Assembly (NCBI GenBank): GCA_047495785.1
Contig: JBLDXI010000023.1
Coordinates: 930,001-994,000, forward strand
Direction of reading: 5' to 3'
From: Lepidodermella squamata
Lineage: Eukaryota > Animalia > Gastrotricha
DNA length: 64,000 bases
Position 1 is the first letter of the stretch. Each line of letters opens with the position of its first letter. The notes below the pieces were generated by a model that saw nothing but the letters and a program-made list of their open reading frames with translations, made no database searches and had not been told where the DNA came from. Position numbers and translations under genes: made by a program. Of this stretch, positions 1 to 64,000 are shown piece after piece.

Positions 1-940
1 CTCCGTGCAGCACATTCGAAGAGTTCCTGGTTTCAAGACTATGACTTGAGAAAATAGAACAGAATAAATGAACAAAAAACCTACGTTCTGGTAATCATTC
101 TTATTGTTCATAAGACATAAGTCGTATGATGTATCAGTGTAATATATCTACTATTTTACGAACTATTCCATTCATGATTATAGGGAACTATAATATCACT
201 CGGATTGTTGCGTTGAAACTACTAGTTGTATTAAAATCAAACGATTCAGTGTTTGTATTTCATTACCTAAACCCTAAACTTACAAAATATGTGTGTGCGT
301 GCTTTTTTATTAGTTTTTATTCATCGTAATGCGTATAAAATTTGTACTTGGAGGCTCATGCAAAAATAATTCAAGTCTTATACGAACGGCGTATGGATTA
401 TTCATGAAACCTGAAGCCTGCGCAGCGAATTCTTTCAAATTGATGCGACATGCGACATGAGGAAAATGCTGCAATTTCATTCAATGCTTGCTAGTTCTGT
501 AAAGAAATGAAGTGAGCAAGTTGCGTTTTAAATTGCTTAAACCTTCCGTGGTTTGGGAACTTTTAAAGCTCATACATCAACCCGTTTTTCTGCTCCCGGC
601 TCGCCACTCGCCACAAACTTCATCTTGGGGAGAACATTTCGTGGGGATATCTTGAAATAGGACCAGGTTGTATAAATAGAGATCTGGAACAACGCACCCT
701 GAAGTTCTTAACATTTCCAATTTCATGGTAAGTTTCCCCCTTAGCGAAAGTTATCCGGATCATAGCGGAAAATATGCCGTAAAACAGCCCGAGATATTTT
801 CTGATATCCCGGGCTGTTTGAGCCAGGATATCACGCTCTCCCACCAAGGACCTACCAAGGACACTGGATATCCCTAGAAGGCTGGAAGGAAAAGGTCCAG
901 ATTTTTATTTACTTCTTGAACATAATAACTGATAAGCAGG

Positions 941-2071
941 CTAACGAAGAAGCAAAGTGAAAACGACGGCGTAAAACAAAGTTATGCAAGCGAAATGAGT
1001 TAAAAAAGATAGCAAGTCTACAAATATGAATAAACGACCCTCGCGACCGAACCATCGAACTTTCCGCTCCGCTCGTTCGGGCCAAAGAGTTGTAAATCCA
1101 CACATTACAGCTGAATACATTGCTACGATAGCTGAGAAGACAACAACTCCCACCAAGTAAAACTCGGCAACCATTGGCCTTGGGCTAGCTGGGACTGATG
1201 CTCCGAATTGACTCTGCATAACCATGATTGACAGCATTACAGAACACGCGAAAGCTGGCCGGTCCGGTTCAGTCGCTGGAATAGCGAAAGATGCGAAGAC
1301 GAGGCCGTTCAAAATCACACTAGGCGCGAAAAGCGAGATGATAATGAACTGCGGTTTTCGCTTCAAAATGATGGATATTCTCGCCTCCGTGAACCTATCC
1401 GGGCCAATCATGATGCCATCGAGATGCGTTTCATTGCTCACGATTTCCCAGTTTGAATTCGACGGCATACCGTTGCTCTGGAATCTCTGGTAAATTGCTT
1501 CGTTGATATTCATATGCCGTTGAGGCAGCCGGCTTGATATGATCAAAGAGCAGGTTTGAGCGTCGAACGGGAATCGAAGCAGTTCCAGATCACAAGTTGT
1601 CGTAAACCTGCCGTGGTAACTGCCTAAAAAGCGACCCTCAGATGGCCACATAACCATGCTTCTAAACGTTTCTTCAGCCGCGTCAAGAGCCGTTTGCCCA
1701 TACGAGTTTCGCAAAGTCAGTGGCGGGAACCAAATGCTGTCTGTTGGGACTTCATACATTTCTCGGTAGAAATATTCTGGCCAGTGGTTGGAGGCGTTGT
1801 TAACGTAATCCTTGACGCATTTAACTTCCCAAAAGAGATGTATTGCGCCGTTAAACGAAAACGTCTCAGCTACGTCGTTGATGCCGAGGAAGCGGTCCAA
1901 GCCAACAGTGACTGACAGATTTGTTGTTAATTTAGTAATTTCATTCGGTGAATTCGCCGATGCGTGAATGTGGCAGTTTTGCTGCAGAAGCTCCAAGGCT
2001 GGGAAATAGTTTTCGTTCAGGGCGACCACGCCTGCTATGAACCAGCAAAAAAGGATGAATCTTGAAGCCAT
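941..2071 (-). CDS. Divergent Cys-loop LGIC subunit, subfamily C (~376 aa, uninterrupted CDS)
   Basis: ATG at 2071 opens signal peptide MASRFILFCWFIAGVVA; WFPP loop A; Cys-loop CDLELLRFPFDAQTC; pre-M1 LKRKP; four TM segments; M2 starts PDRPAFACSVML. Confidence 0.93.
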   Translation of the reverse strand: MASRFILFCWFIAGVVALNENYFPALELLQQNCHIHASANSPNEITKLTTNLSVTVGLDRFLGINDVAETFSFNGAIHLFWEVKCVKDYVNNASNHWPEYFYREMYEVPTDSIWFPPLTLRNSYGQTALDAAEETFRSMVMWPSEGRFLGSYHGRFTTTCDLELLRFPFDAQTCSLIISSRLPQRHMNINEAIYQRFQSNGMPSNSNWEIVSNETHLDGIMIGPDRFTEARISIILKRKPQFIIISLFAPSVILNGLVFASFAIPATEPDRPAFACSVMLSIMVMQSQFGASVPASPRPMVAEFYLVGVVVFSAIVAMYSAVMCGFTTLWPERAERKVRWFGREGRLFIFVDLLSFLTHFACITLFYAVVFTLLLR

Positions 2072-2265
2072 GTTTGACAACGAATCGGGCGAATGGAAGA
2101 TGTCATTTCCTTGCAAGAAATTTAAAGCAAACACTGCTTGATAGAACAGACTTAATTAATTTTCACATTCTTTTTTTGTTTACTAACCGAGCATTTTCAA
2201 TCGATTTCGATATCATCTTGCACGTACGTGATCATACTCATCATAAAGCGCTCCGGGACTCAGGA

Positions 2266-2336
2266 CTAAGGCGAAGTAGCAGGTTAGGGTTCCGCGTTCT
2301 CACCGCGACGGCCCGGTTTCGATTCCCGGAACTAAA
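2266..2336 (+). pseudogene. tRNA-Glu(CTC)-derived pseudogene or SINE head
   Basis: ggttagggttccgcgttCTCaccgcgacggcccggtttcgattcccgg resembles the eukaryotic tRNA-Glu anticodon arm and T arm/B box; the acceptor stem does not pair. Confidence 0.65.
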
Positions 2337-2581
2337 CTATTTCTAACATGAAGTTTCGGATTCTTTTGTTGTTACGCAGCTTGAAAAAGTAATCTTACTG
2401 AAATAAATGATTCCCACATGTCCATAGGTAAACCGAATTTCGGCTCGCTTGGCGCAGCTCGTGGTTCTAGATCGGGGGAAATTGTATTTCATTATGGAAG
2501 ACACTTGGCAGGTGTTTTTCCCAAGTTTGGTTCTTGAACAGTGTAACAGTGTAAGAAATGTATGTGCTCCATTTTTAATTT

Positions 2582-2883
2582 CATTGCGGAACCACTAAAA
2601 AGTTGAACTTTGGCGCGCGCTCTGATTGGTCGGTTTATTGTTGCTATGACCCCGGGATTTTATATTTATGTAAAAAATGACCTTGCCACACCCTCTGCAC
2701 GGTTTCCATTGACCACGAGCGTAAACTCCATATTAATCGTGGCAAATTACTGCAGCAAAAAACACTTGTTGCAAAAACTTTTATGGATCGCACGACTGAA
2801 CGTTTCATCCGGGAGTCTTAGCAACGATCGATTGACCAATAGGCGTGCGCGCCAAGATTGGACTTTTGAGTGGTTCCACAATG
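2582..2883. mobile_element. MITE family A (~300 bp, long imperfect TIRs)
   Basis: Starts CATTGCGGAACCAC...TTGGCGCGC and ends GCGCGCCAAG...GTGGTTCCACAATG; second copy at 57811-58100. Confidence 0.8.
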
Positions 2884-3264
2884 TTGCTCAATTCAAGGAT
2901 GAAATCAGCAATACATTTTACAATACAATAGAATGGTATAATTTCAATACCTTCGAGCTTTCTTGACGGAGCACGTCCAGCTTACCTTGTGCATAGTGCA
3001 AAGTACAGCAAATTATCGTGCACTCGGATGATGCGATGCGGAAATTGAAACATACGTGTTTTGCGCCTCTGACATTTTTCGTAAATGAAAAAACCATTCT
3101 ATCAACCAATAATTCAATACAAAATCGCAGAGGACGAAACTGACGATGAATCTGAGAGGAAATTGCATTCGAAAGCATTGAGATTGACGAACTATAATAA
3201 AAAAATATAAAAATATCTGGCTAACACTTTTCGTCCACTTTCCAATAGTTTATATGTCATCATC

Positions 3265-4446
3265 ATGGCTAGTTCGATACTCCAAGCAATTCTGATCATT
3301 TACATGTCGCAGAATGCCTCGGCGAAACCAGCCGACAATGACAGTATTTGGACGTTCAACCCAACATCAACGATTCTAAGCAACTGTAGGATAGGACCGA
3401 CAGTCAATTCTCCGACTGAATTAGAAGGAGAGCCCACTCTGGTTAAGCTAGCGCTACAGCCAAAACTATTAGCAGAAATTGACGATGTTTCTGAAACTTT
3501 CACTATTTACGCTAGACTCTTCATCATCTATGAATCAAAATGCATTGCCGATTTGTACCGAAACAAATCGCGTAATGGTAGCGTCGAATGGCCGCCCGCC
3601 ATCAGATACTTGTCAAAAGAAGATCCGAGCCAGTACTGGTACCCGAACTTGTCTCATGAAAATTCAATCGCCAGCCCAGAGATGGTCGAAAGTCTATATA
3701 GCAGAGTAGGTATCGACTTTGTTAGAGGCAGCGTTACAATTACCCTGACGGGGAAATTCGCATCAAACTGCAATTTAGACATGACGTACTTCCCTTACGA
3801 TAAGCAGACGTGCAATATTGAAATTGCTATTTTGCAAAGCGACATTTACACGAAAATCAGTGAAGCATGGTTCTTTTCATACAAATATTACGATCCTCCC
3901 TTTCTGAAGGAGAACTCGGGATGGGAGCATGACATTTCGCAACGATCCGCCACATTTGGCATCCTTAGGTTCATGCCTTCAGCTAATTATTCAAGAGCTA
4001 CCTTCAGCTTCGGATTCAAACGGAAACCTGCCTATTTTATGACATATCTTTTCGGGCCCAGTCTGCTTTTAGCAGTATTGATTTTGTCGTCGTTTCTCAT
4101 CCCGGCAGAGGTTTCAGATCGACCGGTTTTCGCATGCACAGTTATGCTGACTATTTTTGTCCTCCAGGAGAATCTGCAAGCTTATTTGCCGAAAACGCCA
4201 AAGCCGATGGTCGCAGGATTCTTCAGCTTGTCACAAGCCATTCTCGCAACGCTGTGTATCATATACGAATCCATGATGTGTGGATTCATCGCTTCATTTC
4301 CCGACATTGCGGGCAGAAAGTTTTCGATTTTTGGCAGAGCAGTTTCTTGCTATTTTGCTGTTGACGCTTTCGTCTTTTCACTCGCATTCATTGCGTATTT
4401 AGCGTCATATGGGCTGATTGTTATCATACTTTTGCATCTGTTATAA
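3265..4446 (+). CDS. Divergent Cys-loop LGIC subunit, subfamily A (393 aa)
   Basis: Signal peptide; WYPNLSHEN; CNLDMTYFPYDKQTC; FKRKP; four TM; M2 SDRPVFACTVML. Confidence 0.93.
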   Translation: MASSILQAILIIYMSQNASAKPADNDSIWTFNPTSTILSNCRIGPTVNSPTELEGEPTLVKLALQPKLLAEIDDVSETFTIYARLFIIYESKCIADLYRNKSRNGSVEWPPAIRYLSKEDPSQYWYPNLSHENSIASPEMVESLYSRVGIDFVRGSVTITLTGKFASNCNLDMTYFPYDKQTCNIEIAILQSDIYTKISEAWFFSYKYYDPPFLKENSGWEHDISQRSATFGILRFMPSANYSRATFSFGFKRKPAYFMTYLFGPSLLLAVLILSSFLIPAEVSDRPVFACTVMLTIFVLQENLQAYLPKTPKPMVAGFFSLSQAILATLCIIYESMMCGFIASFPDIAGRKFSIFGRAVSCYFAVDAFVFSLAFIAYLASYGLIVIILLHLL

Positions 4447-4869
4447 ATACTCGCCTATTAACGCTACAATGTTGTGTAATACGAACATGAAACGCTTGTT
4501 TCCTTTGTGTTTTTTGCCGTTGAATGTGTGTAATGTGTATGAAAACTCAATTCTTAACGCTCTGTAGCTCTAAAACTGAACCAGCTTGTTATGTTTCTGA
4601 AACTATACGAAATGACTTTATTATTTCTGTGGATTTCCCTCTAGTTTTAGCTCATGGACGAAGTTTTTCCTCCATCCTCCATCCTCGGCTCATACATCGT
4701 GACTTGTGATTCATCTTTTCCGAATTTCTACCTAAGATGCGATTAATAAACATTTTCAGACTCTATAGCCAGCATTTTTCAATGGCTTAATTTCCTTAGT
4801 TTAAACGTTTGAACACTCGTTGGCACAATTAAACAGGCGAAAAGGAAATAGTGATGAACATATACGTTC

Positions 4870-5787
4870 CCGATTCCCCGAAACATTTTCCCCGAAATTG
4901 CTGGGCGCCCGAAATATATTTCCCCGAAAACATGTTTCCCCGAAATTTTACGAAAACGCGAGCTTTATTTACAACGAGTTCATAATCAAGGAGCAATATA
5001 TTCATATCACAATCCGGCGCTAATGTCCGAGAGATGCAGGCTAATGCTCTCTAAAAACTCGATGCGAAGAGTTATGCGACGGGCTGAACGTTCTAATGGC
5101 GCCAGGCCTTGTCCGTCGATAAGTCGATTCTCCGACAGATACCAATGTTCCAGCAAATGTATTGCCGTATCGACGGTTTTATTCTTTTTGATTGTTCTTT
5201 TTAATTTTTGACCGCCCGAAAGTTGCACCAGTTTCGCCTCGACGCCTCGATGTTTGCCGAGGATCAAGTTGATGAACTGCCAAACGTTTGGATGCGCCGC
5301 AACCAACTTTTTGTTCATCGCACTGTGCCATCCTAAACTGATTAATTTAACGACGAAAAACAAGAAAAACAAGAAACGAGTAAGCTAACCTTCTTCGACA
5401 TTGTTTTTTCGTATTTCTTTGGCGTGAACGTTCCACTCACAAGGAGGAAATAGCCCTTTCCCACATTGAATTTAAATACGTGCAGAATTGCTTCATAGCT
5501 TGAATTGCAGGAGCTTTTTCGGTGAGATGATTAATGGCGCTCTGCACATCTACAGCGAGTAGAAAGGCTGGGGCTAGACGTAACTCTAGACGCAGCTCCG
5601 CGTCACGTTAGTTGCCACTCGACTCGGCTTTGGATAGTATTTAAGGACACCCAAATCACCCAGTTTTCGAATTATGGTTTGGCTACTACAACGACTAATC
5701 GTTTCGGGGAAGTTATTTCGGGGAAATTATTTCGGCGACGCACTTTTCGGGCAACACGTTTTCGAGGAAGTTATTTCGGGGAATCGG
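4870..5787 (-). mobile_element. Internally deleted Mutator-like (MULE/Phantom-type) transposon
   Basis: TIRs built from ~15-bp tandem units (ttccccgaaa... / ...tttcggggaa). Interior on the minus strand reads LFPPCEWNV..RKNNVEEG|WHSAMNKKLVAAHPNVWQFINLI across a 57-nt GT-AG intron (5333-5389), matching the MULE transposase NNxxEGWH...HPNxWxF motif. TSD not identified. Confidence 0.8.
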
Positions 5788-6163
5788 TCATAAATCCATT
5801 CGAGAACTGAGACTCTTTGGTGAGCATAGATAAACTCGATCATAATCGAATTTTTTATGGATTCAGAGTTTTTAATAGATATAGATTCGCGTTAGAGTTT
5901 AGCGATTGAATATTTGATTAGTAAAGTCGACAAGCGTATAGGGTCCATAGGTCGCGTGATTTTTATTTTCACACAACAGGGCTAGATCGTGAGTGTCATA
6001 TCTTCAGTATATTTTTATCTATGAAATTTCGCAGTTGTGCTAGCTATGTATTTTGTATGGGCGCTTCGTGATTAATCGAGGAGGAAATTGCATTCGACAA
6101 TCAATATCAGAGAAATTGTCATCTGCAACATTTCTTCCAATAGTTCCCATATCACCAGTGCTC

Positions 6164-7336
6164 ATGGCTATTTCGATTATTCAAGCAAATCTCATCATAG
6201 CCATGTGGCGAACTGCCTTGGCTGTACCAGCCAACAATGACAGCATTTGGATTTTCAATCCAACTTCAACGATTCTCAACAACTGTAGGATAGGACCGAC
6301 AGCCAATTCGCCGACTGAATTAGAGGGAGAGCCCACCTCAATCGATTTATCGCTAAAACCAACACTCTTAGATAATATTGATGATGTGTCCGAAACTTTC
6401 ACCATTTCTGCTTCAATCTACATGGCCTATAAATCAAAATGCATTGCCGACCTCTACCAAAACAAATCGCGTATTGGGAACATCGAATGGCCGAAAAACA
6501 TATCTCTCCTAACAAGGGAAGATCCGAACCTGTACTGGTGTCCAAGCTTGTTACATGAAAATTCGGTCGGCAGCACAGCGATGGTCGAAGGTTTTTTTCG
6601 ATTTGCAATTATAAACGTCACGCTGGGAAGTGTTACATATGGCTTGACGGGTAAATTAGCGTCCTACTGCAATTTGGACATGACCTACTTCCCTTTCGAT
6701 AAGCAGACGTGTAAAATCGAATTTACTCTAGCGCAAGGCGATATATTCTCAAAAATCAAAGTCGCACGGTACAAAGATTCCTTCACTCAGTTTATGAAAG
6801 AAAACTCCGGATGGGAGTATGACATTTCGCAACGATCCGTGACATTTGGCGTTCAACTATTCGAGCCAATCACAAATTTTTCAAAGGCTACTTACACCTT
6901 CGTGTTCAAACGGAAACCTGAATACTATTTGACATATCTTTTCGGACCAAGTGTGCTTCTCTGCGTATTGATTCTATCTTCATTTCTTATCCCAGCCGAG
7001 ATCCCAGACCGGCCCGTTTTCGCTTGTACAGTTATGCTGGCTATATTTGTTCTTCAAGAAAACCTACAGTCTAGCCTGCCGAAAACCCCAAAGCCGATGG
7101 CTGCCGGAATTTTCAACCTGTCGCAAGCCGTCCTCGCAACTCTGTGCATCATTTACGAATCCATGATGTGTGGTTTCATCGCTTTATTCCACGGCGTTGC
7201 AGAGCGAAAGTTCACGATTTTTGGTAGAAAGGTTTCTTGCTATATTCTTGTTGACGTCATAGTCATTCTACTCACCATTATGGCTTATTTAGCGTCATAC
7301 GTGGCGATTGCTATCTTCCTGTTGCAGCTGTTCTGA
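6164..7336 (+). CDS. Divergent Cys-loop LGIC subunit, subfamily A (~390 aa)
   Basis: ATG 6164 (MAISIIQANL, aligns with paralog starts); CNLDMTYFPFDKQTC; M2 PDRPVFACTVML; four TM. Confidence 0.93.
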   Translation: MAISIIQANLIIAMWRTALAVPANNDSIWIFNPTSTILNNCRIGPTANSPTELEGEPTSIDLSLKPTLLDNIDDVSETFTISASIYMAYKSKCIADLYQNKSRIGNIEWPKNISLLTREDPNLYWCPSLLHENSVGSTAMVEGFFRFAIINVTLGSVTYGLTGKLASYCNLDMTYFPFDKQTCKIEFTLAQGDIFSKIKVARYKDSFTQFMKENSGWEYDISQRSVTFGVQLFEPITNFSKATYTFVFKRKPEYYLTYLFGPSVLLCVLILSSFLIPAEIPDRPVFACTVMLAIFVLQENLQSSLPKTPKPMAAGIFNLSQAVLATLCIIYESMMCGFIALFHGVAERKFTIFGRKVSCYILVDVIVILLTIMAYLASYVAIAIFLLQLF

Positions 7337-7632
7337 ATGCGCTAAACTTATACGACTTATCAAATCTTATACGAGCGTTATACGAATTTTGCCCCTTTTC
7401 GTTTGTTGTATGGTGTTGTCTCGGTGCGTATGTATATTGTAAACGTTTGCAAACGTTTGCAGCCATGAAAGTGTATCGATTCCTTATGTTTCCGATACTT
7501 CTGTTATTAGATCGTGAGGACAGTTCCAGCTTATCTACGTCAATTTGATGCCAAACATCCAAAGCGATGTGTTTACAAACTCTTCAGACATTTAGAGAAA
7601 TTCACGTTTATACTCAGAATAATTTCACTACC

Positions 7633-7930
7633 AGATTATCTTTTAGCGGAACCAAATTTGCATGTTGCGGAACCTAATTTTAGACAAGCAAAAGGTCGAT
7701 TTTTGAATATTTCTACGAAATAAAGGTAATGCATGAATTCTATAGTGTAGAATGCGTCTTATACAGAATTTTACGCTGAATTTAATGATGATTCAGTTCA
7801 AATTATGCTGATTAATCATAAAGCTTCGAAAAGTGACTTTTGGCCCATTGAAAATTCCGAAATTTGGTTCCGCTAACAGGCAAATTTGGTTACACTACAG
7901 TCAAATTTGGTTCCGCTAAAAGTAAGACCC
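7633..7930. mobile_element. Mutator-like MITE with 9-10 bp TSD
   Basis: TIR cttttagcggaaccaaatttg / caaatttggttccgctaaaag with subterminal repeats; flanked by direct repeat tttcactacc at 7623-7632 and 7931-7940. Confidence 0.8.
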
Positions 7931-8189
7931 TTTCACTACCATTAATCATTTAATCCACAGAATCACTTAAGTATCTGTATTTGCTGCGATTATAGCGCTG
8001 ACGTGAAACTGACAAATTTCATTTCGAGCACCCACCTTATCTCGAGACGTTAGCTATTGTTCTAAACTGTTCATTTGGGATTGTTTATTTTCGGTTCATC
8101 TTTTTTTCGCTCTTTTAGCTATATTAGCTATATACTAGCGATTTTACTAGCGATGCTATTTTTAGGTCTCTTAATAAAATATAACACTG

Positions 8190-9362
8190 TATCTATATTT
8201 TTAACCTTGAAACACAAATCTATATTTTTTCATACTTCAAATATAGATTTGAATATGAACTATATTTCTGATCTATATCTGAAATATAGATTCAGGTGAT
8301 CTATATTTTCGACATGGAAAATCTATATTTTGAATATAGAAGGCCCATTTTCAAGCCTAATACTTCCGAGGTCTTGAAACAGCTAATTCCAACGAAAAAA
8401 CACAAGGATATAGTTTTCGCAACGCAATTTATTATGAAAGAAAATGGAGAAATTCAATTTTGAGATAACTTAGACGGGGATAGATTGGCAGGATTTCATT
8501 CGGGCAGCAAAAATCGGCATTAGGAACCAGAATTTCTCCGAAAATTCCAGAAAATCGGGCAGCATTTCGTCCCCACTTTGCATGAATTCGGCAGCGTTTC
8601 GTGGGTCGGCTCTTGCAGAAGATCCTCGAACAGATTCGGTGAGCAAGTCGCCTCCGAAAGCACCGGGAACGCTGCGCAGAAGATCCAGGAAATCCGACAG
8701 CATTTCGCCCCCAACTTGCAGAAATCACCACCTGGAATTGAACCTTGCAGCACTGCCAGCGATAGTTCCGATTCAATCGCGTTGAAACATCCACGTACCA
8801 AACACCATTGCGACGCGCTTGTCCGAAATTGAGCCATTTTCAACAACCAGAGATGCAATTCCGACGGACTGCTGAGCTTCTTTGATCGGATCCAAGCGTG
8901 TCGTTCAAATCGAACCAGTTTATTCAGAAGCAAAAGCGGAAAGTTTCGCCAACGTTCATTTCGAAGGAAGCAGGTTTCAGGGTTGGTGGGTTTCGAACCA
9001 TTCGCTTCGAATGCAGCAGCATTGCCAATCTGAGCATTTCCGGGAGCATTTGTTCGTGAAATTCGAGCAGAAGGTCGGACAGAAAATCGACGTTCAAAAC
9101 GAGACAAAATTCGAACGAATGAGAAAAAATGAGCGAGAATGAGAATAAAGCCATTTTTAGGTGAAATTTTAAGTTGGATTTTTTATTTTTATTACTTCTG
9201 CGTTGCGAAAAATTCATTCACCTCGTGAAATCTCGTCTCCACTCGCCTACCGGCTCGTTCCGCCTCGATTTCACTCGTTTCATTCGTTTTACTCGATCTA
9301 TATTTCGTGCTTCTCTCAAATATAGATTCCTACTCATGTTATATCATACAAATATAGAATTC
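8190..9362. repeat. Probable decayed DNA transposon with clustered ATCTATATTT/AAATATAGAT subterminal motifs
   Basis: The motif recurs in both orientations at 8190-8340 and 9296-9360 around a more GC-rich interior with broken ORFs; ends and TSD not resolved. Confidence 0.45.
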
Positions 9363-9368
9363 ACCATT

Positions 9369-10502
9369 TTAACCTAACATTAGATTGAAGATAGTTGCAT
9401 AAAACAAAACCAGCAAGAATAAATGTAAAGTGAATGATGCTGCGTCGACGAGTAAGAAAAATCGTATTTTACAACCGCATACGACTCTCACTTGCTCAGC
9501 TTTTTCCGGCCACAGGGACGTAAAGCCGCACATGATCGCCGAATATGTTGCGACAGATGCTGCGAAAACGACCACTCCTATCAAGTAGTACTCAGCGATT
9601 ATCGGCTTCGGAGTTGCTGGGACTAAGTTGCCAAACTGGCCCTGCATAACCATGATTGACAGCATGACAGAACACGCGAAAGCTGGCCGGTCAGGTTCAG
9701 TGGATGGAATCGCAAAGGCAGCGAAAATTAAGCAATTGAGAAGGATACTAGGAGCGAGAAGGCTCATAATTATGAATTGCGGCTTCCGCTTCAGCGTCAT
9801 GCGAAATCTCATCTCGCGAAACTCGCCATACGTTGGCAGCACAACGGGCAAAACTACGGAATCGTAGGCCAAGATTTGCCAGTTGGAATTAGCTGGCATG
9901 CTATTGTCTCCTGGAGGAAAATTAAAACCAGTGCTCAAAAGGTTGACGTGTTCCACTGGCAGTCGGCTGGAAATGATGATAGAACAATTCTGAGTATCCA
10001 ACGGGTATTGATACAGCTGTATATCGCAAAACGCGCCAACCTTGCCGTAGTAGTTTGCGAAGAAGTAGCCAACATTTGGTAAGATATTTAAAGTTTTAGC
10101 AAGATCATCCGTAGAATCGATCACGGTCTGAGCGTTAGAATTTCGCAGCAGCAGGGCTGGAAACCAGAACCTGTCCAACGCCGGCAGGTCATAAATCGCA
10201 GCGGACAAACGAGCTGGCCATTTATTAGCTGGGTTGTTCGCGAATTTCGCCACGCAGTCCGATCTCCAAGCTACAGTCATCATTCCGATAAATGTTACCG
10301 CTTCTGCTACATCGTTCACGCCCAGAAATCGATCGACCATAAGCCCAACTGTGACATTTGTTTGAACGCCGAGCAATTCGTTGGGGCTATTGGCTGATGC
10401 GTCAATGTTGCAGTTTTCGAGTAGTTTGTCAACCTGAACGTTTACTTTCTCATCTGCTATGATTTCTTCTATAAAGAAGAAAGTAGCTAGTATTAAAATC
10501 AT
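9369..10502 (-). CDS. Divergent Cys-loop LGIC subunit, subfamily C (377 aa)
   Basis: Signal peptide; WFPALLLRN; CDIQLYQYPLDTQNC; LKRKPQF; M2 PDRPAFACSVML. Confidence 0.93.
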   Translation of the reverse strand: MILILATFFFIEEIIADEKVNVQVDKLLENCNIDASANSPNELLGVQTNVTVGLMVDRFLGVNDVAEAVTFIGMMTVAWRSDCVAKFANNPANKWPARLSAAIYDLPALDRFWFPALLLRNSNAQTVIDSTDDLAKTLNILPNVGYFFANYYGKVGAFCDIQLYQYPLDTQNCSIIISSRLPVEHVNLLSTGFNFPPGDNSMPANSNWQILAYDSVVLPVVLPTYGEFREMRFRMTLKRKPQFIIMSLLAPSILLNCLIFAAFAIPSTEPDRPAFACSVMLSIMVMQGQFGNLVPATPKPIIAEYYLIGVVVFAASVATYSAIMCGFTSLWPEKAEQVRVVCGCKIRFFLLVDAASFTLHLFLLVLFYATIFNLMLG

Positions 10503-11308
10503 GACGACTGAAATAAAAGCGTCTTGCTAAGCGGTCAAAACGAACACACCTACAGTCGCAAAAATTCGGATTTTAATTGGCAGAAATGTTTAAATATTTG
10601 GTTTTTGTAACAAAAATACCTCGAAATCAAAATGCAAATAATCGTGGAGTTGCCAAGGTTTTTTCCACCCCCCCCCGCATTTACATCCACCCAATTATAT
10701 CTTATTTCTGATACTGGAGTTTCATGTTAATCAAGATCCTATGTTTACTCAACTAAGGCGTTGTCGCTGAGAGGAGAAATGGCTAGACTGTTGATGGAAT
10801 GCCGTATCTCCTCGCTTGTGTGAACTTCAAAGTTCAGATCTATCGTCTTTTGATAATTGTCATGAGAAAAGAAATTTTTCACCTTTAACTATGCCTTTAA
10901 CCTTGAAAGTTCTATGAGTTTTATAGATGCCGTTCAAATACCGTGAGACTGAGAAGATATTCAGAGAAATCCATAGCAGCCATGATCTGACCATTATTGT
11001 CAACAAATCAACAGTTTTCGCCGGTAGTTTCGTATTTCCTGTAATAAGGCCACCTCGGCTTGTACCGTTGATTTATTCGAGAATGATGACTATGTGTTAG
11101 CAGACTAAAGCACTTGTCGAGAATAGCTTTAAAGAAGTACAATTTGTAAATATTTTATTTCGAAATCGAGACCCCATGATGAATCGATGCTAACGCTTGT
11201 GGCTCGTGAGGCGTGAATCGAATCGTATGCAGCCGGGATTATTAAAAGGCGATTTGTGAAAATCGTTTAAATTTCTGCACCAGCCTCATTCAACATCAAT
11301 TACGGGAT

Positions 11309-12457
11309 TCAGTTAAACGCTAGATAGCTCGTTACAATAACATTGAACGCAAGATAAGTTAAGAATAAAATCACAAACGCAACAATATCGATAGCTACAA
11401 AAGCGCGCATCCTCTTGCCGCAGAAATGCACGATCCTGTTCGCTCGATCTTCGTACATGATGCAGTAGCCGCACATAAAAGCCGCGTATGTCGAGCAGAC
11501 CATAGCGAACATGATCACGCCGAGGACGTAGTACGAGGTGATTATGGGCTGGGGCGACTGAGGAACCGCAGCTGAAAACATGCTCTGAAGTACGAAAATC
11601 GACAGCATGACTGAACAGGCGAACGAGGCCCGATCGGGCTCAGTTGCTGGGATTCCAAATGCCGCAATTTCCAGGGTCGATAGGATGAAACTCGGCGCAA
11701 ACATGTTCAGCAAGTAGTACTCCGCCCTTCTCTTCAGTGACATAGTGAAAAAGACCTGGCTCAATGTGCCGAAATTCGCTATTTCAAACTCTTGCATTTC
11801 AGTTCGATTCGAAGCCAAAACCCAGTTCGAGTTCTTCGGCATGATGTTACGACTCAACGAGAACAGATCAGCAGCGGCAACTTTAACAAACTGGGTCGAT
11901 GTTCGCGTGTAGATTATGGCTGTGCAAGTCTGTGTGTCAAAAGGAAACAGGGTCAAGTCAAGATCGCAAGTGTAAGTGAATCTGCCAGCATAAGCCGCAG
12001 AAAATCGACCATCAAACGGATAGATCGTGAGTAGTTCTGAGAATTCATCAGCTTGATCCATTGCAATCTGGCCAACTGCGTTTCTAAGGCCAAGAGGTGG
12101 TATCCAATAAAAATCTGCTGGCTCGTTTTGCAGGATTGCTAACTTTGCTGGCCATTGATTCTTCGGATCTTTCACGTACTCAAACACGCACGGAACTTGC
12201 CAAATCATCTGTAGGACGCCATTGAACGAGAGGGACTCTGCAAGGTCATCTATGCCCAGGAATCTGTCGATTTGAAGGTATAGTAAAATCGGGGTGGGCA
12301 CTCCTTCGAACTCAGTCGGTGAATTAGCTGTTGGGCCGACGTTGCAGTTAGCGTTGAATATATCAGCGGCCTTCAGAGTCGGTGAGTACGTGAGATTATC
12401 AGCCGATGTTCGTTTTGCAAAGCCCAGCCATAAAAAGAGAAAAGCTTCAAGTCTCAT
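11309..12457 (-). CDS. Divergent Cys-loop LGIC subunit, subfamily B (382 aa)
   Basis: ATG 12457 (MRLEAFLFLWL); DNLTY; CDLDLTLFPFDTQTC; LKRRAEYY; M2 PDRASFACSVML. Confidence 0.93.
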   Translation of the reverse strand: MRLEAFLFLWLGFAKRTSADNLTYSPTLKAADIFNANCNVGPTANSPTEFEGVPTPILLYLQIDRFLGIDDLAESLSFNGVLQMIWQVPCVFEYVKDPKNQWPAKLAILQNEPADFYWIPPLGLRNAVGQIAMDQADEFSELLTIYPFDGRFSAAYAGRFTYTCDLDLTLFPFDTQTCTAIIYTRTSTQFVKVAAADLFSLSRNIMPKNSNWVLASNRTEMQEFEIANFGTLSQVFFTMSLKRRAEYYLLNMFAPSFILSTLEIAAFGIPATEPDRASFACSVMLSIFVLQSMFSAAVPQSPQPIITSYYVLGVIMFAMVCSTYAAFMCGYCIMYEDRANRIVHFCGKRMRAFVAIDIVAFVILFLTYLAFNVIVTSYLAFN

Positions 12458-13467
12458 GATTGACCTAAAGTTGAGTTCGAAAATACTGAAACCACGTTGG
12501 TATTTATTGTCGAGTCCAGTAGATCGAGATCTTTCCACCGGATATTAAGCTTTCTCTGACGAAGGTGAATGTTGATATTGCGCATTGCCTGGACTGTTTA
12601 TTGGATCATGAATGCGCAAGTGAGATTGGAAAAGCGTTAGCTGGAATATATGTTTTCAGCTTTGTTTTAACTGAATTCTTTTGGTTTATCAGCCTGACGT
12701 GATTCAGTCATTGCCTAGGAAAAATTGACCTTGCGTCAAGATTGAGATTTATTATTTGGTTTTGAGCTGATCTGTATCTTTCCAATGGATTAATGCCAAC
12801 ATTTAGCTTGTAGTATCAAGTATCCGGTGTCCACTGCCAGCTTAGGTTGGAAATTGTAAATGGATAGGAAACTGATCTTTTCCAGGCTCAAATTTTTCGC
12901 GAAATTTCTTTTCAACTGAAGGTAGGGAAACTGTTGTGAAGCAAGACATTGACTCTTTACAGCACAGTACCGTGCCTTCCTTGTGTGAAGCTCAGTAAAG
13001 CGACTAATTTACCAAGCGTGTTGTAATACTCTTCCAGAAACAGCTCTGCCACTCTTTGCCAGTAGTCCGACTTTGTCACGCTCTCAGGGGGAAAATTGGG
13101 CATATTTTAGCCTAAAATGAGCACATCATAAGGCTTTTTTCGCAAAGGTGAAGATTTTCGAAGGACAGCAAAATTTCAATCAACGAAATCAAGACAACAC
13201 GTCATTTAAAAAGCGGTTCGTTTAGATCATCACAAATAAGTGTATTACCTTGCCAGCTTAGTCATTTGGGATGTGATGATATCTATTACGACTGGGGAAT
13301 TGAAATCAATGTCGTATTTTATGTTATTATTGGAATCAGTAATTAGGGTAGACTAGTTTCAACATAGCTAAGGTATCTTAAATGTTATATTTTCAGATTA
13401 ATTAACAATGGCAATCTCCAAAGTTAGAGAGCCCTGATTTCCGGCTCGAGTTGGCCTAAAGATGCTT

Positions 13468-14622
13468 TTATCTGAAGGAAAGATATCCAAGCATGATTAG
13501 GTTGAACGAGATGTTGCAAAGGAAAAAGATAACAAAAGCAACACTATCGATAACAATGAACAGGTGGACGATAGCTCCAAAAAACGTGATTTTTTTATAA
13601 GCCTTATCGTGAAATAGCCTGCAGAAACCGCACATGAACGCAGAATATGTCGAACTAACCATGGCGAACATGATGACACCAAGAATGTAGAACGAAGTGA
13701 GGATAGGCTGAGGGGACTGAGGAACAGCGCCTGAGAACAGGCCTTGCAGTACAAAAATCGACAGCATAACTGAACAAGCGAATGCAGCTCGATCAGGCTC
13801 CGTGGCGGGGATCCCAAATGCGGCGATTTCTAGCGTCGACAGGAAAAAACTCGGCGCAAACATGTTCAGCAAATAGTACTCGGGTCTTCGTTTCAGAATC
13901 ATCTCAAAGCTAACCTGGCTGTTATGGCCATGATTCGGCACAAAAAAATCTTGTACTTCAGTTTTGTTTCCAACCAGCAACCAATTCGAATTTTTTGGAA
14001 TAATCTGCTGGCCTAGAGCTATCAAATTTGCCCCAGCAATAACGACATATTTCATGGTTGACCGCTGGTAGAAAGAGATTGTGCATGTTTGCGTATCAAA
14101 TGGGAAAAGCATTAGATCCAGATCGCAGGTATAAGTGAAGCGGCCAGCGTAGGCCGCGGCGAATCTGCCCTCAAACGGGTATACAGCTAGTAACCCAGCG
14201 TAATTGTCATCTTGCGCCATAGTAAGTTTGCCCACAGCATTCCTGATCCCAACTGGGGGTATCCAATAATCTTCATGGTGCTCGTTCTGTAAAACCGTCA
14301 ATTTGGCCGGCCATTGATTTGCCGGGTCGTTGACGTACTGGCTAACGCATGGCACTTGCCACAGCATTTGAAGTATTCCGTTGAATGATACAGATTCTTC
14401 AACGTCATTTACGCCGAGAAATCTGTCGATTTGAAGGGCAAGTCGCACCGGGAAGGGCACGTCTTCGAACTCAGTCGGCGAATTCGCACCAGGGCCGATG
14501 TTGCAGTGTGCGTTCAAAATCTCAGCTACCTTCAAAGTTGCTGTGTACGTGAGGTTGTCGGCAGTCACGTGGTGCGATAAGTATAGCCATAGGAAGAACA
14601 TCGATTTCAATTTGAAGCCCAT
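13468..14622 (-). CDS. Divergent Cys-loop LGIC subunit, subfamily B (~384 aa)
   Basis: ATG 14622; CDLDLMLFPFDTQTC; M2 PDRAAFACSVML; four TM. Confidence 0.93.
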   Translation of the reverse strand: MGFKLKSMFFLWLYLSHHVTADNLTYTATLKVAEILNAHCNIGPGANSPTEFEDVPFPVRLALQIDRFLGVNDVEESVSFNGILQMLWQVPCVSQYVNDPANQWPAKLTVLQNEHHEDYWIPPVGIRNAVGKLTMAQDDNYAGLLAVYPFEGRFAAAYAGRFTYTCDLDLMLFPFDTQTCTISFYQRSTMKYVVIAGANLIALGQQIIPKNSNWLLVGNKTEVQDFFVPNHGHNSQVSFEMILKRRPEYYLLNMFAPSFFLSTLEIAAFGIPATEPDRAAFACSVMLSIFVLQGLFSGAVPQSPQPILTSFYILGVIMFAMVSSTYSAFMCGFCRLFHDKAYKKITFFGAIVHLFIVIDSVAFVIFFLCNISFNLIMLGYLSFR

Positions 14623-15540
14623 AATTTTATCCAACGAATATTAATGGGCACAAATCTTGAAAAACATCAATCTTGATACGTCCGGGGTAGTTTCTATGAC
14701 ATGACCAAAATAGCGCTGTGATAAAAGTACCACGCTTCAGTACCACGCTGTGATAAAAATATAGCGGACATTACCCTAGTTTTATGAGGGTGAGTGGCAC
14801 TGGGGAAGTTTTGAGTTTAAAATAACTTTGATTTTAATTAGAAGAACGTCACTTCATTAATTCTAAAACTCTCATTCACATGGGATTACTGCGAAAAGCG
14901 TGAATAAGCGTCCTAAGAGATACGATTATACCCAATTAGGAAATCTCAATTGACCTCAATATTGATTGGAATTAGCTATAATTTTATTGACCTATTATAT
15001 TATAATGATATTAGCTAAGTACTGGTGGTTATCTGAGGCTTTTATAGCATGTAGAAAGAAGAAGAAAACGTAGACAAAGCCATTTTTTCATACTTTTTAC
15101 TCAGAGCTCGTTGAGGTGTTCGTAAACAAGGATGCAGTTTTCAAACTAAAAAGATTTAGATCGTAAACAAGCCTATATCCGAGTTTTCAACGACGCTAAC
15201 GATAACACAACATTGTTTCATCCCGGAGTCATAGAAAACTGAGCAATCAGCGGGTCAAACTGCTACTTACTACACTTGAACTTGCACTTGAAACACAATG
15301 CACTTAAAAAGCATATCAGATCAGCATATTGAACGTTTTATCCATTTCACAGGTGTTCTGTTAGTTCATCTTCTTCCGAGCATTCATATCGAACGTCGAT
15401 TTATATGCCTGAGAGATTCCAAACGCTGGCGGTTGGCGTCTTACTGCTTATTATTATAGTAGTTTCAAAGAATGTGATGCAATAGTGGCATGTGAATGCG
15501 CACAACGATGAAGATGAGGTAGATTTTAGCGTACAAGACA

Positions 15541-16686
15541 TTACATCGAAGCCATACAGGCTGTTGTGACGAAGTTGAACGCGAAATACGCCAGAAAGAA
15601 AATGAAGAAAGCGATAACGTCAATGACGATGACAGTTTTCTTCTTCCTCCCCATGAATTCCACGATTCGATTCGCATGTTCCTCGTACAGCCTGCAATAG
15701 CCGCACATAATTGCGGAATACATTGAACAAGCCATTGCGAAGATTATGACTCCCAGCACGTAGTATGAGGTGACTATGGGCCTCGGGGAATGGGGAACAG
15801 CTGATGAGAACAGACCCTGTAGTACGAAGATCGACAACATTACTGAACAGGCGAATGATGCTCGATCAGGCTCAGCGGCCGGGATTCCGAATGCCGCGAT
15901 TTCCAATGTCGATAGGATGAAACTGGGCGCAAACATGTTTAGCATATAGTAGTCCGCCCTCCTTTTCAGTACCATTGTAAAACTTGCCTCTCCAAGCCTC
16001 CCGTAATTCTCGACGGTAAACTCTGAGATGTCTGTTCTGTTTGACATCAAGATCCAGTTTGAGTTTTTCGGAATAATTTCACGATTCATTGTTATGAAAT
16101 GGACTGCAGCAATCGTTACATACTGCGTCTTCGCCCGAGGGTTGAAGTAGGCCGTGCAAGTTTGGGTATCGAATGGGAAAAGTGTTAGGTCCAGATCGCA
16201 AGTGTAGCTAAATCTGCCAGCATAACCTCCAGTGAATCGGCCCTCAAAAGGGTAGATACTCATGAGTTCAGCGAATTCATCGGCTAGAGCTAGCGTCATC
16301 TGCCCGACTGCGTTTCTCAGGCCGATAGGAGGTAGCCAGTAGGATTTTGATGGCTCATTCTGCAGGAAGTTCAACTTCTGCGGCCATCCATTCGCAGGAT
16401 CTTTGACATAGCGAGCAACGCATGGAACCTTCCAAGTAACTTGTAAGAAGCCGTTGAATGACAGTGACTCTTCAATGTCGTTAATTCCGATGAATCTATC
16501 GATTTGTAGAACGAGTTCAATCGGCGTGGGAATGTCTTCGAATTCGGTTGGGCTGTTAGCTGTAGGACCTATGTTGCAATTTTTAGTAAGAATTTCAGCC
16601 GCTTTCAGAGTTTCTGTGTAGGTTAGGTTGTCCGCAGCAGCAACACGGAAAATCGACCAGGTAAAGACTATGAATGATGAAATCAT
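15541..16686 (-). CDS. Divergent Cys-loop LGIC subunit, subfamily B (~381 aa)
   Basis: ATG 16686 (MISSFIVFTW); CDLDLTLFPFDTQTC; M2 PDRASFACSVML. Confidence 0.93.
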   Translation of the reverse strand: MISSFIVFTWSIFRVAAADNLTYTETLKAAEILTKNCNIGPTANSPTEFEDIPTPIELVLQIDRFIGINDIEESLSFNGFLQVTWKVPCVARYVKDPANGWPQKLNFLQNEPSKSYWLPPIGLRNAVGQMTLALADEFAELMSIYPFEGRFTGGYAGRFSYTCDLDLTLFPFDTQTCTAYFNPRAKTQYVTIAAVHFITMNREIIPKNSNWILMSNRTDISEFTVENYGRLGEASFTMVLKRRADYYMLNMFAPSFILSTLEIAAFGIPAAEPDRASFACSVMLSIFVLQGLFSSAVPHSPRPIVTSYYVLGVIIFAMACSMYSAIMCGYCRLYEEHANRIVEFMGRKKKTVIVIDVIAFFIFFLAYFAFNFVTTACMASM

Positions 16687-16897
16687 TTTCTCCAAATAAC
16701 GAGAAATTATTTTTATTCACTCGAGGATGCACATGTTTAACAGGAAATATCCGCAATCTCTTCCGGTGAAGAATAAATGGCAATAAATTGATCTGGATCA
16801 ATATTACGGATCACATTCTCCTAGTTTCAGCTTTCATCATTTTAGAAAGTTCAGGGTGAAATCTTTTCCAGATTACTATTTTTTTGGCACCAAGAAA

Positions 16898-18034
16898 TTA
16901 TCGAAGCAAGTGCATGAAGACAACGATATAGAAAATCACTGTAGTAGCTAAAAGAAAGCTAAAAACAGCTATATCCACTGCGATGAAATACCGGCAATCA
17001 TAACCACAAAACACAACTTTTCTTTCCGATCTGTCAGGTCTCAGAAAAATATAACCGCACATTATCGCCGCATATATCGCGCAGAAAGTCGCTAAAACAA
17101 CAATGCCGATCAGATAGAACCCAGTTACAATGGGGCGGGGAGTAGCTGGAACCAAGGCTCCGAATTGGGCCTGCATAACCAAGATTGACAGCATGACAGA
17201 ACACGCGAAAGATGGCCGTTCAGGCTCCGGGGCTGGGATGGCGAAAGACGCGAAAATTAGCGTATTCAATATGAAACTCGGGCAGAAAAGGTTCAAGACT
17301 ATGAAATTTGCCTTTCGTTTCAGTGTAATTTTGATTGTCGCTTCGCTGAAAATGCCGATGTCAGCCACTGGCCGTGAAATCACCCAAGTTTCATTTCGAA
17401 GCATTTCCCAGTTAGAATTTGCTGGGATGACGTTATCTTCTGAAGTTTGAAAACTCATACTCACGATTTTGACAAACTTCTCAGGCCATCGACAGCCTAT
17501 ATAGACGTAGCAATTTTGCGTATCAAATGGAAATTTGAGGAGTTGTAGGTCGCAGAATGATGCGATTTTGCCGACGTAGGCGCCCACAAAAATCCCCTTT
17601 TTTGGCCTAACCATCAGCGTCCGAACTACATCAGGCGATGAATCCAGTACAATTTGAGTGTAGGAATTTCTCTGCGTCATAGAAGGAAACCACATGAGAT
17701 TCTCTACCGGAACTTCGTACATTTCCTCGAGGTAACTAGGCCAGTTGTTAGCTTCATTGTTAGCGAAATCAGCCACGCATCTCACGACCCAAACCAGCTG
17801 AATAGCGCCGATGAATGTTAGAGTCTCGGCTACATCATTGATGCCTAAAAATCGGTCGATGTGACCTGTTATTGACACCTTCACCGGGCGGCCGGATGCT
17901 TCATCGGGGGAATTTATGCCGGAGCTTATGTGACAGTTGCTTCGAAGCCTCTCCAAATGTGCAGCGTTACTTGGTTCCTCACCCAAAACTGGGGCGTTTA
18001 GGAAAATTGAAAATAGAACGATCCCAATAATCAT
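16898..18034 (-). CDS. Divergent Cys-loop LGIC subunit, subfamily C (378 aa)
   Basis: Signal peptide MIIGIVLFSIFLNAPVLG; CDLQLLKFPFDTQNC; M2 PERPSFACSVML. Confidence 0.93.
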   Translation of the reverse strand: MIIGIVLFSIFLNAPVLGEEPSNAAHLERLRSNCHISSGINSPDEASGRPVKVSITGHIDRFLGINDVAETLTFIGAIQLVWVVRCVADFANNEANNWPSYLEEMYEVPVENLMWFPSMTQRNSYTQIVLDSSPDVVRTLMVRPKKGIFVGAYVGKIASFCDLQLLKFPFDTQNCYVYIGCRWPEKFVKIVSMSFQTSEDNVIPANSNWEMLRNETWVISRPVADIGIFSEATIKITLKRKANFIVLNLFCPSFILNTLIFASFAIPAPEPERPSFACSVMLSILVMQAQFGALVPATPRPIVTGFYLIGIVVLATFCAIYAAIMCGYIFLRPDRSERKVVFCGYDCRYFIAVDIAVFSFLLATTVIFYIVVFMHLLR

Positions 18035-18320
18035 GACTATCAGCTTTAGCTTTAATGCACTAACATCAGCTGTATTTTACCAATAAGTGCAATTATCTGA
18101 TATTATTTACATATGCATTAGCGACGATTTCCTGTTTTGATTAGCAGCGAATTTAATATGTTTTTTTCTGCCATATTTGTATTTGGGGACCTATCCGGTC
18201 ATTTTTGCGTAAACAAAAGTGATTTCGTTAGATGATCGCGCATTTATAATTTTTTTGCTTTAGAATGATATGAACGCAAGCTCAATCGACATGCCTCTCA
18301 ATCTGGACGCTATCGATGTT

Positions 18321-19221
18321 ATGAACAGCATACATCTGCTGCTAATCCTGCTTGCAAACTCCGGCAAGTCGCAACCAGTCAAAGTAGAGCAAGTGAGTTC
18401 AACTTTCAAATTAAGCTATTCAACAATTTCGCTCCATATTTGAGACAAGTTTCTCTAGTTATCCGTCACAGGAATTCGAAATGTTAGGCTACTCACATTG
18501 GGTGTATGGAGTAGCTTATGATTTGATGTAGGGTGGTGAAATAATTTTAGAATAAATGAAACACACAGCCTCCAGACTTATGGATTGAGTAAAGATTTCC
18601 GTTTTAACCTAAATCCACTCATTCTCTATAGGGATTTTGTGGACCTCTGCCGATGATTCCAAATGGATATCTTAGCCCTGGAAACATCACCTTCGGCGCT
18701 GAAAGAATAGTTTTCTGCCGACCTGGTTTCACGCTTCAAGGCGAAGTCCTAATTGCCTGTATGCTGAGTGGCCACTGGAGTACACCCGGCACGTGTGTCA
18801 GAAGAGAAGACAGAGAAGAGCCGATTATAAGAGGTAATACCTAGTCCTAATTAGATTCTAATATTGGGTCTCTTTATGTATCAGCAAATATCAACCTTAA
18901 ATCGACCGATCCTGCCTCTGACATGCTCTCGAGTCCAATTTTGCTCAACATCAACACCACAGAGAAAACGACGCAAATGTGGCGCCAGCTCAATATACCA
19001 GGTAATTTCGCCCATCAAACTCAGATTTTGCTAACATTTTTTTTCCAGCTCAACTATTGCTGGAGAGTTTGAAACCAGAGCGACCAAAGGAGACGACTAG
19101 AATTGCTACAACTGAGCTGTTCATCGTTACTGGTTCTATAATCATCATAATCACTATAATTCTTGTCTTGCTACTTATGATGTGGTGTTATTTTCCGCAA
19201 GCTTGTGCTGGTTGTATGTAG
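18321..19221 (+). CDS. Spliced single-sushi (CCP/SCR) type-I membrane protein (~187 aa)
   Basis: Exons 18321-18392, 18632-18833, 18885-19001, 19049-19221, all GT-AG with consistent phases; optional in-frame microexon 18459-18482. Gives signal MNSIHLLLILLANSG, sushi CGPLPMIPNG...CRPGFTLQG...IACMLSGHWSTPGTC, S/T stalk, TM LFIVTGSIIIIITIILVLLLMMW and tail CYFPQACAGCM. AATAAA follows the stop. Confidence 0.8.
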
Positions 19222-19528
19222 GCGAATAAAGATGCACATAAGCCTGTATGTCTCAGAACAGTGCTTCCTGTCACATTGTTTGGTAAACACGTGGCCTCAA
19301 TTTCCTCAAGTAGGCCAGGGTCCTTTTATAATGCATAAGATTTGCACACCTATCAGGCTACGCTGCTCCGAGAACAAACAATGGACGCTTTTTACTTTGA
19401 CGCGTAGGCCAAGAGCCAAAAAATATCAAGATAGTCTGGATTATCATTTTATAGCGAGAACTTTCAGCCCTTAGAAATATGGCAGAAAAATCAGGTAAAA
19501 TTCATATTTTTCAAAATTCTCCATAGCC

Positions 19529-19774
19529 ATGTTTTTCATTGAAGAAACAGCTGCGATGTTGCTGGATATCGAGCGAGATAGGCAGAAGCAGGCGCATCGA
19601 TTTTTCTGCCTGGTCGGAACTGCGATCGGATGTTTGCTTGGAGTTATGCTGATCGGAGGCCTCTCTGCGATTATAGTTTACCTATTTTCAACGAACGTTT
19701 TGCAAAAAGAGTGCAGATCCTGCCTAAATCTGAGTGGATCGATAACTTTATTCAATAAAAAATTGCCAAAATAA
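19529..19774 (+). CDS. Small single-TM protein of unknown function (81 aa)
   Basis: ATG-initiated ORF with one long Gly-rich hydrophobic segment; possible short upstream exon 19479-19494 (MAEKS). No family recognised. Confidence 0.4.
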   Translation: MFFIEETAAMLLDIERDRQKQAHRFFCLVGTAIGCLLGVMLIGGLSAIIVYLFSTNVLQKECRSCLNLSGSITLFNKKLPK

Positions 19775-19883
19775 GATAATACAATTTAACATTATTTAGG
19801 CTTAGGAATTCCTATTTCTACATGTATTGAATGAACATTTTTTTTAGTGGAACTGCTATAAGGAAAGGAGACCTACATTGTCT

Positions 19884-20043
19884 AGAGAGCGAAGTAGGAG
19901 AGCAGACCTGGTAAGGCTAACTGGTAGGAAAGGTCGTCATTAGGGTATCCACTATGGCCTTTGCCCTTGATCACACCACATGGACCACAAGTGAAATGGT
20001 AGGGATAATCTCTAGAATCCTATGCGGTACTTCGCTACTCTCT
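19884..20043. mobile_element. Short MITE family C (TIR AGAGCGAAGTA / TACTTCGCTCT)
   Basis: Terminal inverted motif; diverged copies at ~24290-24427, 26122-26244 and 50060-50207. Confidence 0.6.
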
Positions 20044-20315
20044 AGCCTATCAAATGAAAAGACTGGGCCTATCGAATGGTGGATCAATGGTGAATGCAAC
20101 TTACTACAATGAGAGATGAAGTGCGAGATTTTCCGCGGCATTAGCGTATTGATAACGTTGAAAGGATTCTAGATACTAACTTGATTGTCTGAAGCATGGG
20201 CGAAAACTATCCCCAAAAACAACAGAAGTTTCGGAAACAGTTTTGTAGAGGTTTTACACATGCAAAATAGCAACCACCAAAGTTTGAAGTTTTTAACGCT
20301 CGTATAGCTATAATA

Positions 20316-21497
20316 CTAGAACAGCTGCAACAGGACGATACTAATCAGCACATATGACGCTAAATACGCAACAAATGTTAGTGAAAAGACTACAACGTCA
20401 ACAGCAAAAGAGAGAGTTATTGTCTTCTCGAGAATCAAAAGCTTTGTGCCCGCGATTTCAGGCAACAAAGCGATAAATCCGCACATCATGGATTCGTAAA
20501 TGACAGACAGTGTAGCGAGAACGCTTTGTGATAGGCAGAAAATGCCCGCAATCATTGGTTTTGGGGTTTTTGGTAAATAAGCTTGAAGATTTTCTTGCAG
20601 AAAGAAAATACCCAACATAACCGTACAAGCGAATACAGGCCGGTCTGGAACCTCGGCCGGGATGAGAAATGACGACAAAATCAACACGCTGAGAAGCACA
20701 CTTGGCCCGAAAAGGTATGTCAAAAAATATTCAGGTTTCCGCTTAAATCCGAAGCTGAAAGTGGCCCTTGAAAAATTGGCCAAATAGCTAAATTGCAGTG
20801 GGCCAAATTCCACCGATCGTTGCGAGGTGTCATGCTCCCAGCCGGAGTTCTCCTTCATGAACGGAGTATCGTAGTATTCATACGAAAAGAACCCGGCATC
20901 GCTGATCTTTGAGAACACGTCACCTTGCAATAGAGCAAATTCGATATTACACGTCTGCTTATCAAAAGGGAAGTACGTCAGGTTCAAATTGCAGTAGGAC
21001 GCGTATTTCCCCGTCAGGCCAAATGAAACAAGCCCTGACGTCACGTTTACGATAGTTTGTCGAAAAAAGCCTTCCGCCATCGCTGGGCTGCCAACCGAAT
21101 TTTCATGGGACAATGTTGGATACCAGTACTGGCTCGGGTCTTCTTTTGATAGGTAATTGATGGCAGGCGGCCATTCGACGCTGCCGTTACACGATACATT
21201 ACGATAGAGATCGGCAATGCATTTTGATTCATAGTTGATCAAGAGTGAAGCGGAAATAGTGAATGTTTCGGAGACATCATTAATTTCTGTTAAAAGTTTT
21301 GGCTGCAGACCCAGGCTAATTAGAGTGGGCTTTCCCTCTAATTCAGTCGGCGAATTGACTGTCGGGCCCAGCCTACAGTTGCTAAGAATCGTTGTAGTAG
21401 GATTGAACGTCCGAAAGCAGTCAGCGATGGCTGGTACAGTAAAGGCACTTTGCAACGTGCAAATTTTGAGAAATCCTTGAAAAATCGAGATAGCCAT
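20316..21497 (-). CDS. Divergent Cys-loop LGIC subunit, subfamily A (393 aa)
   Basis: CNLNLTYFPFDKQTC; M2 PDRPVFACTVMLGIFF; close paralog of 24623-25804. Confidence 0.92.
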   Translation of the reverse strand: MAISIFQGFLKICTLQSAFTVPAIADCFRTFNPTTTILSNCRLGPTVNSPTELEGKPTLISLGLQPKLLTEINDVSETFTISASLLINYESKCIADLYRNVSCNGSVEWPPAINYLSKEDPSQYWYPTLSHENSVGSPAMAEGFFRQTIVNVTSGLVSFGLTGKYASYCNLNLTYFPFDKQTCNIEFALLQGDVFSKISDAGFFSYEYYDTPFMKENSGWEHDTSQRSVEFGPLQFSYLANFSRATFSFGFKRKPEYFLTYLFGPSVLLSVLILSSFLIPAEVPDRPVFACTVMLGIFFLQENLQAYLPKTPKPMIAGIFCLSQSVLATLSVIYESMMCGFIALLPEIAGTKLLILEKTITLSFAVDVVVFSLTFVAYLASYVLISIVLLQLF

Positions 21498-22793
21498 GAT
21501 AGTGGAATATCACCTACTGGAAGAAATGTTGACATTTAACCATTTGTATGAATTTTTTTCGAAGGTCGACAAATGCAATTTCCTGTCCGATGCATCGCAA
21601 AGCGTTTTCAATAAAAGCAAATATAGCAAAAAAATCTGAAACAAATGCAGAAAACACGGAACCTCTCAAAATCTTAAATACTCTCCAACTTTGATGGTCG
21701 TAGATATTATCAGGGCAAACTACGACGTCGGACCGCCGTTCTTTCAAGTGGCGAAATTATAAATCATCATGGCGTAGCCGCTATGATGAAGGTGATACCT
21801 TCAAAGAGTGCCGAGTGCGGTAACGGATTCCTTCTGAGCTCGTCATGTTTTTTCTGTGACCCATGTATGACGTGGATTGGAACTGAAAAAGTTGCTCATA
21901 AGATATGACGAGCTGCAAAAGACGAGCTACAGTGGCGTAGATATGTTCCGGTTGAGCGATATCGCCGGGTCTAATCTAGTTGAACCCGGTTTTTTCTAAC
22001 CGAATCCACCCGGTTTCATTTATTTCCATCTTCAAAAACCCAGAGAGCTTTGACTGCGTGCGCTAAGAAGTTCTAAGTTGCTCTAAGAATTAAGAATCAC
22101 GGTTTTATTACTATTAACAGGTGTTTGGGCGTATTTTTGTAGAAAATGCCTTAAAAGTCGCTCGTTTAATCTGTTAACTTAATGTCCACAGAGGTCCATT
22201 AGGCAGTGTGCGACTTTCCGAGGGGGAACTCGCCCCCTTCAGATCGGCCAGACAGGATAAGAAACTGAAAAGTTCTGAGAGGTTTGGAGCTTGTTTTGCT
22301 AGAAAATCTTCAAAATGTCCACGTTTCGTTCGTCTTTTTGAAATAATCAGTCATTTGAATTCATTGAAGCCTCGCAAGCCAGCCTATTTTCGCCAGCAGT
22401 GTTGGTAAAATCCTTCCATCCCTGCAGCTCCAGGATCAAATATCACACCTTGGTATTATGCAATTTTGTAACCTTTTTGGACCTGATAATCAGTAGTAAA
22501 TCACGATTTTCAGGTAAATCAACATACGACAGGACGCTCGTCTTTGCTAGTAGACTCAAAAAACGTTTGAGAACCACTGGTCTGAGCAACGGATCATCGA
22601 GAATAGCTTATTAATTGAATGATTTATTCCATCTTAAATAGCGGAACAGGCGCTTAACCGACGGTCACACCTCAAAAAGTTCGGATACGAACCGTACAGA
22701 TTAAAAATTGAACCAAAACTCAACAGTGCAGAAAAAAGTGACACTGCTTAGTTAAACAAAAAAATGACAAATACTTTGAACGGATTTGTAAAT

Positions 22794-23046
22794 TTACTTG
22801 ATTATCCGTAACAGCATAACACCAATGAGCACATTCGAGACTGAATACGCTATAAATGCAAGTGAGAAGACCACGACGTCGCTAACCAGATGGCAGCAAA
22901 TAATTGTTTTCCAAAGGAACGTATATTTTTTCTTAGCGTTCTTGCAGGACAAATATAGCCAACATAACTGTACAAGCAAAAACAGGCCGATCTGGAACCT
23001 CGGCAGGGATGAGAAATGACGATAAAATCAGTATCCCAAGGAGCAG
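22794..23046 (-). pseudogene. 3' remnant of a subfamily-A LGIC gene (part of M1, M2 and M4; M3 deleted)
   Basis: DNA matches 26379-26762 (LLGILILSSFLIPAEVPDRPVFACTVMLAIFVLQE, then LWKTIICC..DVVVFSL) with an internal deletion and frame break. Confidence 0.85.
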
Positions 23047-24622
23047 CCAAAAACCGAATAATAGGTCATAGCTGGCAGCTGGAACTTTTGCTGAACCTTC
23101 AAGGTTCAAGATAATGATCCTAGTTCCGACTGATTAATTTCGTCATCTGAAGCAATTGATCAGTCTAAAAGGTAAGCCCAACCCCCTAGTTAACATCAAT
23201 CGAATCTCATGGAGCTTGAGTCTCTAGGATCAACTTCTGTGGAAAAAAAGAAACTGAAAAATTCAAGCAAAGGGAACCACATACTAGAACTGGGGAACCA
23301 GAAATGAAACTGCTAGGGTTGACATCCTTTAAGAACATTTACATTTGAGTATTATTTGATATTTCCAGCCATTAATGCCAAAAATGACAATAAGTAGAGA
23401 ATAAATTGAAAGTACCACGATTATCGGTCATCCATGTATCGTTTTGGGAAATAATTGTTTTGGGAATCATTAATTTGCTTAAAAAGTGGATTTTTAGAGA
23501 AATTGCTCTTGAGGGTAACCCAATTGCCAGTTGGGGCGGATTGCTCATAACGGTACGACATATATACGACAATTTTCGAGCTTTTCTATCGAACATTTTG
23601 CTCGCTTCGCTCGCTGATATCCATTTTCCTTTTATTTTCCATTCTCTTAAGCCAACAGTTCCCATTCTCATTAGACCCAATTTTCAATGATCTTGAATCT
23701 GGAATCTCTGTCCGGAAGGAAGTTGGAAATATACCTAAAATTCGTTCCTGTTTAGAGAAAAAAGCAGCTTCGAGATGCCCATTTTTCGCATTTACAGAGG
23801 CGTATCGCCGAAAAATCGGCTCGCTTCGCTCGCATCCAACTCCTATTTTTCCCCTGATTTTATGATAGACAATATAAGAGACCTTACTCCTTACTCCCCT
23901 AGAAAAGCACTGAAGACATCAGGCTTAGGAAAAATAGCATCTGTGATTTTTCAATCGCATATTTACTAGTTTCGCGAATTTTCGAACTTCGAAGCAATGT
24001 ACAGCTTCGCAGCTTAGCGAAAAAAACGAAAAATTTCCAGATTGGCGTACACTTTTTCGCAATTTTTTCCCAGTGGCAGACACTGTTGAGTCACGAAAAA
24101 AAAACGGAGGACTGCTTCGCTCCTTTCTAACCTTGCCCATCGAAAGAAAAGACTTGGGAAAATATTAGATGCGGCTCACTACAGTAAAAAATGTAAGTGC
24201 AAGTTGCTAGCAAGGAGGACCGCGGAACTGTTGGGGATTACAAAAATCGACGAAAATTGGTCCCCCTTTGGTCTTTGACTGAGCTCACCGGACCGATGGA
24301 ACTGGTAAGGGTATCATATCATGCTTCATATGGTTTCATATGGTTTTCCTGTGGGCTGGTACACCACATGGACTAAAAGTGAAATTGGCGAGATAATCCA
24401 TACCATCCCTAGCGGTACTTCGCTCTCGGGTTTATAGTGCTAACTTGAACGTCTGAAGAATACTCTAGCGGAAACTTGAGGTGGAAAAGCAGAAAACAGA
24501 AACTATCCTCAAAAAAAATGGCAGAACTCCGAAAACATTAGTCGGTTTTTATAGGTTTTATCAAAGAAAGAAGGCAACATCCGAAGATGGAACAAGTTTC
24601 TAACGCTCGTATAGCTATAATA

Positions 24623-25804
24623 CTAGAACAGCTGCAACAGGACGATACTAATCAGCACATATGACGCTAAATACGCAACAAATGTTAGTGAAAAGACTAC
24701 AACGTCAACAGCAAAAGAGAGAGATATTGTCTTATTGAGAATCGAAAGCTTTGTGCCCGCGATTTCTGGGAATGAAGCGATAAATCCGCACATCATGGAT
24801 TCGTATATGACACACAGTGTAGCGAGAACGCTTTGTGATAGGCTAAAGATGCCCGCCGCCATCGGCTTTGGGGTCTTCGGTAAATAATCTTGCAGGTTTT
24901 CTTGCAGAAAGAAAATAGCCAACATAACTGTACAAGCGAATACAGGCCGATCTGGAACCTCGGCAGGGATGAGAAATGACGACAGAATCAACACGCTGAG
25001 AAGCACACTTGGCCCGAAAAGGTATGTCAAGAAATATTCAGGTTTCCGCTTAAATCCGAAGCTGAAAGTAGCCCTTGAAAAATTGGCCCATGGGCCGAAA
25101 CTCAGAACACCAAATGTGGCGGTTCGCTGCGAGATGTCATGCTCCCAGCCGGAGTTTTCCTTCATAAATGGAGTATCGTAATATTCGTATGGAAAGAAGA
25201 AGGCACCGCCGATTTTGGAGTACACGTCACCTTGTAGTAAAGCGAATTCGATATTACACGTCTGCTTATCGAAAGGGAAGTGCGTCAGGTCTAAATTGCA
25301 GTAGGACGCGTATTTCCCCGTCAAGTCAAATGAAACAAGTCCCGTCGTCACGTTTACGAAGGTTTGTCGAAAAAAGCCTTCTACAATCGCTGGGCTGCCG
25401 ACCGAATTTTCATGGGACAAGGTTGGATACCAGTATTGGCTCGGGTCTTCCTTTGACAGGTAATCGATGGCAGGAGGCCATTCGACGCTACCATTATACG
25501 ATACATTACGATAGAGATCGGCAATGCATTTTGATTCATAGTTGATCAAGAGTGAAGCGGAAATAGTGAAAGTTTCAGAAACATCGTCGATTTCTGCTAA
25601 CAGTTTTGGTTGTAGTGCTAGCCAAATTAGAGTAGGCTGCCTTTCTAATTCAGTCGGCGAATTGACTGTCGGTCCTATTCTACAGTTGCTCAGGATCGTT
25701 GCAGTTGGATTGAATGTCCGAATACCGTCGATGTTAGCTAGTATAGCCAAGGCATTTAGCAACATGTAAATGATGTGATATGGTTGGAAAAACGAACTAG
25801 CCAT
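24623..25804 (-). CDS. Divergent Cys-loop LGIC subunit, subfamily A (393 aa)
   Basis: ATG 25804 (MASSFFQ); CNLDLTHFPFDKQTC; M2 PDRPVFACTVMLAIFF. Confidence 0.92.
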   Translation of the reverse strand: MASSFFQPYHIIYMLLNALAILANIDGIRTFNPTATILSNCRIGPTVNSPTELERQPTLIWLALQPKLLAEIDDVSETFTISASLLINYESKCIADLYRNVSYNGSVEWPPAIDYLSKEDPSQYWYPTLSHENSVGSPAIVEGFFRQTFVNVTTGLVSFDLTGKYASYCNLDLTHFPFDKQTCNIEFALLQGDVYSKIGGAFFFPYEYYDTPFMKENSGWEHDISQRTATFGVLSFGPWANFSRATFSFGFKRKPEYFLTYLFGPSVLLSVLILSSFLIPAEVPDRPVFACTVMLAIFFLQENLQDYLPKTPKPMAAGIFSLSQSVLATLCVIYESMMCGFIASFPEIAGTKLSILNKTISLSFAVDVVVFSLTFVAYLASYVLISIVLLQLF

Positions 25805-26378
25805 GATATTGTCATTGCAACTACTGGAAGGAAAGTTGCCTGATAACAATTTAGTTGAGATTTTTATTAGATTTTTTGCAAGCTTGCCAGCGGCAATTTC
25901 CTCTCAGATGTATCATGAATCGTCGATATCGTTTGCATTTATACAATTTTCTGATACATGTTGAGTTATGGGAAATACACTGGCTTATTAATACGTATCA
26001 GCATTGATTTATTGAAAAATCCAGGTTTCGTCTATCCGCTTATCTAGGCTCGTTATAATTTGTTTCAGGCGTGGTTCAACGCTTAAAACTATTCGAAACC
26101 AAACTATTCGATCTGAACCATAGAGCGAAGTACCGATTGGGATGATCAATAAGTCGGCAATGTGACTTCAGTCAAAGACTAAAGGGGGACCCTTACTTCG
26201 ATATTCCTTATCATTACCAGTTCTGCTGTCCTACTTCACTCTCTGAACTGAACAATAGATTCACAAAAGAAATGTGACGAGTTGCAGAAGAAGGTTGAAG
26301 AAGGATTAAACAGTGGCACAGCAAACTAAAGCAAAGAATGGTCAATTGTTTCAACGGTTGAATTGTATGAACAATTTA

Positions 26379-28350
26379 TTAGAAAATCTGTAACAGAATT
26401 ACACCAATGAGCACATTCGAGAGTAAATACGCTATGAAGGTGAGTGAGAAGACAACTACGTCGACAACCATGTAGCAGCAAATTGTCTTCCAAAGGATCT
26501 TATACCTTTTACTGGCGATGTCTGGCAACAATGTGATGAATCCACACATCATGGATTCGTAAATGACGCACAGCGTTGCTAGAATGGCTTGAGAGAAACT
26601 GAAAATTCCCGCAACCATCGGTTTCGGGGTTTTAGGCAAGTAAGCCTGTAGGTTTTCTTGAAGAACAAAAATAGCCAACATAACTGTACAAGCAAAAACA
26701 GGCCGATCTGGAACCTCGGCAGGGAGGAGAAATGACGATAAAATCAGTATCCCAAGGAGCAGACTCGGAGCGTACAGATACGTCAAGAAATATTGTGGTT
26801 TTCTTTTGAATGTAAAGCTGAAAGTGGCCTTTGAAAAATTGGTAGACGAGTCGAATTTCAGAGGGCCAAATGTCACGGATCGCTGTGAAATGTCATGATC
26901 CCAGCCGGAGTTCTCCTTTAGCCCTACGAGGACTGAAATCTGGGCTCACATTCTAAGCTGAAGGGGCAAATCCCAACCCCAAAAACTAGGAAAGAAAAAC
27001 CAGAGCGGCGGCATAATATTTATGAGTTATTTTTGGTTTTTGGACATTTGCAGGTAAAACTACGATGGCCAACAATTGTTTGATTATTTTTAGATGCTCA
27101 AAGAGGGTAAAATCGTAAAATGACTGGGAATTGTTACTATGGCAACATAGGACGTTCCGATGTTCTTGACAAGTAAACTCGCTGCAAATGAAACACTGAA
27201 TGGCTGAAATTCGGTCCATTTTTCAAGGGCAGATGATTTATCGCCCGTTCTTGGGCCATCAACACTTCGGCTAGTCGCGGCCTCCTGGCGAGCATTTCTG
27301 TAATGCAGGTAAGTAATACAGGTTCGCGGATGGCTCTTTTTAGACCAATACACCTCAACTAGCCAAGAAAGGCCATCATTTCGGTTTTGTCGGTTGAAGT
27401 GTGATCGCCTCCGATTTGCTCGAATCGATTTGTTTCGCGAACGAATAGCAATACGATTCGACAGTAATGAGGAGTTGGAACGCGTCTTTGAAGCTGTCAA
27501 AGTTTCCAGCGGCCTTCAGCCTACGTTCCTACGCAAGGCATTATATGAGTTACTTGTCTTCGACGAGGCACCGGTTGAGATGAAGCCGTTGAAGCTCGAC
27601 GGCTTTTCGCGATGAGGGTAGCGGGCCGCTGATAGCAGCTGGGCCGTCGCTAGGGTCGTCTTCGCTGTCACAATCCGAAGCTGCCCTGGTGTCGCTAGTG
27701 TCTATCTCGGCGTCATCGTCGTGTGAGTACTCCATTGGAATCAGATACGGACATCGTGAAGTCAGAATCCAATCCAGAATCGCAAGCAATTTAGTAGCCG
27801 TGTAACCAATGCCGTAGAGATTTTGTAATTAGTAAAATTTGGTAAAACTTTTAGTTAGAATGGTGATTTCGGAATGACTTTGCCTCATATTTATTGTTCT
27901 GATAACCCACTACATCTCGCTGCTGAGTGGCTAAAGTAATTATTGACAATTTCCAATGCTATCCAGCATAAACGCATTGAAAATTATGGGGTCGGGTTTA
28001 GCCCCTTCAGCTAAAAACGTGACTAAAATTTCAGACTCAATTTGTGAAATAATTATTAGCGGTAGTTGAATGACAATTTGCAGAATTCTTTCTCATGTCC
28101 TAACCTCCCTAGATCTGAAAGGAATTGGCTAAAATCGATAAGGTTGCTGAACAGTAGCAAAAAAACGCGTTTTTTTCTCCTGGTTACCCCACTTAGTCCT
28201 CGGAGGGTTAGGAACGTTGCATCATTAGGATGGAACAGTGCATCAGAGATTCCTGTGTAAGCTGTGCTTTGCATCACAACGAATTCGATTCGGCACACTT
28301 ACGAATCGAAAGGGAAATAGGTCATGTCCAAATTACAGTAGGACGCAAAT
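26379..28350 (-). pseudogene. Subfamily-A LGIC pseudogene split by a piggyBac insertion and 5'-truncated
   Basis: 28350-28208 reads FASYCNLDMTYFPFDS*VCRIEF...DATFL (stop inside the Cys-loop) and resumes at ~26920 as KENSGWDHDISQRS through intact M1-M4; the N-terminal half is absent. Confidence 0.88.
26922..28207 (-). mobile_element. Internally deleted piggyBac-family transposon (1286 bp)
   Basis: Ends CCCTACGAGGACTGA / CCCTCCGAGGACTAA (reverse complement); 4-bp TSD TTAG at 26918-26921 and 28208-28211; acidic N-terminal remnant and a degenerate piggyBac cysteine-rich domain GR*IICP*KMDRISAIQCFICSEFTCQEHRNVLC. Confidence 0.85.
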
Positions 28351-28450
28351 TCACTTCATTTTCATCACTTCATCAGGGAACTTCATTACATGATTTTGTA
28401 ACCCAGTACCATTAATTGGACAAAAAGAAATATTCGTTTCTCCCCTGCAG

Positions 28451-29449
28451 GCAGGATATTATGAAATGGTACGCCTCCTTCTCGAAAATGGAGCCGATGT
28501 AGACGCGAAAATTGAACGAGAGACTGAGTTCAGCTTCGCCAGTCAAACAACCGCCTTACACGTGGCGGCTTACTCCGGCCAACTCGACATTGCTCGGCTC
28601 TTAGCTGAGAAATTCCACGCCAACGTGTCAGCAATCGATGCGAATGGCAATTCGGCTATGATGTCCCTCTTCCAAACAGCGATACCTAATCATCTGCTTC
28701 GGTCGTATGTCTCACTGGCAGTTTATCTTCCCGACGAATTGCCGGATAGAAGAGACGTGAAGGGACAATCTGCCCTGCACCTTGCAAGTCAGATCAGCAC
28801 AACTGATCCAATGCCCTTCGTTCGGCACTTGATTGAAAGCCGTAAACTCGACGTAGACGCTAGAGACAACAACGGAGACACTCCTCTTCTGATTGCAGCC
28901 AGGGCTGGTAGTTCGCTCAGCCTGGTTCGTTACCTTGTCGAGAAGAGAGCTGATACTAAGGCCGTGAATAACGCCGGAGAAAATTTGCTACTAAGCGCGT
29001 GCAAAGCCGGAAGCAAACGCCGAGGTCTCGATTTTATCAAATTCGCCATTGAAGTCGGTGGCAATAACGTAAATTCCGTGGCTGATGGTAAGCGTTGTGA
29101 CCACCTGATCGTCAACTCAAATCCCCTGTATATGACCAATCAAAATGATGGATATCGGATCCGAGCTGTGAGATACCTAGTTAGTAAGGGGTTCGATCTT
29201 AACCCTCGCGGCGTAGATTCCCCGCTGATGGTCGCAGCCAGGATGGATTCGTTACGATATTTGAACGCCCTGCTTGACATGGGGGCGGATGTGAACGTGA
29301 CCAATCCCGCGGGAAAGACGGCGCTGGATTTCGCACGGGAGAAAAACTATCGAGGCAACGTTGCAAGTCTACTGCGTCTTAAAGCTGTTTCAGGCCAAAA
29401 TTTGACAGGAGTTTCTACTATTACTACACCTGGACGAACTACTACCTGA
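28451..29449 (+). CDS. Ankyrin-repeat protein type A, 5'-incomplete (possible pseudogene)
   Basis: Exon begins after acceptor cctgcag|28451; ANK motifs (TALHVAA, SALHLA, TPLLIAA, TALDFA); paralog of 59536-61056; no upstream exon found; reading frame continues past TGA 29447. Confidence 0.8.
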   Translation, partial: AGYYEMVRLLLENGADVDAKIERETEFSFASQTTALHVAAYSGQLDIARLLAEKFHANVSAIDANGNSAMMSLFQTAIPNHLLRSYVSLAVYLPDELPDRRDVKGQSALHLASQISTTDPMPFVRHLIESRKLDVDARDNNGDTPLLIAARAGSSLSLVRYLVEKRADTKAVNNAGENLLLSACKAGSKRRGLDFIKFAIEVGGNNVNSVADGKRCDHLIVNSNPLYMTNQNDGYRIRAVRYLVSKGFDLNPRGVDSPLMVAARMDSLRYLNALLDMGADVNVTNPAGKTALDFAREKNYRGNVASLLRLKAVSGQNLTGVSTITTPGRTTT

Positions 29450-29703
29450 TCGATGATGATGTCAACTGGGAAAAACGCGGTTGCATCTGGCCGGAGACTT
29501 GAGTTCTCGTCAGATGATGCACTCGAAGCTGCCGTAGTTTCATTGGGCGGCCCGAAGTTGAATGTCAGAAATTGGGATCGCAGAAGTAACCTGACTGGAA
29601 ATGTTGGAGTCAGACCTATAGATAATCCGATCAATCAGCATAGATGAGGTTTGTTTGTTTTAGACAAGTCCCTAATTCCTGATTTTAACTCATTTCCTAT
29701 CAG

Positions 29704-30930
29704 AAATTTGTCCGGCTCGTGATCGATGGCAATATTTCAGCCGTGCGCGAGATGATAGCCACGAAACAAGCCCGAGGCGATGCTATCCTAATCACAGATG
29801 AATACGACCATATCCCGGCCGTAGCAGCTGCTTTGAAAGCTGGAGACACTACCTTGGAAATGGTGGAGCTACTGCTCGAAAACGGTGGTGATGCGAATGC
29901 TGTTCATCCTGATAATAGTAGAAGCGCCCTAATGATGGCTGCGTCCAGCGGAAGCCTAGAAATGGTCCAACTTCTCTTGAAGTACGGCGCAGAGATTGAC
30001 CTGGAGATCGCGCGTGATAGAACAAGAACAGCACTCACAGAAGCTGCGGCTTTTAACAAGATAGACATTGTCAAGTTTCTCAGGACAAAAGGAGCCAACA
30101 AGTATTCAGATAAATTGATTGTTGCCTACAACCAACTAAATGGTGTTCCTGTACTCCCGTTGATTAAGTATGCCGTCGAAGAAGCTCAAAATTCTGTGAA
30201 TGAGACAGATTCCCATGGCTCAACTGCTTTCATCAGCGCAGCGACAGATTTGTCGTATTCCGACGACCGCCTCGGGGTTCTCGCGTACTTGCTCGCAAAA
30301 GGAGCTGATCCTGATGGTTTTGTTTATTCGCACGGCAATAAAGAGCCATTACTGCATTACGCTGTCAGCGAAAACGATATAGATTTAATCCGATTCTTGG
30401 TCGAAGTCGCGAAGGTCAACGTGGAAGTGCGGAATGACGATAATTTGACGGCTTTGATGATTGCGGCGAAGAACGGCGACGAACAGATTGCAGAAATTCT
30501 GTTCGGCGCAAAAGCAGATCGAACGGCACTTGATAGCGATGGCAACACGCCTTACCTTTTGCATTGCGCTAGTAGTAAAGCCCCTGGATCGCTTACTCAG
30601 CGCTTTGTCGGATTCGGCGATTTCGACGTAAATTCGCAGAATTACAATAACGAAACCTGCTTGGCGCTACTTCATACCCGGCGGAACCCGACGTACACGT
30701 TCAATTTAGTGAACTTTCTCGTTCGTTCAGGCTACGATATCAATAGGAAATTGCGGCGAGGTGACACTGCGCTTAATATGTACATTATGAACGGCGGGTA
30801 TTCAACGATTCGAGATTTCCGAGAAGCAGGTGCTGATTTAAGGCAGTCGAATGATGATAGCCTCACTGCTCTGGATATAGCCAAGCTATACGGCAACGAT
30901 CAAGCTGTTCAGGAATTGGAAAACCACTGA
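29704..30930 (+). CDS. Ankyrin-repeat protein type B (main exon)
   Basis: Acceptor ctatcag|29704 KFVRLVIDGN; many ANK repeats; shares ARGDA and GYDINRKLRRGDT with 56014-57438. Confidence 0.82.
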   Translation, partial: KFVRLVIDGNISAVREMIATKQARGDAILITDEYDHIPAVAAALKAGDTTLEMVELLLENGGDANAVHPDNSRSALMMAASSGSLEMVQLLLKYGAEIDLEIARDRTRTALTEAAAFNKIDIVKFLRTKGANKYSDKLIVAYNQLNGVPVLPLIKYAVEEAQNSVNETDSHGSTAFISAATDLSYSDDRLGVLAYLLAKGADPDGFVYSHGNKEPLLHYAVSENDIDLIRFLVEVAKVNVEVRNDDNLTALMIAAKNGDEQIAEILFGAKADRTALDSDGNTPYLLHCASSKAPGSLTQRFVGFGDFDVNSQNYNNETCLALLHTRRNPTYTFNLVNFLVRSGYDINRKLRRGDTALNMYIMNGGYSTIRDFREAGADLRQSNDDSLTALDIAKLYGNDQAVQELENH

Positions 30931-32043
30931 CGCAGTCATCGGCAGAGGGGTGGGCGGGCGATGTTTTAGTGGCCACGTCAGGAACAGCAGCGTCGCCTTA
31001 GTGTGGCACACTCTCGCTGTTTCGGAGGAATCTTGCATTTCCGATAGTTGATAGTTGATATTCGAGTTCGAGAGTGATTGAATATTTCCAATTCTTCGGG
31101 ATATTTTGTGGCAAATTAGGCATTGCCTGAGATGCAAAATGTTAATTTTATTCTGAATTTTCTTAGAAATTGAAAATTGAAATTGTTCTTCATTCTCCAA
31201 TTGTTTTTTACAACGTTCTCTATGGTAATAGCAGCACGGCATGACACAAAAACATTAAAGTGCAGTTTCGCAAAAAATATATTAGCGTAGAATAGAGGCT
31301 TGTTTCGCCCTCGCGACTGAGCTAAATGAGAGGCAATTATTCACCTGGGTAGCTTTCTACCTTCATGCTCTCCACCTATTCTGAAATATGGAAGAGCTTC
31401 CGCGTAGATCCCGTCCACCGGCACCAAATCGCCTTTAAAGTTGTAAAACAAATCATTTGTTCACTGTTGCAAGCGCCATGACTAAGGCAAACGTAACAAT
31501 ATAGCGTAGGCGCCGTCAACGATGTATAATGGATATCCAAAACATCAGATCGCTATCGGCAGCCTTTAGCAACATAATGCGCCTTGTAGCATTTGACTTT
31601 GCCGTAATGATTTACGCTCGAAAGCCCAGCGACTACAATACACGTTAACATGTATAGGTCTCCTTTCTATCAAAACCATTTACCTTATAACTCTACATGC
31701 GCCATTGCACTGCTTATAGCTTCCAGGCCGGTAACTGCTTCATCACACATGTGAATTTCAGTAACCTAAAGAAAAGCTGTTTGAGAAAAATTGGCTGCTT
31801 CCTTTTCACGTTGAAGAGGAATTGTTTCTTCTTGGAACCGGCGAAAGTTTGGCTTTACTTGATTTGCTCCAGCTATTAGACTGGTACAACTAAAGCTAAA
31901 GAGGATCTCCTTCGGCATCAATCAGGTTGGCAGTCTTCAGTCAAATTTATCGCACTCAAAACCGGCACGATGGGCTTGCTTTTTACGAACTCAGGGTCAT
32001 TGCTCCGTGGCATCTCTTGTTCGAACTCAACACCGATATTAAA

Positions 32044-33192
32044 ATGAGAGTGGGAATCCATTTATTCGCATTGCTCTACTTTGTTAATTGCGGTGCAGCT
32101 GATAATCTCACATACTCACCTACTATTAAGGCCGCCGATATTTTCAACGCTAACTGCAACATCGGCCCAACGGCTAATTCGCCAACTGAGTTCGAAGGAG
32201 TTCCTACTCCAATCTCACTAATTCTTCAAATCGACAGATTTCTCGGCATAAACGACATCGAAGAATCCCTCTCATTCAACGGGGTCCTTCAGATTATTTG
32301 GGAGGTCCCGTGCGTGATGGAGTACGTGAACAACACGGATAGTCAATGGCCAGCTAAGTTGAAAATGCTGCAAAATGAACCACCGGATTCCTACTGGATA
32401 CCGCCTGTCGGCCTTAGAAACGCTGTGGGTCAGATGGCGATGGATAAAGCAGATGAATTCTCAGAACTGCTCACGATCTATCCGTTTGAAGGTCGATTTA
32501 ACGGGGCTTATGCTGGCAGATTCACGTACACCTGCGACCTCGACCTAACCCTGTTTCCATTTGACACCCAAACTTGTACGGCCGTAATCAACATGCGAAT
32601 ATCGACTCTATTCGTTAAGGTTGCCGTTGCGAATATGATCGCATTGAGTCCTAATATTATGCCGAAAAACTCGAATTGGATTCTGGTTTCAAACGAAACT
32701 GAAATACAGGAGTTTGAGCTTGCGAACTTCGGTAGTCTGAGTCAGGCCTTATTCACTATGACGTTGAAGAGACGAGCCGAGTACTACATGCTGAACATGT
32801 TCGCACCTAGCTTCATTCTATCGACCCTAGAAATCGCTGCTTTTGGAATACCAGCCACTGAGCCAGATCGGGCTTCATTTGCCTGCTCAGTCATGCTGTC
32901 GATTTTCGTGCTTCAGGGACTTTTCTCAGCTGCAGTTCCTCAATCACCCCGGCCTATAGTCACTTCATTCTACGTTCTTGGAGTTATTATGTTTGCTATG
33001 GGCTGCTCAACTTACGCAGCAATCATGTGCGGTTGGTGCATGATGCATGAAGATCGAGCTCGAAGAACTGTACATATCTGCGGCAAAAAGATGCGCGCTT
33101 TCGTTGCTATTGACATTGCAGCGTTTGCTATCTTCTTGTTGACTTACATTTCGTTCAACGTTATCACGGTTTTTTGCCTTGCTTTTATATAG
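32044..33192 (+). CDS. Divergent Cys-loop LGIC subunit, subfamily B (382 aa)
   Basis: ATG 32044 (MRVGIHLFALL); CDLDLTLFPFDTQTC; M2 PDRASFACSVML. Confidence 0.93.
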   Translation: MRVGIHLFALLYFVNCGAADNLTYSPTIKAADIFNANCNIGPTANSPTEFEGVPTPISLILQIDRFLGINDIEESLSFNGVLQIIWEVPCVMEYVNNTDSQWPAKLKMLQNEPPDSYWIPPVGLRNAVGQMAMDKADEFSELLTIYPFEGRFNGAYAGRFTYTCDLDLTLFPFDTQTCTAVINMRISTLFVKVAVANMIALSPNIMPKNSNWILVSNETEIQEFELANFGSLSQALFTMTLKRRAEYYMLNMFAPSFILSTLEIAAFGIPATEPDRASFACSVMLSIFVLQGLFSAAVPQSPRPIVTSFYVLGVIMFAMGCSTYAAIMCGWCMMHEDRARRTVHICGKKMRAFVAIDIAAFAIFLLTYISFNVITVFCLAFI

Positions 33193-33670
33193 CTCAGCAT
33201 GGCAGCACTAAAATCAGGCTAAGATTTATTCTACAGGGAAAATTGAGAAAGAATTCTGAATAATTATTACAACAGGCTTGTCTTGGTGTATCATGATTAT
33301 ATATGTTTTGAAGCATGAATAAACAGCAACGAACAGCATTACGAACGTTGAATTTCACGTTTCAGCCTGCAGGATTCGATTAACGAGAACATTGCTATAG
33401 GTATTTCGCCGTGCTGCTCTCCGACGTGCAATGAACGTAGAAAACAGAGCAATAAACTTTACCAGCTCGGTTGCGTCGGTCTGATCATTTCGAAAGTCTG
33501 TTTACACAGAACAATGTTCCGATCCTCTGTCAAATATCAATGTTTTGTGGAAAGTTTTTGCCGATGAATGTTTTACTGACGAAAATCTCAATATCCGGTA
33601 GAAAATCTTGTCATATCGTGATATGAGGCATAAGCTTTAGTTTTAGCATTTCTGCTACTCAAAACTGGCT

Positions 33671-34819
33671 ATGAAATTGAAGCTGTTTTTCTACTTGTGG
33701 CTATGCTCGTTTAATCAAGTGGAAGCAGGCAACCTCACTTATTCGGCCACTTTAAAAGCAGCAGACATTCTCAACGCTCAATGCAACATTGGCCCTACAG
33801 CCAACTCGCCAACGGAACACGAAGGATACCCTACTCTTATTTTCCTTTTCCTTCAAATTGACAGATTCTACGGCATAAATGACGTTGGAGAATCGATATC
33901 GTTCAATGGCATTCTTCAACTTGTTTGGTTCGTACCCTGTGTCAGTCAATACGCGAATGACCCAGCGAACCAATGGCCAGCTACCTACAAGGTGCTCCAG
34001 AACGAGCCATCGACTTCGTATTGGATTCCACCTGTAGGCCTTCGGAATTCAGTCGGTCAAATGATGCTGGACAGAGCTGATGAATTTGCAGAAATAGTCT
34101 CCATCTATCCGTTTGAGGGTCGATTTGTTGGTGGCTATGTCGGGCGATTCAGTTATACCTGCGACCTAGACCTAACCCTATTCCCATTTGATACCCAGAC
34201 CTGCACAGCGGTGATTAATCAGCGAGTGATTACTGATTTTGTAAAAATGGCGAGCGCGAGTTTCATCACAGTACAGTCGGAGATAATTCCGGAAAACTCG
34301 AACTGGATTTTGCTGTCAAATCGAACTGAAATACGAGAGTTTGAAGTTGTTAATTTCGGTAAGTTGAACCAAGCAACTTTCACGATGGTTTTGAAACGCA
34401 GGGCCGAGTACTACATGCTGAACATGTTCGCGCCTAGTTTTATTCTATCGACGCTGGAAATGGCAGCATTTGGAATCCCAGCAACTGAGCCTGATCGAGC
34501 ATCATTTGCCTGCTCAGTCATGCTGTCGATTTTCGTGCTTCAGGGCATGTTTTCAGCCGCCGTTCCTCAATCGCCGAAGCCCATAGTCACATCCTACTAC
34601 GTCCTCGGCGTGATCATGTTCGCTATGGTCTGCTCCACATACGCGGCTATCATGTGCGGCTACTGCATCATGTACGAAGATCGAGCGAACAGGATCGTGC
34701 ATTTCTGTGGCAAAAAGATGCGCGCTTTCGTCGCTATCGACATTGTTGCGTTTATGGTTTTATTTCTAATTTACATTGCATTCAATTTCATTGTAACGAG
34801 CTACCTTGCGTTCAAATGA
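33671..34819 (+). CDS. Divergent Cys-loop LGIC subunit, subfamily B (382 aa)
   Basis: Signal peptide, Cys-loop, four TM, PDRASF. Confidence 0.93.
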   Translation: MKLKLFFYLWLCSFNQVEAGNLTYSATLKAADILNAQCNIGPTANSPTEHEGYPTLIFLFLQIDRFYGINDVGESISFNGILQLVWFVPCVSQYANDPANQWPATYKVLQNEPSTSYWIPPVGLRNSVGQMMLDRADEFAEIVSIYPFEGRFVGGYVGRFSYTCDLDLTLFPFDTQTCTAVINQRVITDFVKMASASFITVQSEIIPENSNWILLSNRTEIREFEVVNFGKLNQATFTMVLKRRAEYYMLNMFAPSFILSTLEMAAFGIPATEPDRASFACSVMLSIFVLQGMFSAAVPQSPKPIVTSYYVLGVIMFAMVCSTYAAIMCGYCIMYEDRANRIVHFCGKKMRAFVAIDIVAFMVLFLIYIAFNFIVTSYLAFK

Positions 34820-36215
34820 ATCTCGCTTGAATATACAGCTTGAACTTGAATATACACATGAGCTGATAAGATCATTTAACTATCGCTCGGCTGAGTGTGC
34901 TAAAAGCCAAATTATGCTGATTACTGCTGTATATATGGTAAAATCAAAACTTGTTTTGTTTCAAACGAATAAAATAGTTCGTGACATTTTGACAAATCTG
35001 ATTAAAAAATGGGCCCTTACCATCAACGGCCGACGTGGGCTGAAATTCGCCTTAGTCATTTTCAGGTGTAATGATCTTGCGCTGAGCGCAGTTGCTGATA
35101 CTGTAAGCTCCACAACTGCCAAGGCTAGAGCTTTCAAATTTACCGACTTCAACGTCACGTCAACACAAACTTTCAAATTTACCACGCTGTACGAATCGGT
35201 AAAAGGTAATTTCGTACCCGCAAATTCATTTTCATTCCAATTGACAAAAAATGCAAAGATAACTATTCGAATTTCGTGACATTTCGTGACATTGAAATGG
35301 GCATCTAATAATTCCGCGCTTTAAATAAGTCGCGTGTGTGTCTGAAATTCCGTATGGGTGGGGTACCACCCTCGGGGACTGTTGTCGGTTGATCAACGCG
35401 TTTTAAGTGTTTCGTTACTTGTAATCACTGTGACTACCCTGATCGTCGTTTATCAGCCGTTTCTGGTGCTTTGGAGAGCTTGGGCTGCTCTCTAGCATGC
35501 TCAGAAGTCATGAAATTCGTAAAAATGCCCCATTTTAGGACCCTAAATTGACCCATATTGAAGCTACTAGTCACGTCCAAGGGGGTCATGAAGTGGTGGA
35601 AATAGTTTTAAACCTCACTTACTAATTTAAGAACACGATTCGGAAACAACTAATGACATCCGCCTGAAAATATGGTTGAAAATTGCGATTTACGCAAATT
35701 ACGACAGGTGTGCGTTTCTTTATGGCCATGTAGTGTAGTATCAGTATCAGTATGAGAATGAAAATTTTGACTTCGTGTGAATGTCGATGAAATATTGTCT
35801 AAAACATGAACATACAGCCATGAACGGCTTTAAGATCGGGGATTGATTGTGTGGCGGAATCTTTTTATTTTTTTATCATGTTAGATTTGATAAACGTGAA
35901 AATTGTTACGCATTTTACCGTGATGCTCTCCGGAGCGCGATGAACGTAGCAAACAGGGTGAGCAATGCACTTTACCGGCCTAGTTGCGCCAGTCTGCAAA
36001 CTTTGAAAGTTTGTTTACGCAAAACAGTGTTCCGATCCTTGTCAAACACCACACGGCAAAATCAAGATAAGCTCGTGATATTGTTTGAAATATTCTCTGA
36101 TGAATGATCTGCGTTCTACGGACGAATATCTCAATATCCGGTACATAAATCTTGGATTGTCGCGCTATGAGGCATGAGGCATTTGTTATTTTTTCGTCCA
36201 AAACTGAAGCTGACT

Positions 36216-37364
36216 ATGAAATTGAAGCTGTTTTTGTACCTGTTGTTGTGCTCGTTCAACCAAATGGCCGCAGAAAATCTCACGTATGCAGCGACTTTGA
36301 AAGCAGCGGATCTTCTTAACGCAAGGTGCAACATTGGCCCTACAGCGAACTCACCAACAGAATACGAGGGAACCCCTACTCCGATAATACTTTTCCTTCA
36401 AATCGACAGATTTCTCGGCATAAATGACGTTGAAGAATCCCTGTCATTCAACGGCCTTCTTCAAATGGTTTGGTTTGTTCCTTGCGTCAGTCAGTACGTG
36501 AACGACCCAGCAAACCAATGGCCTCCTATGCTGACAATGCTCCAAAATGAGCAAGCGACATCGTATTGGATGCCACCTATTGGCCTTAGAAATGCAGTCG
36601 GCCAAATGATAATGGAGCTAGCAAGCGAATTTGCGGAAGTAATATCCATATATCCTTATGAAGCTCGATTTGTTGGTGGCTATGCCGGTCGATTCACTTA
36701 CACCTGCGATCTCGACCTAACATTGTTTCCATTTGATACCCAGACTTGCACTGCTTTAATTTATCAACGAGTGGTTACCAAATTCTTCATAATGGCGGAC
36801 GCTAAATTCATTACAATAACGTCTGAGATAATTCCGCAAAACTCGAACTGGATATTGCTGTCCAATCGAACAGAAATACAAGAATTTGATGTGGTTAATT
36901 TCGGCAGGGTGAACCAAGCAGCTTTCACGATGGTTCTGAAACGAAGGGCTGAGTTCTACATGCTGAATATGTTCGCACCTAGCTTCATTTTATCGACGCT
37001 GGAAATCGCCGCCTTTGGAATCCCGGCGACTGAGCCTGATCGAGCTGCATTCGCATGTTCAGTCATGCTGTCGATTTTCGTGCTTCAGGGTATGTTCTCA
37101 GCCGCTGTCCCTCAGTCGCCCCGGCCCATAATCACCTCGTACTACGTCCTCGGAGTTATTATGTTCGCTATGATTTGCTCGACATACGCAGCTATCATGT
37201 GCGGCTACTGCATCATGTACGAAGACCGAGCGAGCAGGATCGTGCGTTTTTGTGGCAAGAAGATGCGCGCCTTCGTCGCTATCGACATCGTCGCATTTCT
37301 CATTTTCTTTTTGACCTACATTTCGTTCAATGTTATTTTAACGGGCTACCTCGCGTTCAATTAA
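36216..37364 (+). CDS. Divergent Cys-loop LGIC subunit, subfamily B (382 aa)
   Basis: ATG 36216 (MKLKLFL); Cys-loop; PDRAAF; upstream ~300 bp homologous to that of 33671. Confidence 0.93.
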   Translation: MKLKLFLYLLLCSFNQMAAENLTYAATLKAADLLNARCNIGPTANSPTEYEGTPTPIILFLQIDRFLGINDVEESLSFNGLLQMVWFVPCVSQYVNDPANQWPPMLTMLQNEQATSYWMPPIGLRNAVGQMIMELASEFAEVISIYPYEARFVGGYAGRFTYTCDLDLTLFPFDTQTCTALIYQRVVTKFFIMADAKFITITSEIIPQNSNWILLSNRTEIQEFDVVNFGRVNQAAFTMVLKRRAEFYMLNMFAPSFILSTLEIAAFGIPATEPDRAAFACSVMLSIFVLQGMFSAAVPQSPRPIITSYYVLGVIMFAMICSTYAAIMCGYCIMYEDRASRIVRFCGKKMRAFVAIDIVAFLIFFLTYISFNVILTGYLAFN

Positions 37365-38122
37365 ATTCCGCTCCTTTGTTGAACTAACGCATATGAGGTG
37401 AGAGGATCATCTCCCTATCGTTCGAGACCTAACATGCGCTGAATATTGCCTTATGTAAACTGTTTCATACCCTGAAATTATACCAGCAGTCAACTACTTT
37501 TAGCAAGTGTATTGTAATCGTTTTCAAAATAGCTTGTGGTGAATGAATAAAATACACTCTTAGTCTTAGCGTAGTTACTGATTAGGTGAGCTCTAATTTT
37601 TATTTTCGATTTTGGCAGTAAATCAGAAGTTTCACAAATCAATCATTCTTCAAATTTAGCACGCTTTACGAATCTGGACCTGAGATCTGAGATTTATGAA
37701 CGTTTTCGCCCATCAGACAATGCTGACTCTAAGGGGTATATTCGGACCCTAATTTTCAGCTAACAGAGGTTGGGACCCCTGAGTTACTATCGGGCTTTCT
37801 TGACTGTACATTAGGAACTGGGGGCGCAATTATTGAATGTCACAGTTTGATCTAGAATCTAGATGAACAATATCCTTTGCCGACTTATTAAAACACTTCC
37901 CATTAATTGCTGCTAGTAATCAGCGAACCATATCGATTGAAACTACGCAGCAGAATATCATACGAACGAGGGCTCCTAATAACACGAATGACAATTGGGT
38001 TGACTCGTGAGGCAGCATAAATAGCAAGAGGTGGGCAAACATCCGCCAATAATTGATCATAAAGTTAAGCTTTAAGTCTTCCACTTATTCGTTGTTGGCA
38101 TTTTAAATAAACCGATTATGAA

Positions 38123-39287
38123 ATGATTATTATACTCACCGTTTCCATCTTCGCAGTCACGAGTGCGGAAACTGATCTTGACCTTATTCTGTCGCAATGT
38201 CACGTGTCGCCTGAAGCAAACTCGCCCAGCGAGCTCACAGGTCAACCTACTTTAATTCGAACTTCTTTGATGGTCGACCGAATAATGGAACTGGACGACG
38301 TGAGTGAGACAATGAAGATAGGCGGAGTTTTCATAGTCAACTGGTTCGACAGGTGCACAGCTACTCTGCAAGGCAACACAACCACATCCGTGATTCAGTT
38401 GTTCGACGATAGCCTCGGTAAAATATGGAGGCCGCGATTTTTCCATCGCAATGGCATAACTAACACTGCGTTGAAGGGCGATGACATTGGCAAGGCCCTG
38501 GCTATCGAGATACCGATGGGTGTCTACTACGAGCAAACGGTTGGCCTTTTCGATTCGTATTGTTACTTCGACTTTTTTCGATATCCTTTTGAAAGGTACT
38601 TAGGCTTTACTGAAACTTATCTATCGCATTATCTAAAAAATTGATTTTTTTCTAAGGCAATTCTGTTGCGCGAAATTTGTGCTGATGAATCGGCATCAAT
38701 TCGCTTATATTGAATTCGCAACCGTAAATTTCCTATCGAACGACATCATCTCCAACGGCTCTGTCTGGCGATATCTTTCGAGCAGCGCTTCAGTCGATCG
38801 CAGTAATTCATCTGGAAATTATAACGACTACAACGTCGCTGAATTTTGCTTCTATTTCCAACGCAACCCAGACTACTACCTTATCAACCTATTCGCGCCA
38901 GGTTTCATACTAAGCCTTTTGGAGGAATCGAGTTTCCTCGTGCCAGCCGAGTTCCCGGACCGAGCTGCACTAGCGTGTACCTTCATGCTGTCAACCTTCG
39001 TCCTGCAAGCCCAAATGCTGTCGAGCCTACCGAAAACTTCGCAAGCTATCGTTGCAGAGTATTACCTGCTTGGTCAAACGATTTTTGCCATGTTGATCGC
39101 GATATATTCCTCAGCGATATGTACGTTTGTGACTCTGTGGCCGGACAAAGCTCGCAGTGATCTGGTCGTGTTCAAGAAAAGCTTCAGATATTACATTTTC
39201 GTTGACTTGGTAGCTTGCTCGGTTTTTGCCACTGTGTTCACCTGTTTCAATCTGGCGACGGCTTGGGTCTTTATAGTTAGCGCTTGA
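38123..39287 (+). CDS. Divergent Cys-loop LGIC subunit, subfamily D, two exons (~367 aa)
   Basis: Exons 38123-38595 and 38657-39287; removing the 61-nt GT-AG intron restores Cys-loop CYFDFFRYPFERQFC; M2 PDRAALACTFML. Confidence 0.88.
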
Positions 39288-39772
39288 TAGACTATTACAC
39301 TACCGTAAACTCTTGACTCAAGGATTGCGTGATATATGATATAAGTACCTTTTGGGAGTATTATTTTTTATTATCTCATTTCTCATTTTCTTTCTCAGTA
39401 AATTGCTGACGTGCGCTATTCATTCGAAACTTGGGAACAGAACATAAAAATACGAAGGAGAAGCTGATCAAACAAATAGATTAATCATGAGTAAATTACG
39501 AAAACACAATGCATGCTTTCTACATCTAAGTACTGAGCTGAAGCCGATTCTCATCAACAATACTTAATACATGTGACTATTAAGCTCAAGGTCAGTGAGT
39601 AAGCCAAAAAGTGAAGCAGATGCCGAAGTTATTTTTAAACTGCACTATCGATTTTATAAGCTATAAATAGACTCATGTTTGACCAGCTTATTCGCTTGGC
39701 ATAAAATTTATTCTGTTCTTAATTCTTCGCTCGCAACTCGTCATTTGGTTCAATTTTTTCATCACAAAAAAA

Positions 39773-41324
39773 ATGAATTTTCTCCTCGTCTCCGCACTGT
39801 TCGCAATTAATGCGCAAAAAGGTTATTTTGATATTAGACTAACAGCATAGAATTATATCTCACCCCTTTTTCAGCATGCAGCGTCATCTACACAGCGCCT
39901 GTAACCAGCATGGGCCTGGAGGTATTTTAATGGTTTCCACCATTATAAAACAACTGAAGTAGCATGTCATTTGATATAGCATAACTCGCCTTATAATGTG
40001 GACGTAACGTTCGGAACACCGGGTCAAACCTTCCCTTTGATGGTTGATTCTGGCTCGAAGCCTCTCCAAGTTGCAGGTTTGCCCTTCGCTCGAGCTCTGA
40101 ACTACCAAATCGATGGATTCGACGTTTCGAAATCCAAAACGTGGGAGAATGCGAGCAAAACTATCCCTCCGAGTCAGATCAACTACGGCAGCGCTTCACT
40201 GGCCTGCACTTTCGGCTACGACACTGTTTCTTTTGGAAATTTCAATGTTAAGAGGACAGTCATTGCGATAACATACGAGGCCCTGTCTGGGAACCCGCCC
40301 AACGGCCACAGTGGCGTAGTCGGCATGGGGTGGCAGGATTACACCCAGCCTTGCATCGCCAAGTCGCCATCTTGCATCTTACCAGCTATCATTTCTGCAG
40401 CTGTAGCGGAAAAGAACCAGCCGATCTGGACCATCTACCTAACATCAGCTTCGGGATTCAAAGAGGGTGGCTTGAACATCGGAACGATTGATAGAAGCCA
40501 ATTCACTGGAGATATCGTCTATTCGAAAGTCACGCCATACGGCATTTCGAATACCAAGTGGAACGTATATCTCGACAAAATTTCGGTAAAGAAAAGCCAC
40601 AGGTTATTCGCAGTTTGAAAATATGGGAATCCTTTCAAATTCAATCAAAAATGTTGTCAATTCAATGCGCCAAACTCGTTCTGCGGGGTTTCAGAGAGGA
40701 GGAAATTCTCTATTTTTATTTCTCTATGGCTAGCTATAGAATAATCCTTTATTGCTGTTCTGCTTTCGTAATTTCCTAGCAGCTTTTATCGCCCTTTGAC
40801 ATTTTTTTCGAATTCGCCTCTCAAGTTATTTTACATTACAGGTCAATGGCAAAACAATTGCTTGCCAAAACGGAGCTTGCAGCATCCTTCCCGATACCGG
40901 AACAACCGCTGCCATCAACCTACCTTCCACTGAAGTCGCCACTGCAATTGCGAAAGGTCTCGGCGCTACTCAGCAGTGCACGGAAGCAAGCTGCAAGGAC
41001 ACCGAGGACAACTGGAACGGCGCAAACTGGGGCTGGCCGTGTAGTGCTAAGCTCTCGAAATCTCTGCCGACACTCAATTTCGAGATAAATGGTGGCCGTG
41101 TCACAGTTCCTCCCGCAGTGTATCTTGGCAATAACCAGTTGGGGAAAACGAGCGGATGGTGTTCTTTGGGGTCGCCAGGTGGCATCTTCAAGGTGAGCGC
41201 AAATTCCAACAATCAGATTATTCTGGGCAAGCCAGTCATCCAGCGCTACTACAACGTCTTCGATGTTGGAAATGCTCGCTGGGGCTTCGCGCCTGTTGTT
41301 GGCCTTCCAGCCGATTTAGCTTGA
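39773..41324 (+). CDS. Secreted pepsin-family (A1) aspartic protease, copy 1 (4 exons, ~394 aa)
   Basis: Exons 39773-39821, 39875-39921, 39980-40585, 40842-41324; signal peptide; FGTPGQ, DSGS, flap YGS, GVVGMG, DTGT, ILG, YNVFD..GFA. Confidence 0.9.
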
Positions 41325-41847
41325 GAATAACTCTAGCAGCAGCGCAAGGTACTGAAAAAGAGATGAGAGATAATGATGAGAAAGGATAAAGAAGAAATGA
41401 ATAAACCCGATTAACACCTAATGACTACTTATACCAATTCCGAATATCAAAATTTGTCCTGGTTAATAATAATTTCTGTTAAATCTTTGTAAAAGCAAAG
41501 TAGTGAAAAGAAGGCCGGTATCATAACTCTAAACTGGCTCTGACGCTCTGAATGCGTGTTTCAACCTGCAATCAGGACTCGCCACAGTACACCATATACT
41601 CCTACAGAAAAAAGCAGTGTACACAAATCAAAGCCATAAGATAAGCACTGCCCTGGAAATGGCTAAGTATATTTACGTAAGTAAAAAAAGTACCGTAACG
41701 TTGGGTGCTTTGGCGAGTACTAACTGAATTGATTTTTCCATGATGAGAGCACTCTTGTTTGACAAGCTCAACTCTCCGGGAATCGCATTTTTCGCATAAT
41801 TCTTCGCTTGTAACTCATTATGTAATTCTGATTTTTGTTCAGTAAAG

Positions 41848-43759
41848 ATGAAATTTCTTATCTTCTCCGCACTGTTCGCAATTCATGCGCAAAAAGGTTA
41901 GTTTGAGATTCGCCGTAACAGCATCGCGAAATACTAACCCCATATATTTAGCGTCAAGCGTCATTTACACAGCACCCGTAACCAGCTTGGGCATAGAGGT
42001 TAAGTATATTAACGTAAATGTTTCCATTTGAGGCTGTATCATTAAATTGATTCAGCATAGTTCGCCCTATAATGTCGACGTAACGTTCGGAACGCCGGGT
42101 CAAACCTTCCCTTTGATGGTCGATTCTGGCTCGAAACCGCTCCAAGTCGCGGGTCGGCCCTTTGCGCGAGCTCTTGACAACAGAATCGGTGGGTTTGACG
42201 TTTCAAAATCCAAAACCTGGGGAAATGCGAGCAAAACCATCCCTCCGAGTCAAATCAACTACGGCAGCGCTTCACTGGCCTGCACTTTCGGCTACGACAC
42301 AGTTTCCTTCGGAAATTTCAACGTTAAGAGGACAGTCGTTGCGATAACTTACGAAGCCCTGTCTGGAAACCCGCCCAACGGCCACAGTGGCGTAGTCGGC
42401 ATGGGGTGGCAGAATCACACCCAAGCTTGCGTCCCAAAATCGCCATCTTGCATCTTACCAGCTATTATTTCGGCCGCTGTAGCGGAAAAGAACCTCCCGA
42501 TTTGGACCATCTATCTAACAGCAGCTTCGGGATTCAAGGAGGGTGGCTTGAACATCGGTATGATTGACCAAAGCCAATTCACTGGTAGAATTGTCTATTC
42601 GAAGGTCACGCCATTCGGCATTTCGAAAACCAAATGGAGCGTTTATCTTGACAAAATTTCGGTTAGGAACATCTTCTTATAGAATACACCCAGCTCGTGA
42701 TCCGAGCGAGAAACCTAAAAAAATGGGAATTTATTCTGAAAATTTGCGACGAAAGTTTCTCTGAAAAAACATATTTTTTGTTCTCACTTAGATATTGAAT
42801 TGGGGTGCACCCGACTCGCGCATTGTATCATTTGCGCATTTATTTTGGAATTTTAATGTTAGATTCGTAATTTAGGCATTTCATTATGAGATTTTCATGG
42901 AAGGAATTCGACATCAATATAATGCCATATCTGTAACTGATGTGGTCCTCGGGTTTTATAAACCTTGCGACAAACAAAGAAACCTAATTTTCAGAGCATT
43001 TCAGTCCTGTTTCTTCCCATCTGATGCGTAATCTGATGCGAACCATGCTGGGCTCAATCCTGGAATGGATTGTACAAGAGAATGCGCAAATGGGAAATGC
43101 GTAAGGGTATTGTATAAAAAATTCAGGAGATTCTGACATTTTCAAAATCCCTTAGTTATTGTGAAACCCATCGAATTTTATTATAACTACTGAGTATTTC
43201 CTTTTCCTTTTCCTGATATTTCCAGAGTTAAGAATTTTCAGTCCATTGTCTATTTAAAGGTGTTATTGCATCACAGGTGAATGGTAAAGCAATTGCTTGC
43301 GAAAAAGGAGCTTGCAGCATCATTCCCGATACCGGAACAACCGCTGCCATCAACCTACCGTCCACCGAAGTCGCTAATGCAATCGCTAAAGGTCTTGGCG
43401 CAACTCAACAATGCACAAAATCCAGTTGCAAGGATACCGAGGACAACTGGAACGGCGCAAACTGGGGCTGGCCGTGTAGTGCTAAGCTCTTGAAAACTCT
43501 TCCGAGCCTCCACTTCGAGATAAACGGCGGCCGTGTTACAGTTCCTCCGGCAGTGTACCTTGGCCGTAAGCAGATGAACAAAACGAGCGGCTGGTGTTCT
43601 CTTGGCGCGCCTGGCGGCATCTTCAAGGTGAACGCAAACTCGCAGAATCTGATCATTGTTGGCAAGCCAGTCATCCAGCGCTACTACAACGTCTTCGATG
43701 TAGGAAATGCTCGATGGGGCTTCGCGCCTGTTGTTGGTCTACCAGCCGATTTGGCATGA
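41848..43759 (+). CDS. Secreted pepsin-family aspartic protease, copy 2 (4 exons)
   Basis: Exons 41848-41896, 41952-41998, 42056-42661, 43277-43759; same exon lengths and motifs as copy 1. Confidence 0.9.
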
Positions 43760-44080
43760 TATGAAGTCTTATAGCCATACTAAGGCGATCGGAAAAGTGA
43801 AATGAGACTGAGAGATACTTATATGACGATATATACTTCCTTGAAAGAAAGGAAGAGTTCCCGTTCAAAAAAGCTATGGGCGAGGGAATCGAAAAATATA
43901 TGAGTGATGAAGGGATGAAAAATAATTGAATAAAAGGATCAATGTTACTCAGACAGGTTGTGATTGGATCAACTGGTCTTTCAATTGCTAGGGGCTTCAG
44001 GTTATCGCTTTTCACTTATCAGCTCATTGTTTAGACTTAACAAGAATTTCATGGCTGCTGTGTTGCAGAAGGCACGCGTC

Positions 44081-44834
44081 CAGTGCTTCTCAACCTTTTT
44101 CCGTAGTGGGCCATTTTCTAACTCATTTTCCATCCCTGCGGGCCGCATGACTTAGGCCCTAGCCGGCGGGCCGCTGCCACTGTATTGTAGCAATACAGCG
44201 GGCCGCAAGTTTATAATGTGAGCGAAATTCAACAGATATTGTTGCTGTTTAGTCGCTAATTTTATTGTCATGCAAATTGAAACACAGAAAATTTAACATA
44301 ATTTGGGCATTCACGAGTAAGTATTGAGCAAGTATGCATTAGGAATTATCAAATAATTATCAAGTTTTATGAGCAAACAATGTCATTGCAAAAAGAAACT
44401 AGAAAATCATTCTGGAATTCTGAAACTGGAATTTACTCAAAACAATCAAGAACGGGCCTTGAAGGGCATTTGAAAAAATGGATTAGCGTGAATGAACGAA
44501 TAAGGGGATGAGTGGCTTTATTAATGGTATGCGTTTAGCTCAGTGGCGTAGCCGGGATTTTTGTTTGGGGTCGAAAAGGTTGCGGCCTAAAAACTACTTG
44601 AAAATCAATTCGCGAGCTTTAGCTGACGCTTTTTTGGCATTTTCAACCCGGAAATGGGCTAAAAATGCATTGAGGATTCATAGGAACCCTGTGGTTGGAC
44701 TTCCGAGCATAACTTTGACCTTGAAGCTTTTTAAAAATGATTGATAATAAGGCGTGCGGGCCGCAACTAATACATGTTGCCTAGTTGAGTGCCGGGCCGC
44801 ATGCGGCCCGAAAAATGAAGGTTGAGAAGCACTG
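44081..44834. mobile_element. Non-autonomous hAT (Charlie/Buster-like) element
   Basis: TIR CAGTGCTTCTCAACCTT / AAGGTTGAGAAGCACTG; perfect 8-bp TSD CACGCGTC (44073-44080, 44835-44842); subterminal GCGGGCCGC repeats. Confidence 0.9.
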
Positions 44835-45450
44835 CACGCGTCGTATCTGTTATAAATTTAGAACTTCGACGCGAATAGCTGTTGCACAGTACGCGTCGTG
44901 TCGGATCACTGTTATTTTCGAAATAATATGAACTAATTGCAGGGACCCCGCACTGATAGGTACGAACTGAACAGATTGCGAATAAAAAACAGCAATGAGT
45001 TCAAATATGGGGCTTTGGCGAGAACCTGATCTTGGCAATTTTCCCAGCTAATACGATTCGTTGGCTAGGATTGCTTCCTGCTTCCTGTCCTGTTGTTCCG
45101 CAGGCTAAAATGACATTGAAGCACGTGCGCGCTCCGCCTATTACCCTTCGAAAGATGTGGGCGAGCTTTCAGCGAACGATTCAGTCTTTCATTATGTTTC
45201 GTTGATGCATGAAATTTTCAATTTGTATCTATTTTTGTAGCTTATCTCCTCGAGAAAAAACATCGCTTAGATTACAGGTTCCTATTTATAATTGAAAGCT
45301 TCGACACGGAATGTTCGTTTTTTGCGCGGTAAAGGTAACAAACAGGAAGGATACATTAGGATAGCAACGAGGGGAATGTCTTTTGGCTCCCTGGACCCAG
45401 TACTCAGAATTATATATTCAAGCAGCAAGGATAGCTCAGCAATCAACAGA

Positions 45451-48067
45451 ATGAGCAATCCAATGTTTATGTTTCCAATAATATGTTTCCTGTTAACTGC
45501 TGGCTTCGCAGCCGCGAAGATACCGATGTCAGCCCCTTTAGAGCCGAGGATATTCTCATCATCCTACAACCCGAACGATACAAGTCGGAAAGTGATAAGT
45601 ATCATGGCGTCGTTCAACTATGGAGGCTCGGTTCAACCCCTGGGGCCCATCTGCACCGAGGGGATCAGACTCGTTCTCGACAGCATTAAAAAAATGAACT
45701 TGCTACCTGGATATGAACTAGCCGTTGACTTTGTCGATGACTTGGTAGGCAATTTTTGACTATCCAATTGTTTAAGCGAATTTCGGCATTAGTTTTCTAG
45801 ACCGTTGGGAGTTGGCAGAATCATTTCTCAGCTTCAGATGAGCGACTCAGTTTCGGATCGACTGCCATTGACAGTGGGTCCGTCGAGCACTGCAAACTAT
45901 CACACTGGGCAAATCATTCGATATTTCAACTACGTCGGAATCGTACTGACATCAGTTCAAAGCGAGACTCAAACGATGAGATCGCGCTACGCCAATTTTT
46001 TCGTTACCCAACCGCAACTTATCGTCTGTTACAACAGCCTACACGAGTTTCTGAGTTCCATGAACTGGCGTAAGGTTGCGATATTATCCGAGGGTAGCGA
46101 TTACTTTGGCCAGATCGAAACACAATTTATCGCCGACTTTGAAAAGCGCAATGGCTCGAAGGTATTAGGCGTTTTCAAGATTCCATACCTACTCGGTACC
46201 TTAGCTGAGCCTCCATACATCGATCAAGCTGTTTCGGACTTGAAAAAAGTGAATCCCAGAATCATCATTCTAAACGCACTAAATCCGGCTCGAGCAGCGT
46301 GTTATCTACATCGATTTAAGCTTTTCGGACCAAATGTAGTCATTATTACCCTGCTAACTTCCGTTTTCGTACCTAATGACCCTTCCCGCTTTGATTGGTG
46401 TACAGAGAGTATGCTGGAGGAAGTGCTTGAAAGTGTATTTGCTTTCGGCTGTGCTAGCCAGATAGATTTGCGGCTGGACAGTGAAATAGATTCATTAGGC
46501 AATTCAGGAACCGATTTGGCCAACTGGTTGATGGCAAGAATAGAAAGGCCAGAAATCTCCCCGTTTTTCGCAACGAGGAGACATAACTGTTATGACAACA
46601 CAATGGTGGCAGCTTTTGTCTTGGACAGAACGGAGAATCTTCTGAGAATAAGTAAGATTTAATGACTGTTAACTGTTAACCCTGAATTTCTTTGCACAGA
46701 TAATCAAACTTTGTCGAATTGGGTTACCGGCGGCGATTTGTTCAGATCAAACGGCAGCTTGATTGTTAATACTCTAAAAGAAGCCCTCTACTCGGTTCGC
46801 CTCAAGTTGAAGATGGGCGACGCAGCTTTCGAAAGTAATACAACTTTGAACACGGGCGGTAGCCCGATACAGGGCTTAACCCAACTGAGAAGGGACCCAA
46901 TTACCAAAAAAATCCAACCATCCCCAATTTGTGTTTACTATTCGAAGACCCGAACCCTGAATTGCAGTCTGTCGCCCATTCTCTGGAGAACATCGAATGG
47001 GAAACCTCCTTTAGACACCGTGCAAGTTATGAAAACAATTTCCCCGCTCATCGAACTTCCCGCCTACATAGCGATCACTTGTGTCGCGGTATTGTTACTT
47101 GCGATATGCATATTTGTTTTTATATGGCATGAAAAAGTGCGCAAGAGAAATGCGAGAATTGCTAACTCCGTGCCCGAGCTGGGACGATTCATCCTGGTTG
47201 GGAACATCGTCCTCCTGGTTTCTGTAATGCTTCAACCCAAGGATTTTGACTCAGACTTTCAACCCCTAACGACTTTGGCTTTGGCAATGCTATTCCTCGG
47301 AATAACATGCCTTATTTTCGCTATGACCGGGAAGCTGGAGTTGGCATCTCTTGCTATGAAAAAAGCTGCTTTACTAATGGCGGCAAACGATCGCCGACAT
47401 TCAAAGCAAACAATTATTTCCTCTACAACTCCTGATAGCATTCCTGGATTTGGAAGCTTGAAGAAAGCCGTATGCGGAATTGGTACGGCTTCAATAACCT
47501 TGTTCTCGCTATTACTGCTAATCTGCTTTGTGGTATTGCCACCTGAGGTAATGGCAACAACTGGTGCTAGTGTTATCGATGATACCTATGAAATGGTCGT
47601 CGTAAAATATAGTCTAGCCCACGGGTCATCAATAATGTCAAAGTTTATCATTTCCGTGACTTGCTTCATCAACGGGGTCATGACTTTCAGAGGAATTTTT
47701 CTCGCGCATGCCCTGAGATCGGTAATTTTTTATTTTATTCAAAAAATTTGTAAAAAAATTCAATCCTTATTTCTGATTTCAGAAAACAATTGTGCATATC
47801 ACGGATTTAAAGGCAAACGCAGCTTGCTTCTATGGGACCATCATGCTTCTGGGTTGTGGAGGCATCATTGCTGGTGCAATTTTCGACGAAACCTCCCATC
47901 AGCGTATAGCCTTGACAGCTATGATATTTGCCTGCATCACATTAAATCTAGCCATGCTTTTCTTCCCCAAAATGCGAAAATTACAGCCCTTGGAATCGCG
48001 GCCGTCTCGCGCAAGAACAAGCTTACGAAGCCTTCACCGAAGAATAAACACTATATCTGCGTTTTAA
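45451..48067 (+). CDS. Divergent class C GPCR, GABA-B-like architecture (4 exons, ~819 aa)
   Basis: Exons 45451-45744, 45793-46651, 46700-47721, 47783-48067; signal peptide; Venus-flytrap hallmarks (LLPGYEL..DD, NWRKVAIL, RIIIL); W...GKPPLD linker with no cysteine-rich domain; 7 TM ending LFFPK. Confidence 0.85.
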
Positions 48068-48939
48068 CTCAGCCCCGCCTACTGTTCGACTCGGCTGTTC
48101 TTTTTGTTTACATCATTATTGCAAACTTGTTCTTGCTGTTTTTTTACTCTAGATTTTAATTAGAATTATTTTTTATCATTATTGTGATAATTTATGACAT
48201 TCAGTAAAAAAGAGGCATTGTAGTGGCTATAAGTCTATTAAGCGCGTCCTGCTAATCTCTTGGAGCAGGAGCGATGAGCAATTTCGGCACAAAGCAGGGG
48301 TCCAATAGCGCCAGAGGCTTTTATTTGATGTTGTAGACTTGAGATGCCCCTGAGAGCAACGACATTCATCTATTGACCATCATTTCATCTATTGATATCG
48401 TTGTCTGTTGTCTTGGAGCGTCGTAAATAGGGCTTTTGTGAAGATCAATAAAACATTCATTAGCAGTGATTCAGTTGCTCGGCAAAACCGACCTAGAATG
48501 ATTCGTTGCGTTGTTTTAGATTGGTGGTACTTTGACTCCAAGACTTCAAGACCAGAGTTAATAATTTCATTTGATTTGATTTAGGCCAATTTTGAAGATT
48601 TGATTTACTGATGATTTGATATAAGAAATTTCAGGATGATTCGATTTGATTTTGATTTAGCCCACTTGATTTACTGCGGATAAAGAGAAATCAGAACTCC
48701 TGTTCAGATTTCCCCCTGTTACTAAACATTAGAACTCACATTTGCCTTGAAAACACCTGTTTACTAAAGCCAAGCTTAAAATTAATCGTATCCCGAAGGC
48801 CAAGGTGGAAAACCCGAAAAGGTCCACAGGGGGACTCTTTTGTCATAAAATTCCTACCTCAAAATACCCTCTAGTTCGAGTATCCCACTTCGCGCACTGA
48901 ACTCATCATATATTTAAGATTTTTCGCCTTTACAAAAAA

Positions 48940-50864
48940 ATGAAAATCATCATCGTCTCCGTATTGGTCGCAAGTTCAATTTTTGGCGTAGCAGTATGGA
49001 AATATGTTACACTACCTGACCCCTCACTTGCAGCCTCTTGCTTTTTTAGTGGAGCGCCAGTAACTAGCTTGGGCCTGGAGGTAATTTAATATAAACTATT
49101 CCTGGTAATGACGTAAGATTGTCATTTGATTCAGCATCATTCTCCTTTTAATATCGACGTTACGTTCGGTACACCCGGACAAACATTCCCTTTGATGGTC
49201 GATTCTGGCTCGAGGCCTCTTCAAGTCGCTGGTCTACCTTTCGCGCGAGCTCTCTACAACAGAATCGGCGGATTCGACGTGTCGAAATCTATAACATGGA
49301 CGAATGCAAGTAGAATCTTCCCTCCGAGTCGGCTCACATACGGAAGCGCTACTCTAGCCTGCACTTTCGGCTACGACACCGTTTCCATTGGAAATATCAA
49401 CATTAATAGAACTGTTTTTGCGATAACTTACGAGTCTTTGTCTGGAAACGGGCCTAGAGGCCACAGCGGGGTATTAGGGTTGGGTTGGCAGAACCACACT
49501 CAGCCTTGTAGCGTCAAGTCACGATATTGCATCATACCCGCCATTATGTCTGCGGCCTTAGCGGAAAAGAAACTGCCGATTTGGACCATCTATCTAACAG
49601 CAGCTTCAGGATTCACCAAGGGTTCGTTGAACATCGGTACTATCGATCGAACCCAATTCACTGGCAGCTTCGCCTATTCCAAGGTCACGCCTTTCGGCAT
49701 TTTTTATGCCAAGTGGAATGTTTATCTGGACCACATTTCGGTGAGGAAAAGAAATATAATATAACTTCGATGAACTTTTATTTCCGCTGAATTTTATTAT
49801 TCATTATTGCTTTCCAATTTAGAAATGCGACCTGCACAGTGTGCGAAGTCTGATCCGGGAGCTTGTTTTCTACTTGTTTTCTAAGACCCAGCCGAAGAAA
49901 CCGAAGAGCCTTTGGGCCTTCCTCTGGTTGGGGGACCAGAGCCTTGGGGTCCCCGAGCTGGGGTGTCGCGACACCCCAACACCCCTGTGCTTCGCACCCT
50001 GGACCTGCAGCATCCCGCGGTTAGTCCACGTAATGCGAAATAAAAGTGCGGGATAGCCAGAGAGCGGATAATGAGAGTAAAACTGGTAAAGACACGGAAA
50101 ATCGGCATGTGTGCCATCCTACTTTGGTCCTTGATAAGGTTGGCTGTGTGGACTGATTGAACTGGTAGGGATGATCCCTACATTCTCTAGCGGTACTTCG
50201 CTTTCTGGGGTAGCCAGTATCAAGAATAAGCATTTATCCTCTATCAAACTTGAACGCGATTTGATATGAGAGTGCGGGATGTGCTGGAAAACTTTCATTT
50301 TCCTCCGATGTAGATTTACTTTTCCGTATTTTTGCCTAAATTATTTAGAGAGGATTTCACCTTACTATACTACAATTACAGGTGAATGGTAAAGCTATTG
50401 CTTGCCAGCGCGGAGCTTGCAGCCTTCTTCCTGATACTGGAACAACCGGGGCTGTCATCCTACCTTCCACGGAAGTCGCCAATTCAATCGCCAAAGGTCT
50501 CGGCGCTACTCAACAGTGCACGGAAGCAAGCTGCAGGGACACCAAGGACAAGTGGAACGGCGCGAACTGGGGTTGGCCCTGTGCTGCTAACCTCACGAAA
50601 ACTCTGCCGACCCTCCTCTTCGACGTAAAGGGCGGTAGTGTCACTGTTCCTCCTGCAGTTTATCTTGGCCGTAAGCAGATGCATAAAAGGAGTGGTTGGT
50701 GTTCTTTGGGCTCACCAGATGGCATCTTTAAGGTTAGAAAACAATCCAACAATCAGATTGTTCTGGGCAAGCCAGTCGTCCAGCGCTACTACAACGTCTT
50801 CGATGTTGGAAATTCTCGCTGGGGCTTCGCGCCTGTTGTTGGTCTTCCAGCCGACTTCGCTTGA
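48940..50864 (+). CDS. Pepsin-family aspartic protease, copy 3
   Basis: ATG 48940; 48940-49080 (60-nt intron 48974-49033 either spliced or read through in frame), 49135-49740, 50382-50864; DSGS and DTGT intact. Confidence 0.88.
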
Positions 50865-51050
50865 GAAGAAGCCCTGTCACAAGACTGGCACAAGACTGGC
50901 AATATAAAAGTGAGGTGCGAGTTTCTGACATGATTTGATAAATGATATATGAGTTGAGCTGAAAAGAGACGGTGTTAGAATTTGTTTCTTTTGCAGAGAT
51001 CAATATAATATTAATAATAATGATAATAACATTGGTTCCTAGTCGTTCTG

Positions 51051-51275
51051 AATCTAGCCATGCTTTTCTTTTCCAAAATGATTTCGCGCAAGAACAAGCT
51101 TATGAAGCCTTCATCGAAGAATAAACACTATTATCTGCGTTTTAACTCGCATAATCTACCTACATTGGGCCTCGTTTTGTACTTGACCGAGACTTTTCCA
51201 CTGGTTGGTATTTTTGTAACGTTGTTCTTTGTTCTTACTGTTTATTTCTCTAGAACTTTTCCTTAGAACTATTTG
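51051..51275 (+). pseudogene. 3' remnant (TM7 end, C-tail, 3'UTR) of a duplicate of the class C GPCR at 45451-48067
   Basis: aatctagccatgcttttctt...tcgcgcaagaacaagctta..gaagaataaacacta matches 47945-48160 with deletions. Confidence 0.8.
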
Positions 51276-52479
51276 TTATAATTTTACGATTATTTCCAAT
51301 TTTCAAGCTCAAACTTTTTTAATACGTAGCAACATTTTACACAAGTCAAGTTTTGAAACTTGATCGGGTCAAGAAGTGAAATGTATGCATGCGTGTTTTC
51401 TCATTTGCATATGCACAGCGTCCTCGCGGCCACAAAATCATGAAATTTCAAGATGTCTGTAATAATCAATTTTGGAGACTCGTGACTAGCGCGCCTTCCA
51501 TGACATTATAATATGCTATAATAGAGCTCTAAACTTTCGTTTTTCGCGATTGCCAATTACAGCTCATTATAGAGGTGCAATAAGCAATAGCTTTATGAGC
51601 TATTATTTGTCAGCTAAAAATCGCTGAAATTCTCTCAATTATAGCCTTTCAGTAATGTTTTTTTTTCGCTAGGGTCACTACTTCAGTCTTTTGCGCATAC
51701 ACTACATGCTTGATTAAAAAATGATGCTGTGACGTTTCGGAGTTAATGCCTCCCTCGAATAATTGCCGATTTTTCACTATATTTCGGGAATATTTCGGGA
51801 GTCGGGAAAAAACAACAGCCATTGCTATTATTCGATAAAATACGGTTGGCAATTGCCTTCGGGTCCGAAAAAAATGTTGGCAACTCAAATGGAAAACCAC
51901 CCTCACCATCAAGTGCCCCCAACGAGGCCCCCGATCAGAGCAATCCAATTTACGCATAAAAACCAGCTTGCTACTAGCGATTAGCAGTATATCAACTGGA
52001 AATTGTGACTTCTTTTCCATTGTTGTGTGACATCACGATTAATATAGCGACAGTCTTTCATAGAGACCAATTGGTCCAACTTAGAGATTTGATTTAGTCG
52101 AGATAGTGAAAAACCACACTTTTATAGAGACAAAATTGGATAGAGACGCCAGAAATAACATAGAGACGAATCGATCCGCGATAGTGACAAAGTGATCTTA
52201 CATAGTGACAAAAACATTTCGAGCCCTTTAAAACCTTTTAAAATTTACAATATTTTTCATTCTCTTTTCTGGTCTAGCCGAGCAGGGAGGGTAGATACCC
52301 CTCCCCATAGAACGATCACAAAGTTAGGCCTGAGGCGCTTATGTTGCTTTGAAAATTTTTAACGTCGACATTCTCCGGAGAACAGAGCGACGCTGGTCTA
52401 TTCCATAACGCATGATGAGTTTGCACTAACGCGGTTAGTTGGTAGTGGCTATATTGTATATTGCAACATTCGAATTAAC

Positions 52480-54938
52480 TTAGATTGCTGAATCTAGCCT
52501 TTCGACTTTCACTGTAACTGGTAGCAGCATAACGAAACCCATTAGCCCGGAATAGACAAGCTCAATGAAAGCTAATACTGCGTTGAACACGCACGGCTTG
52601 TTGTAATTCGTAACTAAAACAAGCACAACAACACCGGCAGCTAGCATAGTCAGTGCATTAACGGCAGCCGATCTGATTAGCTTGCAACTTAGAGCGAATT
52701 CATTAGGCATGGTGCGACGCCTAAGATCAAGCGAGAACATATTCGCTAGTAATAAAAGTCCGAAATTGAACGTGAGAATAGCCCCGAGCCAGTAGCTTAT
52801 ATTCTCCGAAGTACAAAGCATGACGTCCAGCTCAAAATAAGTGTCTGCCGCATCATCAAACGCCACCGGGTTCCGATAAGAGAATATTCGCATCGGCTCC
52901 TTGATGATCCAGAGGAGCAAGACGATGGCATTCACAGCCAGAGCTGCGCTTAGACCTTGCGACATTTGCAACTCGTTCTCTGTCACTTACGAGTATAGAA
53001 ACAAGTCTTTGAACGACGAGTCCTTTCATCTCGTAAGACAAATCACTAGGTCCTACTCTCGAAGAGCATTTCAACTTCGCGAGCTGGTTAACATAACGAA
53101 TAGCTCGATTATGGACTTGATAGGTTCTCACACGAACAAACTTGCTATATACAAGGATTTGGCTGAAAATCAAACTGTGAAAAATGCTCAAGCTTATTGA
53201 TATCAAAAGTATCCTCCATCTGCACTCCGTTGCCGGGGCGTAATCATGCCCTATGACTAAGAAAATCGCCGATGCGTTCAGGCCCAAGCAGGCGATGAAA
53301 ACAAAGCTCTTCTTCCAATTGACGTAGAACATCTCAGGTTTTCCTCGGGTTGCTGCTAAGAGAAGTAGGATCTGGATCAAAGTCAAAGAGACCGCTAAAG
53401 ATGTTACGATGCCGCGCAAAATAGCGCCGCAAGATCCAATTCGTATCTCGATGTTAGTCAGATCTCTCGGAGGCAGTCCAGTGTTCGTTGCCCAGATGGG
53501 TCCATTATCGGTTTGAAACAGAAAGTAAAGCTTCTCATAGTCATACGTTAGATGGGCAACTTGCCGCGACTGCAACTTGTAGGCTTGAATTATTGGAATA
53601 TCTTGATACATCTCTCCATTGATGTCTCTCTTGATTCTAGGATTTCGAAATCCTACTGCTTCGAGCTCCGCGGTACTTTTTCGGACTACCTCATATATTA
53701 CGCGCTTGTACATCGGATCTTTAAAGTCCGTCAGTGAAAGATTGTAATCCTGGTTTAACGTCGCTTCAGTTTTGTTCAGAACGAGCAGCGTAAACATATT
53801 TGCGTCATGTTCACCGTAACGATCGAGACCTGATGCCGAAGTGTAACCCAACTCGCGGCGTTTCCTGTTCACCAAATTTTCGTATTCGGAAGGGCTCATC
53901 CCGAGACTGGATTGTTTCGGAATATCGGAAGCCACGAGTGGAATGCCAATGGCGAACATCGCTGATAGCTGAATATCTACAATTTCTCTAGAGCAGTTAT
54001 CTGAAATGTATTGATCTCGCGGTAAGTTCCATGTCAAGCATGCTGAAAGCGAGACAATGAAATGGTACAATGGCGGTCTCATACCATTGTTATAGGCCTT
54101 GCATAGAAATATCTGGCATTCCCAAGCTCCGGATGGGAATATTAAGATAATTCTTACGTTTTGTAAAGGCTGGAGATCAGAGTCTTCCAAATCATCAAAC
54201 CACGAAGCTCGAACGATTTCTGTGACGACAATGTTGTTCGCTGTCAGTAGCTTGAAGGTCTCATCGGCCAGCATTGAAACGTCCCTGAAAAACCAGGTGT
54301 ATGCCATGCCGAGGCGTTTCCAATTGCCAATCCGTTTGATGCAGTCGAGAATCGCGTATTTATTCGCGCTAACCGTTCCTAAGATTGTATATAGGTTGTT
54401 GTAGAACTTCGATCTTCGAGATTCGATAAAAGGACCAGCGCAGCTTTCCGAAATCTGATTTTTTCGAAGGGACGGAATGGGTACAAAAAATCTGAAAATT
54501 TCTGAGATAAATCCTAATTTTATAGCGATAGGTTAAAGGTAGAAAATTCGAGTGCGAATAAAAAGCCTTCGGATCTCGAAAAAAAACAAAAGAAATTACC
54601 ATGACCATGCTAATTGCGCGGAACGTCCCAGCAGAATTGTCGCAACCTGCCGCTGGGCCTGTTACTATGGGTGATAGGTGAGTGTCGTTTGGCAGATCCA
54701 TCTCCGAGAACAGTCTTGCGTATATGTTTAGATTGCCTGCTGTCATTGGATAAGGAAGAATTTCGAAATTCGCTAAAATAACACCAGACTTGTTGACGTA
54801 TTCTATCAGGGCAGCAGGACTGGCGTCTGGTATCCCGGGCTTCAGTGTGATTCCTGGCCACATTAGTCTCGGCTTCGCTGCATAGGTTAATCGCAAAAAA
54901 GTTATCGCCAATACAAAATTGCCGAAATATTTGCACAT
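52480..54938 (-). CDS. Second divergent GABA-B-like class C GPCR; frame break near 52950-53100 unresolved
   Basis: Signal peptide; exon 54938-54600 splices to 54454 (MVM|ISESCAGPFIESRRSKFYNNL); NWKRLG, RIILI, W...GLPPRD, TM1-3; TM4-7 (WIIKEP, CTS, LLP) lie in another frame. Intron or frameshift not decidable. Confidence 0.75.
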
Positions 54939-56013
54939 GTTAGCGGGAAAAATCTCTAACTGAGAACTTTCAATAATTATAAGACACGTATCAAATCTGA
55001 ATGAGCTGGTTTGAACGTGACCTGAGTCTCAAAATCGAAACTTTCACGTGAACCGACATCAAGCAGGCAGCAGCACTGTGAACTCAACACAACGCAAAAT
55101 CTGCCTAATTTAAGGAGCGTTGATGTGTCTTGCCGTTTTCGATGCGTGTTGCACGCTCTTGGGTTTCCAAACTTGTTTGTAGCCTCGAATCTTGCTGATA
55201 TATTAGATAAGGTAGAGAGCTAGTTGAGTTGACCGAATTAACGAACCCGCAACCGTATAGTTTCCCGTTCACAGATGCTCACTGGTGGTGATCTGATTCC
55301 ATCTTGTTCAAAGAATTGCGACGGAACCAAGAATTGCTCTGATTTTTTAATGTGAAATTAGCATAGCATGTCCTTTATTTTATCTTTTCCTTCATTAATT
55401 GATCAACAATGACGGCAATATCAATTGAGTACAAGTACAGAGACGAAGAGAAAATGGGAAGGAAAAAAGATAAAAGAAACATCACTCCGGTGTACCCGAT
55501 TCGCCGGGCGCGATGTGAATTGTGTTCACGCCAAGCGAACCGAGTGTCGGTGAAGGACCGGTAGCAAGCTACCTATCCTTATCACCCAACACTTTATAAC
55601 ACTTCCCAAATATATAAATTCATCAACTACAATGTACCGCCAGTAGATAGAGAAGGGTAAGTTCTTTTGTAAGTTCATGAATTAATTTTTTGGAACAATT
55701 TTCAAGCCCAAGTGTCCACACGCCTCATCAAAAATATCTAAAATAAATTGCATTTTCTCCCACTCTTGCAATAATAAAGCAGCATCATCTGAGATTGCTA
55801 GTAACATTAGCCACTCATCGTCAGTAAGGGGATTACCTGTTTTCCGTAATTTTACTTACTTGAAGACTAAATTAAATACAGCTATAAATAGCAAGGGCGA
55901 CAAAGTAATTGTTATATTTCTGATTTATTAATTTGAAATCGATAAAATAAAATTTGAATAAAAAAATATTCATAACCAAGTAGCTTCAGAGAATTCAGTT
56001 TAATACCACCTCT

Positions 56014-57438
56014 TCAATTTTTCCATCCTGGCCAGCCTCCGATACTGGGACTGGACCCTAGCGGAATCGCCGGCGTAGTTCCAACACTAGTGGTAGTGGT
56101 AGTAGTTGTTGTAGTAGAACTAGTAGTTCCGACACTAGTCGTTGTTGAGGCAGAGGTCGTCAAATAGAACGGCATCGGTTTAGCTGTGACAGCTCCAGCA
56201 GCTCTTAGAGCGGCTATAGCCCCAGTGTTGCCGTATATCAGCGCCAAGTCAAGTGGAGAAAAGCCTTCGTCATTTAGCGCATTATAATCAGCTCCAGCTT
56301 CAATCAACTCGGTCAAATCACTTGAGATTTCTCGGGCTGAGAGGATGTGCAGAAGAGTATCTCCCCTGCGAAGTTTTCGATTGATATCGTACCCCTTCTG
56401 AACCAGAAGCTTGGCAAAACCGTTGAAATCGTAGTATTTCCAAATAATGGTCAGACACGTGTCGTTGTTCTTGTTCTGAGAATTCACGTCCACTCCAGTG
56501 AAATTTGCAAATCGTCTGACCCGATAGAGAGAAATGTCGGAATTCTTACAAGTCAACAAAAAGGCGCTATTCCCATCATTGTCAACAGCTGACAAATCCG
56601 CACCCGAATCCACGAGAAGATTGACTACACTTTCCGCGTACTCATTAGCTGCCGTAATTAGTGGAGTCTTACCAGTCGATTCTCGATCCTCTAAGCCAAT
56701 GCCAGGAGTTGCGATTAATAATCTTGCCAGATCAACGTCACGTCCACGTGCAGCTAGATGTAGCAATGAATAATTTGCGTATCCGTAAGAGGTTGAATTA
56801 ATCCTGATTTTAACATCGGCCCCTTTCGATATCAAATATTCATAGACTTGAACACGATCTGGCGACTTCAAGTACATGGCTGCGACTGCAAGTGGAGTCC
56901 TGCCTTCGGTATCCTTGTCCGAAACAGAATTCCCAGCCTCCTCAATAGCGAATTTCACCACAGGGAGAGCAGGCATCTTGGAAATCCGACAGGCCTCTAG
57001 AAGGATTTGATCCACGTTTTTGGAAGCTCCTTGCGAAACGAGAAATTTAACGATTTCAAGATTCGTTGCCGTTGCGTCAAGAATCGCCGTTCTTCCGTTC
57101 GCTTCCAAATCGACATCTGCACCGAATTGCACGAGCAATTTAACCAAATCAAGGCGACCTTGTTCAGCTGCAAGCATTAGAGCAGATTTCTTGAATTTCG
57201 GGTGAATCGCATTGGCATCGCCGTCATTTTCGAGTAGAATCTGAAGCATTTCCAGCGAAGCATTAGGAACACTCAAAGCAGCAGCCACCACTGGGATCGG
57301 TTGAAAGTAAGTCAAGGTCTGGCAATCTACATAGTCATCGTGTTGTTCTATTACAAGAGCGTCCCCGCGAGCTTGATTGAGTCGAATCATCTCGCGAACA
57401 GCAGTAGCATTCCCAGCTTTGACTTTTCCAGCGAATTC
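56014..57438 (-). CDS. Ankyrin-repeat protein type B with Thr-rich tail (main exon)
   Basis: Acceptor cattag|57438 EFAGKVKAGNAT; many ANK repeats; C-terminal TTSASTTTSVGTTSSTTTTTTTT; candidate upstream exon ~57810-57717 (VLLHFLPCANCYDNQ..LQL|gtaggc) abuts a MITE. Confidence 0.85.
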   Translation of the reverse strand, partial: EFAGKVKAGNATAVREMIRLNQARGDALVIEQHDDYVDCQTLTYFQPIPVVAAALSVPNASLEMLQILLENDGDANAIHPKFKKSALMLAAEQGRLDLVKLLVQFGADVDLEANGRTAILDATATNLEIVKFLVSQGASKNVDQILLEACRISKMPALPVVKFAIEEAGNSVSDKDTEGRTPLAVAAMYLKSPDRVQVYEYLISKGADVKIRINSTSYGYANYSLLHLAARGRDVDLARLLIATPGIGLEDRESTGKTPLITAANEYAESVVNLLVDSGADLSAVDNDGNSAFLLTCKNSDISLYRVRRFANFTGVDVNSQNKNNDTCLTIIWKYYDFNGFAKLLVQKGYDINRKLRRGDTLLHILSAREISSDLTELIEAGADYNALNDEGFSPLDLALIYGNTGAIAALRAAGAVTAKPMPFYLTTSASTTTSVGTTSSTTTTTTTTTSVGTTPAIPLGSSPSIGGWPGWKN

Positions 57439-57810
57439 CTAATGATATCACATAGAGAAAAAAATGATCAGAGTGGGCACTCAAGCTAAAATTTCAGAAT
57501 CTTAATTTATAGCTGCTACTGCTGCAAATTGCGTAACAGATGTTGCGCACTACGCCAGTGTATTTAAATTATTTCACATTTTTCCAGATTTTCTTTCCAG
57601 ATTTATTCCAGGAAGAATTAATGCCCCTTAGTACTTTTAAATTTGCTTCGGAATGTTAGCAAATAATGGCTTTTACCAGATCGTAGTCAGTACTACTAGC
57701 AAAACTAGCAGCCTACCAATTGGAGAGCCCTCCAATACGCGTAGCCATACGAAATGAGCGTTTGATTGTCGTAACAGTTGGCGCAGGGCAAGAAATGAAG
57801 CAAGACATGA

Positions 57811-58100
57811 CATTGTGGAACCGCTGGTAAGTTGAACTTTGGCGCGCACGCTGATTGGTCAATTTATCGTTGCTAATGACTCCGGAATGAAACAATTTAG
57901 TCGTGCGATCCACTAATAAATTATTTTATATTTATGCAAAAAATGACCTTGCCACTTGCCACACCCTCTGCCCGGTTTCCATTGACCACGAGCGTAAACT
58001 CCATATTAATGGTGGTAAATTGCTGCGGCAAAAAACACTTGTTGCCAAAAATCTTATGGATCGCATAGGCCAACAAGTTTCATCCGGGAGTCATAGCAAT
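57811..58100. mobile_element. MITE family A, second copy (right TIR truncated)
   Basis: Homologous to 2582-2883 along its length. Confidence 0.8.
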
Positions 58101-58104
58101 GTTT

Positions 58105-58298
58105 ATATCGTTAGCATCGTTGAATAACTCGGATTCAGGCTTGTTTACATCAATTTCAAGGTTATAGGTGACAAGTAAAAAGCGGCTTTTTACCATGAAC
58201 GAAGAGTCAAAAACAAAAGGCTTTTTACTTTTCATCTATCACCTTGAAATTGATGTGGACAAGCCTAAATTCGAGTTATTCAACGACGCTAACGATAT
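58105..58298. mobile_element. Palindromic MITE family B
   Basis: TIR ATATCGTTAGC(A/G)TCGTTGAATAACTCG..AGGCTTGT; partial copy at ~15163-15204. Confidence 0.75.
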
Positions 58299-58518
58299 GT
58301 TATCATTTTGCTATGATCGCCTCGACAATTGTTGCGGGTAAAATAAACAAATAAATATTAACAATAATAATAATAGTAATTAATTATTTATTATATAACC
58401 CATGGGCATCGGTGAATTATTCGAGTCATTTCAAGAATAATGACCTAGGGCCAAGGGTTTTTTTACTTAGACCACCGATGCCGCCAGACAGGGCTGACAG
58501 GTGCGCAATAAGGATTCA

Positions 58519-59464
58519 AAATCCCACCTAGAAACGTCCAGGGTAAAAATTCAAAAATTCCGCCTTTTCCCCCATTTTCTTCACTCAAGTTTAATAAAAT
58601 AGATATTTATGTATTTGAATAATTCAAATACAAACAATTTAATAATTTAATAATTTAACGGTTCAACAAATAACCGTTGAAAAAACAATAGGTCAGGAAA
58701 ATCGACTTTTTTGCCCCTCCGGCGCCTTAGTACCTCCTTAGGGGAGATCTTGAGTCATCTTATTCATCTTTCTGGATCTCTAACCGAAACTCCTGGAAGC
58801 TTCTAATATTGATTTTTGTACTCTACGCACTTGATTTAGTAAAGGAAAGATCTTTTTGAGAGATCATATGTATTCTGTTGGTCTCAGAAGATCTTCTTCC
58901 TTCATCCCAAGACAGGCTATCCTTAGTCACCACGCTAACTTGCCCTGCAAGCTTCTTAAATGACTTTGGGTTGATATGATCTCTCAAAAAGATCTTTCCT
59001 TTACTAAATCAAGTGCGTAGAGTACAAACATCAATATTAGAAGCTTCCAGGAGTTTCGGTTAGAGATCCAGAAAGATGAATAAGATGACTCGAGATCTCC
59101 CCTAAGGAGGTACTAAGGCGCCGGAGGGGCAAAAAAGTCGATTTTCCTGACCTATTGTTTTTTCAACGGTTCTTAGGTAATTCGACTATGCTGAGTTCAG
59201 CGCAATTTACAGAATCGATTTATCCATCATGGTTTTTGCTCTGCAACATAGGGAAGGTCAGGCGACGCGGCGACCGGACTTGACGAAAATTCAAAATTCC
59301 CCCCGTAAATGCATCGCAATGGAAAATATTTTAGAAATTATTAAATTGTTTGTATTTGAATTATTCAAATACATAAATATCTATTTTATTAAACTTGAGT
59401 GAAGAAAATGGGGGAAAAGGCGGAATTTTTGAATTTTTACCCTGGACGTTTCTAGGTGGGATTT
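58519..59464. mobile_element. Foldback-type long inverted-repeat element (~945 bp)
   Basis: Outer arms 58519-58648 / 59335-59464 and inner arms 58672-58869 / 58974-59171 are near-perfect reverse complements around a ~104-bp spacer; diverged half-copy at ~63424-63672. Confidence 0.85.
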
Positions 59465-59535
59465 ACAAATGTGCTGCATGATAATCCACTCAGATAACAC
59501 ATCATCGTTGGTTTAGGAATAAATAGAGAAATAAA

Positions 59536-61056
59536 TTATAATATCTCAATGTAACCCACCGAGATAAGCGATTCATTCCGCACAGCTTGTACGGCTGATC
59601 GCGTAGTAACTCTGGTCTTCATTGCAACGGTTGATCTTGCCTTGAAAATAGCTCCAACAATCGGCTGCAGACCATCATTAATTGCCTCGTCGTTAGGGGT
59701 TAAAGGCCAAATTTTAGCGGAATTTCTTGCTGCTGATGTCGTCGAAAAAGTGGAAGAACCCGTTGTTGTCGAAGTTACTGGACTGGTCGATGATCTCGTG
59801 ACTAACTCACTGGCCAAGGCAGCCCCTCGTCTTCTCAAATTGCCGAAACTGAATACGCTTCCCATCATTTTCGCGATGTCCAAGGCAGTTTGGCCCCTGT
59901 CATTTGTTGCATTTACATCAGCGCCAAGATCTAGCAAGGCCACAAGAGTGTGCTCCCTATCTCTATCTTGTGCTGCAGACATGAGAGCGGTATAGCCCGC
60001 ATCTTTAGCCCTAACGTTGATATCGTAGCCTTTACTGGCTAAGTACTGCATAATTTCAACAAGAGCCCAGTCGCTCACCTGCCAGCCATTTCGCCATTGA
60101 AGGCGATAGTCGCAGGCTGCAGCTTTCGACCTTGAATTAACGTCATTCTGTCCGATTTCAATGGCAAACTTGATAAACGTTAAAAGGCCCGACCCAGGAC
60201 GATTAATTTGACAAGCTTGAAGCAGCATATTATCACTTTGGTTATTTCGAGCCTGCGCATCCGCTCCTTGGTCGATCAAATATTGGAGTAGACCGATGGA
60301 ATACCCAGTCCTAGCCGCGATCAGCAAAGGCGTGTTGTCTTCCTTGTCTCTCGCATTAACATCCATTTTGAACTGTTCGACCAGTAATTTAGCAAAAGGC
60401 ACGGGATCAATAGTGTCAACCGCGCAAAGTAAGTGAAGGGCCGTTTGTCCGGCGGAGTTTCTGGAATCCGGCGATTCAAGTGGTAACAAGTAGTAAGCTA
60501 GTCGGAGATGTTCTTGAGTGATTGGGCCGTCAAAGGCAACCATCAACGCCGACTGGTTCTTCTGGTCTCGAACATCCGTCCTTGCTCCGTACTTTTCCAC
60601 GAGAAGTCTCGCTAGGTCCAGCCGGCCAACTCTTGCTGCCCAGAGAAATGAAGTTTTTGAATCAGCCCTAGCATCGATCACCTCCACGAAATCTTGACCG
60701 CTTCGCTGTTTGTTGAAGCCATAATTCCTCGCCTCAACATTTGCACCATTTTGCAGTAGTAATTCGACCATTTCGTAGCTCTGATTTGTTCGAATTGCAT
60801 TCACGATAGCCGGGGCTCGGTTTCCTGGTCGGTAAATTGCCGTTGAACTTGCATTAGCAAGGCCCGAATTTAACATTTGCTGAACGGTAGAAATTTGGCC
60901 TGACATAACAGCTTGGCTCAAGGCCTAAATGAACAACTTAAAACCTGAAGATGCCAAGCACGTGAAAGGTCGTACGCTGTCGTAATCGATCGCCCTTGCG
61001 TGAATGATTGTACTCAAGAAACATAATTCAAACAAAATTACGTAGATGGATATCAT
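59536..61056 (-). CDS. Signal-peptide-bearing ankyrin-repeat protein type A (2 exons, ~489 aa)
   Basis: Exon 61056-60976 MISIYVILFELCFLSTIIHARAIDYDS, 51-nt GT-AG intron, exon 60924-59536 with ANK repeats and a Ser/Thr-rich segment. Confidence 0.87.
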
Positions 61057-61287
61057 TTGACTTCAAAATTGAGATTCTAAAGAGAAATTATAAATAATGC
61101 TCAAATAACGAGACGTGAACATTATTTCAGCTAATATTGAACAATACTGACACGATTTTACTTCAGCATTCCCATGCGTGGTCAGCCAGATGAGCCTCGA
61201 GGTTTTTTCACTTGAGAGAATAAGTTTTTCTAATGAATCACTACTAAATTGTGTTCACGCTTCGTGTTTTTATGGTCACCCAGTTAT

Positions 61288-61445
61288 GCAGTGTAGCCAG
61301 TACGCGTAACCCCAGCCAGCGTTTCCGACGTCGAACACATTGTAGTTGTTGCTAGTGTTGCTCTAGAAACCAGCTTTGTAGCGAGGCGCAGGTAAACAGC
61401 CGGTGGGACCGTGACTATTCCGCCATTTAAGTCGAAAGGTGAAGC
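61288..61445 (-). pseudogene. Remnant of a fourth aspartic protease copy (last-exon fragments)
   Basis: Minus strand reads FDLNGGIVTVPPAVYL and NYNVFDVGNAGWGYA, matching FEINGGRVTVPPAVYL and YYNVFDVGNARWGFA. Confidence 0.8.
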
Positions 61446-63028
61446 TGGAAAGAGAGGCGAGAGCGAAGACGGCTAGGGTTCATCCGTTCTAGTTCCATCG
61501 ATCCGCAAGGTGAAGACGAAGACCAAAGGGGACCCTTATGTTGTTTTTCCATACGTGGCACTATTGTATGCATGTGTATTTATCGGTAAATGGTAATCAT
61601 TGATATTAAAATCTTTAGCATGTTGTAAATGATTTGAAATGTCCAAAACTAGATGAAACGAATGATTTTCAGCTATTATTAAGTTATAAAAACACGATTC
61701 TACTACGGCATTGCCGAGCGTGGTCATCCAGGTTTGCCAAAGTGGTTTTTTCCCATCTGAGGAATTATGTTTTTCTTCTGCTCAATAACGTGACGCTATT
61801 GTATGTTCAAGTCAGCGTCGTGTATACATGGTCACCCAGTGTGGCATAGTGGCCACTGTTTACAGAGGCAAAGGATTTTCTGAATTCTGACAAAATCTCC
61901 CATCATTTCGAAATCTGGTTTTATCGTCCGAAGAAGGTGCTTCTTTGCCGATAATCATAGACATAATTTAGGACTGCTTACCCACGAGAAAAAGGGTGCT
62001 CTAAATTCTGAAGTCTAACATTTATTGTTCATTGATATCATATGAATAGGGGAGACGAAATATGAGAAAGTGCTACGCCATTGACGTCAGATGGTCAGCT
62101 GATTCATCAGCTCTTGGAGGAAATCTCAGTTAGCGCAGAGGCTATTATATTTTATTTTAATTTCCGGACGTGCCACAAGCACAAAAAAAAACCAGGCATC
62201 CAAATATATCGTCGAGAGCTCATTTCCTTGAGGTCTTATAGGCACTTGAACAGTTTGAAGGCTTTGAAGTTTGAGTTCGCTATTTCAGAAACAAAGCCAC
62301 CTTTTTGCTGGATCATTGCGAGGAAGTCGTGCAACCGCTTCATCTTCACCTCGCCATTGACTTCCAACAGCTTCGAATTCGCAAAATCTCAAAAATCAGT
62401 TGGCTGGGCATAGTTGAACGCTTTATGAAAGGCTGGTGGGGTTGATTGCAATGCTTCTTCATCTACAGTATGCCGAACAGTAAGCTCCTCGTCATGTCAA
62501 AACAAGCGCCATGCGTGGAAGAGCGTGGGTCGCAGTCGATAACAGGACCTGAAATTAAATTCGGTCAACACTGCCCGACTGAAGCAATAACACACGCATA
62601 ATAATACTTTGAGTGAGCTAAACATAGCTAGAAAAGGTTAAAATGAATGCAAAAAGTAGCAAAGCTATTTTTAGATGAGTATTATTACGCGAACGCTCTG
62701 TACTCTGTACTATCAGTCTCCCTCGCTTGCCCGAATCGTCGTTGCGACAGAAATTTGGCACTTGACGTGTCACGTCACGGTTAGCCATGCTGGTGAGGAG
62801 GATGGCGATACGGAAGTGAAACCAGGCTGGCAGTCATCGCCAATAAGGACAAGTAATCCTGTTTCATTCGATCAGATACTACAGCGTAAAAGTGAAGGTT
62901 CTTGTTAACGTAAATCACGCAAGTGAAGATCGTGACCATAAAAAGCTAGCTTTGGATAATTTATTCAATAAGCATTTAGGGATTTACCAATTCTTTGTTC
63001 AAATTTTCCGATTGTATTTGGTCTTGTA

Positions 63029-63270
63029 CATGACCTGGCGGTTCTTTTGACACCGAATTCGGGGCCACAAGGTCTGAGCAGGTCATTGAAAATGACAGTG
63101 AAATAACGTCGATTTTTTTGGATTAGGTATAGCCAAAAATCAGACCCGAGAATTGGACCTAATTATTAGACCCAGATTATGGCGTAATAATCGCAATTTC
63201 ACTGTTTTTTCTGTGCTTTCCTGGAAGTCTTTTGCCTAAAATTCGGTGTCAAAAGAACCGTCGAGTCATG
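63029..63270. repeat. Inverted-repeat pair (MITE-like)
   Basis: catgacctggcggttcttttgacaccgaatt / aattcggtgtcaaaagaaccgtcgagtcatg. Confidence 0.6.
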
Positions 63271-63423
63271 GCCTACACTTTGCCGCCAGGCATTTTTCTC
63301 TACGACGCATCGTTTACCCGAAATACAAATTTCGGACAGACCCAGGATTTGGACCCGAATATCGGATCTCGCGGTCTATTTTGGCAGTTAAAGTGTTAAT
63401 ACATCGAGTGCGGAGAAATTGAA

Positions 63424-63672
63424 AATCAATATTAGAAGTTTCTAGCGATTACGGTTAGAGATCGAGACAGTTCACCAAGATGAAACAATATCTCCCCTAA
63501 GGGGTACTAAGGCGCCGGAGGGGCAAAAGTCAGTTTTTCTGACTTTTATTGGTTTTTCAACGGTTTCTATTAAATTCGACCACGTTGAGTTCAGCGCAAT
63601 TTACAGAGTCGCTCTAGCTTTCATAGCTTCTTGTCTACAATATAGGGAACGCTAGGATGACGCCGCTATGAC
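63424..63672. repeat. Diverged copy of one arm of the foldback element
   Basis: Shares atcaatattagaag..ggttagagatc..tctcccctaagg.ggtactaaggcgccggaggggcaaaa..tgagttcagcgcaatttacaga with 59030-59280. Confidence 0.75.
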
Positions 63673-63774
63673 AACCATTTTAAAAAACAAGATTTCGGCT
63701 CTCACATCGCGAGCCTCTCTGAATGTCGCATTTTGTTAAATTCACCTTGTAATAACTCGGAAGGAGCTTGCCGG

Positions 63775-63945
63775 CGACTCGTCCGATCATATCCTGGGGG
63801 TTTAGCCGCTCAGAAAATCGTAAAACTACAGTTATCACGCCCGTCTGCATGGGTGGGGTTATTCTTCGCTTCACGAAAGCCGTGAAAACTGTTACTGCCT
63901 GAGTTTCTGAGCGGCTAAACCCCCAGGATATGATCGGACGAGTCG
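63775..63945. mobile_element. Small MITE with ~42-bp perfect TIR
   Basis: CGACTCGTCCGATCATATCCTGGGGGTTTAGCCGCTCAGAAA and its exact reverse complement bound a 171-bp unit. Confidence 0.75.
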
Positions 63946-64000
63946 GGACAGACTGGGATAGACTGCATTAGCCCATTTTAGAGTGAAAATGTTCAACCGA

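What the first reader, a model, noticed from the sequence alone, without database searches (positions are those of the whole stretch)
941..39287. Tandem array of 14 minimal, orphan Cys-loop channels: candidate new ionotropic chemoreceptor family
Seen: 14 intact pLGIC ORFs (367-393 aa) and 2 pseudogenes in 38 kb, in four subfamilies (A x4, B x6, C x3, D x1). Ectodomain loops vary strongly between paralogs, TM domains are conserved, and there is no loop-C Cys-Cys. Known: neurotransmitter pLGICs are usually intron-rich and conserved. Clustered, intron-poor AChR-like genes lacking the ACh site are the pattern of cephalopod chemotactile receptors and of chemoreceptor birth-and-death evolution generally. 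Inference: an independent recruitment of Cys-loop channels as sensory receptors, possibly combinatorial heteropentamers.
Basis: partly seen in the sequence, partly recalled or inferred. Interest (0 to 1): 0.92.

Follow-up and report, generated by a model that had tools for sequence, protein, structure and literature searches.

The report
Array of minimal orphan Cys-loop channels
Fourteen neighbouring, intact genes encode unusually small nicotinic-receptor-type ion channel subunits that lack the acetylcholine site and the usual cytoplasmic domain. They belong to a distinct, uncharacterised branch of a well-known channel superfamily, and a smell/taste role is possible but untested.

Summary
Window 941-39287 carries 14 intact pentameric ligand-gated channel genes of 367-396 aa. 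Thirteen are single-exon. One has a 61-nt intron that is seen spliced in an RNA run. There are also two A-type pseudogenes and a small B-type relic. The genes fall into four subfamilies: A x4, B x6, C x3, D x1.

All 14 keep the Cys-loop, the gating interface and the 9' Leu. All lack the five aromatic-box residues and the loop-C Cys-Cys. The M3-M4 link is about 20 residues, and all carry an extra invariant Cys pair.

About 68 full-length relatives share these hallmarks at only 20-37% identity. Every relative sampled is an unnamed metagenome contig, often also in tandem arrays. Bivalve and fish hits are canonical channels with a cytoplasmic domain and fall outside the clade.

The paralogs are old (dS 0.5 to above 2) and under purifying selection. 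Binding loops B, C, E and F are the most variable ectodomain parts, but no ectodomain stretch exceeds pN/pS 0.7.

So this is a real, expressed, deep local radiation of a distinct minimal Cys-loop clade. The chemoreceptor reading is plausible but untested. Intronless tandem nAChR-like arrays are already published for molluscs. The scan found similar arrays elsewhere in this genome (s1-368330, s1-373989).

The parts
941..2071 (-). C1, intact single-exon pLGIC gene, 376 aa
   Evidence: ORF and PF02931 E 5e-14; Cys-loop at aa 160-174
3265..4446 (+). A1, intact single-exon pLGIC gene, 393 aa
6164..7336 (+). A2, intact single-exon pLGIC gene, 390 aa
9369..10502 (-). C2, intact single-exon pLGIC gene, 377 aa
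   Evidence: also a weak PF02932 hit
11309..12457 (-). B1, intact single-exon pLGIC gene, 382 aa
13468..14622 (-). B2, intact single-exon pLGIC gene, 384 aa
15541..16686 (-). B3, intact single-exon pLGIC gene, 381 aa
16898..18034 (-). C3, intact single-exon pLGIC gene, 378 aa
20316..21497 (-). A3, intact single-exon pLGIC gene, 393 aa
21652..21735 (+). B-type N-terminal relic (aa 15-42)
   Evidence: tblastn E 1e-5, 54% identity
22803..23016 (-). psiA2: A-type fragment (M1-M2 piece and M4 piece only)
   Evidence: tblastn E 1e-11 and 1e-5
24623..25804 (-). A4, intact single-exon pLGIC gene, 393 aa
26382..28352 (-). psiA: A-type pseudogene. The C-terminal half (26382-26921, aa 214-393) is intact. 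A Cys-loop piece (28233-28352) carries an in-frame stop. The two are separated by 1.3 kb of unrelated DNA, and the N-terminal 160 aa are missing.
   Evidence: tblastn E 1e-82 and 1e-11
32044..33192 (+). B4, intact single-exon pLGIC gene, 382 aa
33671..34819 (+). B5, intact single-exon pLGIC gene, 382 aa. Covered by exact-match contigs of RNA run X1. Modelled with AlphaFold2.
   Evidence: depth 2-26 over 33697-35075, none over 35076-37045; pLDDT 94.3
36213..37364 (+). B6, intact single-exon pLGIC gene, 383 aa from the Met that aligns with B5 (396 aa from the upstream Met at 36174)
38123..39287 (+). D1, intact two-exon pLGIC gene, 367 aa (exons 38123-38595 and 38657-39287)
   Evidence: spliced junction seen in RNA run X1
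38596..38656 (+). 61-nt GT..AG intron of D1, inside the Cys-loop codons
   Evidence: sequence; contig loose ends at 38596 and 38654 in X1 (table 7)

Best explanation
**What it is.** The region is a deep, locally grown radiation of functional subunit genes for small pentameric ligand-gated ion channels. They belong to a distinct, uncharacterised clade of eukaryotic Cys-loop receptors.

**Architecture of each product.**
- A signal peptide.
- A roughly 225-residue beta-sandwich ectodomain with the canonical Cys-loop.
- A second, clade-specific Cys pair near the N-terminal helix. I infer it is a disulfide.
- Four membrane helices.
- Only a roughly 20-residue hairpin in place of the usual cytoplasmic domain.

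**How it most likely works (inferred).** Five subunits should form a channel that opens when an extracellular ligand binds at subunit interfaces.
- The gate (9' Leu) and the ectodomain-membrane coupling residues are invariant.
- The -1' Asp/Glu next to the 0' Arg predicts cation selectivity.

**Ligand.** It is not acetylcholine, serotonin or another amine bound by a cation-pi box. All five box positions are replaced: Arg or Glu at loop A; Arg, Leu or Met at loop B; aliphatic or small residues at loop D; and no loop-C Tyr or Cys-Cys. The two pocket arginines in subfamilies B and C hint at an acidic or polar ligand.

**Paralogs.** They differ most in loops B, C, E and F, so they probably differ in ligand or partner specificity.

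**Shown here:** gene integrity, clade hallmarks, fold, purifying selection, transcription and splicing of D1, and probable transcription of B5.

**Inferred:** pentamer formation, gating, cation selectivity and ligand class.

**Physiological role.** It is open: external chemosensation, or sensing of internal metabolites, ions or pH. My odds are about 0.3 for a chemosensory role and about 0.4 for an endogenous non-classical ligand. The remainder is spread over the other readings.
For: **Membership of the superfamily**
- Pfam PF02931 is above threshold in all 14.
- All have C-x13-C with an FPFD-type core (FPFD in most).
- The AlphaFold2 model of B5 has pLDDT 94.3 and pTM 0.84. It shows an N-terminal helix, a beta-sandwich, four helices and an M3-M4 hairpin at 342-351.
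- Foldseek TM is 0.74/0.83 to human muscle nAChR. GABA-A beta3 and alpha7 are equally good matches.

**Gating machinery**
- P172, C178, R243, R276, L285 and P299 are invariant across 79 family sequences.

**Clade hallmarks**
- The C38/C90 pair is present in 14/14 window genes and in 67/68 and 66/68 relatives. It is absent in 9 canonical-length outgroups.
- There are 26 residues between the M3 Gly and the M4 Asp, against 48-160 in the outgroups.
- -1' is Asp or Glu in 14/14 and 61/68. 0' is Arg and 9' is Leu in all.

**Selection**
- omega is 0.03-0.21 in M1-M3 and 0.07-0.39 in the ECD.

**Expression**
- A spliced D1 junction is present in RNA run X1.
- Exact-match contigs cover B5, with zero depth on the neighbouring intergenic DNA.

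**Phylogeny**
- The 14 window genes are monophyletic against all retrieved relatives, with support 91/88.
- The wider minimal clade is separated from canonical-length channels at 99 SH-aLRT.

**Binding-site equivalences**
- These come from the HMMER alignment to alpha7 and from fixed offsets: W+7 in loop A, and second Cys-loop Cys +7 in loop B.
Against: - No ligand, current, assembly or cell-type data exist.
- Binding-loop equivalences rest on sequence alignment at about 20% identity and on a model whose coordinates I could not inspect.
- The -2' Pro is typical of anion channels, so selectivity is not certain.
- RNA support comes from one small run kept as contigs. For the intronless B5, DNA carry-over cannot be strictly excluded.
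- Support for monophyly of the 14 is moderate. Paralogs elsewhere in the genome were not available to me.
Confidence: 0.72

Rival explanations
1. The array is an ionotropic chemoreceptor repertoire. Subunits are expressed in sensory, epidermal or gut cells and detect external chemicals, in convergence with cephalopod chemotactile receptors.
For: - Tandem, intron-poor array with pseudogenes.
- Loss of the whole aromatic box.
- Greatest ectodomain variation in binding loops B, C, E and F.
- No cytoplasmic domain for synaptic anchoring.
- Metagenome relatives carry the same channel module behind lectin-like or EGF heads.
- Several more such arrays are noted in the same genome (unverified notes).
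- Chemoreceptor families are typically intronless and tandem (PMC11526382).
Against: - No expression site is known.
- Duplicates are old and constrained: dS is 0.5 to above 2, ECD omega is at most 0.39, and no ectodomain window exceeds pN/pS 0.7. Octopus receptors, by contrast, show diversifying selection in the pocket (PMC11526382).
- Only two pseudogenes and a relic accompany 14 intact genes.
- Orphan expansions of nAChR-like genes in molluscs are linked to development, stress and immunity as well (PMC6896357).
Confidence: 0.3
2. The genes encode receptors for an endogenous but non-classical signal, such as protons, a metal ion, an acidic metabolite or a peptide. They would act in neurons or non-neuronal tissues and would be diversified for kinetics or cell type rather than for many ligands.
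For: - Strong purifying selection and old paralogs.
- A conserved Arg at both the loop A and loop B positions across all B and C genes, as in carboxylate-binding pLGICs. That comparison is from my own knowledge of GluCl, GABA-A and GlyR.
- pH-gated and Zn-gated Cys-loop channels are known (PMC13065796 for a pH-sensitive mite channel).
- Subfamily-specific conserved promoter motifs fit stable, distinct expression programmes.
Against: - The pocket residues differ widely between subfamilies A, B/C and D, and across the wider clade. The loop A position is R21, L11, T6, M5 and F4 among the 68 relatives. That argues for many ligands rather than one.
Confidence: 0.4
3. The genes are decaying or non-functional copies, or an assembly artefact such as collapsed or duplicated haplotypes.
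For: Intronless tandem copies can be retro-pseudogenes, and some intron-poor mollusc copies are silent (PMC6896357).
Against: - There are 14 open frames of 367-396 aa with omega far below 1 and invariant gating residues.
- Copies differ by at least 15% in protein sequence, so they are not haplotigs.
- DNA run X2 covers the stretch laid (33500-39400: B5, B6, D1) at even depth, apart from cross-mapping peaks on conserved parts.
- D1 is spliced in RNA.
Confidence: 0.03

Closest known systems
Expanded intronless, tandem nAChR-like genes of molluscs and annelids (Jiao et al. 2019, PMC6896357)
   Same: Cys-loop subunits of the cationic type, largely intronless or with 1-2 introns, in tandem arrays of up to 12 genes. 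They are highly divergent and have unknown ligands.
   Different: The bivalve proteins that my profile found (Mactra, Tegillarca, Argopecten) keep a cytoplasmic domain, because the profile match breaks after M3 and resumes 60-100 residues later. Canonical-length proteins of this kind (a Bulinus nAChR-like protein and 8 others in the tree) lack the extra Cys pair and fall outside the minimal clade. The bivalve proteins themselves were not placed in a tree. The window genes have a roughly 20-residue M3-M4 link.
Cephalopod chemotactile receptors (van Giesen 2020; Allard/Kang 2023, as reviewed in PMC11526382)
   Same: nAChR-like pentameric channels that have lost ACh binding. They are intronless and expanded in tandem.
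   Different: Those are a recent offshoot of molluscan nAChRs, with a hydrophobic pocket under diversifying selection and shown expression in sucker sensory cells. Here the clade is deep and ICD-less, has a polar, Arg-bearing pocket in B and C, shows no ectodomain window with pN/pS above 0.7, and has an unknown expression site. No chemotactile receptor is among the best 60 sequence matches or the best 50 fold matches in the PDB.
Alpo4, orphan Cys-loop receptor of Alvinella pompejana (PMC10338036; PDB 8bx5 group)
   Same: An invertebrate nAChR/5-HT3-like orphan without the loop-C Cys-Cys. It is unresponsive to classical transmitters.
   Different: Alpo4 keeps the aromatic box (F103, W159, Y199, Y205, W65) and an intracellular domain (residues 308-412) according to the paper. 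The window family has neither. The profile E-value to 8bx5 is 5e-19, weaker than to nAChR delta.
Prokaryotic pLGICs (GLIC, ELIC, DeCLIC)
   Same: A minimal architecture with a very short M3-M4 link and no cytoplasmic domain.
   Different: The window proteins have the eukaryotic Cys-loop disulfide motif and an N-terminal helix. By sequence they sit nearest to cation-selective animal receptors.

Membership tests
Pentameric ligand-gated ion channel (Cys-loop / Pro-loop) superfamily | Neur_chan_LBD ectodomain above Pfam gathering score | tested here: met
   PF02931 scores 27-53 bits against a cut-off of 26 in all 14 genes (D1 by its first exon)
Pentameric ligand-gated ion channel (Cys-loop / Pro-loop) superfamily | Cys-loop C-x13-C with central F/Y-P-x-D | tested here: met
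   Present in 14/14; D1 only after removal of the 61-nt intron
Pentameric ligand-gated ion channel (Cys-loop / Pro-loop) superfamily | Beta-sandwich plus four-helix membrane domain; M2 with 9' Leu; pre-M1 Arg and M2-M3 Pro coupling residues | tested here: met
   AF2 model pLDDT 94.3; Foldseek TM 0.74/0.83 to nAChR; L285, R243 and P299 invariant in 79 sequences
Pentameric ligand-gated ion channel (Cys-loop / Pro-loop) superfamily | Pentameric assembly and ligand-gated conductance | not testable with these tools
   Needs expression and electrophysiology or cryo-EM
Nicotinic acetylcholine receptors (ACh-gated) | Aromatic box: loop A Tyr, loop B Trp, loop C two Tyr, loop D Trp | tested here: not met
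   Loop A position is R (10) or E (4). Loop B position is R (B, C), L (A) or M (D). Loop D position is aliphatic or small. There are no loop C tyrosines.
Nicotinic acetylcholine receptors (ACh-gated) | Vicinal Cys-Cys in loop C (alpha-type subunits) | tested here: not met
   No CC in A, B or C. The only CC in D1 abuts the Cys-loop.
Nicotinic acetylcholine receptors (ACh-gated) | Long M3-M4 intracellular domain | tested here: not met
   26 residues between the M3 Gly and the M4 Asp, against 48-160 in canonical-length outgroups; hairpin at 342-351 in the model
Nicotinic acetylcholine receptors (ACh-gated) | Nested inside the nAChR clade in a phylogeny with reference sets | tested here: inconclusive
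   The profile is about equally near nAChR delta (4e-25), alpha7 and 5-HT3A (about 2e-22). The minimal clade is separate from a mollusc nAChR-like outgroup. Full named reference sets could not be fetched.
Cephalopod chemotactile receptors | Descent from molluscan nAChRs (clade membership) | tested here: inconclusive
   None appears among the best PDB sequence or fold matches. The family hallmarks (extra Cys pair, no ICD) are absent from canonical mollusc proteins. No tree with chemotactile receptor sequences could be built.
Cephalopod chemotactile receptors | Expression in sensory cells and gating by poorly soluble external compounds | not testable with these tools
   Only one small RNA run of unknown tissue was available
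Cephalopod chemotactile receptors | Diversifying selection on binding-pocket sites | tested here: inconclusive
   Sliding 30-codon pN/pS is at most 0.68 in the mature ectodomain for the four closest pairs. Site models on more sequences were not run, and dS is saturated for most pairs.
Prokaryotic-type minimal pLGICs (GLIC/ELIC) | No Cys-loop disulfide and no N-terminal helix | tested here: not met
   Both Cys-loop cysteines are present; helix at 30-37 in the model

The most novel reading that the evidence does not exclude
The array is one locus of a large, previously unrecognised clade of ICD-less eukaryotic Cys-loop receptors. The clade's hallmarks are an extra N-terminal disulfide, no aromatic box and a roughly 20-residue M3-M4 hairpin. 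On this reading, one animal lineage uses the clade as its main ionotropic sensor chassis for external or surface cues. The module occurs stand-alone, as here, or behind lectin, EGF or SRCR heads, as in metagenome relatives and as noted elsewhere in this genome. That would be a second, independent conversion of Cys-loop channels into sensory receptors, far older than the cephalopod one.
Probability: 0.25. Interest if true: 0.8.

Novelty: new variant of a known kind. Interest (0 to 1): 0.55.

Why it matters
**If the clade is what it seems**
- It gives the smallest natural eukaryotic Cys-loop channels: about 360 mature residues, no disordered cytoplasmic domain, and a very confident predicted fold.
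- That makes them attractive for structure determination and for asking what the cytoplasmic domain is needed for.
- It adds a well-defined orphan group to the problem of deorphanising expanded invertebrate channels.
- The Arg-bearing pocket suggests ligands outside the classical amine set.
- If expression turns out to be sensory, it would be a second case of neurotransmitter-receptor-to-chemoreceptor transition in this superfamily.

**Limits**
- Tandem, intron-poor, orphan nAChR-like expansions are already a known pattern.
- The function here is untested.

Tried and rejected
- **Word-indexed protein search.** With B5 it found nothing. With a 79-sequence family alignment it found only 5 hits. 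The index does not reach 30% relatives, so these blanks carry no weight.
- **Exact look-up of B5.** It is not on record, so this genome's proteins are not in the collections.
- **Identifying the organism.**
  - Rfam and tRNA scans of the window were empty.
  - AFDB organism names were masked.
  - ESM Atlas taxa were uninformative.
  - A 2DBD nuclear-receptor paper gave no taxon with such expansions.
  - Another agent's note says 'most likely a rotifer'. I could not confirm it, and none of 25 sampled family clusters came from an annotated rotifer proteome.
- **ML tree with named reference sets.** A full tree with nAChR, 5-HT3, ZAC, GABA/Gly, chemotactile receptor and nematode LGC sets was not possible, because PDB and UniProt sequences cannot be fetched. 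I used profile E-values to the PDB and outgroups from the representative search instead.
- **Alpo receptors as ICD-less relatives.** I recalled this from memory and rejected it. The paper gives Alpo4 an ICD of about 105 residues and an intact aromatic box.
- **Microsynteny with metagenome contig L001.** There is only a 51-aa, 37% match near an ANF-receptor-like ORF, which is too weak to use.
- **Homology outside the coding regions.** I found none. Repeats stop at the coding regions, so duplication units cannot be delimited.
- **Literature.** Searches for an ICD-less eukaryotic Cys-loop family found nothing specific.

Full report
**1. What is in the sequence**

ORF listing with the standard code and Pfam scans show 13 uninterrupted ORFs of 376-396 codons between 941 and 37364. 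All hit the neurotransmitter-gated channel ectodomain family PF02931 above its gathering score.

A 14th gene (D1) is split into two ORFs, 38123-38644 and 38637-39287. The DNA between them reads as a 61-nt GT..AG intron, 38596-38656. Removing it gives one 367-aa frame and restores a C-x13-C Cys-loop.

Contigs of the RNA run X1 end at 38596 and 38654, with loose letters that continue exactly in the other exon (table 7). So this splice is real and D1 is transcribed.

X1 also has exact-match contigs on B5, with depth 2-26 over 33697-35075. Depth is zero over the intergenic DNA and most of B6 (35076-37045). That argues for RNA rather than DNA carry-over, although B5 has no intron to prove it.

A tblastn of the family against the window adds three remnants:
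- an A-type pseudogene in two pieces: 26382-26921, and 28233-28352 with a stop inside the Cys-loop;
- an A-type fragment at 22803-23016;
- a 28-aa B-type relic at 21652-21735.

Nothing channel-like lies in 1-940 or 39288-64000. Two ankyrin-repeat genes (28466-29449, 29752-30930) interrupt the array.

**2. Subfamilies and age**

Pairwise identity and two trees give A x4, B x6, C x3 and D x1.

| Comparison | Protein identity |
|---|---|
| Within A | 67-85% |
| Within B | 60-81% |
| Within C | 46-50% |
| B against C | 35-42% |
| All other pairs of subfamilies | 26-32% |

Nei-Gojobori estimates show mostly saturated synonymous divergence (dS 0.5 to above 2). Purifying selection acts everywhere:
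- omega is 0.03-0.11 in M1-M3 for A and B, and up to 0.21 in C;
- omega is 0.07-0.39 in the ectodomain.

DNA similarity between copies stops at the coding regions. These are old duplicates, not a recent burst.

Two pairs show much lower dS in the 3' part than in the ectodomain. B1-B5 has 0.51 against 2.0. The A3-A4 3' end has 0.05 against 0.51. This looks like gene conversion and contributes to the apparent conservation of the membrane domain.

**3. Anatomy of the proteins**

All 14 have a hydrophobic N-terminus and the Cys-loop with an FPFD-type core (FPFD in most). All have four predicted membrane helices.

The AlphaFold2 model of B5, built with 79 family sequences, has pLDDT 94.3 and pTM 0.84. 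It shows:
- an N-terminal helix (30-37);
- the beta-sandwich;
- M1 246-268, M2 274-297, M3 306-334 and M4 352-381;
- a short hairpin (342-351) between M3 and M4.

Foldseek finds muscle nAChR, GABA-A beta3 and alpha7 subunits at TM 0.65-0.75 (by the model) and 0.63-0.83 (by the match).

In the HMMER alignment to alpha7 the pore reads -2' Pro, -1' Asp, 0' Arg and 9' Leu.

The binding-site equivalents are all non-aromatic:

| Position | Residues in the array |
|---|---|
| Loop A Tyr93 | Arg in B, C, D; Glu in A |
| Loop B Trp149 | Arg in B and C; Leu in A; Met in D |
| Loop D Trp55 | Aliphatic or small |
| Loop C | Neither the two Tyr nor the Cys-Cys |

Identity by segment shows where paralogs differ most.

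| Segment (within subfamily B) | Identity |
|---|---|
| Loop B | 43% |
| Loop C | 54% |
| Loop F | 55% |
| Loop E | 63% |
| M3-M4 link | 53% |
| M4 (lipid-facing) | 56% |
| M1, M1-M2 and M2 | 90-95% |

Sliding 30-codon pN/pS for the four closest pairs never exceeds 0.68 in the mature ectodomain. Constraint on the loops is relaxed, but positive selection is not shown at this resolution.

**4. Relatives**

A profile of 13 window proteins was searched with HMMER against 1.84 billion cluster representatives. It found 9,927 proteins at E up to 1e-3 and 127 at E up to 1e-30.

The best relatives are only 30-37% identical to any window protein. This genome's own proteins are therefore not in the library, and there are no close orthologues.

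About 68 full-length hits of 340-420 aa share the hallmarks of the window genes:
- the extra Cys pair (C38/C90 in B5 numbering) in 67/68 and 66/68, but in none of 9 canonical-length outgroups;
- a median of 26 residues between the M3 Gly and the M4 Asp, against 48-160;
- an acidic -1' in 61/68;
- 0' Arg and 9' Leu in all.

In a 91-row tree this minimal clade is set off at SH-aLRT 99. In a careful 47-row tree the 14 window genes are one clade, (D, A, (C, B)), with support 91/88.

I sampled 25 family clusters: 20 stand-alone and 5 with N-terminal extensions. All come from unnamed ENA or Logan metagenome assemblies. On their contigs they again sit in tandem runs of up to four single-ORF genes (L001, L002).

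The named high scorers are bivalve proteins (Mactra, Tegillarca, Argopecten) and fish 5-HT3A-like proteins. They score well because they contain several fused channel copies. In each copy the profile match stops after M3 and resumes 60-100 residues later. They are canonical, ICD-bearing channels and not members of the clade.

Some metagenome members carry 110-560 extra N-terminal residues with weak ConA-lectin or EGF hits.

Against the PDB the family profile is about equally near nAChR delta (4e-25), alpha7 (1.7e-22) and 5-HT3A (2.2e-22). It is weaker to the Alpo4 entries (5e-19). Anion-selective receptors are not among the best 60. By sequence, then, the family sides with the cation-selective branch without belonging to a named group.

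**5. Interpretation**

What is shown:
- a real, expressed, selectively maintained array of channel-subunit genes;
- membership of a distinct minimal clade of Cys-loop receptors;
- intact gating machinery;
- a binding pocket that cannot work like that of acetylcholine or serotonin receptors.

What is inferred:
- pentameric assembly;
- cation selectivity, from the -1' Asp, with the -2' Pro as a caveat;
- a polar or acidic ligand for B and C, from the two pocket arginines;
- differing specificity among paralogs, from loop variation.

The chemoreceptor proposal fits the genomic pattern. It also fits the lack of a cytoplasmic anchoring domain and the existence of domain-headed relatives. But it has no direct support. 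The strong constraint and the age of the paralogs resemble a stable receptor family more than a fast-turnover repertoire.

I give about 0.3 to an external chemosensory role and about 0.4 to endogenous non-classical ligands such as pH, ions or metabolites. The remainder is spread over the other readings.

**6. Comparison with what is known**

- **Mollusc expansions.** Intronless, tandem, orphan nAChR-like expansions with arrays of up to 12 genes are published for molluscs and annelids (PMC6896357).
- **Alpo4.** It is a studied orphan that keeps the aromatic box and an ICD (PMC10338036).
- **Cephalopod chemotactile receptors.** They are nAChR-derived, intronless, and under diversifying selection in the pocket (PMC11526382).
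- **Earlier survey.** The survey behind the 'Pro-loop' name did not describe an ICD-less Cys-loop clade (PMC4795631).
- **My own searches.** Two further literature searches found none either.

The kind of finding is therefore known. The particular clade and its minimal architecture appear undescribed, so I class it as a new variant of a known kind.

**7. Context from the scan (unverified notes)**

The same genome has other arrays of 'minimal' or 'stripped-down' Cys-loop channels (s1-373989; s1-368330, 15 genes). For s1-368330 another agent reached much the same verdict. Several channels with lectin, EGF/CUB/Sushi or SRCR heads are also noted. One agent guessed that the genome is a rotifer's, which I could not confirm.

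Noticed in passing
window 3157-3185, 6082-6100, 21584-21600, 25890-25905 (A genes); 12535-12550, 33585-33600, 36128-36143 (B genes): Subfamily-specific upstream motifs survive although the rest of the intergenic DNA has diverged. All four A genes have GAGGAAATTGC (extended ...ATT in A1-A3) about 80-110 nt before the ATG, and TT(T/C)C(T/C)TTCCA(A/G)TAG about 30 nt before it. B1, B5 and B6 have AATATCCGGT about 80 nt before the ATG, and B3 has CACCGGAAG. The GGAA/CCGGA cores look like ETS-type sites. These are candidate promoter elements. Coordinates are approximate.
   Followed up: partly
window 11309-11845 vs 34283-34825; 20316-20600 vs 24623-24900: Signs of gene conversion between paralogs. 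For B1-B5, membrane-domain dS is 0.51 against 2.0 in the ectodomain. For A3-A4, the 3' end has dS 0.05 against 0.51.
   Followed up: partly
window 28466-29449 and 29752-30930 (+); also 56014-57390 and 59536-60906 (-): There are single-ORF ankyrin-repeat genes, two of them inside the channel array. I did not examine this.
   Followed up: no
window 39998-41324, 42047-43759, 49126-50864 (+): There are three tandem pepsin-like aspartyl protease genes, each split by a short intron. By language-model features the first exon is nearest to fungal, oomycete and plant aspartyl protease clusters rather than animal ones. This is a lead for foreign origin or strong divergence.
   Followed up: partly
window 45292-48159 (+); L001 1932-4570: ANF-receptor-like ORFs lie a few kb from the channel array, both in the window and in metagenome contig L001. 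The only detectable similarity is 37% over 51 aa.
   Followed up: partly
L002 478-1983 (-): A single-ORF nuclear receptor (zf-C4 plus ligand-binding domain, 501 aa) lies next to a four-gene minimal-channel array in a metagenome contig of 38% GC. The source organism shares the intron-poor, array-rich genome style of the window.
   Followed up: no
proteins P0045, P0054, P0072, P0089, P0041 (metagenome relatives): The complete minimal channel module, matched through M4 without a gap, is preceded by 110-560 extra N-terminal residues. These have weak ConA-like lectin (P0089) or EGF (P0072) hits. This parallels unverified notes of lectin-, EGF/CUB- and SRCR-headed channels in this genome.
   Followed up: partly
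I saw only short ORFs at 19205-19474 and 19529-19774, the latter with a hydrophobic stretch. I did not pursue it.
   Followed up: no
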